Notes: generated by a model not told the origin, from the sequence alone. A stretch of 64,000 nt of DNA from an uncultured bacterium (GCA_963727525.1 CAVSGO010000002.1:32001-96000), one strand, 5' to 3'; counted from the first letter of the stretch, positions 1 through 64,000 are shown. Made by a program: numbers and translations.

Positions 1-14
1 CTGCTGGTCTTCAT
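1..14 (-). CDS. 5' end of a gene running off the left edge (MKTS...)
   Basis: Minus strand reads ATGAAGACCAGCAG from position 14, with a GGAGGG Shine-Dalgarno-like sequence just upstream. Confidence 0.4.
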
Positions 15-154
15 GCGGCCCTCCGGAGAATCGATCGTCGGCTGTCCCGTGCATAGGCCGGGATTTCCACGTGAACGCGCGTTTTCGCGCGTGTCGCGGC
101 GAACTTCAAGGGTAATGCCGGTCACGTATTGGCGCCATCGGACGACGCGGGCGG

Positions 155-193
155 TCAGGGGAAGACGTCATGGGAAGACGTCATGGGAAGACG
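155..193. repeat. 13-bp tandem repeat, 3 copies: TCA(G/T)GGGAAGACG
   Basis: 155-167 tcaggggaagacg, 168-180 and 181-193 tcatgggaagacg. It overlaps the stop codon of the 181..891 gene. Confidence 0.9.
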
Positions 194-891
194 TAGTGCC
201 ACAGGGTCGGTACGCCGCAGTTGATCGACCACCAATCGGCCGGTGCGGCGAGAAAGCCGCGTGCGATGAGGCGGTCGTCGTGTACGGCCAGTTCGACATA
301 CGCCACCGCCATGGCGCCGATCGACGCGCAAGGCGTTTGCTGGGTCGGGAACCAGGCGTTCACCGGCGCGAAGCCGGCGTCGATCAGCGAGGTGAGCAGA
401 CGCGTGGCTGGAGCCGGCGTGCCGTTGGCGTCGAAATCGTTCCAGGCGACGCAGTAGATCGCCGGGGTGTCGACGATCTGATGATTGGGCTCGATCACCG
501 GATCGGGAACGCCGATGCAGCCGGTGCCCATTCGCCCGTTCTCGGCAGCGGCCAGCACCTCCAGCGCGACGAGTTCGAGTCCACCGCCCCCGTCCCGTGG
601 CGCGCCACCCGCGCGCACCCACGTGCCCAGCGGCAGGGTGCGCAACGTGGCCAGGATATCCCACTGCTCGCGGGTCATGGTCCAGGGGCTCATCGACAGG
701 TCACGGGCCGTGCCGAACCGGTCTACCACGGTGATCTCCACCGGACCGTCCCGCTCGACCGCGGACGAGAATGCGGTCAGCGATCCCTCGATGTGCTGAA
801 TCGAGTCGGGAGCCGTGGTGGCCTGGTCGGAGCAGGCCGCGAGGGGAAGGATCATGAGAAGAGCGAGGGTGACGACGGCAACGTGTCGCAT
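181..891 (-). CDS. hypothetical lipoprotein
   Basis: Likely start MRHVAVVTLALLMILPLAAC has a hydrophobic signal ending in a LAAC lipobox. GGAGG lies upstream. Confidence 0.7.
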   Translation of the reverse strand: MRHVAVVTLALLMILPLAACSDQATTAPDSIQHIEGSLTAFSSAVERDGPVEITVVDRFGTARDLSMSPWTMTREQWDILATLRTLPLGTWVRAGGAPRDGGGGLELVALEVLAAAENGRMGTGCIGVPDPVIEPNHQIVDTPAIYCVAWNDFDANGTPAPATRLLTSLIDAGFAPVNAWFPTQQTPCASIGAMAVAYVELAVHDDRLIARGFLAAPADWWSINCGVPTLWHYVFP

Positions 892-1037
892 GCGAGAACC
901 TCCGCTGGCCGGAGCCCGCTTCGGGGCGAATGGTGAGGATACGGGTTCGGTGGCGTCCGGGTCAAGACCTCGCGACCGCGCTAGGCAATGGCGACCCGGC
1001 ATGCTAGAGTACCGATCCACCGAAGTGGGAGAAATTC

Positions 1038-2009
1038 ATGAACTTGCAGCGCCCGACCAGCATTCCGGTCGTGACTCGCGCTGACATCCCGGACGTGCCG
1101 CCAGATCTCGTGGACGCCTCCAGCGTCTTCAATCCCGGCGCCTGTCGGCTCGATGATGGTCGGACGCTGCTGCTGCTGCGCGTGCAGACACGCGGGCGGC
1201 GCACGCTGCTGATGCGCGCCATCAGCGATGACGGCGAGCGCTTCACCGTCGAGCCCGCGATCGTCGAGGTACGGGGGCTATCGAAGCTCTTCTCGCAGGT
1301 GCACCACGTGTACGACCCGCGGATCACCCGCCTCGAAGGACGATGGATGGTGACCTGCGCCCTCGACACCGATCGGGGCTGCCGCGTGGGTTTGTTCACC
1401 ACCGAAGATTTCACCGCTCTGGACCTGATGACTGTCACGAGCGACCGCGACGTGCGCAACGGCGTGCTCTTTCCCGAGAAGGTCGGCGGCCGGTACTTGC
1501 TGCTCGAACGGCCCAACAGCGTGCTGCCCGCCGGCGGGGCGCGCACGGGCGACATGATCGAGCTGCGCGCGAGCAACGATCTGACGCTCTGGGGGACGAT
1601 GGCGCGGGTCATGACGGGGCGCTGGCACTACTGGGACGAGCTGATCGGCGCCGGCCCCCCCCCCATCAAGACCTCGGCGGGCTGGTTGTTGATCTATCAC
1701 GGCGTGGCGACACACCTGAGCGCAGGCATCTACCAGGCCGGCGCGGCGCTTCTGGATCTCGACGAACCCTCGCGCGTGGTCGGCCGGACGGTCGATAATA
1801 TCCTCGAACCGCGCGAACTCTATGAAATGGTCGGGCAGGTACCGAACGTCGTTTTCCCGTCGGGCCTCGTGTCGGCACCGCCGGGCGACGACGGCTACGT
1901 GCCCCTGGACAGCACCCTGCGCATCTACTACGGCGCGGCCGACACCTGCGTGGGTCTGGCCACCGCGCGCGTGAGCGATCTCGTGGATGCGTGTGTGAAC
2001 GCCACTTGA
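1038..2009 (+). CDS. glycoside hydrolase family 130 protein (beta-mannoside phosphorylase/hydrolase)
   Basis: Motifs VFNPGA, YDPRIT, RNGVLFPEK, GAGPPPIKT, YHGV, GQVPNVVFPSG and YYGAADT are typical of GH130. Confidence 0.9.
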   Translation: MNLQRPTSIPVVTRADIPDVPPDLVDASSVFNPGACRLDDGRTLLLLRVQTRGRRTLLMRAISDDGERFTVEPAIVEVRGLSKLFSQVHHVYDPRITRLEGRWMVTCALDTDRGCRVGLFTTEDFTALDLMTVTSDRDVRNGVLFPEKVGGRYLLLERPNSVLPAGGARTGDMIELRASNDLTLWGTMARVMTGRWHYWDELIGAGPPPIKTSAGWLLIYHGVATHLSAGIYQAGAALLDLDEPSRVVGRTVDNILEPRELYEMVGQVPNVVFPSGLVSAPPGDDGYVPLDSTLRIYYGAADTCVGLATARVSDLVDACVNAT

Positions 2010-2024
2010 CCCGGAGTCGTCCCC

Positions 2025-4850
2025 GTGCCCACTGATCCCCGCCACGTCGTCCTCGTCTCGCACACTCACTGGGATCGTGAGTGGTACCTCACGCAACGGC
2101 GCTTCCAGGTACAGCTCGTGGAGGTGGTCGACGCGGTGCTCGACCATCTGGAGCACGATCCTGCATTCTCGCACTTCGTGCTCGACGGGCAGGTACTGGC
2201 GCTTGTCGACTACCTCGCGGCCCGACCGGAGCAGCGCGAGCGCGTGGAGCGGCTCGTGGCGAGCGGCGCGCTGGTGCTGGGGCCCTGGTATATCCTGGCC
2301 GACGAGTTCCTGGTGTCCGGCGAGGCCACCGTGCGCAACCTCTTGCTCGGGCACCGCATCTGTGGCGAATTCGGCGGAGCGCAGCAGGTGGGCACCATGC
2401 CCGACTCCTTCGGCCACCTCGCGCAGATGCCGCAGATCCTTCAGCAGGCCGGCATCGACAGCTTCATCTACACCCGCGGAAACGGCGACGAGATCGACGA
2501 TCTGGGCCTCGAGTACTGGTGGGAGGCGCCCGACGGCAGTCGCGTGCTGGCCGTGAACCAGCAGGACGGGTACTGCAACGCGTCGGCCCTCGGCCACGCC
2601 GAGATCTGGCAGGCCCATACCAACCGGGCCATCGCGCCGCAGCACGCCGTCGCCAAGGTGCGCGATCTCTTCGCCGCGATGGCGGCGCGCTCGCGCACCG
2701 ACGTGTGGCTGCTCAACAACGGCTGCGACCACCATCCTCCTCAGCGCGACTACGGGACGATCCTCGCCGCCCTGCGCGAGGCGTTCCCCTCGACGACCTT
2801 CACGACGGGGCGCTTCGAGGATTACCTGCAGGCCCTGCGCGCGGCGTCGCCCGCCCTCGAGACCTGGCGCGGCGAGCTGCTGGGTGGGAAGTTGCACCCC
2901 ATCCTGTCAGGCGTGTGGTCGGCGCGCATGCCGCTCAAGCAGGCCAACGCGCGCTGCCAGCACCTGCTCGCGTCGCAGCTCGAGCCGCTGGCCTGCACGG
3001 CGCACTTCCTGCACGGCCGTGCGTATCCGGCCGGACTCATCGACCAGGCCTGGCGCGACCTGCTGGCCAACCACCCTCACGACTCGATCTGTGGCTGCTC
3101 CATCGACGCGGTACACCGTGCCATGGTCACGCGCTTCGCCGAGGTCACCGACACGGCGGAGCATCTGCTGTCGCGCCTGGTCGGCGAGCTGTGCCCTCCC
3201 TTCGCGCCCACGGAGGCGGAGGATCGCGAGACGTTGATCGCCGTGGCAAACCCGCTGCCCACCCGGCGCGACGAGGTGGTGGAGCGCCTCGTCGTGTTGC
3301 AGCCGCTGGGCTACGACCTCGATCATCTCATGCTACTCGACGCCGCGGGGCGCCCCCTCCCGTTTGTGGTGAAGGAACGGCGCTTTCTCGAGCGGTTCTG
3401 GGGCATCGACTACCGCAGCGAGATCCGCAGCGAGGATCAGCTCGCATTGCTGCAGACGTATCTCGACACGTTCTCCAGCCGCATCCTGCGCGACGAATCG
3501 CAGAAGGACGTGGGTCTCACCGACTGCTACCTCACGCTGCAGTTCTTCGCGCGCGACCTGCCCGCCTGCGGCCACACGGTCTACCGCCTCACTGATCGAC
3601 CGCCCACCACACAGACGCCCGCGCTGGGCCGGCAGGATCTCGTGCGGCGCGACGGCCCCACGCTCGATAACGGCCGGCTGCGCCTCACGTTGCATCGCGA
3701 CGGCCGCTTCGATCTGATCGACCGCGCCAGCGGCACCGCGTACTGGGGTCTGAACCACCTGGTCGACGACGAGGACTGCGGCGACGAGTACGACCACTCG
3801 CCCTGCCCCAACCCGCAGACGATCGCCGCCGCCGACACCGTGGGCACGATCGACGCCGTGGAGGACACCGGCCTCGCCGCCACCCTGCGCTGCCGCCTCG
3901 TGCTGAACCTGCCGTGCGCGCTCGCGCCCGACCGCAGCTTCCGCGATGCCGCGCGCGTGGCGTGTCCGGTGACGATCACGCTGCGCCTGACGTGCGGGGC
4001 GAGCCACGCCGAGGTGACCACGCGCTTCGAGAACCGCGCCGAGGATCACCGCCTGCGCGTGGAGTTTCCCACGGGACTCGTCACAACAACGGTGGTGAGC
4101 GACGGCCAGTTCTGGCTCGCGCCGCGTCCGGTCACGCCGCCGCCCAGCGCCGACTGGGTACAACCGCATCCAGGCACCGTACCGCAGCAGGACTTCAGCT
4201 ATGTCTGGCACCAGGGCCGCGGACTGGCCGTGCTGGCGCGGGGGTTGCCCGAGGTGGCACCAGCCCGCGAAGATGACGGCACGGTGACGCTCGGTCTCAC
4301 GTTGCTGCGCAGCGTGGGCTGGCTCTCGCGCGACGATTTCATCTCGCGCCGCTTCCGCAACGCCGGCCCCACGCTGGCCACGCCCGAGGCGCAATGCCAG
4401 GGCCCGCATGAGTTCGCGTACGCCGTGGCTCCGCTGGGCGGCGGCGCGGCGGCCAGTGGGCGCCCCGGACTCGACGGCGACGATACGCCCATCGCAACCG
4501 GCCTGCGCGATCTCTCGCAGTGCTATCAGAACCCGGTGCTCACGCGCCAGGGCGTGCCGGCCGGTTCCGTGCTGCCGGGTTCGCTGCTCGAGAAGACCAA
4601 CCCGGCCGTGGCCGTGAGCGCGATCAAGCGCCACGAGACGCGCGACACCCTCGTGGTGCGCCTGTGGAATCAGACCGACCGCACCCAGCACGAGACCCTG
4701 CACCTGGGCCGTCCCGTGCGGGGCGCCTGGCTGCTCGACCTGCTCGAGGAGCGCCAAGAGGATCTGGCGGTCGGCGCGGACGTGACCGTCGCTCTGCTCC
4801 CGCATCGCATCGTCACCCTCGAGATCGCCCTGCAGGAGGAGGCCCCATGA
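2025..4850 (+). CDS. glycoside hydrolase family 38 alpha-mannosidase (MngB-like)
   Basis: SHTHWDREWY Zn-binding motif, LDGQ, GPWYILADEFLVSGE, PDSFGH, NGCDH, HDSICGCSID. No signal peptide. Confidence 0.92.
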   Translation: MPTDPRHVVLVSHTHWDREWYLTQRRFQVQLVEVVDAVLDHLEHDPAFSHFVLDGQVLALVDYLAARPEQRERVERLVASGALVLGPWYILADEFLVSGEATVRNLLLGHRICGEFGGAQQVGTMPDSFGHLAQMPQILQQAGIDSFIYTRGNGDEIDDLGLEYWWEAPDGSRVLAVNQQDGYCNASALGHAEIWQAHTNRAIAPQHAVAKVRDLFAAMAARSRTDVWLLNNGCDHHPPQRDYGTILAALREAFPSTTFTTGRFEDYLQALRAASPALETWRGELLGGKLHPILSGVWSARMPLKQANARCQHLLASQLEPLACTAHFLHGRAYPAGLIDQAWRDLLANHPHDSICGCSIDAVHRAMVTRFAEVTDTAEHLLSRLVGELCPPFAPTEAEDRETLIAVANPLPTRRDEVVERLVVLQPLGYDLDHLMLLDAAGRPLPFVVKERRFLERFWGIDYRSEIRSEDQLALLQTYLDTFSSRILRDESQKDVGLTDCYLTLQFFARDLPACGHTVYRLTDRPPTTQTPALGRQDLVRRDGPTLDNGRLRLTLHRDGRFDLIDRASGTAYWGLNHLVDDEDCGDEYDHSPCPNPQTIAAADTVGTIDAVEDTGLAATLRCRLVLNLPCALAPDRSFRDAARVACPVTITLRLTCGASHAEVTTRFENRAEDHRLRVEFPTGLVTTTVVSDGQFWLAPRPVTPPPSADWVQPHPGTVPQQDFSYVWHQGRGLAVLARGLPEVAPAREDDGTVTLGLTLLRSVGWLSRDDFISRRFRNAGPTLATPEAQCQGPHEFAYAVAPLGGGAAASGRPGLDGDDTPIATGLRDLSQCYQNPVLTRQGVPAGSVLPGSLLEKTNPAVAVSAIKRHETRDTLVVRLWNQTDRTQHETLHLGRPVRGAWLLDLLEERQEDLAVGADVTVALLPHRIVTLEIALQEEAP

Positions 4851-5821
4851 CCACCCGGCGCGAGTTCCTCACCACCTGCGCCCTCACCGGCGCCGCCCTG
4901 GGCGCGGGACGCTTCGCCCTCGCAGCCGGCGACGCCGGCAGCGGCGGCGGCGCCTCGCCCCCCATCGTGCTGAGCACCTGGAACTTCGGCCAGGCCGCGA
5001 ATGCAGCGGCGTGGCGCGTGCTCGGTGCCGGCACGGCCCTCGATGCCGTGGAAGCCGGCGCCCGCCACACCGAGGCCGACCCGAAGATCTCCACCGTCGG
5101 ACTGGGCGGCCTGCCCGACCGCGACGGCCACGTGACCCTCGATGCCTGCATCATGGACCACCGGCGCCACGCCGGCAGCGTCGCCTGCATCGAGCACATC
5201 CTGCACCCCGCTTCGGTGGCCCGCCGCGTGATGGAGAAGACGCCGCATGTGATGCTGGTAGGCGACGGCGCGCTGCAGTTCGCCCTCGCCGAGGGATTCG
5301 AACGCACCGACCTCCTCACGTCCGAGGCCGAGCGCGCCTGGCACGACTGGCTGCGCAAGGCGAAGTACGAACCGAAGGCCAACATCGAGAACCACGACAC
5401 CCTCGGCATCCTGGCCCTCGACGCCCACGGCCACCTGGCCGGTGCCTGCACCACGAGCGGCATGCAGTTCAAGATGCACGGCCGCGTGGGCGACTCTCCC
5501 ATCATCGGCGCGGCATTGTATGTCGATGGAGCGGTCGGCGGCGCCTGCGCCACCGGTCATGGCGAGTACGTGATGCGCACCCTGGGCTCGTTCCTCGTGG
5601 TGGAACTGATGCGCCGCGGCGCCTCCCCGCAGGACGCCTGCGACGAGGCCATCGACCGCGTCCTCCAGGACACGGGCAAGGACGTCGGCGAGGTGCAGGT
5701 AGGGTATCTCGCGCTCGACACGCGTGGCCGCATCGGCGCGAGCTGCGTGCAGCCAGGATTCCAGTACGCGCGCCGCACGGGGACGTTGGACGAGGTGTTG
5801 GACGCGCGGAGTCGGACCTGA
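4847..5821 (+). CDS. N4-(beta-N-acetylglucosaminyl)-L-asparaginase (glycosylasparaginase), Tat-exported
   Basis: MTTRREFL twin-arginine leader, LSTWNFG, VGLGGLPDRDGHVTLDACIMD, NHD-T autoproteolysis site, GRVGDSPIIGA. ATGA overlap with the GH38 gene. Confidence 0.9.
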   Translation: MTTRREFLTTCALTGAALGAGRFALAAGDAGSGGGASPPIVLSTWNFGQAANAAAWRVLGAGTALDAVEAGARHTEADPKISTVGLGGLPDRDGHVTLDACIMDHRRHAGSVACIEHILHPASVARRVMEKTPHVMLVGDGALQFALAEGFERTDLLTSEAERAWHDWLRKAKYEPKANIENHDTLGILALDAHGHLAGACTTSGMQFKMHGRVGDSPIIGAALYVDGAVGGACATGHGEYVMRTLGSFLVVELMRRGASPQDACDEAIDRVLQDTGKDVGEVQVGYLALDTRGRIGASCVQPGFQYARRTGTLDEVLDARSRT

Positions 5822-5850
5822 GACGCGATGGCGACGATCCGCCGGGAGCG

Positions 5851-7014
5851 CTAGCCCGCGTGGCGGGCGAGGTAGCCGAGGATACGGCCGCTCGTGCGCA
5901 CGCGTTGCAAGATCATGCGTAGGCGGCGGGCCGCGCTGTCGAGTTGCTCGGGGGGACAGCCGGCCATGAACATGGCGTCGGCGTCGGGTACGAGGAAGCG
6001 CCGCACCTCGCGCGCGCGCTGGCGCGGAGGCGTGCACAGCCAGTGCAGGAGATGCTCATAGCCCTCCTGGTGCACACCGCGCTGGGTGAGGCAACCGGCG
6101 GCGATGTCGAGTCGATCGATCACCCGGCGCGTGCGGATCGACGGGCGGCACGTCCGGCCCACGATCGCCGGCATCGCGATGCCGGTGATCTCCTCGCGGA
6201 TGCGGTACTGCAGCCACAGACCGGTGTCCAGTCCGCTGGCGATTGCGCGGTCGGCGAGACACTGCCGATCCACGTCGCTGAGCTCCGCTTCGAGAAGATG
6301 CAGGTCGAGGATCCGCCGCAGATCGCTGAATCCCGCGGCGATGCTCTGCAGCACGCCATGGAGGATCTGGTCGACGGCCGACGGCGCCATGAGGGTGGCG
6401 CGCCCCATGGGGATGGGCCGGGCCTCCCGACGCATGGCCTCGAGATCGTACTTGTAGACCGAATGCGGCAGCGTGAGCGCCCAGTGCACCTCGAGGAAGA
6501 TCCCGTGCGGACTGCGCAGGATGCGATGGAAGTGGTGCTCGTCATACGAGCGGGCCAGGGCAGCGCTGCCCTGGCGCCGGTAGCCGAGGCGCTCGAGGGC
6601 GTCATACGCGGTGGGCAGCTCGTCGCGCCGTAGCAGGATGTCCAGGTCCATGAACCAGCGGTCTTCCGGCCGCGCGTAGGTGCCGAGCGCGAGCGCCGCG
6701 CCCTTGAGCACCACGGGCGTGCACGAGACCTCGTCGAGGGCAGGGAGGATCCGTTCCAGCTCGAGCAGCATCCAGGTGGTGCGCTGGCGCGCCAGCGCGA
6801 GCGCCCGCTGCAGGCGCTCCCATTCCGACTCCGGCAGCGCCCGGCGGTCCACGTGAGGGGCCAGGGCCGAGGCGGCTGGGTGGCTGGCGAGCAGGCGCAG
6901 GAAGCGGTCGGGATCCAGGTCCGGCGGTGGCACCACCGGTACCTGCGACTTCGCGACCCAGGCGCGAACGAGGTCGCCGAGGTAGTGGGTCTCGTGATCG
7001 AGAACGTTGGCCAA
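5851..7014 (-). CDS. nucleotidyltransferase family protein (NTP_transf_5-like)
   Basis: VVLKGAALA...R.FMDLDILL, LEVHW and ILHGV...DL motifs. TTG start with a purine-rich RBS. Confidence 0.85.
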   Translation of the reverse strand: MANVLDHETHYLGDLVRAWVAKSQVPVVPPPDLDPDRFLRLLASHPAASALAPHVDRRALPESEWERLQRALALARQRTTWMLLELERILPALDEVSCTPVVLKGAALALGTYARPEDRWFMDLDILLRRDELPTAYDALERLGYRRQGSAALARSYDEHHFHRILRSPHGIFLEVHWALTLPHSVYKYDLEAMRREARPIPMGRATLMAPSAVDQILHGVLQSIAAGFSDLRRILDLHLLEAELSDVDRQCLADRAIASGLDTGLWLQYRIREEITGIAMPAIVGRTCRPSIRTRRVIDRLDIAAGCLTQRGVHQEGYEHLLHWLCTPPRQRAREVRRFLVPDADAMFMAGCPPEQLDSAARRLRMILQRVRTSGRILGYLARHAG

Positions 7015-7127
7015 CGAGGTCTCCCCTCTCGCCGGATCGGCAGGGGCTCAATGTTGCATCCGGGGCGGTCGAAGTCCACTATGACTTCGCACACGATATC
7101 GGTCGTATCAAGCCCGGGGTTGACGAT

Positions 7128-7613
7128 TTGGTTGACGACAGCGCCCGTTCCGAAGCCGCGTTCGCCTGGTGGCAGCTCTACAAGCAACGTCTCGGACCCG
7201 ACGAGCGGGTCACGTTGACGATGCTCTCCGGTAGCATGGCGCCCGTGCTCCCGGTGGGCGCCACCATCACCATCGCCGGAGTTCGGCCGGGCGAGTGCCG
7301 GGTGGGCGACATCGTGGTGTTCCGCGAGGGCGAGCGGCTCGTATCCCACCGCCTGGTTGCGGGCTTGTCTTTCGGGCGGCATGGTGTTTTTCTTCAGGCT
7401 GGCGACAGCGTCTCGCGGCCCGGCTGGCTACGATCCGATGCGATCGTCGGCCTGGTCACGGCTGTTTGCCGTCTTGAAAACGAGTTTCGGGATCTTCGTA
7501 CGCCCCAAGCCCGGCACGACGCGCGGCGCCAGGCCCGATACCGGCTTCTCGGGTTGCTCAAGCAGCCTTTCTCGCCCCTGGCAAGGACGGTCCGGTCATG
7601 GCTTCGACGGTAG
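7128..7613 (+). CDS. S24/S26 family signal-peptidase-like serine peptidase
   Basis: SGSMAP (catalytic Ser), GDIVVF, SHRLV and GD motifs. The start is uncertain; I chose the TTG at 7128. Confidence 0.75.
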   Translation: MVDDSARSEAAFAWWQLYKQRLGPDERVTLTMLSGSMAPVLPVGATITIAGVRPGECRVGDIVVFREGERLVSHRLVAGLSFGRHGVFLQAGDSVSRPGWLRSDAIVGLVTAVCRLENEFRDLRTPQARHDARRQARYRLLGLLKQPFSPLARTVRSWLRR

Positions 7614-8452
7614 CCTCCGAATATCGGCTGCGTCTCGGGCGCGCGGTGGTCGCCTTCACCGGTATTTCGTCGGCGCTGGCCACAGAGTTGGCCGAGTGGT
7701 TCGATCGGGAATCGGATCCGGGCCCACCGGACCTGAGTCTTCGCCTGCGCGTGCGCAACGATGCCGAGCGCCCGGTGGTGCCCAACTCGCTGCTTGCGAA
7801 CAAGGAGGTCGACGGGTCGCGCTTCCGCATCGCTCACGGCCTCATCGCAGGTTCATGCGACGGCGCCGAGGGCGAACTCACCGTGCACGCGGTGCTGTTG
7901 CAGGGGCGCATGCGCCGGGTCTTCGAGCAGATCCTCTATCAAGCCTTCCGCACCGTGGCGGCGCGCAAGAGCTACGACGCCACGCTCGTGCACTCCTGCG
8001 GCGTGATCCGCAAAAACGAGGGGTACCTCTTCGTCGGACCTCCGGGGAGCGGCAAGTCCACCGTGGCGTCGCTCAGCCAGGCCCATCACGTGGTGAACGA
8101 CGAGATGCCTCTGGTGGAGTTCCGCGACGACGGCCCCTGGCTCGTGGGCACGCCGTTCAACGGCCTGTTCCGCGACAAGGCGCCGGGCGAGGCGCCTCTG
8201 CGCTCGATCATGCTCCTGGCCCACGGCCCGACGCACGTGCTCGCGCCGGTCGGGCCGGGCGAGGCCGCTGCGGCCATCGCCGCCGAGATCGCCCCCCCGG
8301 TGGGCCTCGGCGAGCTTGCCGACGGTCGCACGCCCCTGGCGATGCTGGAAACAGCCACGCGTCTCGCCATGGCGGTGCCGGTGTACCGTCTGATCTTCCG
8401 CCCTGATGAGGGATTCTGGTCCGTGATCACCGCCGGCAAGACGGCAAGCTGA
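7598..8452 (+). CDS. HPr kinase-related P-loop kinase (ScmC/HprK-related)
   Basis: VHSCGV followed by Walker A GPPGSGKST, then NDE and GTPF. Confidence 0.8.
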   Translation: MASTVASEYRLRLGRAVVAFTGISSALATELAEWFDRESDPGPPDLSLRLRVRNDAERPVVPNSLLANKEVDGSRFRIAHGLIAGSCDGAEGELTVHAVLLQGRMRRVFEQILYQAFRTVAARKSYDATLVHSCGVIRKNEGYLFVGPPGSGKSTVASLSQAHHVVNDEMPLVEFRDDGPWLVGTPFNGLFRDKAPGEAPLRSIMLLAHGPTHVLAPVGPGEAAAAIAAEIAPPVGLGELADGRTPLAMLETATRLAMAVPVYRLIFRPDEGFWSVITAGKTAS

Positions 8453-8463
8453 CGAGGTAGCGC

Positions 8464-8751
8464 ATGCCCGATCTGAAAACCATCCCCGCCCCCAACCCCG
8501 AGTACAGCGTACGCGTGGTCGGCGACGAGACCGTCTTCCTGGCGCCCGCCGGCGACCAGATCTACAGCCTCGACCCGGTCGGCACCTTCATCTGGCAACA
8601 AATCGACGGTACACGCACCCTCGCCGACATCCTCGCCGTCCTCGTCGACGCCTACGACGTCGATCAGGACGAGGCCCGCGTGGATCTCATCGAGTTCGTC
8701 AACGAGCTGGCCGGCCGCGGCCTCGTGTCGCTCGGCCCGCGCGGGAGCTGA
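8464..8751 (+). CDS. PqqD family protein (RiPP recognition element)
   Basis: 95 aa with the PqqD/RRE pattern YSLDPVGTFIWQQIDGTRTLADI...YDVD...A..DL..FV.EL...GLV. Confidence 0.9.
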   Translation: MPDLKTIPAPNPEYSVRVVGDETVFLAPAGDQIYSLDPVGTFIWQQIDGTRTLADILAVLVDAYDVDQDEARVDLIEFVNELAGRGLVSLGPRGS

Positions 8752-8797
8752 ACAACCGGCGTGGCGCTGAGCCTCTCGCGCCACGCGCCCTCGGTGG

Positions 8798-9682
8798 TCA
8801 CGGCATCTTCAGCGTGGCGGTCACGGGGTAGTGGTCGGACGGCCAGTGCCCATCGCGGCTGGTATCGACGATCGCCGCCTGCAGCACGGCGACGTTCGGC
8901 GAGACGAGGATGGCATCGATGCGGCCGGTGGTGGGCGTGCCGGTGAAGGCGTGGAAGGTGCCGGTCGGGGCGTCGCCCCGAGGCGTGATGGTGGCGTAGG
9001 TCTCGGTGAGGCGTGGGAGGCCGTCGCCGTCACCCTCGCGCAGGATGCGGCCGGCAGCGTCTTCTTCGGTCGCCGGGATCTCCGTGTTGAAGTCGCCGGT
9101 GAGGATGATGGGGATGCCCTGCGCGAGGTCGATCGCTTTCTGCCGGACGAGCCGCGCCGACTGGCACCGCGCCTCCACGCCCACGTGATCCCAGTGGGTG
9201 TTCACGACGAGGAGCCGGCGGTCTTCGTGCTCGCGGTCGGCCAGGCGCGCCCACGTGGCCATGCGGCACAGCGCAGCGTCCCAGCCCTTGCTCGCCACCA
9301 CATCGGGCGTGGGACTGAGCCAGAAGTGTCCGGAGTCGATCACGTCGAAGCGCGCCGCGCGCACGAACACGGCGCACATCTCGCCACCGTCTTGGCCATC
9401 GTCGCGGCCGGCGGCGATGACGTGGTAATTCGGCAACGCATCGGCGACCGCGTCGCGCTGCATGGCGAGGCACTCCTGCGTGCCCAGGATGTCGGGGGCG
9501 AAGGTGGTGATGGTGGCGAGGAGGAGGTCCTTGCGATGCTCCCACGAGTCGGCGCCGTCGTCGGCCAGGCCATAGCGCAGATTGAAGGTCATGACGCGCA
9601 CGGGATCGTTCGCGTCGGCGGTGGCCTTGGTCGCCGTCGCTGACGTGGCGGCGAGGGCGAGCAGGAGCAGGAGGGCGGGCAT
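8798..9682 (-). CDS. secreted endonuclease/exonuclease/phosphatase family protein
   Basis: Signal peptide plus MTFNLR, DILGTQE, NTHWD, TGDFN, RIDAI and PSDHYPV. Confidence 0.9.
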   Translation of the reverse strand: MPALLLLLALAATSATATKATADANDPVRVMTFNLRYGLADDGADSWEHRKDLLLATITTFAPDILGTQECLAMQRDAVADALPNYHVIAAGRDDGQDGGEMCAVFVRAARFDVIDSGHFWLSPTPDVVASKGWDAALCRMATWARLADREHEDRRLLVVNTHWDHVGVEARCQSARLVRQKAIDLAQGIPIILTGDFNTEIPATEEDAAGRILREGDGDGLPRLTETYATITPRGDAPTGTFHAFTGTPTTGRIDAILVSPNVAVLQAAIVDTSRDGHWPSDHYPVTATLKMP

Positions 9683-9801
9683 CGCGCGGTCCTCTCGTTG
9701 AGGCGATCAGGTAGCGAGGGTTGAGAGCGGCGCCAGTGGCGCCGGCACCGATGGTGTTAGGCGTTACTATTAAACCGCTTACACGAATTCTCGCGTGACG
9801 G

Positions 9802-10119
9802 CTAGTCGTACAGCGCCTTCACCGCCGACCAGGTCGCACGCTCCGCCTCCACCGCGGGCTCGAGTCCGGTGAACCAGCAGGCGTAGTGGTACGACTGCGG
9901 GAGCGAGGCTCCGCCTCGCGAGCTGAAGACGGTCGGCATGACGACGATCCACATATGGTAGCTATCACCGTATGGCCCAACGGTCACGTGCCCGGTCTCG
10001 CAGGGGCCGGCCGTGTCCATGTCAGTCACGGCCAGACAGGAGCAGTCCTGGCACGGGTAAACAAGGTATGTGGCGAACTCGGCATCGCCCGTGACCTCGA
10101 CCGCTGCGCCGGCGCAAGT
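9802..10119 (-). pseudogene. C-terminal fragment of a fourth paralog of the secreted tandem family
   Basis: Open for 105 codons plus stop: TCAGAAVEVTGDAEFATYL...QDC...TAGPC...YACWFTGLEPAVEAERATWSAVKALYD. It aligns by eye to the paralog C-termini and has no signal peptide or proper start. Confidence 0.65.
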
Positions 10120-11173
10120 CTACTCGAAGAGAGCCTTCACCCGCGACCACGACGTGGGTTCGACCGGATCCACGATGGTGAAGCCGCTGAACAGGCACAC
10201 GTAGTCGTACTCGGTATCCGCGCCCGGGGGCGGCGTGTGGGTCGCCGAGCCGACCCAGAACCAGATCGGCGCGCCCTGCGGATAGCCGGTGATCGTCATG
10301 TACGCTTCCTGGCAAGGGCCCGCGGTCGCCGTCTGGAGCACGCTCACGAGGGTGCAGTCCTGGGGGCCCAGTTCGTACATGGCCGTCTCATACTCGGCAT
10401 CGAGGGTGATGTCGATTGCGCCGGTAATACCCATGTCGAACGTGTACCAGTCGGTGTCGCGATAGTTCTGGCCTCCGTTGGACAGATACCAGCCGCTCGT
10501 GCCGCACACCGTGGCCGTGCCCTCCGCGTTGTGCGAACTCACGTGGAAGAACGGTTGCTCGTCCGTGTTGCAGCCACTATCGAAATGGTCCACGTAGCCA
10601 TCGTGCAGGGGGCTCGCCCTCGGGGACGCCATCGGAGGGGCATGTGAGGACACAGTCGGGGTGCTCCGCAACGTCCACGACGTAGTCGCCGAACGAGCCG
10701 CCGTAGCCGTCGATGACGATGAAGTAGGTCTCGCCGGCCGTGAGCCACACGCCATCCAGCTTGGAAGAATAACTGAAGCATGGCGGACCGAAGTAGAAGT
10801 CGTCGTTGCAAGCCACGAGGTTCAGTGCCGAGTCGTACATGAAGACCTTCGTGTCATAGCCGGAATCGCAGAGATCGACATCGATGGCGAGGTCGTTCGG
10901 CGGCGTGAAGGCGTAGGCGACGTCGGGCGACGTCGAACCGGTGTAAGGACAGGCTTCGTCGTAGTCGTTCGTGAAGCCGGCGGTCGTGCCGGTATCGGTG
11001 AACGGGAGCCCGGGGATCACGAACGCGTCGGCGAGCGTATCGCCGCCCTGGCGATCGACGGGGATGTTCTCGGGAGTCACCGTCGCCGGCTTCACCGGCG
11101 CCTGGTTGCCGAGATCCACGGCCAGGGCGCCGGTCGAGAGGGCCAGCACCGCCATGATCGACATCGTCTTCAT
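10120..11173 (-). pseudogene. secreted paralog 3, split by a 1-bp frameshift (or assembly error)
   Basis: ORF 10577..11173 (N-half) and ORF 10120..10755 (C-half) join into a full paralog (EGEPPLHDGYVD) if the G5 run at 10608-10612 is G6. Confidence 0.85.
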
Positions 11174-11213
11174 CGTCGATCTCCCCCTTATCGCCGGCCG
11201 GTGTCGGCACCAC

Positions 11214-12290
11214 TCATTCGAACAGTGCTTTCACCCGGGACCAGGACGTCGGTTCGACTGCGTCGACTTCCTCGAGGCCCGAGAAACTGCACACGTAGTC
11301 GTACTCGTTGCCGGTGTCGTAAGGCGGCGCGAAACCGGTGGGGCCTACCCAGAACCACACGTCGCCGCCCAGAGAGTAGCCGCCGATCATCATGGTCACT
11401 TCCAGGCACGGGCCGGCGGTGGCGGACTGGACGACGGCGACCGCGTCGCAGTTCTGGGGAAAGAGTTCGAACATCACCGTCGGCGACTCCGCATCGAGCG
11501 TGATGTGGATCGAGCCCGTGGGGCCCATGTGCAGGATAAACCAGTCGGTGTCGCGGTGGCCCACACCGTCGTTGTCGTCGTACCAGCCGCTCACGCCACA
11601 GAGCGTGGCCGTTCCGGGGGCGTTCGCGTCGCTCAAGATGGGGTAGAACGGATGGCCCGGTGCGTTGCAACCGCCGTTCCAGTAGTCGACGTAGCCGTCG
11701 ACGAGGGGCGGTTCGTCCTCGGGCACCCCGACGGCCGGACAGGTGATGTCGCAGGGCACGTACTCGTCGACATCCATGATGTACGGACCGTACGAGTCGC
11801 CGAATCCATCGACGACGATATGGTACGTCAGGCCCGCCTGCAGGGGCACGTTCTCCACCTTGGAGGCATACACGTAGCAGGGGGGGACGAAGTAATGGTC
11901 ATCGTTACAGGCGATGATGTGGAAATAGGGGTCATAGACGTAGACCTTCGTGTCGAAGCTCGAGTAGCAGAGGTCCACGTCGATGGCGACGTCGTGCGGC
12001 GGCATGAAGGCATAGACGACATCGGGCGCGGACGAATCGCCATACGGGCAGATGACGTCGTAATCATCGTGGTAGCCGGCCGTCGTGCCCGCGTCGCTGA
12101 ACGGCAGCGACGGGATGGGAAAGGCATCGGCCACCGTGTCGCCACCCTGACGTTCGACAGGGATGTTCTCCGGGACGACGGGCACCGCCTTCTTGGGTGC
12201 CGTGTCCCCGGGATCGAGGGCGAGGGCCGGCGTAGCGGGCGCCAGAACGAGAAGCATCGAGCCGAGAAAAAGCACGTTCGACCTGGTCAT
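11214..12290 (-). CDS. secreted Cys/Asp/Tyr-rich protein, paralog 2 (PPC-like beta-sandwich domains possible)
   Basis: Signal peptide MTRSNVLFLGSMLLVLAPATPALA. Shares RQGGDT, CPY, DVDLC.S.FDTKVYVYD, ACNDD and RDTDW with its neighbours. Ends SWSRVKALFE. Confidence 0.85.
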   Translation of the reverse strand: MTRSNVLFLGSMLLVLAPATPALALDPGDTAPKKAVPVVPENIPVERQGGDTVADAFPIPSLPFSDAGTTAGYHDDYDVICPYGDSSAPDVVYAFMPPHDVAIDVDLCYSSFDTKVYVYDPYFHIIACNDDHYFVPPCYVYASKVENVPLQAGLTYHIVVDGFGDSYGPYIMDVDEYVPCDITCPAVGVPEDEPPLVDGYVDYWNGGCNAPGHPFYPILSDANAPGTATLCGVSGWYDDNDGVGHRDTDWFILHMGPTGSIHITLDAESPTVMFELFPQNCDAVAVVQSATAGPCLEVTMMIGGYSLGGDVWFWVGPTGFAPPYDTGNEYDYVCSFSGLEEVDAVEPTSWSRVKALFE

Positions 12291-12365
12291 GAGCGTGTCC
12301 CCTGTTTCCGTCATTCTACCACGACACGGTCGGCGATTCCAGGGGCTCCGCCGGCGTACCAAGAA

Positions 12366-12395
12366 CCGGGGCCGGCGCTTGCGCACCGGCCCCGG
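12366..12395 (-). terminator. GC-rich hairpin after paralog 1
   Basis: Stem CCGGGGCCGG...CCGGCCCCGG followed by TTCTT on the minus strand. Confidence 0.6.
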
Positions 12396-12426
12396 CATGA
12401 CCAGAAATCTGGTTCTCGAATCAGGC

Positions 12427-13485
12427 CTAGTTGAACAGGGCCTTCACGGTCGACCAGTTCGCGGGCTCGGTGGCCACATCGGGCTCGAGACCGGTGAAGC
12501 TGGCGACGTAGTTGTACTCGTTATCCGAACCGGACGGCGGTGCGAAGACCGTCGAACCGGTCCAGAACCACACAACCGAGCCCTCGGTGTAGCCGGTGAT
12601 CGTCATGTAGGCCTCGAGGCACGGGCCGCCGGTGGCCTGCTGAGCGACGGCGACGGAAGCGCAGTCCTGGGGGCTGAGCTCGAACATGTAGGTCGCCTGC
12701 TCGGCGTCCAGCGTCACGTCGATCGCGCCGGCCGGACCCATGGTGATGAGGTACCAGTCGGTGTCACGGTACTGCGCGCCACCCGGCGAGCTGTACCAGC
12801 CGCCAACGCCGCACAGGGTCAGGTTGCCGAAGTCGTCGGCCAGAATCGTCTGGAACGGGGTTCCGGCAGTGTTGCAGCCGCCGTTGTAGTGGTCCACGTA
12901 GCCGTCCTGCAGCGTGGGCTCGCCCTCGGCAACGCCGCCGGCCGGGCAATCGAGGACGCACGGGAAGTTCTCGACGACGTCCATGGCGTAGTCACCGAAC
13001 GAGCCGCCGTAACCGTCGACGATGATGTAGTAGGTCTGGCCGGCCGTCATGGCCACGGCCTCGACCTTCGAGGAGTACACGAAGCAAGGAGCGCTCAGGT
13101 AGAAGTCGTCGTTGCAGGCGACCAGCGCGAGCGAGCTGTCATACACGTAAACCTTCGTGTCGTAGCTCGAGTTGCACAGGTCGACGTCGACGGCGATGTC
13201 GGCGGCGGGAGTGAAGGAGTAGCACACGTCCGGCGCGGTCGAGCCGGTGTACGGGCAAGCCTCGTCGTAGTCGTTGACGTAGCCGGAGGTCGTGCCGCTG
13301 TCGTTGAACGGAATGCTCGGAATGACCATCGCGTCGAAGATGGTGTCGCCACCCTGGCGGTCGGCGTTGGGGACGTTCACGGGAACGACAGGATTGGCCT
13401 TGATCGGAGCCTGGTTGCCGAGATCGCTGGCGGCAGCAACGCCGACCAGGCCGAGAACCAGCGCGAGCACTAACAACTTCCGCAT
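12427..13485 (-). CDS. secreted Cys/Asp/Tyr-rich protein, paralog 1
   Basis: Signal peptide MRKLLVLALVLGLVGVAAA, AGGGGAG RBS, same motifs as paralogs 2 and 3. Ends NWSTVKALFN. Confidence 0.9.
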   Translation of the reverse strand: MRKLLVLALVLGLVGVAAASDLGNQAPIKANPVVPVNVPNADRQGGDTIFDAMVIPSIPFNDSGTTSGYVNDYDEACPYTGSTAPDVCYSFTPAADIAVDVDLCNSSYDTKVYVYDSSLALVACNDDFYLSAPCFVYSSKVEAVAMTAGQTYYIIVDGYGGSFGDYAMDVVENFPCVLDCPAGGVAEGEPTLQDGYVDHYNGGCNTAGTPFQTILADDFGNLTLCGVGGWYSSPGGAQYRDTDWYLITMGPAGAIDVTLDAEQATYMFELSPQDCASVAVAQQATGGPCLEAYMTITGYTEGSVVWFWTGSTVFAPPSGSDNEYNYVASFTGLEPDVATEPANWSTVKALFN

Positions 13486-13509
13486 GGTAGGGTCTCCCCT
13501 CTGGTGTTT

Positions 13510-13529
13510 TGTTTCCGGGCCCGGAAACA
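13510..13529. promoter_or_regulatory. perfect 20-bp palindrome upstream of paralog 1
   Basis: TGTTTCCGGGCCCGGAAACA, next to an AT-rich intergenic region (about 13630-13800). Confidence 0.55.
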
Positions 13530-13857
13530 CTGTTAATTTGGTGCGGGCGCGAGTGGGCGCCCTACCAAGACCTCAGGAACGTCGAGACGAGATGGTCGAC
13601 ATTTCCCGGCGTCTGATCGCGGAACCGCGGCACTTCAGGCATAAAAGATCAAATTAATCTTTTTGCCTGTTGCCACTATATTTTTCCGTTTCACCAGACA
13701 CAACGGAGATTCTAGCAGGAATTTTTCGAACTGTAAATACATAAAAATTTCAATGTGTTTGATTCTTTGCACTGCATGCCGATTGTGATTGACCAGTTTC
13801 TTCAAGCTGCCTGCTTCCCGCGGTTTGCGGAATCGTGAGCGCCGGTGCCCATGAGAA

Positions 13858-13886
13858 AGCGACCGCCCCACCTGGGAGCGGTCGCT
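13858..13886 (-). terminator. hairpin terminator of the CC-repeat gene
   Basis: AGCGACCGC...GCGGTCGCT stem about 30 nt past the stop, followed by TTCTC on the minus strand. Confidence 0.55.
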
Positions 13887-13915
13887 CTGTCGCGGATTCG
13901 ATCGTGGCGCGCGGA

Positions 13916-14614
13916 CTAGCTTTCCGTGGCGCCGGTCGTGGCGACCTTCGCCTTCGTGGTCTTCGCATCCCTGGTGCAGCCGGCCGCACCACCGGCGGGG
14001 CAGACCTTGCCGGCGCAACCGCCCGTGGCGGGGCAGCCGGTGCTGGCGAACTTGGCCCTGGCAGCGCTCACCTTGGCCTCGTAAGCGGCCTTCAGCGTGG
14101 CGGCATCCTTGCCGCAGCAGCCCTTACCTTCCTGGACCGCGGCAGCGCAGCACGGGTGCATCTCGTCGAGGGCGGCAAACTCGGCGCGGGCCTCGTTCAG
14201 CTTGCCCATGAAGGCCGCCTGGGTCGCCGCCACATCGTGGCCGCAGCACCCCTTGCCCGCCGCAGCCGCAGCGGAGCAGCACTCCGGCATCTCGGCGAGC
14301 ACCTTCTGCTCGGCACGCATCTCGACGTACTCGGCCTCGATCGCGGCCGCGTCCTTGCCACAACAGCCCTTGTGGTTCTTGGCGGCTTCGATGCAGCAGT
14401 CGTGCATCTGGACCGCTGCGAACCGTGCCGTGGCGCCCTCGGCCACGGTGCCGGCGGCATTGTCGGCGGTCTTGTCGCACGCGGCCGCGGCTTTGGCGCA
14501 GGTGCCGGCAGAAGCCGTCTTGACGGCTCCGGCCTTGTCGCACGCCCCTGCCTGGGTGGCGCCCAGCAGGGCCATCACGGCCAGGATGCTCAGGAGAACG
14601 GTGAATCGCTTCAT
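13916..14614 (-). CDS. secreted Ala/Cys-rich protein with three CC...KGCCG repeats
   Basis: Signal peptide MKRFTVLLSILAVMALLGATQAGA and GAGGA RBS. Repeats: MHDCCIEAAKNHKGCCGKD, MPECCSAAAAAGKGCCGHD, MHPCCAAAVQEGKGCCGKD. Confidence 0.85.
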   Translation of the reverse strand: MKRFTVLLSILAVMALLGATQAGACDKAGAVKTASAGTCAKAAAACDKTADNAAGTVAEGATARFAAVQMHDCCIEAAKNHKGCCGKDAAAIEAEYVEMRAEQKVLAEMPECCSAAAAAGKGCCGHDVAATQAAFMGKLNEARAEFAALDEMHPCCAAAVQEGKGCCGKDAATLKAAYEAKVSAARAKFASTGCPATGGCAGKVCPAGGAAGCTRDAKTTKAKVATTGATES

Positions 14615-14826
14615 CTCGGTATCCTCTCTAGTGACGAACCCGCGGGGCGGGTCTGGCCTCACGGTGGGGACTTCGTTGTAGAATACAGGATAAAAAGACT
14701 AAATGAAACCTTGCGGGGGCGCAACCGGCACCGCATTGCCTGGCGTTGCATTGCCCCGGGCTGTCTGCCGTCGCATAATGACGGGAGCCGCCCGACCAGT
14801 GAGGTGCCGCATCGAAAGGTGCCGCC

Positions 14827-16098
14827 ATGGCACGCCTCGATCCCGCCCGCAGACGATTCCTGCGCCAGTCCTTGCGAGCCGCCGCCGTGGCCGCCGGGGC
14901 CGGGTTGCTCTTGCCGGATCCGCTGGGGCTCCTGGCCTGGCTCGAGAATGGCAGGCCCGGCCCGAGCGCGGCGAGGGCCGCCGGCGGCGCGTCCCTCGGT
15001 ACGCTACTACGCCAGGCTCCCGTGGCGCGGTACTGGATCGGCGCGGACGCGGCATCCGCCGACGAATGCACACGATGCCACGCCTCCGCAGAATTGAGGG
15101 GACGCGATCATCACACCCATGCGAACCACACGGTGCGCTGCCTCCTCTGTTCGCACCGCTGCGTCATAGCGACCGGCGAGCGTGGGCGCTGCCGGGCGCG
15201 ATACAACGACGGGGGCGTGCTGCGCAGTCTCGTCTGGGGCCGGCCGATCGCGACCCACGTCGACCCCATCGAGAAGAAGCCGTTCTACCACTTCCTGCCG
15301 GGACGCCAGGCCTTCTCGCTGGCCACGAGCGGTTGTCCACTGCGCTGCAAGTTCTGCCAGAACTGGGAGATCTCCCAGGCCAGCCCCGAGGATTATGCCG
15401 CCGACCTCGTCTCCCCCGCGCGTATCGTGAGCGCGAGCCAGTCGCGCGAGTCGCCGGTGATCGCCTTCACCTACAACGAACCCACCGTCTTCCTGGAATA
15501 CATGGCCGACATCGCCGCGGTTGCGCGCGAAGAAGGGCTACGCTGCGTGCTCGTCTCCTGCGGCTTCATGGCCGCGGAACCGCTGCGGGAGATGCTGGGA
15601 TTCCTCGACGCAGTCAAGGTGGACCTCAAGGGCATCGACCCAGGATTCTACCGCACCGTGTGCGAAGCGGAGCTGGCGCCCGTACAGCGTACGATCGCGG
15701 CGGTCGCGCGTAGCGGTGTGCATCTGGAAGTGGTGAACCTCGTGGTGCCGACTCTGAACGACGCCGAGCGCGACCTCGACGCGCTTGCCGCCTGGCTCGT
15801 CGCCGAGGCTGGGCCCGACGTACCACTGCACTTCACGCGCTTCCATCCCGACTACCAGCTCCGCAACCTGCCGGGCACGCCGGTGGCCACGCTGGAGCGG
15901 GCGCGGGAACTCGCACTGGCTCGTGGTGTGCATCATCCGTATGTCGGTAACGTACCCGGCCATCCCGGCAACCAGACCTACTGTCCCGGCTGCGGCGCGG
16001 TGGTCATCGCGCGCAAGGGGTTCTTCGTGGAGGCCGTGAACCTGCGCGACGGTACCTGTACGCGTTGTGGCCGGACCATCGCGGGAGTGTGGCAATGA
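14827..16098 (+). CDS. amrS: AmmeMemoRadiSam system radical SAM enzyme
   Basis: CLLCSHRC, DPIEKKPFYHFLPG, CPLRCKFCQNWEISQ (CxxxCxxC), FTYNEP, LHFTRFHPDY and TYCPGC. Confidence 0.92.
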   Translation: MARLDPARRRFLRQSLRAAAVAAGAGLLLPDPLGLLAWLENGRPGPSAARAAGGASLGTLLRQAPVARYWIGADAASADECTRCHASAELRGRDHHTHANHTVRCLLCSHRCVIATGERGRCRARYNDGGVLRSLVWGRPIATHVDPIEKKPFYHFLPGRQAFSLATSGCPLRCKFCQNWEISQASPEDYAADLVSPARIVSASQSRESPVIAFTYNEPTVFLEYMADIAAVAREEGLRCVLVSCGFMAAEPLREMLGFLDAVKVDLKGIDPGFYRTVCEAELAPVQRTIAAVARSGVHLEVVNLVVPTLNDAERDLDALAAWLVAEAGPDVPLHFTRFHPDYQLRNLPGTPVATLERARELALARGVHHPYVGNVPGHPGNQTYCPGCGAVVIARKGFFVEAVNLRDGTCTRCGRTIAGVWQ

Positions 16099-17615
16099 GC
16101 GCGACGTTGATGCTCGCCGGCATGTGTCTCGCCGCCGTGAGTGGAGGCGGCGGGACGCCGAACCCCGGCGTGCGGCCGGCGGCCATGGCGGGCAAGTTCT
16201 ATCCCGAAGATGCGGCCCACCTGCGCGCGGCGATCGCGGCGTTCATCGACGACGCGGTGCCGCCGCTCGAGCAGCAGCCAGTGGGCCTGCTCGCCCCGCA
16301 TGCCGGATACGTCTACTCGGGACAGATCGCGGCGGATGCCTGGAACCAGGTGCGCGGCTGGCCCTACGATGTCATCGTGCTGCTGGGCACCAATCATACG
16401 ACGACGCCATTCGCGGGGGCCGCGGTGTACACGGGCACGGGGTTTGCCACGCCGCTGGGCGTGGCGCGCGTGGATCGCGATCTCGCCCACGCCCTGCTCG
16501 CGCGCGACGAGGCCTTCCTGGTGCGCCCGCAGGCTCACCCGCGCGAGCATTCGCTCGAGGTGCAGGTGCCGTTCGCGCAGGTGACGCTGCCGAATGTGCC
16601 GATACTGCCGATAGTCGCGGGCACCACTGATCCCGAACTGTGCGCACGGCTCGGCGCCTCGCTCGCCGCCGCGCTGCAGGGCAAACGCGCGTTGATCGTG
16701 GCGAGCAGCGATCTCTCCCACTACCCCACGCATCTCGTGGCAGCGCGCAACGATGCCGCCGTGCTGACCGCGGCGGTGAGCGTCGATCCCGACCAGGTGG
16801 CCACGACGATCGCGCACCTCGAACGCCAGCGCGATCCCGGCGAGGAGACATGTGCCTGCGGCGAGGGCGCGATCATGGTGATGCTCGCCGCGTGCCGCGC
16901 ACTCGGGGCCGCTCAGGGGACGGTGCTGAGCCTCGCCGACAGCGGCGAGACCGCGCTCGGCCAGCCTGATCGGGTCGTGGGCTACGGCGCGCTCGCCGTC
17001 ACGGAAGGTACAGACGCGCCGGATCTCGACGCCCTCGCGATCTCGTTCGCGGCGCCTGAAACCGGCCCGATCGGTGCCGACGATCAGGCCACGTTGCTCA
17101 TGATCGCCCGGCAGACCATCGCGCAGTACCTCGCCAGCGAGACCACGCCACTCGTGCGGAACGTGTCGCCGCGTCTGCGCGCGCGGCAGGGCGCATTCGT
17201 CACGCTGAATGATGCGCGAGACCACCTGCGTGGATGCATCGGCCACATGGCGGACGACCTGCCCCTGGGCCAGGTGGTGGGCGCCATGGCGCTGCAAGCC
17301 GCATGCAACGATCAGCGGTTCCCGGCGGTGACGCCGGGCGAACTGGACGACCTGTCGATCGAGATCTCGGTGCTCACGCCCTTCGTGCGCGTCGGCGGCC
17401 CGCAGGACATCGTGGTGGGGCGCGACGGCGTGGTGCTGCGCCAGGGTGGGCGTTCGGCCGTGTTCCTGCCGCAGGTGGCCACGGAGCAGGGCTGGGATCG
17501 CGACACGCTGCTCACGCAGCTCAGCCGCAAGGCCGGCCTGCCGGGCGACGCCTGGCGCCACAACGACGCCGAGTTCTCCACCTTCCAGGCGCAAGTCTTC
17601 GCCGAGGAGCGCTAG
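16095..17615 (+). CDS. amrB: AmmeMemoRadiSam protein B (Memo-like) fused to protein A (AMMECR1 domain)
   Basis: Memo part: AGKFYP, PHAGYVYSG, EHSLEVQVPF, ASSDLSHY, ACGE, VVGY. AMMECR1 part: GAFVTL, LRGCIG, EISVLTP, VFLPQVA, KAGL. Confidence 0.92.
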   Translation: MSATLMLAGMCLAAVSGGGGTPNPGVRPAAMAGKFYPEDAAHLRAAIAAFIDDAVPPLEQQPVGLLAPHAGYVYSGQIAADAWNQVRGWPYDVIVLLGTNHTTTPFAGAAVYTGTGFATPLGVARVDRDLAHALLARDEAFLVRPQAHPREHSLEVQVPFAQVTLPNVPILPIVAGTTDPELCARLGASLAAALQGKRALIVASSDLSHYPTHLVAARNDAAVLTAAVSVDPDQVATTIAHLERQRDPGEETCACGEGAIMVMLAACRALGAAQGTVLSLADSGETALGQPDRVVGYGALAVTEGTDAPDLDALAISFAAPETGPIGADDQATLLMIARQTIAQYLASETTPLVRNVSPRLRARQGAFVTLNDARDHLRGCIGHMADDLPLGQVVGAMALQAACNDQRFPAVTPGELDDLSIEISVLTPFVRVGGPQDIVVGRDGVVLRQGGRSAVFLPQVATEQGWDRDTLLTQLSRKAGLPGDAWRHNDAEFSTFQAQVFAEER

Positions 17616-17620
17616 CCCTC

Positions 17621-19720
17621 GTGGTGTCGGCAGCGCGCATCCTCGCGGTCGGTTTGGTCACCCTGCTGGGGCAGGTGGTCCTGCTGCGCGAGATGGGCGT
17701 GGTGGCCTTCGGCAGCGAGCTGGCCTACACCCTGGGCCTGGGCATCTGGCTGGTGGGCGCGGCCATCGGTGCGGGCCGTCGCACGACCAGCACGGGTCCG
17801 GGAGCTGCGTCGGCTCTGGTGGTGGCCGCCGGCTGGGCGGTGGTGCCGGCCGTGGTGCTGGCGCGGGGAATACGCCCGTTATTCGGCGCGGTGACGGGCG
17901 CGGATCTCGACCTCGCGCGACAGTTCGTCGGCCTCGCGCTCGTACTCGGGCCCGTCGGTTTTCTCGGCGGCGCGGCGTTCCGCGCCGTGGCGGCCGCGCG
18001 CGAGGCGCAAGGTGGGCTGCTGGCCCGTACGTACGCGCTGGAAAGCCTGGGCGCCGTGGTGGGAGGCCTCGTGGCCACGCTGTTGCCGGTGCTCGGCGTG
18101 CCCGGCCTGGGAGGTGCCTGGCTCGCGGCGCTGGCCGCGTCACTCGCCTGGCTGCCCGATCGTCGTACGCGCGGTCTCGTGCTGGCCGCAGTGGCGCTGC
18201 TCGGATTCGCGCTGGCACCCATCGCCGACATCGCGCTCACGCGCTGGACCCATCCTGCGTTGCTCGCCACGCGCGACACGCCGTATGGAAGGGTGACGAT
18301 CGATGGTCATGGCGACCAGGTGGCCGTGTTCATCGACGACGCCCTGGCGTACGAGAACCAGGGCACCGTGGCCGAGGAGTACGCCGCCCTCGTCGCGCTG
18401 CAGCGACCGCAACCGGGCAACGTACTCGTCATGGGTGGCTGGGTGGAGGGCCTGGCCGGCGAGATCGACGCCTACCGTCCGCGGCGGGTGGTATCGCTGG
18501 AGATCGACGGCGAACTGCTCGAACTCGCGGCCCCGTACCTGCCCAACCGCCCCGCGCCCGCCGATGTCGTGATCGGCGATCCGCGGCGGATCGTGGCGCG
18601 ACTCGGTCGCTTCGACCTCATCGTGTCCGCACTGCCCGAGCCTTCCACGGGCCAGGCCAATCGCAACACCACCGCCGAGTTCTTCTCACTCTGCGCGGCG
18701 GCCCTCGATAGTGGCGGCGTCTACGCGCTGCGTCTGCACACGGCCGAGAATCTCTGGACACCCCGCCAGGCACACCGCGCGGCAGCGATCGACGCCGCGT
18801 TGCGCACCGTCTTCACCGACGTGCTCGTGCTTCCAGGCACGGAGACGGTGTTCCTGGCGTCACGCGTTCCGCTCCAGCGCGATCCGGCCATACTCGCCAC
18901 GCGCCTGAGGGCCGCGCACCCAGCCACGAGACTCGTCAGTCCCGCCTGGCTCGACTGGCGCTACACCAACGACCGCACGCACCAGGTGGCAGACCTCTTG
19001 CATGACGCGCAGGTCCCTGCGAACCGCGACCGTCGCCCCACGTGCTACGCCGACACGCTGTTGCTCGACCTGGCGCGCTTCTTCCCCGGCCTCGGCTGGC
19101 GGGCGCCGCCGGCGGCGGGTCGCTGGCTCTGGCTCGCGCTCATCGTGCTGCTGGTGCCGGCCGTCCTGGCGCGGCGCAGCGCTGCGGGCCGCCGGACCTG
19201 GCTCGCGGCCTACGCCGGACTCGCCGGGTTGAGTCTGGAAATCGTTCTCATCCTGAACGATCAGACGGTGCGCGGGCTGCTTTACCGCGATCTGGGGCTG
19301 CTGCTCACGCTGTTCATGCTGGGACTGGCCGCGGGAGCGCGCCTCGGCGAGGCCTACGGCCGCCGGCCCGCCTCGCCCTGGCGGCGCCCCGGGCTCGTGG
19401 CCGCGGTGTCGCTGTGGAGCTTCCTGCTGGCTTTCGCTCTGCTGGCCGCGGAGGGCGGCCTCGTGGTAAGCGCCACCGAACTCGTTGTCACGGGTTTGCT
19501 TACGGGTTTGTTATTCGCGGCGGCGGCCGCACGCACGGGCAATCAGGTGGGGGGCGTGTATGCCGCGGACCTGATCGGCGGCGCCATCGGCTGCCTGCTC
19601 ACTTCCCTGTTCCTGGTGCCCTTCGCCGGCTTGCCGGCCGCGTGCGTCGCGGTGGCCGTGCTCGCGTTCGCCGCCGCCATGGCGGTGTGGCCCGGTTCTT
19701 ACGGACCTGGCACGTCGTGA
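17621..19720 (+). CDS. membrane-bound spermidine-synthase-like (Rossmann SAM-binding) protein
   Basis: Multiple TM segments at both ends (GQVVLLRE, YALESLG, YAADLIG). The central region has DTPYGRVT, VLVMGG, LEIDG, GDPR and FDLIV. Confidence 0.75.
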   Translation: MVSAARILAVGLVTLLGQVVLLREMGVVAFGSELAYTLGLGIWLVGAAIGAGRRTTSTGPGAASALVVAAGWAVVPAVVLARGIRPLFGAVTGADLDLARQFVGLALVLGPVGFLGGAAFRAVAAAREAQGGLLARTYALESLGAVVGGLVATLLPVLGVPGLGGAWLAALAASLAWLPDRRTRGLVLAAVALLGFALAPIADIALTRWTHPALLATRDTPYGRVTIDGHGDQVAVFIDDALAYENQGTVAEEYAALVALQRPQPGNVLVMGGWVEGLAGEIDAYRPRRVVSLEIDGELLELAAPYLPNRPAPADVVIGDPRRIVARLGRFDLIVSALPEPSTGQANRNTTAEFFSLCAAALDSGGVYALRLHTAENLWTPRQAHRAAAIDAALRTVFTDVLVLPGTETVFLASRVPLQRDPAILATRLRAAHPATRLVSPAWLDWRYTNDRTHQVADLLHDAQVPANRDRRPTCYADTLLLDLARFFPGLGWRAPPAAGRWLWLALIVLLVPAVLARRSAAGRRTWLAAYAGLAGLSLEIVLILNDQTVRGLLYRDLGLLLTLFMLGLAAGARLGEAYGRRPASPWRRPGLVAAVSLWSFLLAFALLAAEGGLVVSATELVVTGLLTGLLFAAAAARTGNQVGGVYAADLIGGAIGCLLTSLFLVPFAGLPAACVAVAVLAFAAAMAVWPGSYGPGTS

Positions 19721-19834
19721 CTTGTGCCTAAAGACCTGCCCATAGTCGACCGATCATACGTCTGAGCCAATCTCGATCGAGGATGCCGCAGCGACCGCGA
19801 TGGTGGTCGTCTGCAACGACGTCATATCACAAGG

Positions 19835-22800
19835 ATGCGGATGGTGAAGCGGGCGTTGACGAACCTGGCGATGGCCAATGGCGGGATCCGCCAAATCCCG
19901 ATCATCCTGTGTTGCCTGCTGACGTCGGTCACGTTCGCGCGAGCCGAGGTGGTCACGGGCACCTATGACGGCAATGGTGCGGCGCCGCGCACCGTTGGAG
20001 GCGTCGGCTTCCGCCCGGACGTCGTGATCATCAAGGGCGACAACTCGCAGTCGGCCGTGATCCGCACGTCGGCGATGCCCACGGACCGCACCAAACAGCT
20101 CGCTCAGGATGAGCCTCTCCTCAGTAACCGCATTCTCGACTTCACTGCCGACGGCTTCGTGGTCGGTTCAGACGCCGACGTGAACACGGGCGGCGTGCAA
20201 TACGCCTGGGTGGCGTTCTCGAACGACCCGGGCTCGATGGCCGTGGGGAGCTACCTCGGCATCGGCCTATCAAGCCGCGACGTGACGGGTCTGGGATTCG
20301 CCCCCGCCGTGGTGTTCGTCATCGGCGACAACAACCACCGGCCGCACTGGAAGAGTCTGGCGATGCCGGCCGGCGAGTCGATGGCATTCGACGATGAAGG
20401 GTTGCGTGGCGGCCTGATCACGGACCTCCTGACCGACGGATTCCATGTGGGTACCGACTCGTCTGTCAACGGCTTGTTCACGACCTACTTCTACGTCGCC
20501 TGGGGAGAGAGCCCCGGTAGCCTCGCGGTCGGCACATACGTCGGCAACGGAGCGAACAAGCAGGACGTCCACGGCATGGGTTTCACGCCGGAATGGGCTC
20601 TCGTGAAAGCCGGTGAGGGCCTGCCCGCGGTGCAGAAACCCAAGGCGCTGGGTGGCGACAAGTCGGGCTTCGTGACGCCCGAGGCCTTCTCGAACAACGC
20701 CCTCATGAAGGTCGAGGGCGATGGCATCGAGGTCGGCAACGACTACCGCGTCAACGAGCAGGGTCGCACCTACTACTACCTCGCCATCGAGGACAACCAT
20801 ACCCACCTGTGCGACCTGCAGGTCGGCCTGGCGGCCGATGATTCCACGCCCGCGGTGGGCGAGTCCGTGACCTTCACGGTCGATCTGCTCAACGACGGCC
20901 CCGACGATGCGACCGGCGTCGCATTGACGGTCGTTCTGCCGACAGGGCTCTCGTACGTGAGCAGCGCCCCCGCGGTCGGCACCTACGACGACGTGACCGG
21001 GATCTGGACCGTCGGCGACCTGCACAAGCACGTCGCGACGGAGCTCGCCGTGACCGCGCTGGTTGGCGCTGGCGCCGCCGGTCAGTCGCTGACCGCGACC
21101 GCCGGAGTGTCTGCGCTGGTCGAGAGCGACACCGATGGCAGCAACAACATGGCCGGGGCGAACGTGATCGTGCCGGGAGCGGATCTCGCCGTCACGCTCG
21201 TTGTCGACAACCCGACGCCGAACGAGGGCGAGCAGGTCCACTACACCGCGACCGTCAGCAACATCGGACCGGATGCCACAACCGGCGTGGCGCTCACGAT
21301 GACCTGGCCGGCCGGTCTCTCCTTCAACAGCGCGGCGGCCAGCGTCGGGCACTACAGTTCCGTCACGGGTATCTGGACACTCGGTGACCTGGCCGTGGGC
21401 GGCACCGAGACGCTCGTCATCACGGGCCGCGCCGGCAACGGCACGGCGGGGCAGACCCTGACCACCGCGGTCGCCGTCACCGCGAGCGATCTCGGCGACC
21501 CCGTGAACGCCAATGACGCGGCGAGCGTCGACGTGATCGTGAACGCCACGAGCAGCGACCTCGGGATGCTGCTCGCGGCGGACGACCCGCAACCAGACGT
21601 GGGGCAGACCGTGACCTTCACGGCCACGCTCACGAACGGCGGCCCCGATGACGATTCGGGCGTGGTTGCTTCGTTCACGCTGCCCGCCGGGTTGACGTAC
21701 GCGAGTCACAGCGTCGGCGCGGGCGCCTTCGACCCGGGCACGGGCACCTGGACCGTGGGCGGTCTGGTCGCTGGCGACGCCGTCACGCTCCTGGTCGATG
21801 CCACCGTCGATGCGGGCACCGGCGGGTCGACGCTCACGGCCACCGTGGCTGTCGCCGCTGCCGATCAGCCTGATCCGCAGGCCGCCAATGACACGGCCAG
21901 TACCAGCATCACCGTCACCAGCGCCGACCTCGCCATCACCCTCGGCGTCGACACGCCCAGTCCCAACCCGGGCGATCCGGTCACCTTCACCGTCACCCTG
22001 CACAACAACGGGCCGAGCGCGGCTACCAGCGTCGCGGCGGTGGTGGCGTTGCCACCGGAGTTGACCTTCGTGAGCAGCACCCCGGAGGCGGGCGCGTTCG
22101 ACAGCGGCACCGGCACGTGGTCCCTGCCGGCGATACCGGCCCACGGCACGACGACACTGCAGATCGCCACCAGCGCCGACGGCATGGTCGGCGGCGAGAA
22201 CCTGACGACGACCGCCACCATCACGGGCGCCGACCAGAGCGACCCGGTGACTGCCAACAACACGGTGAGTCTCGTGATCGGCGTCACCAGCGCCGATCTC
22301 GGGCTCGCGATCGCCTTCGACGACACCACGCCCGACGTGGGGCAAACGATCCTCGCCACCATCACCCTGGCCAACGCGGGACCGGACGACGTCACCGGTG
22401 CCGAGGTGGCCATGGCGCTACCGCCGGGGCTGACGCTGGCGGGCAATAATGTCTCGGCCGGCTCTTACGACCAGGCGACCGGAAGCTGGCACGTGGGCGA
22501 TCTCGCCGCAGGCGCCGGCGCCACTCTGGACTTGACGCTGGTGGTCGACGGCGACACCGCCGGCGCCACGCTCGGCATCAGCGCCAACGTCAGCAGTGCC
22601 GACCAGGGTGACCCCGCGGCGGCCAACAACGCTGTGAGCGGGAGCGTCGTCGTCACCGACAGCGATCTCGCCGTGAGCTTCACGGTCGACGACGCGCATC
22701 CCGACGAGGGGAACCATGTCGTCGGTAGGGTGGTCGTGACCAACCTCGGTCCCGACCTCGCCACGGGCGTGACCCTCGACGTGCCGATGCCCGCGGGCCT

Positions 22801-25800
22801 GGTCTTCGACTCGTACCTTGCGGACGACGGCACCTTCGGCGCCGATACCGGTGTCTGGGCCCCCGGCGCCATCGCCACCGGCGACAGCACGTGGCTCGCG
22901 GTGACGGCCGCCGTCGACACGGCCACGGCGGGCACCACGCTCACCTGGGCGGCCGCGGTGTCCGGCGCCACCCAGGGCGACAGCGAGGCGGCCAACGACA
23001 CGGCCAGCGTGGAGATCACGGTCACGGCCGTCGATCTCGCGGTGGGCCTCGGCGTCTCGGACGAGACTCCCGACGAGGGCCAGACGGTGACGTTCACGGT
23101 GAACGTGGCCAACAATGGCCCCGACCCGGCCTCCGGCGTGTCGCTCGACGTCACCATTCCCGCGGGCCTCACCATCACAAACCACTCGGCCGGCGCGGGG
23201 ATCTTCGACGAACTCACGGGACACTGGAACGTCGGCGGCATCGGCGCCCAGACCGGGCAACTCCTTCAGCTCACCGCCGCGGTCGACGCCGGAACGGCGG
23301 GCGATACCCTCATGGTCGCGGCCGCCGTGGCCGGGGTCCAGCAGGCCGATCTCGTCGCGGACAACGACACTGCGAGCGTCTCGCTCGTGGTGAATGCGGC
23401 CGATCTCGGCATCGCGCTCGGATTCAGCGACAGCACGCCAGTCGAGGGACAGACGATCACCGCCGCAGTTGTGGTGTCGAACGCCGGCCCGCAGCCGGCG
23501 ATGGGCATCGGCGCCCTGGTGGGGCTGCCGACCGGCCTCACCTATGCCAGTCACTCGGTGATCAATGGCGCCTTCGATCCCGACACCGGCCTCTGGAACC
23601 TGCCGGCGTTGCCGGTGGGTGGCTCCGCCGCATTGCTGCTCACCGTCACGGTGGATGCCGGTACGGCGGATACCCAGCTCATCTCCACGGCGCAGATCAC
23701 GGCTTCGAGCCAGGGAGACCCCGTTCCGGGAAACAACGCCGTCGCCACGCCGATCACGGTGGCGAACCCGCAGGCGGTGCAGGCCGAGATCCGACCCTTC
23801 AGCCAGACGCGTCGCCGCCTGCTGCCCGGCGGCGCGGTCGACGACGTGCTGCGCCTCGATCTCATCAACCCCTCGACCCAGGCGCTGCCACTGACGTCGG
23901 TCACGTTCACGAATCCGGTCACCGGCGCCGCGAACCAGACGGTCCAGGACGCCGCCTGGAGCGGCCTGGTGCTGTTCCACCGCGAGGCGCAGATCGCGGC
24001 GCCGGTGATCATGGGCGAGGAACCCGCGGCGGCGCAGTCGTTCGTGAACGGCACCACCACGTTCGCCGGACTCGACCTGAATATCGCCGCCGGCGACACG
24101 CTCCACCTGATCCTGCGTGGAGCCGCGTCTCTCGGCGCGCCGGATGCCCTCGAGCTAAGGCCGGAGGTGCAGGATGGCGACGCCTTCACCTTCTCGCGCG
24201 ATATCGCGGTGGAGGGATCCTGGCCCCTGACCGCCAACGGCGAGCTGGCGGTTGATGGCATGACGCGCGCCCAGATCACGGTGCACGAAGTCGCGAGCAC
24301 GGTGCTCCAGCTCGGCTCCATCAACAACGAGTCGATGGATGTGACGATCCCCGGCAACGGCGGCGAAGCCGATCAGCTCACCCGCATCAACGTGGAGAAT
24401 CTGGGCACGGCCGGCCTGATCACCGCCGCGCGCGCCCTGGCGGATGATGGCGATGGCGTCGTCGGTGCCGGCGACGCTCCCATCGCCGATTTGATCTGGA
24501 CCGGCGCCCGCTGGGAAGCCACGGGACTCGCGTGGCCGGTTCCGGCCACGGGTCTGCGCATCCTCGTGACCGTCGACATCGCCGGGGACGCCACCGGCGG
24601 CACGGTGCGCCTGAGCCTGCCGGCGGGCGACGACACGGGCATCGGCATGGCGAGCGGCAACGATGGCCCCATCGACGAGCCGGTGATCTCCAGCAACCAG
24701 ACCGTGAGCACCGTCGACCACGTCGTGGTGTCGACGGAGGCGATCGCGTCGCAGGTACTTGCACCCGGTCAGTCGGCCGTACCCTTGATGCACCTCTGGG
24801 CCACCAACCTGTACAGTGGCGTCGACCAGGAACTCAGGGGGCTGATCGTGCACAGCGACGTGCGCGGCCAGTCCGGTGCAAACCAGGCACAGCTCGATTC
24901 CGTCCTCGCTCAGCTCAACCTGCGTCGCGATGGCAACGGCGATGGCGTGCTCGGAAGCCTCGGCGACGATCCGATCATCGCGCAGGCAACGTTCTCCAAC
25001 GGAGTGGCCACCTTCCAAGGCATCGGCTGGAGCATCCCCGCCGATGGCGAGAGGCATCACCTCTTCCTCACCGGGGCCGTGTCGCTGCATCGCGCGGCCG
25101 ACGGCGACACGATCGCGGTCTCGGTCGCCCAGGGCGGCGACCTCGTATTCGTGCGGCCGGCGGCACTCGTGGGCAGTTGGCCGCTCGACAGCGGCGCACG
25201 CCATCGTGTCGACGGCATGGTGGCCCGTCAGATCGGGACCACCGACGTCCAGCCCGTGACACTCACGGCCGACGACGGGCCCGTGGCCGCGCTCGATGTC
25301 GTCATTCCGAGCAACGGCTATGCGTCCGACACGCTCACGCAACTCAACCTCGTCAACCGCGGCTCCGCCACCACTGCCGACATCGCCGCGCTCCAGCTCT
25401 GGGTCGACGACGGCGACGGCGTCTTCCTGCCCGGCAGCGACGCGATGGTCGCCACCATGGCGGGCGTGGATTCCACCTGGGTGGCGCCCAACCTCGCGCT
25501 CGCGGTGCCGGCCAGCGGACTGCACCTCTTCGCGGGCCTGACCGTGACATCGGCACCGTCCGATTCGGCCACGGTGCGCCTGCGCATCCCCGTGAACGGC
25601 GTGAGCATGGCGTCAGCCAATGACGGCCCCCGCGACGCCGCCGTTCTCAGCAACACCACGTTGCTCATCTCGACCGCACCGCTGCTGGCGAACCTCCAGG
25701 TGGCACCGGCACGCTCCACCGTGGGTCAGACCATCACCGTCACGATGAACGTGACCAACATCAGTGGCGAGGATGTCGCGGGCATCACGCCGTCGGGACT

Positions 25801-28294
25801 CGCGATCAGCGGCGACGGAAGCGCCAACCTCATGAGCGGGCCGCAGCCGGCGAGCCTCGATCTGGTTGCGGGGGATTCCGGGAGCTTCGTCTGGACCTAT
25901 GCCTCCATGGTCACCGGTGCGACCTATGTCACTGGCCGTTGCGAGGGCACTGGCGCCGGCGGTCAGATGCGCCGCTCGCTCGCCACCACCTCGGGCGCGC
26001 ACCTCATCTTGAATCCCGTCGGCGGCCTCGACGTCTACCCCGTGGCCAACATGCCCAATTCCATCAACCGCGGACAGACCGGCGTGGTACCACTGACACT
26101 CACGCTCGTCAACGCGGGCGACGAGACCACTGCCGACCTGCGCCTGGACCGTCTCGTGATCACGCTCGACGATGGGTCCGGAAATCCCGTGGTCCCGAAC
26201 GACCTGCTTTCCCGCGCCACGGTGAACGAGGGCGTGAATGTCTATTGCGACGACACCACTCTCGAGACCAGCGGCCAGACGGTGACCCTCGACCTCGACC
26301 CGCAGGTCATCGTGACGAGCCGCGAGCCGGTGACGCTGGGCCTGCGCCTGGACATCCGGACGAACCCTTCGGTGTCGGCGTTCCGCGTCATCCTCGCCGC
26401 GCCCACCGACTTCACGGCACACGACAACGTGAACGACGCCATCCTCGGCGTGGCGCTGCACAACGGCAGCTTCCCGTTCCCGTCGGGCGTGGGTCATCTC
26501 GTGGCGCAGGCTACTGGACTCACCGTCATGCGGCCGGACCAGGTTCCGCGCACCGCCGGCGTCGGCCAATCCGGGGTCGAGCTGCTGCGCCTCGAATTGC
26601 TGGGTGGCGGTGATCCCGACCTGCCGTCGGACGTGCAGATCAGCGCCTTCACCGTGTCACTCACCGACACGCTGGGACATCGCCTGGCCGACGCATCCGC
26701 GCATCTCCGGCGACTGGACGTGGTCGGCCCGCTGGCCGTCCATGCCCAGGCCATGCTCACCGACGCGGGCGACTCCGTCGTCACCTTCCAGCTCGTCCCG
26801 GCCATCTCCGTCCCCGTCGGTGACGTGGCCGTGCCGGTGACGATCATGGGGCTCACCGCGGACGACGCGACGCTCGGACCCATCCGGCTGCGTCTTGACG
26901 ACGCCGCGCTCTTCGCCGCGCACGACGGCAACGTGGGTGCGGCCGTGCCCGTGACCTATCAGCCCGCCGTGATCAGCGGGCCCGATGTCACCATCCAGGC
27001 ACCGGTCGTCACGGTCTCGGTGTCGGCAACACCACAGCTCCCGGCCTACCTCACCCCCGGCGCACGCGGCGTCCCCACGCTCACGGCTCACGTGAGTCAC
27101 ACCGGCAACGCCGGCGTGGGCGCCGCCGGCCTCGATACGCTCCGGCTGGTGTGCCTCGACGATCACCGGCAGGCCCTGGATCCCGCGGCGCTCTGCGACC
27201 GCCTGCGCGTGAGCTGGCGCGGCACGCCGTGCGCCGATCTGTCCCCGCCGTCGGCGTCGAACGGACTCGTACGGGTGCCGCTGAGCGGTGTGCTCATCGC
27301 CGCCGGCGAGACGGGCGATCTCGAGATCACACTGGACCTGGAGACCAACGTCCCGGCCGCCGGCTTCGAGATCGTGCTTCCGGACTCGGGCCTCGTGGGG
27401 CACGACACGAATCTCGTCACGCCGGTCACGATGCGTCCGGCCGCCGGAACCGCGCCTCCCTACAGTTCCGGCCTCGCGCACATCGTGTCCGCGGCCGAGG
27501 AACTGATCGTGGGCTTCACCGACCAGATGCCGCCGCTCGTGGCGGGCGACGGCAATGCCGTCACGATTGGCGCGCTGACGTTGACCAACACGGCCGTCGC
27601 GGGTTCGGGCAGCCTCGTGCTTGCCGGTCTCACGCTGCGTGGCGCGGACGACGCCGGACTCATTCGCGTGCTCGGCGGCGCTTGCGTCGAGTTCTCGGCC
27701 GGTGACGCGGCCGAGCCGTGGGCCGTGGTCAGCGACGTGGCGCTCACCGACTCCACGGTGGTGCTGACCGGAGCGACGCCGCTGGAGATCCCGGCCGCGA
27801 CCACGATCACGTTGCCACTGCGAGCCCGCTTCCGCGACGGCACGCAGGGTGGTCTGCGCCTGGGCTTCGCCGAGGGCGACGTCGAGGCCACCCAGCCCAA
27901 CGACGGGGCCGGGACGGTCCGGGTCCGTCCGGCGCCGGGCACGGCCTTTCCTTTCTGGACGGAGGCCGGTCACTTCAGCGATCTGAGCCTCGAGGCCAGC
28001 TACATCAACTTCCCGAATCCCTTCGCTGCCGGGCGGGAAGCCACCGCCTTCGCCTTCATGCTTGCGCACCCGGCCGACGTGAGCCTGCGCATCTACTCGG
28101 CAAGGGGCGATGGGGTCGTCACGTTGCTGAACAGCGTCGCGCTCCCGGCCGGCCTGCATCAGGACATCGCCTGGGACGGGCGCAACGGTCAGGGGCAGAC
28201 GGTGCGCAACGGCGTGTACCTCGCCGAGCTGAACGTGCGGTACGGCGACGGTGGACACGACCGTCTCCTGCGGAAAGTGGCGGTGGTGCGATGA
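19835..28294 (+). CDS. 2819-aa secreted adhesin-like protein with tandem DUF11 repeats and a C-terminal FlgD-Ig/T9SS-like domain
   Basis: Eight tandem repeats of the form DL.....D...P..G..VTFT....N.GPD.ATGV...W.VG.L...DP...N..AS. C-terminus NFPNPF...IYSARG...WDGRNGQGQTVRNGVYL. Confidence 0.9.
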   Translation: MRMVKRALTNLAMANGGIRQIPIILCCLLTSVTFARAEVVTGTYDGNGAAPRTVGGVGFRPDVVIIKGDNSQSAVIRTSAMPTDRTKQLAQDEPLLSNRILDFTADGFVVGSDADVNTGGVQYAWVAFSNDPGSMAVGSYLGIGLSSRDVTGLGFAPAVVFVIGDNNHRPHWKSLAMPAGESMAFDDEGLRGGLITDLLTDGFHVGTDSSVNGLFTTYFYVAWGESPGSLAVGTYVGNGANKQDVHGMGFTPEWALVKAGEGLPAVQKPKALGGDKSGFVTPEAFSNNALMKVEGDGIEVGNDYRVNEQGRTYYYLAIEDNHTHLCDLQVGLAADDSTPAVGESVTFTVDLLNDGPDDATGVALTVVLPTGLSYVSSAPAVGTYDDVTGIWTVGDLHKHVATELAVTALVGAGAAGQSLTATAGVSALVESDTDGSNNMAGANVIVPGADLAVTLVVDNPTPNEGEQVHYTATVSNIGPDATTGVALTMTWPAGLSFNSAAASVGHYSSVTGIWTLGDLAVGGTETLVITGRAGNGTAGQTLTTAVAVTASDLGDPVNANDAASVDVIVNATSSDLGMLLAADDPQPDVGQTVTFTATLTNGGPDDDSGVVASFTLPAGLTYASHSVGAGAFDPGTGTWTVGGLVAGDAVTLLVDATVDAGTGGSTLTATVAVAAADQPDPQAANDTASTSITVTSADLAITLGVDTPSPNPGDPVTFTVTLHNNGPSAATSVAAVVALPPELTFVSSTPEAGAFDSGTGTWSLPAIPAHGTTTLQIATSADGMVGGENLTTTATITGADQSDPVTANNTVSLVIGVTSADLGLAIAFDDTTPDVGQTILATITLANAGPDDVTGAEVAMALPPGLTLAGNNVSAGSYDQATGSWHVGDLAAGAGATLDLTLVVDGDTAGATLGISANVSSADQGDPAAANNAVSGSVVVTDSDLAVSFTVDDAHPDEGNHVVGRVVVTNLGPDLATGVTLDVPMPAGLVFDSYLADDGTFGADTGVWAPGAIATGDSTWLAVTAAVDTATAGTTLTWAAAVSGATQGDSEAANDTASVEITVTAVDLAVGLGVSDETPDEGQTVTFTVNVANNGPDPASGVSLDVTIPAGLTITNHSAGAGIFDELTGHWNVGGIGAQTGQLLQLTAAVDAGTAGDTLMVAAAVAGVQQADLVADNDTASVSLVVNAADLGIALGFSDSTPVEGQTITAAVVVSNAGPQPAMGIGALVGLPTGLTYASHSVINGAFDPDTGLWNLPALPVGGSAALLLTVTVDAGTADTQLISTAQITASSQGDPVPGNNAVATPITVANPQAVQAEIRPFSQTRRRLLPGGAVDDVLRLDLINPSTQALPLTSVTFTNPVTGAANQTVQDAAWSGLVLFHREAQIAAPVIMGEEPAAAQSFVNGTTTFAGLDLNIAAGDTLHLILRGAASLGAPDALELRPEVQDGDAFTFSRDIAVEGSWPLTANGELAVDGMTRAQITVHEVASTVLQLGSINNESMDVTIPGNGGEADQLTRINVENLGTAGLITAARALADDGDGVVGAGDAPIADLIWTGARWEATGLAWPVPATGLRILVTVDIAGDATGGTVRLSLPAGDDTGIGMASGNDGPIDEPVISSNQTVSTVDHVVVSTEAIASQVLAPGQSAVPLMHLWATNLYSGVDQELRGLIVHSDVRGQSGANQAQLDSVLAQLNLRRDGNGDGVLGSLGDDPIIAQATFSNGVATFQGIGWSIPADGERHHLFLTGAVSLHRAADGDTIAVSVAQGGDLVFVRPAALVGSWPLDSGARHRVDGMVARQIGTTDVQPVTLTADDGPVAALDVVIPSNGYASDTLTQLNLVNRGSATTADIAALQLWVDDGDGVFLPGSDAMVATMAGVDSTWVAPNLALAVPASGLHLFAGLTVTSAPSDSATVRLRIPVNGVSMASANDGPRDAAVLSNTTLLISTAPLLANLQVAPARSTVGQTITVTMNVTNISGEDVAGITPSGLAISGDGSANLMSGPQPASLDLVAGDSGSFVWTYASMVTGATYVTGRCEGTGAGGQMRRSLATTSGAHLILNPVGGLDVYPVANMPNSINRGQTGVVPLTLTLVNAGDETTADLRLDRLVITLDDGSGNPVVPNDLLSRATVNEGVNVYCDDTTLETSGQTVTLDLDPQVIVTSREPVTLGLRLDIRTNPSVSAFRVILAAPTDFTAHDNVNDAILGVALHNGSFPFPSGVGHLVAQATGLTVMRPDQVPRTAGVGQSGVELLRLELLGGGDPDLPSDVQISAFTVSLTDTLGHRLADASAHLRRLDVVGPLAVHAQAMLTDAGDSVVTFQLVPAISVPVGDVAVPVTIMGLTADDATLGPIRLRLDDAALFAAHDGNVGAAVPVTYQPAVISGPDVTIQAPVVTVSVSATPQLPAYLTPGARGVPTLTAHVSHTGNAGVGAAGLDTLRLVCLDDHRQALDPAALCDRLRVSWRGTPCADLSPPSASNGLVRVPLSGVLIAAGETGDLEITLDLETNVPAAGFEIVLPDSGLVGHDTNLVTPVTMRPAAGTAPPYSSGLAHIVSAAEELIVGFTDQMPPLVAGDGNAVTIGALTLTNTAVAGSGSLVLAGLTLRGADDAGLIRVLGGACVEFSAGDAAEPWAVVSDVALTDSTVVLTGATPLEIPAATTITLPLRARFRDGTQGGLRLGFAEGDVEATQPNDGAGTVRVRPAPGTAFPFWTEAGHFSDLSLEASYINFPNPFAAGREATAFAFMLAHPADVSLRIYSARGDGVVTLLNSVALPAGLHQDIAWDGRNGQGQTVRNGVYLAELNVRYGDGGHDRLLRKVAVVR
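20810..23762 (+). repeat. eight tandem DUF11-type Ig repeats of about 123 aa
   Basis: Repeats begin CDLQV, ADLAV, SDLGM, ADLAI, ADLGL, SDLAV, VDLAV and ADLGI. Confidence 0.85.
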
Positions 28295-30333
28295 AGACCA
28301 TGCGCCCATCGCTCCCGGTTTGCGTGGCTTCGTGCCTGCTCGTCGCCCTCGCGCTCCTGACCGCCACTGCGGCGCGCGCGATGGACGATGGCGGCGGCCG
28401 CTCGGTCTTTGCCACCGGCGCGGGCAATCGCGCCCTCGGCCTCGGCGGCGCGTTCTGCGCCATCGCCGACGACGCCAGCGTCACGATCTGGAATCCCGGT
28501 GGCCTGGGGTGGATCGACCGAAAGCAATTCGCCGTCACGCAGACGACCCTGTTCGGACTCGGATTCAACGAGCAATTCGCATCGATCGTCGTGCCCGACT
28601 ACCGCATCGGCGCCGTATCATTCACGCTGCGCCGCTTCGCCGTCGACGAGATCGAGGGCCGCGATGATCGCGGCATGCTCACCGACGACGACCTGCAGGA
28701 CAGCGAGCTGGAAGCAGCTCTCGGCTACGGACATCGGCTCGGAGCGGCGGCTTCCGCGGGCGTGGCGATCAAGATGCAGCGGCAGTCGCTCGCCGGCTTC
28801 TCCGACAGCGGCCTCGGCGTGGATCTCGGTCTGCTCATGCGCCCGCTCCAGCTCGTGCATCTGGACGAGTCGGGCGGCGGACTCACGTTCGGCGCGTCGG
28901 TCCGCAACGCCATCGAGCCCACGGTACGCCTCGAGACGGACAACGTGCCCGATCCTACGGCCTTGCGGTCTGGTCTCGCTTACCGCAGGCATCTCGGCGC
29001 AGCGCTCGCGATGCTGGCGAGCGTGGATGTCGAGAAGACGCGGCACATGGGCTCCCGCCTGCACGCCGGTTTCGAGGCACAGCTCGAAGACATGCTCGCC
29101 CTGCGGGTTGGTTCATTCGCGGGCACGCTCACCGCTGGCACCAGCGTGCGCTGGCGCGGCCTGGGCGTCGACTATCAGTTCGAGGACAATCCACTCGGCT
29201 CGATCCACCGCTTTGGTCTGTCCGTGGCCTTCGGCCCCACTGTCGCCGAGAGCGAGCATGCCGCGCGCCTCGCCGAGTCGAACGCCTTGCAGTCGCGACT
29301 CGATGCTGCCTTCGTCAAACGCACGCAGAACCAGGCTGACCGCGTCATGCGGGAAGCTCGGCGCGCGCTCGAGGACAGGCGCTGGGATCGCGTGCTCGAT
29401 CTCGCCGGCACGCTGCTGGTCCTCGCCCCGAACGATCCTACCACGCCGTCGCTCATGGCCGACGCCTGGCGTGGACGGGCCACCGACGCCGAGAAGAACG
29501 GCGATCTGTCCGCGGCCGCCGTGAGCTACAGCCAGGCGCTCGCCGAGCTGCCCTCCGACAGCACGGCCGCGCGGGCGCTGGCGCGCGTCCGACGTACGAG
29601 CGCCGAGCGCGCGGATCGCACGCGCGACCTGCGCGCCCGATTCGACGCCGCCCTCGACGCGTTCTCCCGCGACGATCTGCTGGCGGCGCAGCGGGGATTC
29701 CAGGAAATCCTCGCAACCAGCCCGGACGACCAGGAAGCCGCCACCATGCTCACACGCACGCGTAGTGCGATCGCACGCCGTGTCGACGCACTGCTCGACC
29801 AGGCCGGTTCATACCTCGCCGCCGACCGGCTCGAAGACGCCGAGGCCAGGATCGCCGAGGTCCGGACCTTCGACGCCACCAGCGCCGGGGCCGCCGGGGT
29901 ATCCGACCAGATCATCCGCCGGCGCACGGAGATCGCCCGGGCTGCGGCGGCGTTGCCGACCGCGCCGGAAGCCACGCACGTGGCCGCTGCAAGCATGCCC
30001 GAACCATCGGTCCTGAGCCCGGCGCGTCAGCGCGAGGTCGCCGACCTCTACCGGCGCGGCGTGCAGTCGCTCGACGACGGCCGCACCGCCGACGCGATCC
30101 GCTACTGGGAACTGGTGTGGGCCGCCGATCCCGAGTTCGAAGGAGTGGCCGACCATCTCGCGCAGGAGTACCTGGCGCAGGGCATGGACGCCTTCGCCGC
30201 CGGCAAGCTGAACCAGGCCGTCGAGAGCTGGGAGCAGGCCGTGCGCGTGGCGCCGAACGACCCACGTGCCCGGGGCTACCTCGAGCGCGCACACGAGCAA
30301 CTCGCGCGCATGCGGCGCATCGGCGCCCGGTAA
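28291..30333 (+). CDS. PorV/PorQ family beta-barrel fused to a TPR-like helical domain
   Basis: Signal peptide, then GAGNRALGLGGAFCAIADDAS.TIWNPGGL (PorV N-terminus) and HRFGLSVAFG (barrel end). The C-terminus is helical (AVESWEQAVRVAPNDPRARGYL). ATGA overlap with the adhesin gene. Confidence 0.85.
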   Translation: MKTMRPSLPVCVASCLLVALALLTATAARAMDDGGGRSVFATGAGNRALGLGGAFCAIADDASVTIWNPGGLGWIDRKQFAVTQTTLFGLGFNEQFASIVVPDYRIGAVSFTLRRFAVDEIEGRDDRGMLTDDDLQDSELEAALGYGHRLGAAASAGVAIKMQRQSLAGFSDSGLGVDLGLLMRPLQLVHLDESGGGLTFGASVRNAIEPTVRLETDNVPDPTALRSGLAYRRHLGAALAMLASVDVEKTRHMGSRLHAGFEAQLEDMLALRVGSFAGTLTAGTSVRWRGLGVDYQFEDNPLGSIHRFGLSVAFGPTVAESEHAARLAESNALQSRLDAAFVKRTQNQADRVMREARRALEDRRWDRVLDLAGTLLVLAPNDPTTPSLMADAWRGRATDAEKNGDLSAAAVSYSQALAELPSDSTAARALARVRRTSAERADRTRDLRARFDAALDAFSRDDLLAAQRGFQEILATSPDDQEAATMLTRTRSAIARRVDALLDQAGSYLAADRLEDAEARIAEVRTFDATSAGAAGVSDQIIRRRTEIARAAAALPTAPEATHVAAASMPEPSVLSPARQREVADLYRRGVQSLDDGRTADAIRYWELVWAADPEFEGVADHLAQEYLAQGMDAFAAGKLNQAVESWEQAVRVAPNDPRARGYLERAHEQLARMRRIGAR

Positions 30334-31841
30334 TGAGCGAAAGATCTCACAAGAGCAAGGATCGGGTGATGGATCGACGACAGGCTCGCCGCTCGGTCAG
30401 CATGAAGCTCATCCTCTCCATGACCACCTCCATCCTCGTGGCCAGCGCGGTGGCCGGCGTGGCGCTGGTGACCGAGCACAACGTGCGGCGAGAGCTGACC
30501 CGGGAGATGGAAACGCGACTCGTGCTCGAGGCCCGCAATCTGGCCTTGTTGAGCACCGACGCGTTGCTCGCCGAGTTCCCGGAGTTGACGCTGTGTCCGC
30601 TCGTCCGCGAGATGGTAGATCGCCAACCCGACATCACCCTGGCCGTCGTCCTGGATCATGAAGGACTCGTGCAGGGCTACCCGGATCCGCGCGCCCTCGG
30701 TCATCCCTTCGCCGACCTCTCGCATTACGTCGGCGAAACGCCCCAGGGGCCACTCAACGATGGCGAGGCGCTGATCGGCAACGACGTGACGATCGCCGTC
30801 CGGGCCGAGGTGCGCCACGCCAACGGCCAGATGCTCGGCACCGTCGTCGTCGGCCAGCCACGCGACCAGCTCACGGCCGTGCTCGCGGCCAACCGACGGC
30901 AGGTGCTCGGCCTCGCCGCGTTGCTCGCGGTCGCCGGCGGTCTCGTGGCCATCATGCTGATGCGCCGCTTGCTCCGCCCCGTGGACGCGCTTCGCCGCGG
31001 TCTGGAACGCATCGGTGAGGGCGACCTCGAGTCGCCCATCCAGCTGGAGGACGGCACCGAGCTGGGGTTGCTGGCCAACACCGTGAACGCGATGGCTGGA
31101 CAGCTCATGTCTTCTCGTCACGAAGCATTGGCCAAGGAGCTGGAGATCGTCCAGACGCAACAGGAACTCATTCACACGCTGGGGATCGTGGTAGAGGGGC
31201 GGTCGCACGAGACGGCCAACCACACGATCCGCGTCGGCCACGCCACCGCCCTCCTCGCGGCGCTCGCCGGACTAGGTCAGGACGAGGCCGAGCTGTTGCG
31301 CATGGCCGCACCCATGCACGACGTCGGCAAGGTGGGCATTCCCGACGCCATTCTCAACAAGCCGGGCAAGCTGACCGACGACGAATTCAACACCATGAAG
31401 TCGCATGCCGAGATCGGGTACAACATCCTCAATCACTCGGAACGGCCGTTGCTCAAGTCTGCCTCGATCATCGCGCACGAGCATCATGAGCGCTGGGACG
31501 GTAAGGGCTACCCACGGGGCATCCGCGGTGACGACATCCATATCTACGGCCGGATCGTGTCCATCGTCGACGTGTTCGATGCGCTCTCGAGCAACCGCGT
31601 CTACCGCGCGGCCATGCCGATGTCCAGGGCGCTGGCCATCATGGAGGAAGGACACGGAACGCAGTTCGACCCGCATCTGCTCGACATCTTCCTTTCCAAC
31701 ATCGACCGCTTCCGGGCCTTGATGGACGTATATTCCGACGTCTTCGAGTCGCCTGAACGCATCGTGGAGAAGACCCTTTCGCCGATCGAGGAGTCGGCAG
31801 GCGACGAGTCGGCTTTGCTGGATCCCGTGGGTCAGGCCTGA
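30333..31841 (+). CDS. membrane HAMP + HD-GYP c-di-GMP phosphodiesterase
   Basis: Two TM helices and a HAMP domain, then ETANHTIRV, MHDVGKVGIPDAILNKPGKLT, HHERWDGKGYP, DVFDAL and GTQFDP. Confidence 0.9.
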   Translation: MSERSHKSKDRVMDRRQARRSVSMKLILSMTTSILVASAVAGVALVTEHNVRRELTREMETRLVLEARNLALLSTDALLAEFPELTLCPLVREMVDRQPDITLAVVLDHEGLVQGYPDPRALGHPFADLSHYVGETPQGPLNDGEALIGNDVTIAVRAEVRHANGQMLGTVVVGQPRDQLTAVLAANRRQVLGLAALLAVAGGLVAIMLMRRLLRPVDALRRGLERIGEGDLESPIQLEDGTELGLLANTVNAMAGQLMSSRHEALAKELEIVQTQQELIHTLGIVVEGRSHETANHTIRVGHATALLAALAGLGQDEAELLRMAAPMHDVGKVGIPDAILNKPGKLTDDEFNTMKSHAEIGYNILNHSERPLLKSASIIAHEHHERWDGKGYPRGIRGDDIHIYGRIVSIVDVFDALSSNRVYRAAMPMSRALAIMEEGHGTQFDPHLLDIFLSNIDRFRALMDVYSDVFESPERIVEKTLSPIEESAGDESALLDPVGQA

Positions 31842-32347
31842 TCGCGGAGCAGATCGGTGTAAGCCACGTCCACGAGATCATCCCGCGACACGCCCAGGCG
31901 GTCCATGAGGCGGAGCGCGATCGCCTCGCCCTCGGCCACCTCCTGATCCGGCGTCAGCACGACCTCCAGCTCGAGAAAGTCGCCCAGAGCCGCCACGGCA
32001 TCGATATGCACGCGCGTCTGCCCCACCATGTAGAGGCGACGTTCCTTGCGGACGCGACCGATCTCGCCCAGGGCGGCCGCAAGTGCGGCGTGCAGCGTGT
32101 CGGGATCTTCGGTGCGGTGGATCTCGTAGGTGGATGTGCGCGGTCCTGCGATGTCGGGCCGGGTGTAGGAGATCAATTCACCCCTGCCGCCGGCCAGGCG
32201 GCGCAGCTTGAGTCGGCCGCGGGCGCAGGCGAAAAACACGTCATCTTGCGGCAACACCTGCACCGGACCATCGGCGAGTGACCGCGCGCGCGCCTCGCAC
32301 GCGGGCACGTCGCGGAGGCGCGCCTTGATCTCGACATTGCGATTCAC
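31832..32347 (-). CDS. CYTH-domain class IV adenylate cyclase-like protein (CyaB-like)
   Basis: NVEIKARL, QDDVFF, RLKLR, VRKERRLY, RVHID and FLELEVVL. The start could instead be the ATG at 32365. Confidence 0.85.
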   Translation of the reverse strand: MNRNVEIKARLRDVPACEARARSLADGPVQVLPQDDVFFACARGRLKLRRLAGGRGELISYTRPDIAGPRTSTYEIHRTEDPDTLHAALAAALGEIGRVRKERRLYMVGQTRVHIDAVAALGDFLELEVVLTPDQEVAEGEAIALRLMDRLGVSRDDLVDVAYTDLLRDQA

Positions 32348-32375
32348 GATCCAGCTCCCATTCATTGCTTGTAAC

Positions 32376-33598
32376 GTGCCACGAAGAATGTTGACGGGTC
32401 CAGCGCTTGCCTGGGCCCGTCTTCATGAACACCAAAACCCTCACTTCATGCCCCTCGCTTCCTCCCCACTGCCCCAACCCTAACTGCAAATACCACAAGC
32501 CTCAGCCGCATTCCTGGCCCTTCGCGCTCTTCGGCACCTTCTCCCGAAAATCCCCGCCCTACACCGTCCAGCGCTACCTCTGCCTGGCCTGTGGCAGGAC
32601 CTGCTCAGACCAGACCTTCCGCACCACATACTGGCTCAAACGCGCCGATCTCCTGCCCAAGGTCCACAAGCACGCCGTCTCTGGCGCCGCCAATCGCCAG
32701 ATCGCCAGGCTCCTCGACACCTCGCCGACGACCGTCGACAACCTCCTCGCTCGCCTCGGCCGACACTGCATCCTCTTCCATCGACACCTGGTGTCCCAGG
32801 CGTCACCCTTCGTGGACATCGCCATCGACGGGCTCGTCGCCTTCGAGCACTCCCAGTATTTCCCCTACGAGATCGTCGCGGCCGTCGATCGCCGCTCCAG
32901 CTTCATCATCCACTTCGCCGAGGCCGAGCGGCGACGCAGCGGGGCGATGACCGACGAGCAGAAATGGAAACGGTCCCTCTTTGAACAAAACTATGGCCGG
33001 CCGGACCCCAGGTCGTTGATGCGGGCGCTGCTCGAGGTGCTCTCGGTCTCGCTCGACGGCGCCACCGAGGCCCACATCTGGAGCGACAAGCACAAGACCT
33101 ATCCCTACGCGATCGCGAAGCTACGGTATTGCAAGGTGATCCACGAGACGATCGACTCCCGTGAGCCGCGGACGAGTCGCAACCCGTTGTTCGAGGTCAA
33201 CTTGCTGGACATGTTGCTGCGGCATTGTCTGAAAGACCACACGCGGGAGACGATCGCGTTCGGGAAGCGACGCCAGCATTCGATCTACCGGCTGGCGATC
33301 TTCCTGGTGTGGCGCAACACGATCAAGTTGCGTCGGGAGAAGCGGTGCTGGAGCACGCCGGCGATGCAGATCGGGATCGCCACGAAGCCCCTGACCGAGG
33401 AGGAAGTGTTGTCGCGGCGGCTGTTCGTGTCGCATATCGAGTTGCCGCCGTTGTGGGATGACTACTACTGGCGACGGGTCGAGACGCGGCCATTGAAGGT
33501 GAACCGGAGGCACAAGCTGACGTACGCCGCGTAGTGAGAAAGTCGGGCCTGGCGGGCGAGATCCCGGTGCGAAGCCTCGTCAACATTCTTCTTGGCAC
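32376..33598 (+). mobile_element. insertion sequence (IS1-like) bounded by 21-bp inverted repeats
   Basis: Left GTGCCACGAAGAATGTTGACG (32376-32396) matches the reverse complement of right 33578-33598 (GTGCCAAGAAGAATGTTGACG) at 20 of 21 positions. The repeats enclose a transposase. Confidence 0.85.
32425..33534 (+). CDS. IS1-family-like DDE transposase
   Basis: Zn finger CPNPNC...QRYLCLAC, HTH NRQIARLLDTSPTTV, catalytic-like IAIDG and IWSD, and C-terminal RETIAFGK...TPAM. Confidence 0.8.
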   Translation: MNTKTLTSCPSLPPHCPNPNCKYHKPQPHSWPFALFGTFSRKSPPYTVQRYLCLACGRTCSDQTFRTTYWLKRADLLPKVHKHAVSGAANRQIARLLDTSPTTVDNLLARLGRHCILFHRHLVSQASPFVDIAIDGLVAFEHSQYFPYEIVAAVDRRSSFIIHFAEAERRRSGAMTDEQKWKRSLFEQNYGRPDPRSLMRALLEVLSVSLDGATEAHIWSDKHKTYPYAIAKLRYCKVIHETIDSREPRTSRNPLFEVNLLDMLLRHCLKDHTRETIAFGKRRQHSIYRLAIFLVWRNTIKLRREKRCWSTPAMQIGIATKPLTEEEVLSRRLFVSHIELPPLWDDYYWRRVETRPLKVNRRHKLTYAA

Positions 33599-33818
33599 AA
33601 CCCATGGCTTGAAGTCACGTAAGTGACGCTCATACGCCCCTCAAGGCAGCCTCGCGTCAGCCGATCATGAACACGAATCCGCGTCGAAAGCCGACGGGGA
33701 CACGTGGTCTGCACCGGCCATCCGAGAAGGTACCCATGGGCCGCTTCGCTTCAGTCCGATACCGCCCCAGTATCACTGTCCTCGTCCCCGGCGTCCACCT
33801 GCCCATGCCGGTGACGCC

Positions 33819-36089
33819 GTGAAGCCCGCCTCGGCATCCGCGGCCGCCACGGGGCGTTGGACCTGGGTCATCATCGCGGTTCTGCTGGTCGCAGGTACGG
33901 TGTTCTGTTTCATTCTCGCCGACATGCATCGCAATCTCGTCGACCAGCGCGACGAACTCGCGTCAACCGCGCGCGCGCGGACATTCACCGCGGCCTCGGC
34001 AGTTCGCGTCGCCCTGGTGGAGGCCGCCAACGAGTTGAATGACTTCGGTATGCGACACACGGTGACGAGCTGCTTCGAGGATCGCTCCCCGGGCATGGTG
34101 AAGCCTGATGGATTGCGGGAGAGCGTCTCGGATGTCGCGAGCGACCTCGCACGGTACCTCTCGATGCCCGGCGACTGGGGTGAGTGCCTCTTCGATCGTA
34201 TCGTCCTGACCGACACCACCGGCTCGGTCATCGTCGACGCCGGGCCAACCAACGGCATCGCCCTGGACACCTTGCTTCCCGGGAAAGTGCATTGCGGCCA
34301 TACGATACGTGGCGGGGAGATTTTCGGCGTCGTCCACGGAGGCACGGCAAACATCCTCATTCACAGCCCGTGCCTCCTGGACGAACGCCGTGTCGGTGAT
34401 CTCTACGGTTTCGTGAACGCCGCGAGTCTCGCGTCCCAGATGGCGGTGTTCATCGGCGTCAGCGACATCTGGTGGTACCTCGAGCACGCCAACGGTCTCC
34501 AGCTCGAGCCCGCCGCGACGATGGCGCCCGCATGGGCCAAGGCCGCCCTCGCCGCGTCCGATCCGCCGCCCGGCACCGCCCGCGTCATCGCGGCCGTGGA
34601 CGAATCTGGAAGCTCGCGCCGACTCCTCGTCGCGAGCGCGCCTGTAGGGGGGACTTCGCTCGTGCTCGCGATGGCGCAGAGTGTGGACGCGCAAGTCGCC
34701 GGGGTGCCGACCTGGCTCCCGCTGGTGATCCTGGTGGGCTTGGCGCTGGTCACGGCGGTGATCGCCACGGTACTCCTGCGCGGTCGTTCCATTCGTCTCC
34801 GGCTGACGTCGCGCCTGCACGACGAGTCCACTCTCAATCGGCTCATCAGCCAGCAGAAGGAGTTGCTCGTGCGCGAAATGGAACAACGCGCCGAGTACGA
34901 GAAGCGCCTGCAATCGGCGAAGGACGTGGCGGAAGCCGCCAACCGCGCCAAGAGCCTGTTCCTCGCCAATATGTCGCACGAGATCCGCACGCCGCTCAAC
35001 GGGATCCTCGGCATGACTGACCTCGCTCTCGATACGCGGCTCGACGACGAGCAACACGAGTTCCTGTCGATCATCAAGGAATCCGGCCGCACACTCCTGA
35101 GCGTGATCAACGATATCCTCGACTTCTCCAAGATCGAGGCCGGCAAGCTCGAGCTGGAGCAGGTACCGTTCTCGCTGCGCGGCGAACTGGAAGCCATCGA
35201 GCGCATGTTCGCACCGCGGGCCACGGAGAAGGGCCTGCAACTCGAGGTGGCCGTGCTCGGCGGCGTGGGCGACGCGGTGGTCGGCGACTCCATCAGGTTG
35301 CGCCAGATCATCATCAATCTGGTGGGCAACGCCATCAAGTTCACGTCCAGCGGCTCGATTCGGGTCGAGGTGAACGGTGTCGCGCAAGGCCGCGAATGGT
35401 GCCGGCTGCAGTTCGCCGTGATCGATACCGGCATCGGCATACCTGCCGACAAGCAGCAGTCGATCTTCGAGGCATTCCGGCAGGCGGATGGCTCGGCTAC
35501 CCGCACCTATGGCGGGACAGGCCTCGGCCTCACGATCAGCAGCCAGCTTGTGAAGATCATGGGCGGCAGCCTCGAACTGGCGAGCGTCGAGGGCCGGGGA
35601 AGTCGCTTCACCTTCACGTTGCCCTTCGCGATCCCCGGCACCGCCGCACAGGTGCCGCGGCCACTCGGCGCCGGCGCCGAGGTACTGCGCCCGCGCCGTT
35701 CGCTGCGCGTGCTCCTCGCCGAGGACAACGCGGTCAACCGGCTCTTCGCAGCCACGTTGCTGCGAAAATGGGGCCACGAAGTGATCTCCGCCAACGATGG
35801 CGAGGAAACCATTGCCGCCTGGCAGTCGCAACCCGTGGACGTCATCCTCATGGACGTCCAGATGCCCCGCCTGAACGGCCTCGAAGCCACTCGGCGCCTG
35901 CGTGAGATCGAGGCATCCCGCGGCGACGGCGCGCACATTCCCATCGTGGCGCTCACTGCTCGCGCCTTCACCGAGGATCGTGCCGAGTGCGCCGCTGCCG
36001 GTATGGATCACTACCTCAGCAAACCCATCAAGGCCGCGGAGCTCTTCGCGACGCTGGAGGCCTGCACCGGGCTACCGGTGAAGACATAG
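33819..36089 (+). CDS. hybrid sensor histidine kinase/response regulator
   Basis: Two TMs, H-box [39 protein letters not shown], and a REC domain (AEDNAVN...LMDVQMP...KP). Confidence 0.92.
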
Positions 36090-36168
36090 CCTCCACTCCC
36101 GGTTTGGCACCCGGACGCCTCAAATCTACGATGTGTTGAACGACTCTCGAAGATTGCGAGGCCATACC

Positions 36169-36489
36169 ATGTCCCATACGCGCCGTTTTTCCGTCGCAGC
36201 GGTCCTCGCGGCCGCGGGGCTTCTTCCCCGGAGCGTTCCCGTCCTGGGTCCGCTTTTGCGCTGTCGCTTGCTCAAGGCCGCTGCCGGCGTCGCCCTCACC
36301 TGTGCATTCGTGAATCTCGCCCGGGATGGCGCCGTGGGCGACGGCGTGACCACGCGCGACGTTCCACCCTACGATGAGTGGACCCGCGAGGAACTCTATC
36401 GACGCGCCCGGGAACGTGAGATTCCGGGGCGGTCGCGCCTCGACAAGGCGGGACTCGTCGAGGCGTTGCGGCAGGCGGACGGCGATTAG
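36169..36489 (+). CDS. small protein with a Rho-N-terminal-like helical motif
   Basis: C-terminal YDEWTREELYRRAREREIPGRSRLDKAGLVEAL. The start is uncertain. Confidence 0.55.
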   Translation: MSHTRRFSVAAVLAAAGLLPRSVPVLGPLLRCRLLKAAAGVALTCAFVNLARDGAVGDGVTTRDVPPYDEWTREELYRRAREREIPGRSRLDKAGLVEALRQADGD

Positions 36490-36702
36490 AGAATTGCATG
36501 ATCCCGTCGCTCGCCTCCGCGTCGGATGACGACGGCGCTCCTTGGATCAGCGATTTCGCCATGGAACGCGGCAACGTTGCAGGGGCGAGCATCGGTGGCC
36601 GGGAGTGCGACCCAGCGCGTGGTCGAGACATGGGGGTGAACGCCGGAGGTCTGTCGGGTGTTCTGTGGGAAGAGCGTTTCTCGGGAGAAAGGAGTTGCCA
36701 CC

Positions 36703-37623
36703 ATGTGTCGCCCCGTGCGCTTTGCAGCACCGTTGCGCACGCGGTGGTGTCTGGCCTTGGTCCTCGCGATCGCAACTGCCGGGGCGGCGCCCGCCGAGGA
36801 GCTCCTGCTGCGTGTTACCAATGCGTACCCGTGCGTCGCACCGGATGGTAAGCGCATCTTGTACGAGTCGAATGCCGACGGCGACCTCGACATCTATGTC
36901 ATCGACCTCGCGACGGGCACACGGCGTCAGCTCACCGACGCGCCGGGACGCGACGGCACGCCGGTCTGGTCGCCGGACATGAGGCGCATCGCCTTCATGT
37001 CCGAGCGCGACGGCCATCGTCAACTCTTCGTGATGGACGCCGACGGTACGCATCAGACGAACCTTTCGCGCAACGACGCGAACGAGGAACACCCATTCTG
37101 GTCGTCCGACGGATCGCGGCTGCTCTTCGTGTCCGATCACGACGCCGGACCCGACAACATGGATATCTGGGAGATGACTGCCGACGGATCGCAGCGACAC
37201 CGTGTGGTCGCCACGCCGGAAATGGAGACCTACGCCTCATGGTCGCCGGACGGATCGCACATCGTCTGCCGTCGCGTGCTCTCGTCGGACGATTGGGCGG
37301 TGGTCGTGATGGACGCCGACGGCACCCACGATCGGGTCGTGGCGCCGGCGCCGGGCATGGACGCATGGCCGGTGTGGGCGCCCGACGACGCACACATCGT
37401 GTTCGCGTCCAACCGCAGCAGCACCTCATTCGACCTGTGGATCGCCGGCCTCGCGGGTGGCAAGCCCCGGCGCCTCACCTTCGACGACACCCGCGACGAC
37501 CGCCAGCCCTGGGTCATGACCGACGGCCGCCACGTGGCCTTCGCTCGCTACGTGTGGTACCCCAACCAGCCGTTCTACGAGGCCTCGCAGATCCTCTCGG
37601 TACGCATCGACGGCGACCAGTAG
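36703..37623 (+). CDS. TolB-like PD40 beta-propeller protein
   Basis: Repeated P.WSPDG..I.F.S units, signal peptide and AAAGGAG RBS. Confidence 0.88.
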   Translation: MCRPVRFAAPLRTRWCLALVLAIATAGAAPAEELLLRVTNAYPCVAPDGKRILYESNADGDLDIYVIDLATGTRRQLTDAPGRDGTPVWSPDMRRIAFMSERDGHRQLFVMDADGTHQTNLSRNDANEEHPFWSSDGSRLLFVSDHDAGPDNMDIWEMTADGSQRHRVVATPEMETYASWSPDGSHIVCRRVLSSDDWAVVVMDADGTHDRVVAPAPGMDAWPVWAPDDAHIVFASNRSSTSFDLWIAGLAGGKPRRLTFDDTRDDRQPWVMTDGRHVAFARYVWYPNQPFYEASQILSVRIDGDQ

Positions 37624-37764
37624 TCACGCGTGGTTTCGCGAACCCGGAGTTCACGCAGCCGGCGAAGGCCGCGGCGCCGACATCGCTCACGGCACCACCG
37701 TTGAATGTGATATGCTCTCCTCATTGGTGGCCGGCAACCACGGCCACCGGGAGGTCGAGACGTC

Positions 37765-38379
37765 ATGCGTTCCCTGATTCTCTTGATCGTGGTCGTGGGA
37801 CTGGCCGGCGTCCATATCGCGGCGGCCGATCCGTGCGTACTGACCTGTCCCGCCGGCGCCTTCGCCGAGAACGAGCCGCCTCTGCAGAACTACGCGGCGA
37901 ACGATTTCAACTCTGGCTGCCTCGGTCATACGGGATGGGACGCCTTCGAGCAGCTCGGCGGCGACGCGGACGGCATGCTCACCCTCTGCGGTTCGGGCGG
38001 CTGGTATCTCGGGCCGGGCGACGTTCACTACCGCGACAGCGACTGGTACATCGCCACCTTCGGCGACGGCGGCACCATCACGCTCGAGGCCGACGCCGAG
38101 GAGCCGCTCCTCGTGTTCGAACTCGGTCCCCAGGACTGCTCGCAGGTCACCGTGCAACAGCAGGTGATCGCGGGCCCCTGCGCGCCGGCCGTGATGGTCG
38201 TGACCGGCGTGCCCCACACCACGGTGTGGCTCTGGACCGGAGCCGTCACGTTCACCTCGCCCGACGGCACCACACCATACGAGTTCGACTACACGGTCAT
38301 GCTGAGCGGCCTGGAGGCGGATGTCGTGGCGGTGCAAGGCCGGTCATGGTCGACGATCAAGTCGATCTTTGCCGATTGA
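37765..38379 (+). CDS. secreted single-domain homolog of the tandem family C-half
   Basis: Signal peptide, then CVLTCPAG...ENEPPL...NSGC...LCG.GGWY...YRDSDWY...ELGPQDC...AGPC. Ends SWSTIKSIFAD. Confidence 0.85.
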   Translation: MRSLILLIVVVGLAGVHIAAADPCVLTCPAGAFAENEPPLQNYAANDFNSGCLGHTGWDAFEQLGGDADGMLTLCGSGGWYLGPGDVHYRDSDWYIATFGDGGTITLEADAEEPLLVFELGPQDCSQVTVQQQVIAGPCAPAVMVVTGVPHTTVWLWTGAVTFTSPDGTTPYEFDYTVMLSGLEADVVAVQGRSWSTIKSIFAD

Positions 38380-38572
38380 CGAGGGCGTGACCCCGGGAGA
38401 TCCCACGGCGCGTCGCGGACGAAGCATGCGGCGGGTTCTGGCGAACCGCCCCTCTCCCTTCCCTGGTGGGCCTCTTGACAGACGATCGTCAGCATCCCCG
38501 GCTAGCCAAGGGCCGTTTCACGACTAATTTAGGACCTGGTACCATCGAATCGTGGTTCAAAAAGGATAGAAC

Positions 38573-39733
38573 ATGGCGAGCACCGGAAAACAGGCCCAGG
38601 CCTCGGGTAACCCGCAGGCACTCGAGCACGTGCACCACATCGTCGCCGTGGGCAGCGGCAAGGGAGGCGTGGGCAAGTCCACCGTCACGGTGAATCTGGC
38701 GGCTGCGCTCGTCGAGCAAGGGCTGCGCGTCGGCGTGCTCGACGCCGACATCTATGGCCCCAGCCAGCCCGGCATGCTGGGCGGCGAGGGGCTGCGCGCC
38801 GAGGCCCGTGGTCAGGTCATCATCCCCGCGCACAGCCACGGCATCGCCTTCGTGTCGATGGGCCTGCTGCTCGAGGGCGACGCGCCCGCCGTATGGCGCG
38901 CGCCCATCGCCATGAAGGTGATCAACCAGTTCCTGCAGCTCGTCGACTGGGGCGAGCTCGACTACCTGCTCGTGGACCTGCCGCCGGGTACCGGAGACGT
39001 GCAACTCACTCTTGCGCAACAGGTATCGCTCACAGGCGCAGTCGTCGTCACCACGCCGCAGCAGGTGGCTCTGGGCGTGGCGCGTCGCGGACTGCGCATG
39101 TTCGAGACCGTCAACGTGCCGATCCTCGGCGTCGTGGAGAACATGAGCGGCTTCACGTGCAGCCATTGCGGCGAGGTCACCGCCATCTTCGACACCGGCG
39201 GCGGTGAGAAGCTGGCCGCCGAGCTGGGCTTTGCACACCTCGGCTCCCTGCCGCTGGATCCGGCGATCGTCGCCAGCGGGGAACAGGGACGGCCCGTGGT
39301 CATCGCGGCGCCGGATTCGAAGGTGGCCGAGGCCTTCCGCCATCTGGCACGGAACCTCCAGGAGGCCGTGGAGCGCGAGGGCGAGCGCGCGGCCGCGGCG
39401 CCGCAGGATGTGGAACTGGATCCCGATGGCAAGCTCCTCATCACCTGGAGCGACGGCCACCGCGCCATGCACACGCCGTACAACCTGCGCCTGCGTTGCC
39501 CGTGCGCGGGCTGCGTGGACGAGAACACCGGACAGCGCACGCTCAAGCCGAGCCAGGTGCCGCTCGACATCGCCGTCACCGGCGCGCGCTCGGTGGGCCG
39601 CTACGCCATGGCCTTCGACTTCAGCGACGGTCACCAGACCGGCATCTATCGCTACGACACCCTGCGTGCCCTCTGCGAGTGCGAGGAGTGCGCGCGCGCG
39701 CGTGGGGACGACGCGCAGTCTTTTTCCGTCTAG
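38573..39733 (+). CDS. Mrp/NBP35 (ApbC) Fe-S carrier ATPase fused to a DUF971 domain
   Basis: SGKGGVGKST, DADIYGPS, DLPPGTGD, ENMS..CSHC, then WSDGH...CPCAGC...VGRYA...FSDGH.TGIY. Confidence 0.9.
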   Translation: MASTGKQAQASGNPQALEHVHHIVAVGSGKGGVGKSTVTVNLAAALVEQGLRVGVLDADIYGPSQPGMLGGEGLRAEARGQVIIPAHSHGIAFVSMGLLLEGDAPAVWRAPIAMKVINQFLQLVDWGELDYLLVDLPPGTGDVQLTLAQQVSLTGAVVVTTPQQVALGVARRGLRMFETVNVPILGVVENMSGFTCSHCGEVTAIFDTGGGEKLAAELGFAHLGSLPLDPAIVASGEQGRPVVIAAPDSKVAEAFRHLARNLQEAVEREGERAAAAPQDVELDPDGKLLITWSDGHRAMHTPYNLRLRCPCAGCVDENTGQRTLKPSQVPLDIAVTGARSVGRYAMAFDFSDGHQTGIYRYDTLRALCECEECARARGDDAQSFSV

Positions 39734-39743
39734 GGAGTTCATC

Positions 39744-40346
39744 ATGACCATCGATGCCAGCACCATCGGCATCACCGCCGAGCCCACGGCCGACCCGAAC
39801 GTCTGCCGCTTTACCGTGGACCGTGTGCTCCACGAGACCGGCGCGGTGCACTGCCGCAACCGCGACGACGCCCAGGGCTCGCCACTTCTGGCGGCGCTCT
39901 TCGCCGTGGGCGACGTGGGCGAGGTGGCGGTGGCCGGACATCTGATCACGGTGCGCAAGGCTGGCGAACGCCCCTGGGGGCAAGTGGCTCGCGAGGTCGG
40001 CGCCGCCATCCGTCAGGGCATCATCGAGGCTGACGGCGCGCCGCTCGTGGCTGCACACTGGGGGGAGCGCTCGTCCGACGACGACGCCCTCCGCGAGCGG
40101 GTGACGGCGATTCTCGAGCGCGACATCAACCCCCAGATCGCCTCCCACGGTGGCTGGACCCGCGTCGCGGACGTGCGCAACGGCACCGTCTTCCTCGAGC
40201 TGGGCGGCGGCTGCCAGGGCTGCGCCTCGTCGCAGGCCACGCTGCGGGGCAGCATCGAGCGCACATTGCGCCAGCAGATCCAGGAGATCACCGCGATCGT
40301 CGACGTGACCGATCACGGCGCGGGAACGAATCCGTATTATCGCTGA
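39744..40346 (+). CDS. NifU/Nfu family Fe-S cluster protein
   Basis: Nfu N-terminal domain (EPTADPN..RF) plus INPQIASHGG...GGGCQGC...DVTDH..G.NPYY. Confidence 0.9.
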   Translation: MTIDASTIGITAEPTADPNVCRFTVDRVLHETGAVHCRNRDDAQGSPLLAALFAVGDVGEVAVAGHLITVRKAGERPWGQVAREVGAAIRQGIIEADGAPLVAAHWGERSSDDDALRERVTAILERDINPQIASHGGWTRVADVRNGTVFLELGGGCQGCASSQATLRGSIERTLRQQIQEITAIVDVTDHGAGTNPYYR

Positions 40347-40358
40347 CATTTCACCTTG

Positions 40359-40374
40359 TGTGATATCGGTCACA
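40359..40374. promoter_or_regulatory. CRP-family consensus binding site
   Basis: TGTGA-TATCGG-TCACA is an exact TGTGA-N6-TCACA match, intergenic and about 80 bp upstream of the 40456 gene. Confidence 0.65.
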
Positions 40375-40455
40375 GTCGGATGCCTCATCCGTACCGATAT
40401 TGATCTCCCGGCCCGCCGCCGGTGAAGAATCGTTTTCATCTCGAGGAGAGTCGGC

Positions 40456-41547
40456 ATGTGCCACCGTCGGCCGTGTCTCGTCGTCGCCGCCGCGATCCTG
40501 GCGCTGACCATCGTCGCCCTGGCGTCGCCGGCCACGGCCCTGCCGCGATATAGCGCGCGCTACGGACAGCGCTGCGCGCTCTGCCACGTCGACCCCAGCG
40601 GCGGCGGCCTGCGCACCACGTACGCCAGCGAGATGATCGTGCCCGACGAGCTGGCGTTCCAACGGTACACCCCCGAGCAGGTGGAACGGATCCACCCCGA
40701 GGTGAGCGAGAGCATCACCGTGGGGCTGGACCAGCGCCTGCTCATCGACCGCGCCGCCGGCGGCGTGGGCAACCAGATCGCCATGCAGGGCGACCTGTAT
40801 GTCGGTGTGCAGATGGACCCACACTTCATCGCCACGATGACGGTGGGCCAGAGCGGCACGCGCGAGTACACGGGTACCGCCTACGTGCTGCCTCTGGAAG
40901 GGTACGTGAAGATGGGCCGCTTCACGCCCGACTACGGCTGGCACTTCGCCGACCACTTCCAGCCGAGCCGCCGCTTCTTGCTCGACGAGAACGGCAGCCC
41001 TTCGCCACTCACGCACACCGACACGGGCGTGGAGGTGGGCGTCCACACGCAGATGTGGGAAGCGACCACGTCGCTGCTGCAGGGACTGGGCGGACGCACC
41101 GACGAGAGCTACACCGCCCGCATCGCGCTGCGCCACAGCTTCGGCAACGTGAACGGGGCGCTCGGCGCATCCATGATCCGGCGCGAGGTCACTGGCGGTC
41201 ACCGCATCGCCCACGGTGGTTTCGGTTACCTCGCCGCCGGTCCCCTGAGCTGGGTGTTCGAGGTCGACGAGACAGGAAACGGCGAGCGCAACGGCATCCT
41301 CATCTCGCAGGAGTACGCCTGGCAGCTCCACCAGGGTCTGTTCCTGCGCGGCGTCTACGGCTACCAGGATCCGGACCGGCGCGTTCAGGCTGGCTCACGC
41401 GAACGCTGGGGCGTGGGGGTCGACCTGCTGGCCACACCATTCTTCGGCGTCACCGCCATGGCCAACCGCTATGTCGCGCGCCGGGGCACCCTCGTCGACG
41501 AACCGAACACGTGGCGGGGCGAGATCGTCCTGCATGTCCTCTACTGA
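40456..41547 (+). CDS. putative outer-membrane beta-barrel with an N-terminal CxxCH heme motif
   Basis: Signal peptide, LPRYSARYGQRCALCHVDPSGGG, alternating amphipathic strands, and an aromatic C-terminus (LHVLY). Confidence 0.7.
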   Translation: MCHRRPCLVVAAAILALTIVALASPATALPRYSARYGQRCALCHVDPSGGGLRTTYASEMIVPDELAFQRYTPEQVERIHPEVSESITVGLDQRLLIDRAAGGVGNQIAMQGDLYVGVQMDPHFIATMTVGQSGTREYTGTAYVLPLEGYVKMGRFTPDYGWHFADHFQPSRRFLLDENGSPSPLTHTDTGVEVGVHTQMWEATTSLLQGLGGRTDESYTARIALRHSFGNVNGALGASMIRREVTGGHRIAHGGFGYLAAGPLSWVFEVDETGNGERNGILISQEYAWQLHQGLFLRGVYGYQDPDRRVQAGSRERWGVGVDLLATPFFGVTAMANRYVARRGTLVDEPNTWRGEIVLHVLY

Positions 41548-41561
41548 CCGGGAGACGAGCC

Positions 41562-42161
41562 ATGCGCACCACCATCCTCGCACTCCTCGCCACCGCCTTG
41601 CTGGCCGCGCCGACCCGCGCGGCCGTGCAGACGTATCGCATCGATCCTGGTGACGATCAGAAGGTGGTCTTCACCTCGAAGGCACCCATGGAGACCTTCG
41701 AGGGCAAGACCCACAAGGTGCACGGCACCATCGTCGCCGACCTCGCGAACCTCGCCGACAGCGTGCAGGTGCGCGTGGTGGTCGACATGGCGAGCCTGTC
41801 CACCGGCATCGGCATGCGTGACAACCACATGCGCGACCGGCACCTCGAGACCAAGAAGTACCCGGAAGCCGTGTTCACGGGCGGCAGGGTGGTGTCATGC
41901 GCGCCGAGCCAGCTCGCGCCGGGCGGCAAGGCGCACGCGGTGGTGGCGGGAATCTTCGATCTGCATGGCGTGGCCCGGCCCGTCGAGATGCCGGTCGATC
42001 TGGCCCTGGACGCCGACGGCACCCTCTCCGTGCAGGTGGCGTTCCCGGTGAAGCTCTCCGATCACGCCATCGAGCGCCCGAAGGTGCTCGTGCTCAAGCT
42101 CGCCGACGAGCAACAGGTGAGCATCGCGTTGCACGCGCTTCCGGTGGAGCCGACACCGTGA
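41562..42161 (+). CDS. YceI family protein
   Basis: Signal peptide, FTSKAPMETFEG, LSTGIGMRDNHMR...LET.KYP, FDLHGV. Confidence 0.9.
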   Translation: MRTTILALLATALLAAPTRAAVQTYRIDPGDDQKVVFTSKAPMETFEGKTHKVHGTIVADLANLADSVQVRVVVDMASLSTGIGMRDNHMRDRHLETKKYPEAVFTGGRVVSCAPSQLAPGGKAHAVVAGIFDLHGVARPVEMPVDLALDADGTLSVQVAFPVKLSDHAIERPKVLVLKLADEQQVSIALHALPVEPTP

Positions 42162-42580
42162 GGCGCTCGACATGCATGCTGCTCGCGAGCGCGCTCCTCG
42201 TCGCCGCGGGCTGTAGCGACTGGGGCGATCCGCCCGCCGACGTGACCGGCCCGGCCGGTCCGCCGGCGCCGACCGTGTTCTTCGCCACCGACATCCAGCC
42301 GATCTTCGACCAGCACTGCATCGGCTGTCATGGCGACGGCGGCTTCCAGGGGCTCGATCTGCGCACCGGCCAGAGCTACGCGCTCCTCGTGGGCGTCACG
42401 GCTCAGGAGGCCGCCATCCCGCGTATCGACCCGGGCCATCCCGAGACGTCCTATCTCTACCTCAAGATCACGGGCAACCAGACGTCAGGCGCGCGCATGC
42501 CCTTCGGCGAGGCACCGTTGCCGCAGACGACCACCGATCTCGTCCGCACCTGGATCGAGGAAGGCGCGCTCGACAACTAG
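42158..42580 (+). CDS. monoheme cytochrome c lipoprotein (planctomycete cytochrome c-like)
   Basis: Lipobox AAGC, IQPIFDQHCIGCH, PGHPETSYL, RMP (axial Met candidate), WIEEGA. Confidence 0.85.
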   Translation: MRRSTCMLLASALLVAAGCSDWGDPPADVTGPAGPPAPTVFFATDIQPIFDQHCIGCHGDGGFQGLDLRTGQSYALLVGVTAQEAAIPRIDPGHPETSYLYLKITGNQTSGARMPFGEAPLPQTTTDLVRTWIEEGALDN

Positions 42581-43077
42581 CCGGCCGCCGGCCCGCCCGC
42601 GCCGCGGTTCTTGCTCCGCTCGATCGACTGCAACGCGAGGTAGCGCTCGCCGAACTTGGCGAGGTTGTCCAGTTCGGTGTCGTACTGGTCGAAGTGGCCC
42701 TCCTCCTCCATCACCAGCTCCTCGAAGAGCTTCTTCGACATCGCATCGGCATTGGCGGAACACTCGTTGGCCCAGAGGTTGTAGTCGCGTGCGCTCTCCT
42801 CTTCCATCCGAGCGGCCTTCTCCAGCATCTTCGTGACGTCCTGGATCGGCTCGGGATCCATGGCCACCTTCATCTCCACATCCCCCTTGAGGAAGAGGAT
42901 GCGCTCGGCCAGCTTCTCCACGTGGATCATCTCGTCGATCGCCGTGCGCTTGAATAGCGCGGCCAGCGGGTCGAAGCCCTGATCATCGCAGTGGAAGTGG
43001 AAGTACATGTACTGGTGGACGGCGGCCAGCTCGTCCGCAATGGCCTTGTTCAGCAGTTCGATGCTCTTCTCGTGCAT
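42577..43077 (-). CDS. bfr: bacterioferritin
   Basis: ELAAVHQYMYFH, DEMIHVEKLAERILFL, EEE and EEEGH ferroxidase ligands. Confidence 0.88.
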   Translation of the reverse strand: MHEKSIELLNKAIADELAAVHQYMYFHFHCDDQGFDPLAALFKRTAIDEMIHVEKLAERILFLKGDVEMKVAMDPEPIQDVTKMLEKAARMEEESARDYNLWANECSANADAMSKKLFEELVMEEEGHFDQYDTELDNLAKFGERYLALQSIERSKNRGAGGPAAG

Positions 43078-43162
43078 GGCATGACTCCCGGGTTGGCGTG
43101 TTTGAACATGACAATCGAGTTTGCAGCCCAAAGGTAGGCAGCCGGCGTGAACGTTGGCAAGG

Positions 43163-43849
43163 TCAAGAGTCGACCAGATGGTCGAGGACCGCAGCCATCA
43201 GCGTGTTGATGGACGCGTAGGCCGATGCCGGCGCCGCACGCATGGCCGCCTCGGTCTGCACGAATGGGCCGTGGTGCAGGGCGCCGCGGCTATGCGCGAT
43301 GATGTCCACCATGCTCGCGGGCGTGGTCTCGAGGTGGCACTGCAGCCCCATGGTCCGCTCGCCGAGCTGGAAGACCTGATTCTCGCAAGCCTCGCTGCAC
43401 GCCAGTTGCACCGCGCCCGCCGGTAGCGCGAAGGTCTCGTCGTGCCAGTGGAACACCGACACCCTTGGTGGGAATCGGAACGTGTTGGCCGGCCCTGGCC
43501 TTGCCTCGAGATCGAACCAGCCGATCTCGCGTTCGCAATTCCCGCACACCGCCGCACCGAGTGCGCTTGCGATGAGCTGGGCGCCCAGACAGATGCCGAG
43601 CACGGCACGACCATCGGCGATCGCGGCGCGCAACGTATCTTTCTCGGCTCGTAACCAGGGGAACACCGCCTCGTCGTTCACACTCATCGGTCCGCCCATC
43701 GCAATGACCAGGTCCGTGTCGGCGAGGTCGGGCACGCGGTCTCCGTCCCACGGACGGGTCCAGCTCACGGCGGCGCCGCGTCGTTCCAGCCAGCTCGCGA
43801 TGCTCCCGAGACCCTCGTATGGAACGTGCTGGAACACATGGGCCCGCAT
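43163..43849 (-). CDS. class I glutamine amidotransferase-like protein
   Basis: QHVPYEGLG, MGGPMSVND, GICLGAQL, HWH and GLQCHLE. Confidence 0.9.
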   Translation of the reverse strand: MRAHVFQHVPYEGLGSIASWLERRGAAVSWTRPWDGDRVPDLADTDLVIAMGGPMSVNDEAVFPWLRAEKDTLRAAIADGRAVLGICLGAQLIASALGAAVCGNCEREIGWFDLEARPGPANTFRFPPRVSVFHWHDETFALPAGAVQLACSEACENQVFQLGERTMGLQCHLETTPASMVDIIAHSRGALHHGPFVQTEAAMRAAPASAYASINTLMAAVLDHLVDS

Positions 43850-43877
43850 GACGACCTCCCGGCGCCGACAAGACGCG

Positions 43878-44474
43878 TCAGACCAGCCTCTTCAGGAAAG
43901 GCAGGATGCCGCGCGCGTGCAACTCGGCCAGCGTGGCGACCGCGATGAGCGCCACCACGAACCAGACGGCGTGACCCACGTCGCGCCGAAACGCGGCCGG
44001 GCGCACGGGATACGTTTCCGGCTCCCGCAGATCGCGCCGCCGCGGCAGGAAGGCCGACGTCACCACCCGGTACCGGCGATACGGCTGCCCATGCGCCATC
44101 TCGAGCTGTGCCTCCTCCTCGCGCATCACCGCCGGATAGTAGGACGCGAACGCGATGCCGATGACGGCGGGGACCGTGAACGTGCGCGTGGCCAGGCCCA
44201 CGCCCAGCGCCCCGACCAGGCTGCACAGGTAGAGGGGATGGCGACAGAGCGAGTACGGTCCCTCGGTGACGAGCATGCCGTTCTTGTAACCGCCGATGAA
44301 GAGCGAGCACCAGATCCGGCCGAAGCACGCCAGCATCACCAGCGCGACCGACACACCGGTGAAGACGACGCCCCACGCCTCTGGCCAGTGGCTGCCGATC
44401 GCCGCCGAAACGCCTAGCAGCAGATAGCCGAGGATCTGGGAGAGCGGCACACGCAGACGCGACAGAGTGCTCAT
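43878..44474 (-). CDS. isoprenylcysteine carboxyl methyltransferase/PEMT family membrane protein
   Basis: LVTEGPYSLCRHPLY, EE..L...G..Y and TM helices. Confidence 0.85.
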   Translation of the reverse strand: MSTLSRLRVPLSQILGYLLLGVSAAIGSHWPEAWGVVFTGVSVALVMLACFGRIWCSLFIGGYKNGMLVTEGPYSLCRHPLYLCSLVGALGVGLATRTFTVPAVIGIAFASYYPAVMREEEAQLEMAHGQPYRRYRVVTSAFLPRRRDLREPETYPVRPAAFRRDVGHAVWFVVALIAVATLAELHARGILPFLKRLV

Positions 44475-44541
44475 GGCCGTGAAGGTAGCCGGTGCGGCGC
44501 ATGACGTCCAGATTCACGGAGATCCCGCGCGATACGTGAGC

Positions 44542-44569
44542 GGGGCCGCGGCATCCCTGCCACGGCCCC
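44542..44569 (-). terminator. hairpin downstream of the S9 peptidase
   Basis: GGGGCCG...CGGCCCC stem. No strong U-tract. Confidence 0.4.
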
Positions 44570-44612
44570 CGGTGGATGCCGTCCCGGGCACGTCGTCAGG
44601 GGTGGCGACGCG

Positions 44613-46682
44613 CTAGCTACCGGCCTTGTCGTCCAGCGTCACGCCGGTGACATCCACCGTGATCTCGTCGAGGCGTTGTTGCGTATCGGGCATCACGTCT
44701 TCCTGGTATCGCCCTCCGAGGTGCTTGGCGAGGAACATCTCCATCGCCACGGCCATGGCCTTGCGGTTGTTCGGCGCGCGGAACCCGTGGCCCTCGTCGG
44801 GCGCCACGAGGTACTCCACCGCCTTGCCCTTGTCGCGCAGCGCGCACACGATCTGGTCGCTCTCGTGCTGCTTCACTCGCGGGTCGTTGGCGCCGTGCAC
44901 CACGAGGAGCGGACACCGGATCTGTTCGCAATGGAAGAGGGGCGAGCGGGCGATGAGGTCGGCGTGGTCGGCCTCCACCTCGGGATTGCCCACGCGCTTG
45001 TACCAGGATCCCTCGAGGAACGGCTTCCAGTACTCGGGGAAGCTGTTGATCAGGGTCAGGAGGTTCGACGGACCGACGTAGGGGATGCCGCAGGCATAGA
45101 GGTCGGGCGTGAAGGTGACACCGGACAGGGTGGCGTAGCCGCCGTAACTGCCGCCGTAGATCCCGATGCGCGCGGGGTCGGCGATGCCCTGGTCCTTCAA
45201 CCATTGCACCGCGTCGGTAATGTCGTGTTGCATGGCACCGACGCCCCACTCGCGGTTGCCCGCGTTGAGGTAATGTTTGCCGTATCCCGACGACCCGCGG
45301 TAATTCACCTGCATCACAGCATAGCCGCGATTGGCGAGGAATTGCGCATACGGTTCGTAACCCCAGAGATCGCGCGCCCACGGGCCGCCGTGGACGTACA
45401 TGACCACCGGCAGGTTCCTCGGCTCGAGCCCCTTCGGCAGCGTGAGGTATGCATGGATTGTCATCCCATCGCGCGCCGTGTAGCGCACGGGCTGCATCGG
45501 CGCGAGCTGGTCGCTCGGCAGGTCGGGGCGCGAGCGATACTGTAGCACCACGGTGCCGCTGTCGCGGTCGTAGAGATACACCGAGCCTGGATCCACGTCG
45601 CTGGACACCGACACGAGCAGACGCCGCATGTCGTCCGTCATACTGTTGACGCCGATCTCGCCCCCGGGCAGCTTCGCGCGCAGGTCGGCGAAGATCTCTC
45701 GCGCTTCGTCCGTCCTCGGGTAGATGCGCACGCGGTCACCCAGGTATGCCGTGGCGATCAGCTCGTACGTGGTGGGATGGAACACCGCGGCCCCGAAGTC
45801 GACCTCGCCTTCCGGATCCCGCTCCACCAGTTCCATGTCTCCGGTCTCGACGTCGAGCAGCATGAGCTGCTCGAGATCCACGTCCTGGCCCACATTGCTG
45901 CTGAGGTAGACGTGCCGCCCGTCGGGTTGGAACGCATGCACGCCGAGTTCCTCCTCGTACGTGCAGGTGACGATCGACGTGAGGCTCCCGTCGAGCCCCA
46001 CGCGCATCAGTTCCGTACCGCCGTCAGGCAGTGCGCGCTCGGCGAGGCGCACGTCGCCTTCGAGGTCGAAGTCCCAGCTTCCGACCTCCTTGTCGTTGAG
46101 CACCATGAGCGTGCGGTCGCCGGTGGAGATGCGCACCTTGTAGACATCGTGGAACCGGGGATCGCGGTCGTTGAGGCCCACGATGATCGCATCGGGCTGC
46201 GAACGCGGCACCGAGAAGATGGAGGCGCGCACATCCGGCAGCGGCGTCAGGTCGCGCGCCGGCGGGACGTCGGAATCCGCCGCCGGCGCGGCCGCAGGGT
46301 CGACGGCCCAGACGTGGAAGTTCTCGTCGCCGTCGCGATCCTGCACGTAGAGCACGTACCTGGCGTCACGGCTCCAGAAATACCCGGGCACGGGCCTCGC
46401 ATCGGCCGTCAGCGGCCGCGCGGCCTCGAACGGCTCGGCAGCCGTCTTGATCCAGATGTTGCGCACGCCCTTGTACGGCTTGATGAAGCTCATCGTGGTG
46501 CCGTCGGGGCTGAGCTGGGACCCGGAGATCTCCGGGTCGCCGAAGAAGAGTTCGCGATCGATCAAGGGAGCCACGGACGCGGCGACCTCCTGCTGATGGG
46601 CCTGATCGGTGCCGCCGCGTGAACAGCCGGCAAGAACGACGAGAGATACGCTCGACAAGATAATCAAGATATGCCGGTGCAT
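44613..46682 (-). CDS. S9 family prolyl oligopeptidase/acylaminoacyl peptidase, lipoprotein
   Basis: Lipobox LAGC, VHGGPW, GGSYGG nucleophile, GANDPRV and DEGHGF. Confidence 0.93.
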
Positions 46683-46775
46683 GGCATCATCCTCCGTTCT
46701 GCACGTGCATCGGGATCTCGAACACCACGCCCATACGTCGGGCGGGATGGAAATGTTCGGCCGGTTCGGGCCATT

Positions 46776-47717
46776 TCAGGGCAGCAGCGTGACCTTGGCG
46801 ACCTGCTCCCAGCCCCGACCCCGCGCCCGGGCCAGGTACACGCCCCCGGGGAGCGGCCGGTCGGCGTCGTCGCGACCATCCCAGACGACCCGCCGGGGCC
46901 CCGCCTCGAGCCGTCCGTCGAGGAGGCCGCGCACGCGCCGGCCCCTGGCGTCGTAGACCACCACCATGACAAACTGGGACTGCGGAAGAGAGAAGTCGAG
47001 GGTGGTGCGCGGGTTGAACGGGTTGGGGGACGCATGCAGGGCCACTGCGTCGGGCAGGCCGGGCGTGGCGGTGGCCACACCGGCGCCCGAGAGTGCGAAG
47101 TGACCACCGCTGACGTTCACGAGGAAAAAGGGGTTGTCGATGTCGGCGGTGGTGCCGGTGAACGTGCCGGACAGGGTGTCGGCGCTCACCGTGGACACGG
47201 CGATCGAGCCGCTGAGGCTCACGAGCTTGTGCAGGGCCGGCAGATCCTGGAACCACTGGATCAGCCCCGACACGTCGAGGGTGTCGGGCAGGGTGAACGC
47301 CTGGGCGTCGTCGATGAAGACGAACGCGGCTGTGCCGCCGGCGATGTCCACTCCAAACGTTCCCGGGTGCAATGGACCCACGGTCTTGATGAAGAGGAAC
47401 GCGCCATCGAAGGTGTCGTCGCCGTTGTCCGTGATGGCGTACACGGCCGTGGCCACGGTGTCGGCCGCCAGCGTCGTCATTCCGCCGCCCACGGCCTCGG
47501 TCTGACCGGGATCCCAGACGCCCCCCGGGCCTAGTGCCGGCCCATCCGCGGCGAACGTGCCGCTGTAGCCGGGGAACGGCGTCTGGACGTAGCTGAAGCC
47601 GAGCGTCCCGCCGGTATACAGCGTGTCGGCCCCGGTGAACTGGGCGTGAGCGGACGGAACGATCAGACAGGCGAAGAGCAGGCCGCACAGGCCCATGGCG
47701 GTGGACAGGGTTTTCAC
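46776..47717 (-). CDS. secreted protein with a C-terminal FlgD-Ig/T9SS-like domain
   Basis: GTG start after GGAGG, signal peptide, and C-terminal SPNPFNPRTT...YDARGRRVR...WDGRDD...GVY. Confidence 0.85.
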   Translation of the reverse strand: MKTLSTAMGLCGLLFACLIVPSAHAQFTGADTLYTGGTLGFSYVQTPFPGYSGTFAADGPALGPGGVWDPGQTEAVGGGMTTLAADTVATAVYAITDNGDDTFDGAFLFIKTVGPLHPGTFGVDIAGGTAAFVFIDDAQAFTLPDTLDVSGLIQWFQDLPALHKLVSLSGSIAVSTVSADTLSGTFTGTTADIDNPFFLVNVSGGHFALSGAGVATATPGLPDAVALHASPNPFNPRTTLDFSLPQSQFVMVVVYDARGRRVRGLLDGRLEAGPRRVVWDGRDDADRPLPGGVYLARARGRGWEQVAKVTLLP

Positions 47718-48011
47718 GACGACCTCCGGAACGTCGGCCAGCGTCGGTGCCGACCGGAGGGCGATCATACCATGGATCGGGCGAAGAGGCCATGCGGCCG
47801 CGGAAGGCGAACCAGGTTGGCAGGGGGGGCAATCGCCTAGGTCCAGCCCGCCTTCCGCGCCATCGAGGAGCGATGATGTCGCCGGGTGCCGGATCTGAAC
47901 CACCCGCTTCTCCTGTGACGCACGGCCGGGGCTGGAATCACACGCAGACCGAAAACTTTCAGCCCACCTTATTCACGCCGTCGCAGTAGCGATAGCGTGA
48001 AGAAGGTGGGT

Positions 48012-48665
48012 TCAGGGTTGAGGCCGGAAGGAGGCGAAGAAATCACGAATCTCGGTGTCATCGAAGAGCCCGCCGTGCTTGTTCCACGCGGCGAGGATGA
48101 AGATGTCGGGGCCAGCCAGCACGCCGCGTACCCACACCTGACCGTCTCCGGACCGCTCCTCGGCCTGGACCTCGACGCCCTGGATGCCCCCCGCCGAGAA
48201 GGGGCGCTGCCGCACGACCTCGGCGCCGAAGGACTTCAGCACGTTCTCCACACGCGCCACGACCATCGTCGGATCGGGTGCGCTGCCGTCGGACGCATGG
48301 GCATTGCGGTAGGCGAAGATGGAACAACCCCGATCCTGCACACCGCCGCGTTCGCAGGTGTAGGAGGCCTGCTGCTCGTCGCCGAGATGCCACTCGTCGG
48401 GTTCGCGGGTAACGATGCGCGTGCATCCGGAGGGCCAGTAGACGTGGAAACCGGCATCGGGATAGGTCTGCTCGTAACCCTCGGTGATCGGCTGGGCATC
48501 CTGCCTGATCGTGTCACCCGCTGCCACGACCGGCGGGGCAAAACGGGTCGCCTGAGGTCGGCCCGCGTCGCTCCGGGACGATTCCCGACGACAACCGCCA
48601 GGACCGACGAGCACGCTCACGGCCATCACCACCGCGACCGCGACCATCAACCTGCATCTTCTCAT
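48012..48665 (-). CDS. hypothetical lipoprotein
   Basis: MRRCRLMVAVAVVMAVSVLVGPGGC signal. ATGA-coupled to pepF. Confidence 0.65.
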   Translation of the reverse strand: MRRCRLMVAVAVVMAVSVLVGPGGCRRESSRSDAGRPQATRFAPPVVAAGDTIRQDAQPITEGYEQTYPDAGFHVYWPSGCTRIVTREPDEWHLGDEQQASYTCERGGVQDRGCSIFAYRNAHASDGSAPDPTMVVARVENVLKSFGAEVVRQRPFSAGGIQGVEVQAEERSGDGQVWVRGVLAGPDIFILAAWNKHGGLFDDTEIRDFFASFRPQP

Positions 48666-50527
48666 CGTCCATCCTTCGCGAGCAGGGTCTCGATCTCCGT
48701 CACCAGGTCGCCGTAGAGCGCGAACAGATCGCGGAACGGCGCCGCGCCGGTCATGTCCACGCCACCGCGCTGCAACGTCTCCACCGGATAGCGGCTGTTG
48801 CCCGAGCGCAGCACGTCGAGGTAGCGTTCGCGCGCCGGCTCGCCGTCGCGCAGGATCGCGCGAGAGAAGGCCACGGCCGCGGCATAGGCCGTGGCGTACT
48901 GGTAGACGTAGAAGTCGTAATAGAAGTGGGGGATGCGCGTCCAGGTCAAGGCGCTCAGCCGGGAATCGAGCGCCGCGCCGGGGCCCCAGTAGTCCTTCGC
49001 AAGCCCCAGGTAGATCTCGTCCAGCGTGTCGGCCGTGAGGGTTTGCCTCTGCTCGCCGAGCTGGTGCACGCGAAGCTCGAACTCCGCGAACATCGTCTGG
49101 CGGACCACGGTGTTGGTGATCTGGGCCAGGTGATAGTCGAGGAGATAGAGGCGACGGCCACGGTCGCCCGCGTCGTGCAGCAGGTGGTGCAACAACAGCA
49201 GCTCGTTGCAGGTCGACGCCACCTCGGCCGTGAAGATGGGGTAGTCGCCGTACACGTAGGGCTGGTGATGCGCAGCGAGCCACGAGTGCACGCTGTGACC
49301 CATCTCGTGGGCAAGCGTGAACGTGTCGCCGAGCTGCTCGCTCCAGTTCAGGAGGATGAAAGGCTGCGTGTCGTACACGCCGCTCGAGTAGGCGCCGCTG
49401 CGCTTGCCCAGGTTCTCGTGCACGTCGATCCAGCCCTCGCGATAGCCGGACTGCACGATGTCGAGGTACTGCGGGCCCAGAGGCGCGAAGGCGCCCAGCA
49501 GCAGATCCTGCGCCTGCTCGTAGGTGAACTTGAACTCGGCCTCGAGAAAGAGGGGGACGTAGAGATCGTACTCCTGCAGACTGTCAAATCCCAGCACGCG
49601 CCGCTTGAGCGCCGTGTAGCGGTGGATGGTCGGAAGCTGCGCCCGCACCTCGCGCACGAGCGTGTGGTACACGTCTTCCGGCACCGCGTTGGGAAAGAGT
49701 GCCGTCTGCAGGCAGGAATCGTAGCCGCGGGCCTCCGCGTAGAAGACGTGGTTGCGCACGTTCGCATCGAGGTTGGCCGCCATCGTGTTGCGCACCTTGC
49801 CATAGGTGCCGAGCGTGGCCTCGAAGACGCGGCGACGCACATCGCGATCGCGCGACTTCAGGTAGCGCGAGAATCGCGCGTGGGTCAGTTCCACGGGCTG
49901 GCCGTTCTCGTCCTCGATCGTGGGTAGACGCAGATCGGCGTTGTTCAGGGCGCCGTACACCACGCCGGCCGCCCGCGTCACGCTGCCCGCCGCGGCGAGC
50001 AACGCCTCCCGCGGCTCGTCGAGCGTATGTTCGCGCAGGCGCTGCACATCCTCGAGGAAGTGGGTGTACCGACGCAGTTCCTCGTTCTCGGCGAGAAAGG
50101 CGGCGATCGTCTCCGGTGACATCGCCAGAAGCTCGGGTTCGAACCAGGCCACGGCCTCGGCATACACCGTCGACAGGCTCGAGGCCCGGCCCCTGCGCGC
50201 CAGGTGGTCACCGATCCGCGTGTCCTCGTCGCTCTTCATGCTCGCGTAGACGACCACCTGCTCGAGCTTGCGCTGCACCCCGTGCATCGCCTCGATGGTC
50301 GCCAGCAGGTCGTCCGCAGACCGGGCGAGTGTTCCCTGTCGGGCGCGCAGCCCCGGCAACCCGTCCGACACCTCGTCGAACATCCGCTGCCACTGCGTCC
50401 AGTCGGCAACGATGCTCTCGAGGCGCCACTTGTACGTGGCGGCGACGGTCGACCGTTCCACGGCCTGCCCCGGCGAGGCCGGCGTGGCGTCATGGGTGAT
50501 GGTCACGAGTTCAGACACTCGGCGCAT
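48662..50527 (-). CDS. pepF: oligoendopeptidase F (M3B)
   Basis: WIDVHEN.GKRSGAYS, TLAHEMGHSVH, FTAEVAST, RQTMFAEFE and IPHFYYDFYVYQYAT. Confidence 0.93.
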   Translation of the reverse strand: MRRVSELVTITHDATPASPGQAVERSTVAATYKWRLESIVADWTQWQRMFDEVSDGLPGLRARQGTLARSADDLLATIEAMHGVQRKLEQVVVYASMKSDEDTRIGDHLARRGRASSLSTVYAEAVAWFEPELLAMSPETIAAFLAENEELRRYTHFLEDVQRLREHTLDEPREALLAAAGSVTRAAGVVYGALNNADLRLPTIEDENGQPVELTHARFSRYLKSRDRDVRRRVFEATLGTYGKVRNTMAANLDANVRNHVFYAEARGYDSCLQTALFPNAVPEDVYHTLVREVRAQLPTIHRYTALKRRVLGFDSLQEYDLYVPLFLEAEFKFTYEQAQDLLLGAFAPLGPQYLDIVQSGYREGWIDVHENLGKRSGAYSSGVYDTQPFILLNWSEQLGDTFTLAHEMGHSVHSWLAAHHQPYVYGDYPIFTAEVASTCNELLLLHHLLHDAGDRGRRLYLLDYHLAQITNTVVRQTMFAEFELRVHQLGEQRQTLTADTLDEIYLGLAKDYWGPGAALDSRLSALTWTRIPHFYYDFYVYQYATAYAAAVAFSRAILRDGEPARERYLDVLRSGNSRYPVETLQRGGVDMTGAAPFRDLFALYGDLVTEIETLLAKDGR

Positions 50528-50600
50528 GGACGCACTCCCTCTGTTTCCGTGCTCACAGACGGGCACATGTAAGCGCCGGTGGGACCGTGGCGCCACGAGA

Positions 50601-51260
50601 TCAGCGGTTGCGTAGCTCGGCCAGCCGGGCCCTCACCGCGGCGACGAGCGACGCCGCCATTTCCGGCAGCGCGATCCGAGCCTGGGCCCCGCCCATCTCC
50701 CACGCCATCCGCGGCATGCCGTACACGGCACTGGTGGCCTCGTCCTGAGCGAAGGTGCTCGCCCCCGATTCGCACATGGCCAGCAGACCGGCCGCGCCAT
50801 CGCGTCCCATGCCCGTGAGGACCGCGCCCACGGCGGCCGGACCGGCCACCCGAGCCACGGACTCGAAGAGGACATCCACGGCGGGGCAGTGCCCACCGAC
50901 CAGCTCCGTCTCGCCGATCGCGACCTGGTAGGCGAGGGCCGTGCGCACCAGGCGCATCTGGAATCCGCCCGGTGCCACGAGCACGCGCCCGGGACGCACG
51001 GTATCCCCGTCGGCGGCCTCCAGCACCTCCATCTGCGAATGGCGATCGAGGCTCTCGGCGAACATGGCCGTGAAGCCAGGCGGCATGTGCTGCACGATGA
51101 CGACGCCGGCCATGTTGGCCGGTAGGCGCACGATCACCTCGCGCAGCGCTTCCGTCCCGCCGGCCGAGGCGCCCAGCGCCACCACGATGCGCGCGAGCGG
51201 ATGGGTGACACCGAGGCGCGCGGTGACGCCCCGCGTGGTGGACCGCGGAGTCGGAGTCAT
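50601..51260 (-). CDS. cheB: stand-alone CheB methylesterase (no receiver domain)
   Basis: GASAGG, VQHMPPGFT, APGG, P.VDVLF, LTGMGRDGA, AQDEATS.VYGMP. Confidence 0.88.
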   Translation of the reverse strand: MTPTPRSTTRGVTARLGVTHPLARIVVALGASAGGTEALREVIVRLPANMAGVVIVQHMPPGFTAMFAESLDRHSQMEVLEAADGDTVRPGRVLVAPGGFQMRLVRTALAYQVAIGETELVGGHCPAVDVLFESVARVAGPAAVGAVLTGMGRDGAAGLLAMCESGASTFAQDEATSAVYGMPRMAWEMGGAQARIALPEMAASLVAAVRARLAELRNR

Positions 51261-52117
51261 CGCCCCATACGTCGGTACGCCGCTGGCATGACGTACTCGT
51301 ACTCCGTGCTGTCGCGACCGATCGTCTCGGAGTGGCCGATGAAGAGATAGCCGCCGTCGACGGTGTGACGGTGGAACTTGGCGATCAGGGCGTCTCTCGT
51401 GGGACGGTCGAAGTATATCATCACGTTGCGACAGAAGATGGCGTCGAACGGCTTCTTGAACGGGAAGGTCGCATCCATCAGGTTGTGCCGGCGATAGACC
51501 ACGCGGCTACGTACGCCGTCGACCACGGCCCACTGTCCGGCCCCTTCGCGACGGAAGTACTTGTTGCGCAGCGCCGGCGGCATCTGCGCCACGCGGTCGT
51601 CGGGATACGCACCCGCCATCGCCGTGGTCAGTGCCCGGGAACTGATGTCCGTCGCCAGCACGACGGCCTTCGTGCGATCGAACGCCGCGCCGAAGTGCTC
51701 GCGCATGAGCATCACCAGCGTGTACGGCTCCTCCCCCGACGAACACCCCGCGCACCAGATGCGCGGACTCGTGGTGCCGCGTTCATGGCGCTTCTCGATC
51801 TCCGGCAACACGGTGTTGCTGAAGTAGTCGAAGTGGGCGTGCTCGCGGTAGAAGAAGGTGTGGTTCGTCGAGATCCGGGTCGACAGTTCCTCGAGCCCCT
51901 CACCGGTACGGTCGGCGGCCAGCCAGTCGATGTATTCGCGGTAGTTGCCGAAACCGCGGGCACGCAGCACCTTCTGCAGCCGCCCCACCACGAGCGACCG
52001 TTTCTGGTCGGTGAGGTTGATGCCGAAGTGATCGTAGACGAGCTTCCGGATCTCCGTGAACTCACGGTCCGACAGCTCGGAAGATGTGCTTGCGGGTGCG
52101 GTGAAAGCCGTGGCCAC
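51257..52117 (-). CDS. cheR: chemotaxis protein-glutamate O-methyltransferase
   Basis: STNHTFFYRE, RIWCAGCSSGEEPYT, ATDIS, IFCRNVMIYFD and GHSE. Confidence 0.95.
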   Translation of the reverse strand: MATAFTAPASTSSELSDREFTEIRKLVYDHFGINLTDQKRSLVVGRLQKVLRARGFGNYREYIDWLAADRTGEGLEELSTRISTNHTFFYREHAHFDYFSNTVLPEIEKRHERGTTSPRIWCAGCSSGEEPYTLVMLMREHFGAAFDRTKAVVLATDISSRALTTAMAGAYPDDRVAQMPPALRNKYFRREGAGQWAVVDGVRSRVVYRRHNLMDATFPFKKPFDAIFCRNVMIYFDRPTRDALIAKFHRHTVDGGYLFIGHSETIGRDSTEYEYVMPAAYRRMGR

Positions 52118-52144
52118 GGGCGCCTCCTAGCACGCCGGATCGCG

Positions 52145-52552
52145 TCAGGCGTCCAGCGTCAGATTCAGGCCGATTTCTTGCAGTGTATCGAGGAACTTGC
52201 GCTTCTCGATCGGCTTGACGACATAGCCATCGCAGGCGTTGCTGAACGCCGACATCACGTTCTCGTGGTCCTCGAGCGCCGTGGTCATGATGATGTGGAC
52301 CACCCGGTCGGTCGGCACGTCGTGTTCCTTCTCGATCTCGCGGATCCGCTTCAGCGTCTCCTGGCCATCCATGCCGGGCATCATGATGTCGAGGCAGATC
52401 AGATCGTAGTGCCCGCCGGCCAGCAGCAGTTGCTTGAAGGCTGCCACGGCCTCGTTACCGTTCACGGCGACGTCGCACTCGCCATGGGACTCGAGATACC
52501 GGCAGAGCAACCGCCGGCTGATGAAATCATCCTCGACAACCAGGATACGCAT
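52145..52552 (-). CDS. single-domain response regulator
   Basis: ILVVEDD, CLDIMMPGMDG, MTTA and VKP. Confidence 0.9.
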   Translation of the reverse strand: MRILVVEDDFISRRLLCRYLESHGECDVAVNGNEAVAAFKQLLLAGGHYDLICLDIMMPGMDGQETLKRIREIEKEHDVPTDRVVHIIMTTALEDHENVMSAFSNACDGYVVKPIEKRKFLDTLQEIGLNLTLDA

Positions 52553-52791
52553 CAGTCGATACCTCGTCGTATTGCACCCCGATCACGGCCCGGCTGAACT
52601 GCCGGCGCCGCGAATCCAGATCTACATCAGGAATCGGCCGGAACCGCCGCGACTTTACGCTATTGAACGGCGTCTGGCAGCGTGAATGCCAGGCGCCGTC
52701 CCCGGGTATCGACAAACGACCGGCTTCCTTGCTCACACGGTTCCTTCGTTTACCATTGGCGTGAGCCGGCAGGAGAGAAAGGCAAGAGACC

Positions 52792-53640
52792 ATGGGCGTG
52801 CTCGGAGCCATCGTTGGGGGCAGCATCGGATTCATGATGGGCGGGCCACTGGGCGCCATCATCCTCGGGGCACTCGGGGCAGAGTTCGGCGATCGCGTGC
52901 AGCATTTCGAGTCGCCGATGGGCGGCCGGACCGGTCGCGGAAGCTCCTATCGCACATATTCCCAGGGATTTGCCTACCAACGCCGCGCGCGAACCGGCGA
53001 CCGTCCAGGCCTGGGCACACCGCCGTACGCCGCAGCCGAGGCCCAGCAGATATACCTGGTGGCCCTCATCAGCCTGGCCGCCAAGGTCGCCAAGGCCGAC
53101 GGCAGGGTCACCGAGGACGAGATCCGGTCCTTCGACCACTTCCTGCGCGACCAGCTCGGCATGTCCCAGGCCGAACGCCGCGTGGCCGCCCGCATCTTCA
53201 ACCAGGCCCGCGATTCCTCCACCAGCGCGGAGGACTTCGCCCACCAGATCGGCGCCGTACTCGGCCACGACCCCGACCGCCTGCGCGACCTCGTGGCCCT
53301 GCTCCTGAAGATCGCCATGGCCGACGGCCGTCTCTCGGCCGAGGAGGAACGCCTCATCCGATCCGTGACGCTCGCCATGGGCCTCACAGGTCACGATTTC
53401 GAGTCGTCCCTGGCGATGTTCCGCACCGGCTCCCTCGACTCCGCCTACCGCGCCCTCGGCCTCGAACCCGGCGCCGACGAGGACACGATCAAGCGGGCCT
53501 ACCGGCGCCTGGCCAAGGAATATCACCCCGACACCCAGGCCGCGAAGGGCGTGAGCGAGGAACTGCGCGGTTTCGCCCGCGAGAAGATGGTCGCCATCAA
53601 CGACGCCTACCACCGCGTCCGCGAGGCCAGGGGGTTCTGA
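52792..53640 (+). CDS. djlA: DjlA-like co-chaperone (TerB-like + DnaJ domain)
   Basis: N-terminal Gly-rich TM, AKADGRV, ADG.LS.EE, and a J-domain with KRAYRRLAKEYHPD. Confidence 0.8.
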   Translation: MGVLGAIVGGSIGFMMGGPLGAIILGALGAEFGDRVQHFESPMGGRTGRGSSYRTYSQGFAYQRRARTGDRPGLGTPPYAAAEAQQIYLVALISLAAKVAKADGRVTEDEIRSFDHFLRDQLGMSQAERRVAARIFNQARDSSTSAEDFAHQIGAVLGHDPDRLRDLVALLLKIAMADGRLSAEEERLIRSVTLAMGLTGHDFESSLAMFRTGSLDSAYRALGLEPGADEDTIKRAYRRLAKEYHPDTQAAKGVSEELRGFAREKMVAINDAYHRVREARGF

Positions 53641-53642
53641 CG

Positions 53643-54464
53643 TTGCCCGAATTGCCCGAGGTCGAAAGCGTCGCCCGGGCCCTGCGCAGCAGCCTCGTGG
53701 GGCGCCGTTGCACGTCCATGCGCGTGCGTTTCGGCGGCGTCCTCGCGCCTTCGTCGCGCGCCGTCCGCCGTGCCATGGTCGGCGCCGTGCTCACCCGCGT
53801 GACCCGCCACGGCAAGTACCTCATTTTCACCTTCAGCCGTGGCGACGAGCACGCCTACGTCATGCTCCACCTGCGCATGACCGGCCAGGTCTTCGTCCTC
53901 GACGGCTACCGCCCCGACACCCACGTCCACCTCACCTTCCAGTTCGACGATCTGCCGGTACACTACCGCGACATCCGCAAGTTCGGCCGCTGGACGGTGG
54001 TCGATGACCCTGTCCGTCCGTCCTGCCTGGCGCATATCGGACCCGACATGCTCGTGGTGCGATTCCCGGCCTGGTACGCCGCGGTCCGCGGTCGGCGGGC
54101 GCCTATCAAGGCCGTGCTGCTGGACCAGGGCGTGGCCGCCGGCCTGGGCAATATCTACGCCGATGAGGCGCTGTTCCGCGCCGGGATCCACCCCCTGGCA
54201 ATCCCGGCCGACCTCTCGCCGGCGGCGCTGCGGCGAGTTTTCGATGCGGCCCGCGCCGTGCTGCGCCTGGCCATCCGCCACGGCGGCACCACGTTCCTCA
54301 ACTTCACCGACTTCCACGGCGCGCCCGGCAACTTCCGCCGTAAGCTGCGGGTCTACGGGCGCACCGGCGAGCCCTGCCGGCGCTGCGGGACCCGGATCTC
54401 GCGGCTCGTGGTGGGCGGGCGATCCTCGCATTTCTGCCAGGAGTGTCAGAGTCTGGCAGGCTGA
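53643..54464 (+). CDS. mutM: formamidopyrimidine-DNA glycosylase
   Basis: TTG start then PELPEVE, GKYL, HLRMTG, D.RKFG, GLGNIYADE, and Zn finger CRRC...FCQECQ. Confidence 0.95.
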   Translation: MPELPEVESVARALRSSLVGRRCTSMRVRFGGVLAPSSRAVRRAMVGAVLTRVTRHGKYLIFTFSRGDEHAYVMLHLRMTGQVFVLDGYRPDTHVHLTFQFDDLPVHYRDIRKFGRWTVVDDPVRPSCLAHIGPDMLVVRFPAWYAAVRGRRAPIKAVLLDQGVAAGLGNIYADEALFRAGIHPLAIPADLSPAALRRVFDAARAVLRLAIRHGGTTFLNFTDFHGAPGNFRRKLRVYGRTGEPCRRCGTRISRLVVGGRSSHFCQECQSLAG

Positions 54465-54483
54465 GGCCTGGGTGCGGCGAAAG

Positions 54484-54517
54484 CTGTGTGGTATACGATA
54501 TATCGTATGCCATACAG
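54484..54517. repeat. 34-nt near-perfect inverted repeat
   Basis: CTGTGTGGTATACGATA|TATCGTATGCCATACAG. Both mismatches are G-T. Confidence 0.85.
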
Positions 54518-54521
54518 GCAA

Positions 54522-54537
54522 GTCCAGCCGGCTGGAC
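54522..54537. repeat. 16-bp palindrome GTCCAGCCGGCTGGAC, copy 1
   Basis: Perfect palindrome. An identical copy lies at 55475-55490. Confidence 0.9.
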
Positions 54538-54659
54538 CATGGAAGATACTGCCACGAAAAATAGATAGATTTTTTCCCCGCCAACCCTTGCGCCCCACCA
54601 AATATTCGCTATATTTTCGCCAAACCTCCCGACCATCCTCCCGGAAAGGTCGGTCCAAC

Positions 54660-55952
54660 ATGACACCGGATCTCCCCGACTACCGCCCAGGGCTCGCCGC
54701 GGCCGCAGTCGACCGCGGTCTGCGCCAGTCCCTCGTCGCCTGCGACCACGCCCAGGCCGCCGTCGTCCTCTGGCTTGCCGAGGTCGTCACCCGCGGCCTG
54801 CACCGCAAGCTCGGCCACCCCAGCCCGCTGCAGTACGCCACGGAAGGTCTCGGCATGTCCCGCAGTCGCGCCTACGACCTGCTTCAACTCGCCCGCGACC
54901 TCGACCGGTTGCCGCGCCTGCGCGATGCCATTGCCACCCGCCGCGTCGGCTGGACGAAGGCGCGCCTGGTGGCCCGCGTCGCCACCGCCGCCACCGAGGC
55001 CCGCTGGGTCGAGGCCGCCCAGACCCTCGGCCGTCGCGACCTCGCTGGCCGCGTCGCCAGCGAGTTCGAACGCGCCCGCACCCAGCGCGAGGCGCGGCGC
55101 CGGACGCGTGCCGCCACGGTGGCCGGTCAGTCGGCCCTCGTCATGCCGATGGCGCCGATCCCCTTACGCGTGCGCACGCTCGAGCCCGCCCGTCCCGCCG
55201 GCGGGCCGCCAGTGCCGGCCACTGCCTCGCCCCCGTCGGCCGCGACGCGCGCGGCGTCGCCCCCACCAGGGCTACCTGTCGCCGTACCACTCGCGGAACC
55301 CATCCTCGGCGCGGCGCCACCGGTCACGGTCACCCATCGGTTCACCGCGATCGAGCACGCCCGGTACGAGGCACTCTCCGAGCAGGTGCGCCGGCGCCGC
55401 TGCGTGCCGGCCTGCGCCTCGCGCGAGCAGCTCCTGCTGTCGGCGCTATCGGCCCTCGCCTCCACGGCGGGAGCGTCCAGCCGGCTGGACGCCGCAATCC
55501 ACTATCAGATAATCATTTACCGATGCACCACCTGTGCCGCGGCGGAGGTCGTCAGCCGCAGCGGACGGCGGGAATTGACGTCCGCCGAATTCGGAGCCGT
55601 CCAGTGCGACGCCCGCGTGCTCGAAGCAGGTCAACCCAACCGCGCCACCATCCCGCCCTCCACCCGCGCGGCCGTCCTCGCGCGCGACGGTCACCGCTGC
55701 CAGGGCCCCGGCTGCACGGAGACCCGGTTCCTCGAGGTGCACCACGTCACGCCGCGCAGCGCCGGCGGCTCGAACGCAGCGACCAACCTGCTCACACTCT
55801 GCGGGCGTTGCCATCGCTTCGTCCATGAGCGGCCGGAACTGGCCCTGCAGTGGTCGGTCGTGGCCGCCCGGAAGCACGAGGCCGGCCCGCACGAGGCGGA
55901 CCGGCCAGTGTCGACGCCGGCGAAGGAGGTTACCGGGCCGCCAGCCCCATGA
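54660..55952 (+). CDS. HNH endonuclease with a DUF222-like N-terminus
   Basis: RDGHRCQGPGC...LEVHHV...GGSN...NLLTLCGRCHRFVH, an additional CTTC, and N-terminal LPRLRDAI....VGWTKAR. Confidence 0.88.
   Translation: MTPDLPDYRPGLAAAAVDRGLRQSLVACDHAQAAVVLWLAEVVTRGLHRKLGHPSPLQYATEGLGMSRSRAYDLLQLARDLDRLPRLRDAIATRRVGWTKARLVARVATAATEARWVEAAQTLGRRDLAGRVASEFERARTQREARRRTRAATVAGQSALVMPMAPIPLRVRTLEPARPAGGPPVPATASPPSAATRAASPPPGLPVAVPLAEPILGAAPPVTVTHRFTAIEHARYEALSEQVRRRRCVPACASREQLLLSALSALASTAGASSRLDAAIHYQIIIYRCTTCAAAEVVSRSGRRELTSAEFGAVQCDARVLEAGQPNRATIPPSTRAAVLARDGHRCQGPGCTETRFLEVHHVTPRSAGGSNAATNLLTLCGRCHRFVHERPELALQWSVVAARKHEAGPHEADRPVSTPAKEVTGPPAP
55473..55492. repeat. 20-bp palindrome GCGTCCAGCCGGCTGGACGC, copy 2, inside the HNH gene
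   Basis: Contains the same 16-mer as 54522-54537. Confidence 0.9.
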
Positions 55953-57677
55953 ACCGACGCACGTACTTGGGCGGCGGCGAGCCATAGCTCAGCATCTGGT
56001 CGTGGAAAGCCTCCATCGTGAAGGAGTCGCCGGCCTTCGCCTGGAAGTCGGTGCGGATGCCGTTGATCTCGAGGTTGCCCACGTAGTAGGTGGAGAGCTG
56101 GGTGCTGGTCAGGCAAGCGCGACGCCACTTACCGGCGGCCTCGCCCTCCTCCTGGAAGCCCTGGTCCAACATCATGGCCATGGCCTGGTCCTCGGTCATG
56201 CCCTGCGTGTGGATCTTCTGGTCGATGATCGCGTTGATGATCATCCGCAGCCGCATCTTGAGCTGCTGGAGGTGGAACTCGGGACCGTCCCAGCCGGTCT
56301 CCGCCATGAGCTGCTCCGCGTACGTGGCCCAACCCTCGACGAACGTGCCGCTGCTGAAGATCGCGCGGACCGGCGTGTCGCCGTGGAACTGGTTGCTATG
56401 CGAGATCTGCAGGTAGTGCCCGGGCATCGCCTCGTGCACCGTGAGGTCCTGCAGCATGTAGTCGTTGTACTCCTTGTAGAACGACTCCTTGCGCTCGGGC
56501 GACCAGTCGGCCGGCGTGGGCGCGATGGCGATAGAAGCACTTGAGCTGAGGCTCCAGAGGACCCGGCGAATCGCAGTACGCGATGTAGAGCCCCCGCTGG
56601 TGCTCGGGCATGACGATCAGCTCCACCGGTTCGTCAGGCACGGTCACGAACTGCCTGTCGCGCACGAACTGGGTGATCCGCCGCAGATCGTCGCGCGCCT
56701 CGTCGACGATCGTCGCGTCGGTGGGCCGATCGTCCGCGAGGCTGCGCATCACGGCCGCGATCACGTCGTGATGCGAGAGCGTCGATGGATCCGGCGCGCT
56801 CGGTCAGCCGCGTGCGGTAGAGCGGCAACGCCAGGTCGTACATCGTGCTGGTGGTAGCCTTCAGATCCTCCTGCGCGCGCGCCAGGATGTCCTCGGGCGC
56901 CAGATCGCTGGCGAGCGAGAATCGCAGCTTCTTGCGCCACTTCTCGGTACCGAGCCGGAAGTCGCCATCCGAGCGCGGCAACAGCTCATCCTCGAGCCAG
57001 TGGCCGTACGCCGAGAGCGCGGCGATCGCCTCGGCACGCGGCTTCGCGAGCATCGCCTGCGAGCCGGGCGCCTTGTCGATGGACGCCTGCAACCCATCGA
57101 GGATGAGGCTGATCGAACCCTGGTTCTGGGTGATCGCCGTCTCGGTGAACATGCGGGGCGGGTGCAGGAGGTTCACGCGTGCCGTGTCCAGGAGCTTGGG
57201 GATCGCCTCGAGCCGCACCTTCACGCTCGCCAGTCGGTCCGGCAGCGGTGCGAACTCCCGCTGCAGCAGGCTGTAGATCGCGTCACCGGGATTGTAGAGC
57301 AGTGGATTCCAGGTGGCCTCGCGCAGCTCCTCGCCCTGGAAGATCTGCGAGGCGATCGCGTCGAGCAGGATCTCGCGATCGGCCTGATTCGCATCGCTGA
57401 GCTTGTTCACCTTCAGCGCCTGCAGGCTGTCCTGGTAGGCGTGGTTGAGCGCGACCCAGGCTTGACGACTCTCGGCCGACATGTCCGGCAACTCGCCGTC
57501 GTGCTCATGGTTGCCGAGCTGCGTGGCCCACACCGGATCGTGGGCATAGACGCCTTGCAGGTAGCGATCGGCGAGACCGGTGAACTGTTCGTCGGCGCTG
57601 GGCCCGCGCGAGCAGCCCGCAACCATCATGACCACCAGACCGAGACAGAGCCCGGCCGAACGCAAGTACGTGCGCAT
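55930..57677 (-). pseudogene. DUF885 family lipoprotein (metallopeptidase-like) with two frameshifts
   Basis: Three ORF pieces in successive frames: VAGC lipobox...AT.LG.H; AYCDSPGPLE; HEAMPGHYLQ, FVEGWATYAE, QLSTYYVG. Shifts near 56805 and at 56530. Confidence 0.85.
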
Positions 57678-57764
57678 GGGTGAGACCTTCCTCGTGAACG
57701 GACGGCAAGAGCTTTCATGCCGCCACCCTAGCCGACGGGCCCCACCCTGGCAACGCCCCAGGCG

Positions 57765-58721
57765 CTAGCGAAACAGCGACTTGATGGCGCCGAAGGTGGT
57801 CGGTTCGGTCGCAACGGCCTGCTCGATGACGATCTGGTCCCCGGTGCTGTGCAGGAACGGCAACGTCTGATTGTCGATGTCCCGCACATCCACGTCCACG
57901 AAATCGAGCGGCGAGGTGCCCACATCGATGGCCGTGAAGTGACACACCGCCAGCACGCCCCCATCCGTCGCCACCCCATCGAGGAACGACATCGCGAAAT
58001 GGATACTCGACGTCCCGCCTGTGGTGTAGTCGTAGAAGTAGTACAGCAACCCCTGTGTCGTGACCCAGTCACCCGGCGTCACGGCATCGAGCGCCACGAT
58101 CGCCGGATCGAAATCCACCGCGACCTCCGCCCCCTTCACCTGACTCCCCACCGCATCGATCCGCAGATCCACCGTGAAAACCATCGTCACCGGCACCGAC
58201 ACCGACGGATCAAAGTAGAGCTGACTGCTCGGCACCGTGATCAGATCCCCGGTACTGTGACCGAAGGCCAGGTCCTGGTTGGCCCCATCCCGCGCCACGA
58301 CCTGCACGAAGTCGAGAGGGGAGTCTCCGGCGGCCAGAGCGGTGAAGTGGCAGATGGCGACATCTCCGGTCCCACTTCGACCATCGCCGAGAAATGCGGC
58401 ATCAAAAAACAGCACGCCCGGAGCGACATCGTCCGTGAAGTCGTGGAAGAAGTACGGCAAACCCGATGACACGAACCAGTCACCCGCATCGATGCCATCG
58501 AGCTGAACGATCGCAGGATCATACGACATGGTGACCTCGAGGCCATAAACGTCGTCACTCGCAGCATCGATCGTGATCGAAACGGTGAATTCCGTCTGCG
58601 TGGCCACGGTAAGCGGAGGCGAGACAGCGATTTCCTGCGCTGCAACCCGCGATGCGCCCACCATCCCCATCCCCACCATCGCCGCCCCGACCAGCCAAAG
58701 CCATATTGATTTCGTCATCAT
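57765..58721 (-). CDS. secreted protein with two tandem cohesin-like domains and the short C-terminal motif
   Basis: Internal duplication FTV.I.IDA...G.EV...YDPAIV.LD....GDW...CHFTA...G.SPLDFV...RD..NQ.L.F.HSTGD. Ends EPTTFGAIKSLFR. Confidence 0.8.
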   Translation of the reverse strand: MMTKSIWLWLVGAAMVGMGMVGASRVAAQEIAVSPPLTVATQTEFTVSITIDAASDDVYGLEVTMSYDPAIVQLDGIDAGDWFVSSGLPYFFHDFTDDVAPGVLFFDAAFLGDGRSGTGDVAICHFTALAAGDSPLDFVQVVARDGANQDLAFGHSTGDLITVPSSQLYFDPSVSVPVTMVFTVDLRIDAVGSQVKGAEVAVDFDPAIVALDAVTPGDWVTTQGLLYYFYDYTTGGTSSIHFAMSFLDGVATDGGVLAVCHFTAIDVGTSPLDFVDVDVRDIDNQTLPFLHSTGDQIVIEQAVATEPTTFGAIKSLFR

Positions 58722-58957
58722 GATTATCGGCCCCCATTGGTCTTCTATTGAATCGAGAAACGCAGATCACTCTCTGTATCATGCGCGCCAGATCCTACAT
58801 CAAACCACACCTCACAATCAAGCCAACAAGGTATCTTTATAACAACTCTCCATTGAATTCATACTACACCTGCAGTACACTGCGCGTCTGGCTGGGGGCC
58901 GGATCAAGTCTGCGAACGTCTAATCCGACAGTCCACAAGCACCGTTGACACACAACG

Positions 58958-59155
58958 CCTCGAAACCATCGCTGACCATTTTGCTTTGGGTGTGAGGTCG
59001 AGGGGAGGTGACGGGCGGCACGTCAATCGCGAACATCTGATGGTTTCGAGGATCCAGGTCTTCGCGACCGTTCATCACTGTTCCGTCGTTCTCGGAACTC
59101 CTGCCATCGGATACGTCGATGGAGGGGTTCTTTCTCTCCTGAGGAACGATCGGAC
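58958..59155 (+). promoter_or_regulatory. structured 5' leader candidate
   Basis: 13-bp inverted repeat 58958-58970 / 59039-59051 plus nested stems immediately before the RBS of the 59181 gene. Confidence 0.4.
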
Positions 59156-59180
59156 TCCATGTCCGGGAGGAATCTGAATT

Positions 59181-62100
59181 ATGACAAAGTCATTCGTACG
59201 GTCGCTTAGCGTCGTCGTCGTTGCGGCAGCGCTTCTGACAGCGGTGTGTGCCGAGGCCGGCACGCCCGTCTCGCCATTTGACAGCAACGGCCAGACCAAG
59301 ATCGATACAACCCATCGCAGCATTGATCGTTCGAAAGACCTGGGCGATCCCGTGAATTTTGCGGCCGCGCTCGCGGCTGGCGCCGATTACTTGCGACACG
59401 CCCAGGCCGATATCACGGAAGACAACGCCGCGAATGATCCCGAAGTTGACCCCGATGACGGTGGTTGGGACTTCCTACTCACGGCGCCCAATTACACGCA
59501 CACCGCATCAGCCAGTTCGTTGAACATCTATGGTGCTACCGTGCAGGGTGCATATCGCGCCTATTTGCAGACGCCAAGCGCGTCGTTACTCGCGACACTG
59601 GCAGATGCTGCGAACGGAATCATGAATAACCCCTCGATTCATTCTGGTCCGGATCTGGTCTTCTTGATCAACTACAGCGCTCTGGTTTCCGGCCCCACCT
59701 ACGCCGCCACGGCGAAAGCACGGTACGACGCCCGGATTGCTTTCTACGGCGATGCAGCGTCGCTCGCGGCTTCCATTCGTGACGCAAGAGCTGGCCAAGG
59801 ATACGCAAACGGCATCATCCCGTGGGATGTCGCGCCGTGGGTCGTCACCGCGCAACTGCTAGATGGCCTATACTCCGGGCTAGGGTATGACGCCCAGGCG
59901 GATGCGATGGCCGAGGTTCTCTACCAAGATTCATATTTGGTTAACCCCGGCGACTTTGACATCGATACCGACAATGGTTGGGATCCGACCTATACCGACA
60001 CCAATTTCTACTGGTACAATCTTGGCATTTCCGGACTCATCGACTCTTTCCGCGCTTCGAACACCCACACGAGCGAAATACCCGACCTCGTGGCACGCAT
60101 TCTCGCTAGCCAGACGTCAGAAGGCGCGATATGCGGCTCGTATGGAGTCCACGCCAATGACGAAGACTGGCAATCCACCGCCTATGCCACACTCTCACTT
60201 GCGGCTCTAGACCAAGCAACGTATCAGATGGACATCAACCGTATGGCTTACTTCTTGGCAGCCACGCAGGACGCCGTCCACGGGTCCTGGACCTTCAGCG
60301 ACGACACGCACATCACCGAAATCGGCGGCGAGTGCACGGCTGCGGTTTCCTTCGGAATGCACTCCGACGACGTGATCGTCGACGTCAGCTTCACCAGCCA
60401 GAGTGCCGTCGACGCGTACAATACCACGCATGGCACGCACTACATCTGGGGATATGACGCTTTTGCTGATATTCAGAGCGGCATCGACAACGTGTCGGGG
60501 TCGACGGTCAACGTTCTGGCCGGCACCTACGTGGGCGCGTTCACGCTCCCGGCTCACCTGACGCTGTACGCGCCGGCCGGCCCGACCTTGACCACGATCA
60601 CAGGGAATTCAGACGTGGTTCTTACTGTCGCCGGCGATGACGTGACGATCGACGGTTTCACGATCACCAACCCCGGCGGCCACCATGCAATCCTGTGCGC
60701 CAATCAAAGTGGATTGGCGGTTCTCAACAACCACGTCACGGACGTCGGCTCGGCCGCGTCCCTGGACAACACCCATGCCGTCTCGGTTAGTAGTACGACT
60801 GCCGCCGTGACGGACATCTCGATTCAGAACAACCAGATCGACGCCATCCGGGGTCAGCTGGGCCACAAATCGGTCTCGGCGATCGCTATCGGATTCACCG
60901 GCGTTGCGATCAATATCGACGGCGTGGTAATCCAGGGGAACACGATCGACGACATCGTGAGCAATGAGCCGAATCCCGCAGACGGCTGGGGCGCCTACGG
61001 CATCATCGTCAACCACACTTCGACCCTCAACCTGCAGATCCTCGACAACACGATCACCAACATCGAGGGACTCTGGGCGCATGGCATCGGCCTGGAGGGC
61101 GACACGCCCGGCGCCATGGTCACGGGAAACACGATCTCGGACCTCATCGACCACAAGGTGACGCCTGACGCCGTGGGCGTTCAGGTCGAGGACAACCCCG
61201 GCCTCGCCTCCGTGCATATCAACAACAACAGCTTCGACAACATGAGCCTCGGCGTGACCAACGTCGTCGGTGGTCCCAACTCCGTCGATGCTTCCTGCAA
61301 CTGGTGGGGCAGCGTGGGCGGCCCCGACGTGCCGGGCAACCCGAATCCGGGCGCGCCCAGCACCACCAGCTTCGTGACGTTCATGCCCTGGCTCGACGGG
61401 TATCCGATGGGCGCGTGCTCGCTCACCGTCGGCACCATCGACGCCACTGGCCCGGCGGCCTGCCTGACCAACGCCAATCCGTGCGGCCAGGTGGCGGTCA
61501 ACTTCGATCGCGGCGGCGCGATCACCAACGTGCGTGGCGTCAGCGTGACGTTCCAGCTGTCCGCGGAGCTCGAGCTGTGCGCTCCGGCGACGCCGGCGAG
61601 CAACATCCACATCGCATCATTCTGGGGAGCCTACCCCCTGAACACGCAGGTCCTCGACAACGGCAGCGGAAGTTACACCGTGGACACCGCAGTGCTTGGT
61701 TCACCTTGCGGCCCCGTCGCCAGCGGCGATCTCTTCATGATCGACGTCACGCCCAGCGGCATGGGCGCCGAGACGACCGGTATGGTGACCATCACCAGCG
61801 TGACGGTCCGCGATTGCGCGAACGCACCGTTGCCCGGCGTCGCGGGCGGCGCGGCGACCGTCTCGATCGACCAGATCGAGCCCGATCCCGTGACGAGCCT
61901 GACGGCCACGCAGAAGAAGACCGGCAACGACACCGACGGGACCACACAGATCAACCTCGGCTGGGCCGCGTCTGGCTCCATGGACGTCAACCACGTCGAG
62001 ATCTGGCGCAAGGGCTTCGGGCACTACCCCGAGTATGACGACAACGGTGGCGCCGTCCCCACTGGGCCGATCACGATCGGCAACGGCTGGGCGCTCGCTG

Positions 62101-63176
62101 CCTTCTTCCCTGGCAACGCGACGGTCGTGTACACCGACGAACCCAGCAGCCGCGACTACTGGTACTATGCCGTTCTCGTCTTTGACGATTGCGGCAGCGT
62201 GTCCACGGCGACTATGACGACGGGCACGCTGAACTACCATCTTGGCGACGTACGGCCGGGGTCGACGGGTGACAACCACGTCGACACCGCGGACATCTCG
62301 CGACTCGGCAATCACTACGGCGAGACGCTCGGGACGCCGACAGACCCCTCGGGAGACATCGACGTCGGTCCCACGACCGACATGTCCGTCGATGGTCGTC
62401 CGACGACGGACAACTACATCGGGTTCGAGGACCTCATCATGTTCGCCATCAACTACGGTGTGGTGTCACGCCAGGTGCCGCAGCATCCGCTCGGCAACGG
62501 CGGCAACGCCGTGGCCGTGAAGGTGGATCCCGCGACGAACGGCACAATCGAAGCTCAGATCACGATGCAGGGTAACGGGGCCATCCAGGGTCTGAGCGTG
62601 CCACTGGTCTGGAATGCCGACGTGGTCGAGCCGGTGGGCTTCACGGAAGGCAGCATCATCAGCGACCAGGGCGGCCTTGGCATGGTGCTCAGCCCGCGCC
62701 CGGGCATGATCGACGCGGCGATCTTCGGTGTGCGCGATCGTGGCATCGATGGTGAGGGCGCGCTGGCGACGGTGACGTTCCGCATGATCGGTACGGGTGA
62801 CCCCCGAATCGCTCTGGGCGAGATCACGGCACGCGATGCGGGCAACAAGCCCGTCCAGATTTCTGGCGAGCTGGCGGCTCCGTCAACGCCGCTTCCGGAT
62901 CAGACGACGCTTTACGCTAATACTCCCAACCCGTTCAACCCGGCGACGAAGTTGGCCTTCGCACTCAGTCGCCCGGGCGCGGTGAGTCTGCGGATCTACG
63001 GCATCGATGGACGCCTCGTGCGCACCGTCGTGGCCGGGGACCTCGCGGTCGGTCGGCACGAGTACATGTGGTACGGTGACGACGATGGTGGTCGAACCGT
63101 GGCGTCGGGAACCTACGTGGTGCGGCTCGAAGCACCCGACCGTTCCCAGATGCAACGGATCACGCTCGTGAAGTAG
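59181..63176 (+). CDS. 1331-aa secreted multidomain protein: helical N-domain, right-handed beta-helix, FN3-like, dockerin-like, cohesin-like, FlgD-Ig CTD
   Basis: Signal peptide, parallel beta-helix repeats (I.NN.I, IQGNTI, CNWWG), GDV...D..VD.ADI..L...YG, WNADVVEPVGFTEG...LATVTF, and NTPNPFNP...WYG.DDGG.TVASGTY. Confidence 0.85.
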   Translation: MTKSFVRSLSVVVVAAALLTAVCAEAGTPVSPFDSNGQTKIDTTHRSIDRSKDLGDPVNFAAALAAGADYLRHAQADITEDNAANDPEVDPDDGGWDFLLTAPNYTHTASASSLNIYGATVQGAYRAYLQTPSASLLATLADAANGIMNNPSIHSGPDLVFLINYSALVSGPTYAATAKARYDARIAFYGDAASLAASIRDARAGQGYANGIIPWDVAPWVVTAQLLDGLYSGLGYDAQADAMAEVLYQDSYLVNPGDFDIDTDNGWDPTYTDTNFYWYNLGISGLIDSFRASNTHTSEIPDLVARILASQTSEGAICGSYGVHANDEDWQSTAYATLSLAALDQATYQMDINRMAYFLAATQDAVHGSWTFSDDTHITEIGGECTAAVSFGMHSDDVIVDVSFTSQSAVDAYNTTHGTHYIWGYDAFADIQSGIDNVSGSTVNVLAGTYVGAFTLPAHLTLYAPAGPTLTTITGNSDVVLTVAGDDVTIDGFTITNPGGHHAILCANQSGLAVLNNHVTDVGSAASLDNTHAVSVSSTTAAVTDISIQNNQIDAIRGQLGHKSVSAIAIGFTGVAINIDGVVIQGNTIDDIVSNEPNPADGWGAYGIIVNHTSTLNLQILDNTITNIEGLWAHGIGLEGDTPGAMVTGNTISDLIDHKVTPDAVGVQVEDNPGLASVHINNNSFDNMSLGVTNVVGGPNSVDASCNWWGSVGGPDVPGNPNPGAPSTTSFVTFMPWLDGYPMGACSLTVGTIDATGPAACLTNANPCGQVAVNFDRGGAITNVRGVSVTFQLSAELELCAPATPASNIHIASFWGAYPLNTQVLDNGSGSYTVDTAVLGSPCGPVASGDLFMIDVTPSGMGAETTGMVTITSVTVRDCANAPLPGVAGGAATVSIDQIEPDPVTSLTATQKKTGNDTDGTTQINLGWAASGSMDVNHVEIWRKGFGHYPEYDDNGGAVPTGPITIGNGWALAAFFPGNATVVYTDEPSSRDYWYYAVLVFDDCGSVSTATMTTGTLNYHLGDVRPGSTGDNHVDTADISRLGNHYGETLGTPTDPSGDIDVGPTTDMSVDGRPTTDNYIGFEDLIMFAINYGVVSRQVPQHPLGNGGNAVAVKVDPATNGTIEAQITMQGNGAIQGLSVPLVWNADVVEPVGFTEGSIISDQGGLGMVLSPRPGMIDAAIFGVRDRGIDGEGALATVTFRMIGTGDPRIALGEITARDAGNKPVQISGELAAPSTPLPDQTTLYANTPNPFNPATKLAFALSRPGAVSLRIYGIDGRLVRTVVAGDLAVGRHEYMWYGDDDGGRTVASGTYVVRLEAPDRSQMQRITLVK

Positions 63177-63189
63177 CGACGGCTCGGCG

Positions 63190-63272
63190 GGTGGTCGCTT
63201 GATTGCGACCACCTCCACCATCACCATGCAGAAGCCGGCCCCGCGAGTCCATGAATGGACCACGGGGCCGGC
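63190..63272 (+). terminator. two intergenic hairpins
   Basis: GGTGGTCGC/GCGACCACC (63190-63213) and GCCGGCCCCG...CGGGGCCGGC (63234-63272). Confidence 0.45.
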
Positions 63273-63295
63273 TGTACCGAGGCGAAGGAATAGTC

Positions 63296-64000
63296 ATGAA
63301 GATCCTTGAATATAGAATCGTCAGAAGCGGCGCGGCCTCGGTACTGGCGCTTTGCGCAGCTTCTATCGCCGCGACCGCGATCGCTTCCGTCGACCTTTCG
63401 ATCTTGCCAGCCGCCACGATCGCCCAGCCGGGCGATACCGTGACCGTGGACCTGACCATCGTCGGTGAAGGCGACGCGTTCAACGGATACGACGCGCGGG
63501 TCCACTATGACAAGCAGCGGCTCGTTTTCCTGCAACTGTCACCGATCGGCCTGCAGGAAGGGTCTCTGATGACCGACGCCTGCCCCAACCGCTTTCATAT
63601 CTTCACTATAGCCCCCGACAGCGCCTACGTGACGATCAATCATGTGCTGCTCTGCGCGGGAGTTACCGTCACCGGCCCCGGCGTCGTCTATCGGCTCGAG
63701 TTCATCTGCCAGGACATCCTCGGCGGAACGCCGCTCACGCTGGATCCCGACGTGACCCATTTCTACGACGATGGGTTTTACGTTGAACCTGTGAATCTCA
63801 CGGACGCGACGATCCAGATCGGTGGGTCCACAGCAACGCCTGATCGCGTGGGCGTCGTGCCGTCGCTCGAAGCCGCGCCCAACCCTTTCAACCCACAGAC
63901 CACTCTCACGTTTGCGCTGCCTCGCGCCGACTACGCGACGCTCGAGGTCTTCGATCTCGCCGGTCGCCTGGTCCGACATCTCGCTGCGGACGATTTCTCC
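63296..64000 (+). CDS. secreted cohesin-like + FlgD-Ig CTD protein, truncated by the window edge
   Basis: My translation (not in the ORF track): MKILEYRIVRSGAASVLALCAAS...PGDTVTVDLTI..EGDAFNGYDARVHYD...AAPNPFNPQTTLTFALP...FDLAGRLVR. Confidence 0.85.
   Translation, partial: MKILEYRIVRSGAASVLALCAASIAATAIASVDLSILPAATIAQPGDTVTVDLTIVGEGDAFNGYDARVHYDKQRLVFLQLSPIGLQEGSLMTDACPNRFHIFTIAPDSAYVTINHVLLCAGVTVTGPGVVYRLEFICQDILGGTPLTLDPDVTHFYDDGFYVEPVNLTDATIQIGGSTATPDRVGVVPSLEAAPNPFNPQTTLTFALPRADYATLEVFDLAGRLVRHLAADDFS

Follow-up and report, generated by a model that had tools for sequence, protein, structure and literature searches.

A short motif recurs at the ends of six open reading frames in a 64,000-nucleotide stretch of DNA from an uncultured bacterium (hereafter the window), raising the question of whether these ends form a sorting signal in their own right or belong to the domains that precede them. 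The initial annotation had read the tail as a C-terminal sorting tag, and the sequence-level tests described here support that reading, with export or attachment as its presumed function. All six tails were found at the ends of the ORFs to which they had been assigned (Table 1), each a protein tail of ~16 residues that finishes on the motif W-G/S-x-V/I-K-A/S-L-F/Y. Two carrier families are indeed present in the window, but five of the six ORFs fall into one of them, the Cys-rich family, of which the ORF at 37765-38379 represents the C-terminal domain; the remaining ORF matches Pfam Cohesin (PF00963, 53.6 bits) over two stretches. A frameshift breaks the third paralog, so that its N-terminal half (10577-11173), with the signal peptide, and its tag-bearing half lie in different frames; the ORF at 9802-10029 is a truncated remnant devoid of a signal peptide. 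The tag is under purifying selection: between paralogs 2 and 3, the final 14 codons show 7 differences, all synonymous, exactly as first reported, and the preceding 25 codons contain 12 non-synonymous differences.

Table 1. Tag-bearing carriers and FlgD-Ig-type contrast proteins in the window
Feature	Position	Strand	Remarks
Carrier 1	12427..13530	-	Signal peptide and two beta-sandwich domains; Cys-rich family; likely start M at 13485
Carrier 1 tag VATEPANWSTVKALFN	12430-12477	-	
Carrier 2	11214..12398	-	Paralog of carrier 1
Carrier 2 tag DAVEPTSWSRVKALFE	11217-11264	-	
Carrier 3	10120..11173	-	Frameshift-broken paralog; break directly past ...EGEPP
Carrier 3, N-terminal half	10577-11173	-	With signal peptide
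Carrier 3, C-terminal half	10120-10755	-	Other frame
Carrier 3 tag DPVEPTSWSRVKALFE	10123-10170	-	
Carrier 4	9802..10029	-	Truncated remnant of the Cys-rich family, ~last 70 residues; no signal peptide
Carrier 4 tag VEAERATWSAVKALYD	9805-9852	-	Still terminal
Carrier 5	37765..38379	+	Signal peptide; a single domain, the C-terminal one of the Cys-rich family
Carrier 5 tag VAVQGRSWSTIKSIFAD	38326-38376	+	2 residues beyond the aromatic
Carrier 6	57765..58721	-	Signal peptide and two cohesin domains
Carrier 6 tag VATEPTTFGAIKSLFR	57768-57815	-	
Contrast: DUF11-repeat protein, 2819 aa	19835..28294	+	FlgD-Ig-type CTD end ...RKVAVVR; no tag
Contrast: protein with terminal FlgD-Ig-type CTD	46776..47903	-	
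Contrast: 1331-aa protein	59181..63176	+	FlgD-Ig-type CTD end
Contrast: ORF continuing past the window	63203..64000	+	FlgD-Ig match at C2:95917-96087, window 63917 onward

The tag measures 16-20 residues and can be resolved into four consecutive parts. It often begins with a Cys ~9-11 residues N-terminal of the Trp; this residue is not invariant: in the window's genome only 29 of 85 tails contain it, and elsewhere 41 of 81 do. There follows an extended stretch, V-(A/P)-(T/V)-E-(P/A)-x-(T/S), in which 47 of 69 tails have the E and 28 of 69 the P directly following it, the first P being mostly A or T. The third part comprises the eight residues W-(G/S)-x-(V/I)-K-(A/S)-L-(F/Y), and the fourth is, as a rule, exactly one residue beyond the aromatic, most commonly Arg (28 of 70). 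Counted from the E-P head, the chain runs for 8-9 residues and then usually one more; extensions of 2-6 residues beyond the tag are tolerated.

The tag is terminal. A regular-expression search of 47,974 six-frame open frames of the window's genome returned 70 matches, 69 of them 0-5 residues from a stop codon, against 3 matches in reversed sequences and 0-2 in each of five shuffles. A profile built from the tail matched 88 frames in this genome, and in 86 of these the stop lies within 5 residues beyond the tag. The same strictness, which the original description had proposed to test, holds on a far larger scale: a search of 1.84 billion representatives yielded 735 significant matches, and among the best 150 of these the motif lies within 5 residues of the C-terminus in 145, with exactly one residue beyond it in 121.

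The tag is also portable, as had been claimed, and on a much broader set of cargo than the window alone reveals. The bodies of the 88 carriers in the window's genome resolve into 53 unrelated BLAST clusters, with Pfam matches to Beta_helix/NosD, CHRD, LTD, NIDO, PPC, DUF642, DUF4397, Calx-beta, DUF7450, and Cohesin. Its predicted association with signal peptides was likewise recovered: a strict home-made rule, rather than a trained predictor, called one in 66 of 88 carriers, compared with 139 of 800 background frames. When the carriers were searched against Pfam and NCBIfam, no model in either collection covered the tag, in agreement with the first impression that it lacks a sorting-signal model, and our literature search found no description of it. 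The NCBIfam models that the carriers do match describe their bodies: choice-of-anchor C in the window's genome (116.8 bits, just below the cut-off of 120), in other phyla choice-of-anchor V (81.5 bits against a cut-off of 42) and choice-of-anchor W (187.1 bits against 45), and also DNRLRE (59.6 bits against 34). The choice-of-anchor names denote body families that occur with differing C-terminal anchors.

Such differing anchors are directly visible in our dataset, where the tag is exchangeable with other anchors and exclusive of the CTD. The window itself contains the four proteins with FlgD-Ig CTDs that had been noted, the last of them continuing past its edge (Table 1). At the genome level, our home-built FlgD profile detected 240 frames with such a CTD, none of which is among the 88 carriers, and PF13860 was matched by 0 of 80 carriers, so that the postulated mutual exclusivity holds. 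The two groups differ in size: the carriers are small (median 241 aa) and the FlgD-CTD proteins large (median 751 aa). For 23 of the 88 carriers, the same genome encodes an FlgD-CTD protein with a homologous body. One such pair is 70% identical across 226 residues and splits directly past ...HQ(DDS/GAD)VA, where one member ends in TEPASWSTVKALFD-stop and the other proceeds into a linker and a CTD. A comparable exchange involves a DUF642 carrier, whose closest homolog ends in VPTEPGTWSDVKALFR, whereas remoter DUF642 homologs from other organisms end in VPEPxSWAL...RRRR, a PEP-CTERM signal at the same alignment position, with the tag head V-P-T-E-P-x-T-W standing opposite V-P-E-P-x-S-W. The swap with the CTD on close paralogs and with PEP-CTERM on homologs elsewhere supports the proposal that the tail is an alternative to the T9SS-like CTD.

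Structural predictions place the tag outside the folded body. In AlphaFold2 models of two carriers, a coil of low confidence leads from the end of the body into a helix of the final 7-8 residues, which is not packed against the body and has a pLDDT of ~30-65. For carrier 1, whose best fold match is to the tandem collagen-binding domains of ColG, the last strand spans residues 323-331, the coil 332-343, and the helix 344-351, with pLDDT below 50 from residue 338. The mean hydrophobic moment of the tails is 0.40 at 100 degrees (control 0.22) and 0.37 at 170 degrees (control 0.24), and 6.9% of control 10-mers reach the value of the tail; the moment is raised at both periodicities, and amphipathicity does not discriminate helix from strand. 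The amphipathic helix initially suggested is thus weakly favored by the helical ends of the two models and qualified by their low pLDDT and by the rise at strand periodicity, and W-(G/S)-x-(V/I)-K-(A/S)-L-(F/Y) is most likely, as modeled, a short amphipathic helix. The accompanying observation that the tail has neither a transmembrane helix nor a basic cluster proved correct.

We then compared the tag with known C-terminal signals. The beta-signal of outer-membrane beta-barrels is likewise C-terminal, with an aromatic near the end, and is read in the periplasm of diderms; however, the tag is borne by soluble proteins of beta-sandwich, jelly-roll, or beta-helix fold rather than by barrels, the aromatic of the tag is penultimate, and its hydrophobic pattern is not strictly alternating. 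PEP-CTERM (Pfam PF07589; Haft 2006, PMC1569441) resembles the tag in being short, strictly C-terminal, and present in dozens of copies per genome on signal-peptide proteins. The two also share bodies, namely DUF642/choice-of-anchor C, CHRD, LTD, cohesin, spondin, and DVUA0089. Unlike PEP-CTERM, the tag lacks both a hydrophobic transmembrane stretch and an Arg cluster; PF07589 gave 0 matches in the window's genome at E<=0.1 (30 candidates scored), and none of the NCBIfam PEP-CTERM models matched among 7 + 80 + 68 carriers. Exosortase (PF09721) is absent from the window's genome (G000, 96.67% complete) and from the tag-bearing genomes G208, G209, G210, G225, and G227. It was found above the family cut-off in G212, which has no match to the tag profile, and in G226 and G228, in each of which the DNA pattern located a single tag; G211 has a fragment of it. 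With exosortase missing from the window's genome, we rejected canonical exosortase as the machine that reads the tag.

The CTDs of the T9SS, both type A (Por_Secre_tail) and FlgD-Ig type (PF13860), are comparable as C-terminal address modules of Sec-exported proteins (Open Biol 2024, PMC11285876) and share with the tag the range of the FCB superphylum, mutual exclusivity, and exchangeability on the same bodies. A CTD is, however, a folded seven-stranded Ig-like sandwich of ~70-100 residues ending in K-(V/I)-x-x-x-(K/R)-like strands, described by the models PF13860, PF18962, and TIGR04183, whereas the tag is unfolded but for one short helix and matches no CTD model. Like the tag, LPXTG, GlyGly-CTERM, MYXO-CTERM, JDVT-CTERM, and others are C-terminal motifs in many copies per genome on diverse cargo, often with a Cys close to where the signal begins. 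Such tripartite signals, of sortase, rhombosortase, and myxosortase types, are defined as a signature motif, a transmembrane segment, and a basic cluster (Haft preprint, 10.1101/2023.06.07.544157). Two of these three defining parts, the transmembrane segment and the Arg-rich cluster, are absent from the tag. A further analog is the ITS/MISS, a nine-residue amphipathic signal that docks a nearby Cys onto mitochondrial Mia40 (PMC2806287): like the predicted tag helix, it is a very short amphipathic helix beside a Cys and serves in targeting with no transmembrane part, but it acts in another compartment and kingdom and is not terminal.

The tag is widely spread. It was recovered in 20 of 21 relatives, in 180 of 208 genomes of the window's phylum, and in every one of the 12 genomes representing a second small phylum, with 54, 39, and 32 matches in single MAGs of Fibrobacteraceae, of a lineage labeled 'Gemmatimonadota', and of Latescibacterota, respectively. 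When 185,579 species genomes were scanned with a DNA pattern and 80 loci fetched, these loci contained 89 matches, every one ending at the true stop of an ORF. All 41 fetched loci with a taxon in the title belong to FCB-type lineages, and records named Eisenbacteria, Krumholzibacteria, Latescibacteria, Fibrobacteraceae, Ignavibacteria-type, Zixibacteria, and Gemmatimonadota carry the tag. A Melioribacter MAG has the tag by DNA pattern yet a profile score of 0; some of the 28 genomes of the window's phylum that lack a profile match may likewise reflect profile sensitivity.

The T9SS-type genes of these organisms bear on the search for a partner. SprA (SprA_N, 70.1 bits), a PorU-type C25 peptidase, and PorV (54.2 and 27.7 bits) are all encoded in the window's genome, which has 14 Peptidase_C25 frames above cut-off, the best one directly upstream of PorV; PorV is also present in all five other tag-bearing genomes tested. 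The PorV-like gene that had been placed in the window was not confirmed: PF19572 matches four times in the genome, on contigs C7 and C8 rather than on that of the window (C2), and the candidates at 40456-41547 and 28388-29524 match no Pfam family at E<=0.05. Nor did the suggested phylogenetic profile against PorV discriminate, with PorV-like proteins universal (21 of 21 and 208 of 208 genomes, those with no tag match included) and no partner gene singled out by the profiles. Because the 28 genomes without a tag match all have T9SS-type PorV, possession of the T9SS does not imply the tag. No conserved neighbor gene emerged from the 80 loci. Any link of the tag to PorV or the T9SS is putative.

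Taken together, the tail reads as an undescribed sorting or attachment signal, and we assign a probability of roughly 0.6 to its being a portable localization tag at the extreme C-terminus of Sec-exported proteins. The tag is joined to the folded body through a flexible linker and stands where homologous bodies have a PEP-CTERM signal or a T9SS-type FlgD-Ig CTD instead. Sec export and signal-peptide cleavage would leave the tail free; a dedicated protein partner would recognize it in the periplasm or at the outer membrane and direct these proteins, most of them small and made of binding modules, to the outer membrane, cell surface, or matrix, with or without removal of the tag. A T9SS-associated factor would be the leading candidate for this partner, only because the T9SS and the tag are both confined to the FCB superphylum. 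Against this reading stands the absence from the tag of both features, transmembrane helix and basic cluster, by which known short sorting signals are kept at the inner membrane. The sorting role, destination, partner, and cleavage or its absence are all to be read as putative.

Other readings of the tail have to be weighed against this one. It might be a self-sufficient amphipathic anchor that tethers proteins peripherally at the outer membrane/LPS interface without machinery, with W, V/I, L, and F/Y on one helix face flanked by K and R. C-terminal amphipathic helices anchor the low-molecular-weight PBPs of E. coli, and the unpacked predicted helix, its raised hydrophobic moment, and the failure to find a partner gene all suit such an anchor. 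However, a helix of 8-9 residues, as in the tag, is short for a stable in-plane membrane anchor, a lipid-binding helix would need neither exactly one residue past the aromatic nor the conserved V-x-T-E-P head, and the tag stands in for true sorting signals; we regard this reading as unlikely. Slightly less probable still is a dockerin-like peptide that binds non-covalently to a surface scaffold or to large CTD proteins, so that small modules ride or assemble on a scaffold and no translocon or sorting enzyme reads the tag. This would accord with the size difference between the two groups, with the double cohesin of carrier 6, with FlgD-type proteins as the sole recurrent non-carrier neighbors in other phyla (8 loci), and with gene order: 9 of 86 carriers have an FlgD-CTD gene as their immediate upstream neighbor on the same strand, compared with 119 of 2857 genes (P ~0.009), and 9 of 86 have one immediately downstream, compared with 111 of 2857 (P ~0.005). 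Yet this adjacency is modest, the paralogs are not independent, genes for secreted proteins cluster anyway, and no scaffold for docking was identified; moreover, the same body bears either tag or CTD, and therefore alternative addresses fit better than a partnership.

A periplasmic PDZ protease of the S41 or DegP/Q type could instead read the tag as a C-terminal pro-peptide or quality-control mark, governing maturation or turnover rather than location. The fixed spacing to the free C-terminus would suit such a reader, the window's genome encodes five S41 peptidases, and the V-A-T-E-P stretch could be a cleavage site; nevertheless, S41 peptidases occur in 10 of 14 control genomes across the tree whereas the tag is confined to FCB-type lineages, the extensions past the tag are tolerated, and the swaps with sorting signals favor an address function, which makes this explanation quite improbable. 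Finally, the tail might be no module at all, only the element that completes the fold of the domain before it, or a likeness due to chance or composition, as the single body family behind five of the six window examples might suggest. This is contradicted by the 53 body clusters, by the near-empty sequence controls, and by the paralogs that differ only in tag versus CTD, and the tail is unpacked in both models; we consider it very improbable indeed.

If the tail is a localization tag, its place among known signals would be unusual. LPXTG, PEP-CTERM, GlyGly-CTERM, and MYXO-CTERM each led to a dedicated sorting enzyme, and all four have a transmembrane helix and a basic tail, to which the tag is the exception; it nonetheless matches the known short signals in every genomic respect and replaces them on the same cargo families. 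With odds that we place just short of even, it may be the first short sorting signal of diderms without a transmembrane segment, either a third T9SS cargo signal or the label of a wholly new machine. Besides the ~88 proteins here, the tag marks tens of proteins per genome across at least six phyla—Eisenbacteria, Krumholzibacteria, Latescibacteria, relatives of Fibrobacteres, and others—that are mostly uncultured and are abundant in soils and sediments. A tag profile would improve annotation of the surface and secreted proteomes of these lineages and offers a handle for a receptor search by phylogenetic profiling, and bench testing is possible because records labeled Melioribacter roseus and Fibrobacteraceae carry the tag. 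If the label belongs to a new machine, that export or attachment machine would be common to the non-Bacteroidia FCB phyla; on either version of this reading, the tag would govern ~2-3% of the gene-like frames in such genomes.

All six window ORFs credited by the initial annotation with a shared C-terminal motif end in it as described, and this tag, a tail of ~16 residues closing on W-G/S-x-V/I-K-A/S-L-F/Y, recurs across the source genome (4.66 Mb, 8 contigs, 67% G+C), in which the window spans C2:32001-96000. Over the genome's 47,974 open frames (≥50 residues), a loose regular expression returned 70 matches, 69 of them 0–5 residues from the stop, against 3 in the reversed sequences and 0–2 in each of five shuffles. 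A profile built from 69 tails (threshold ≥11 bits) retrieved 88 frames, the carriers, and bore out a strictly C-terminal position: the match lies within 5 residues of the end in 86, and both internal matches fall in frames that are short or odd. The consensus of the 69 tails reads V(52)-A/P-T/V-E(47)-P/A-x-T/S-W(64; F in 5)-G/S-x-V/I/L-K(69)-A/S-L-F/Y, with mostly one residue after the aromatic (R in 28/70). A Cys stands 8–16 residues before the Trp in 29/85 tails of this genome and in 41/81 tails from other genomes (loci L089–L168 of the DNA pattern scan), far above the background Cys frequency of 2.2% over the carriers. This residue often belongs to a CC or CxxC pair and, in about a third to a half of the tags, stands 9–11 residues ahead of the Trp. 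The last 14 codons of window paralogs 2 and 3 show the 7 synonymous and 0 non-synonymous differences reported initially, versus 12 non-synonymous differences in the 25 codons upstream, so that selection acts on the peptide rather than on the DNA.

Coordinates of features in the window and on other contigs (C3, C7) of the same genome
Location	Strand	Feature	Observation
window 9802-10029		Family remnant	Remnant
window 10120-11173	-	Paralog 3	Split by a frameshift into two frames just after ...EGEPP (pseudogene or assembly error); tag intact
window 11214-12398	-	Paralog 2	
window 12427-13530	-	Carrier 1	
window 13916-14662	-	Small Ala-/Cys-rich secreted protein	CC and CxxxC; just upstream of carrier cluster
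window 14827-17615	+	Radical SAM gene, then Memo-AMMECR1 fusion	AmmeMemoRadiSam-type set adjoining tandem carrier genes
window 37765-38379		C-terminal domain alone of Cys-rich family	
window 40456-41547	+	363-aa protein	Signal peptide; CxxCH haem motif near N-terminus; beta-barrel-like C-terminus ...HVLY; no Pfam family at E<=0.05
window 55930-57677	-	DUF885 protein in two ORFs	56634-57677 = profile positions 1-257, 55930-56457 = 361-530; gene probably broken
C3:257191-258738	+	CTD-bearing twin of a tag carrier (L016)	Frameshift inside the FlgD-type CTD in the assembly
C7:791250-794516		PorU-type C25 peptidase with its own FlgD-type CTD, together with PorV	Peptidase directly upstream of PorV; best of 14 C25 frames
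C7:793497-794516		PorV	Used for co-folding with the tail

The carriers differ widely in their bodies, in keeping with the portability proposed from the window: stripped of their tails, the 88 fall into 53 BLASTP clusters. The largest comprise 12 beta-helix/NosD-like proteins, the 12-member Cys-rich family of the window, a group of 7 lacking any Pfam match, and 4 CHRD proteins. Within the window itself, the claim of two unrelated families stands, yet five of the six ORFs belong to a single body family, since the ORF at 37765-38379 represents that family's C-terminal domain. In the 80 carriers outside the window, Pfam further identified PPC, LTD, NIDO, DUF642, DUF4397, Calx-beta, DUF7450, Temptin_C and a cupredoxin, with no FlgD_ig among them, and NCBIfam gave choice-of-anchor C (116.8 bits; cut-off 120), DVUA0089 and spondin-domain families. 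As had been suspected, no Pfam or NCBIfam sorting-signal model matched any carrier tail. The expected co-occurrence with signal peptides was likewise recovered: by a strict home-made rule, they were recognized in 66/88 carriers versus 139/800 background frames, and in 159/240 frames with a FlgD-Ig-type C-terminal domain (CTD; PF13860), while a more lenient rule proved too permissive (77/88 carriers versus 339/600 background).

AlphaFold2 models of two carriers place the tail as a predicted appendage detached from the body in both. In a DUF642 carrier (mean pLDDT 85.5), the jelly roll extends to residue 191 and is followed by a coil at 192–200 (pLDDT ~55–65) and a helix at 201–207; in carrier 1 (mean pLDDT 69.8), the last strand (323–331) leads through coil to a helix at 344–351, with pLDDT <50 from residue 338 on. 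The amphipathic helix originally proposed is thus drawn by the models as a low-confidence element, and the hydrophobic moment of the tail, raised at helical and strand periodicity alike, does not separate the two conformations. The body of the Cys-rich family, as modeled in carrier 1, consists of two beta-sandwiches; of PDB structures, the tandem collagen-binding domains of ColG match it best, at a low TM-score. Consistent with the initial description, the tag has neither a hydrophobic stretch nor an Arg cluster.

A profile of the six window tails detected the tag in 20/21 relatives and in 180/208 genomes of the phylum (208 species representatives from one class and nine families), the weaker families being f3 (28/43), f8 (3/8) and f7 (0/1). 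To look further afield, we scanned one genome for each of 185,579 species with the degenerate DNA pattern (T/S)WGx(V/I)K(S/A)L(F/Y)R-stop, which returned at least 130 stretches. We retrieved 80 of the loci, and each of the 89 matches they contain closes an open frame at a genuine stop codon. The titles of 41 of these loci name a taxon: among the matches listed, Eisenbacteria account for 14, Krumholzibacteria-type for 6, Latescibacteria-type for 6, Fibrobacteraceae for 5, Melioribacter or Ignavibacteriales for 5, Gemmatimonadota for 2, and Zixibacteria, Effluviviaceae and 'Bacteroidetes' for 1 each, with no lineage outside the FCB group. Applied to whole genomes, a 67-tail profile (E≤0.001) found 54 matches in a MAG of the Fibrobacteraceae, 32 in one of the Latescibacterota, and 39 in one labelled Gemmatimonadota, whose phylum carries the tag in 12/12 genomes. 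The profile had 0 matches in the Melioribacter and Zixibacteria MAGs, yet each has at least one tag by the DNA pattern, and the tag seems rare in Ignavibacteria-type genomes, with no profile match in one of them (G208). Five Ignavibacteria-type loci (L110, L111, L140, L143 and L159) encode a protein of ~136–149 aa ending ...SSVK(R/K)TWGSIKALFR, devoid of the V-A-T-E-P head, with a weak fn3 match in one copy. Carriers in other phyla matched choice-of-anchor V, choice-of-anchor W and DNRLRE above cut-offs, and no NCBIfam model fell on their tails.

Searching 1.84 billion representative proteins with a 30-position profile gave 735 matches at E≤0.001, and among the best 150 of these the motif lies within 5 residues of the C-terminus in 145. 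The five exceptions are a false repeat protein, a read-through, a tail extended by 6 residues, a lipoprotein with four tandem tags, and a protein with its domain and tag duplicated. The last two, P0027 and P0073, are both lipoprotein-type proteins of this library, one ending in the four tandem tags and the other having one internal and one terminal copy. A homolog search with the 40 C-terminal residues of a single carrier returned just 2 candidates sharing words.

Comparison with established C-terminal signals indicates that the tag occupies the same place on otherwise related proteins. A profile from 36 of the genome's FlgD-Ig matches detected 240 frames, with the domain ending within 15 residues of the stop in 230; their median length is 751 residues (241 for carriers), and none of the 240 is a tag carrier, in agreement with the mutual exclusivity postulated from the window, where the four FlgD-Ig proteins reported are present. 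Nevertheless, 23/88 carriers have a body homolog among the genome's CTD proteins. In the clearest pair, 4 kb apart on contig C3 and 70% identical over 226 residues, the shared part starts at the signal peptide and runs up to ...FYDN(I/L)(N/D)FHQ, after which the tag member continues DDSVATEPASWSTVKALFD-stop and its counterpart GADVAVPDATEF... and then a FlgD-type CTD; the Cys-rich window family also has a CTD-bearing relative at ~40% identity. A comparable exchange involves PEP-CTERM: the nearest relative of the DUF642 carrier (52% identical) ends in VPTEPGTWSDVKALFR, and more distant ones, several annotated PF07589, end in VPEPxSWAL(hydrophobic)RRRR. Both kinds of end take one and the same position in the DUF642 alignment and their first 7–8 residues align, but the hydrophobic stretch and Arg cluster of PEP-CTERM are absent from the tag. 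Neither a PF07589 match nor an exosortase was found in the genome, and we rejected exosortase as the tag enzyme, as it is missing here and from the tag-bearing genomes G208, G209, G210, G225 and G227. Among other tag-bearing genomes, it is present in G226 and G228 and as a fragment in G211; G212 has an exosortase, and a tag by DNA pattern with no profile match. Judged by membership tests, the tag belongs neither to the T9SS CTDs nor to PEP-CTERM, tripartite signals generally, or the OMP beta-signal. As a less likely alternative, it might be a docking peptide, by which small tagged proteins bind scaffold or CTD proteins; the support for this includes a 2.5-fold excess of FlgD-CTD genes adjoining carriers (P ~0.005–0.009, with paralogs non-independent).

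The export machinery of the genome includes SprA, PorV-like proteins and 14 C25 peptidase frames above the family cut-off, mostly of 1200–1800 aa. The PorV-like gene initially placed in the window was not found there. PorV occurs in 5/5 and SprA_N in 4/5 of the other tag-bearing genomes examined. However, the suggested phylogenetic profile does not discriminate between genomes: PorV1 is present in 21/21 relatives and PorV2 in 208/208 genomes of the phylum, with or without the tag. Co-folding PorV (residues 25–340, 20-row alignment) with the tail (30-residue alignment) scored 0.15 and 0.00 against a mark of 0.32, a result that favors neither binding nor its absence. An all-against-all comparison of the frames of the 80 loci and their 1.2-kb flanks revealed no conserved neighbor gene, recovering carriers, antisense shadows and FlgD-CTD proteins alone. 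A review (PMC11285876) describes T9SS genes as restricted to FCB phyla. That this confinement matches the range of the tag is the sole argument for a T9SS link, and a weak one, since every genome of the phylum has PorV-like proteins, those with no tag match included.

We found no description of the motif in open-access PMC and bioRxiv literature, including that on the Fibrobacter T9SS, although subscription papers could hold one; the tag lies outside the searched models and the searched literature. It is real, terminal and portable; it evolves under purifying selection, is associated with exported proteins, can take the place of two established types of sorting signal and vice versa, and is widespread in FCB-type phyla. 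Its best reading, to which we assign a probability of about 0.6, is that of a sorting or attachment signal.
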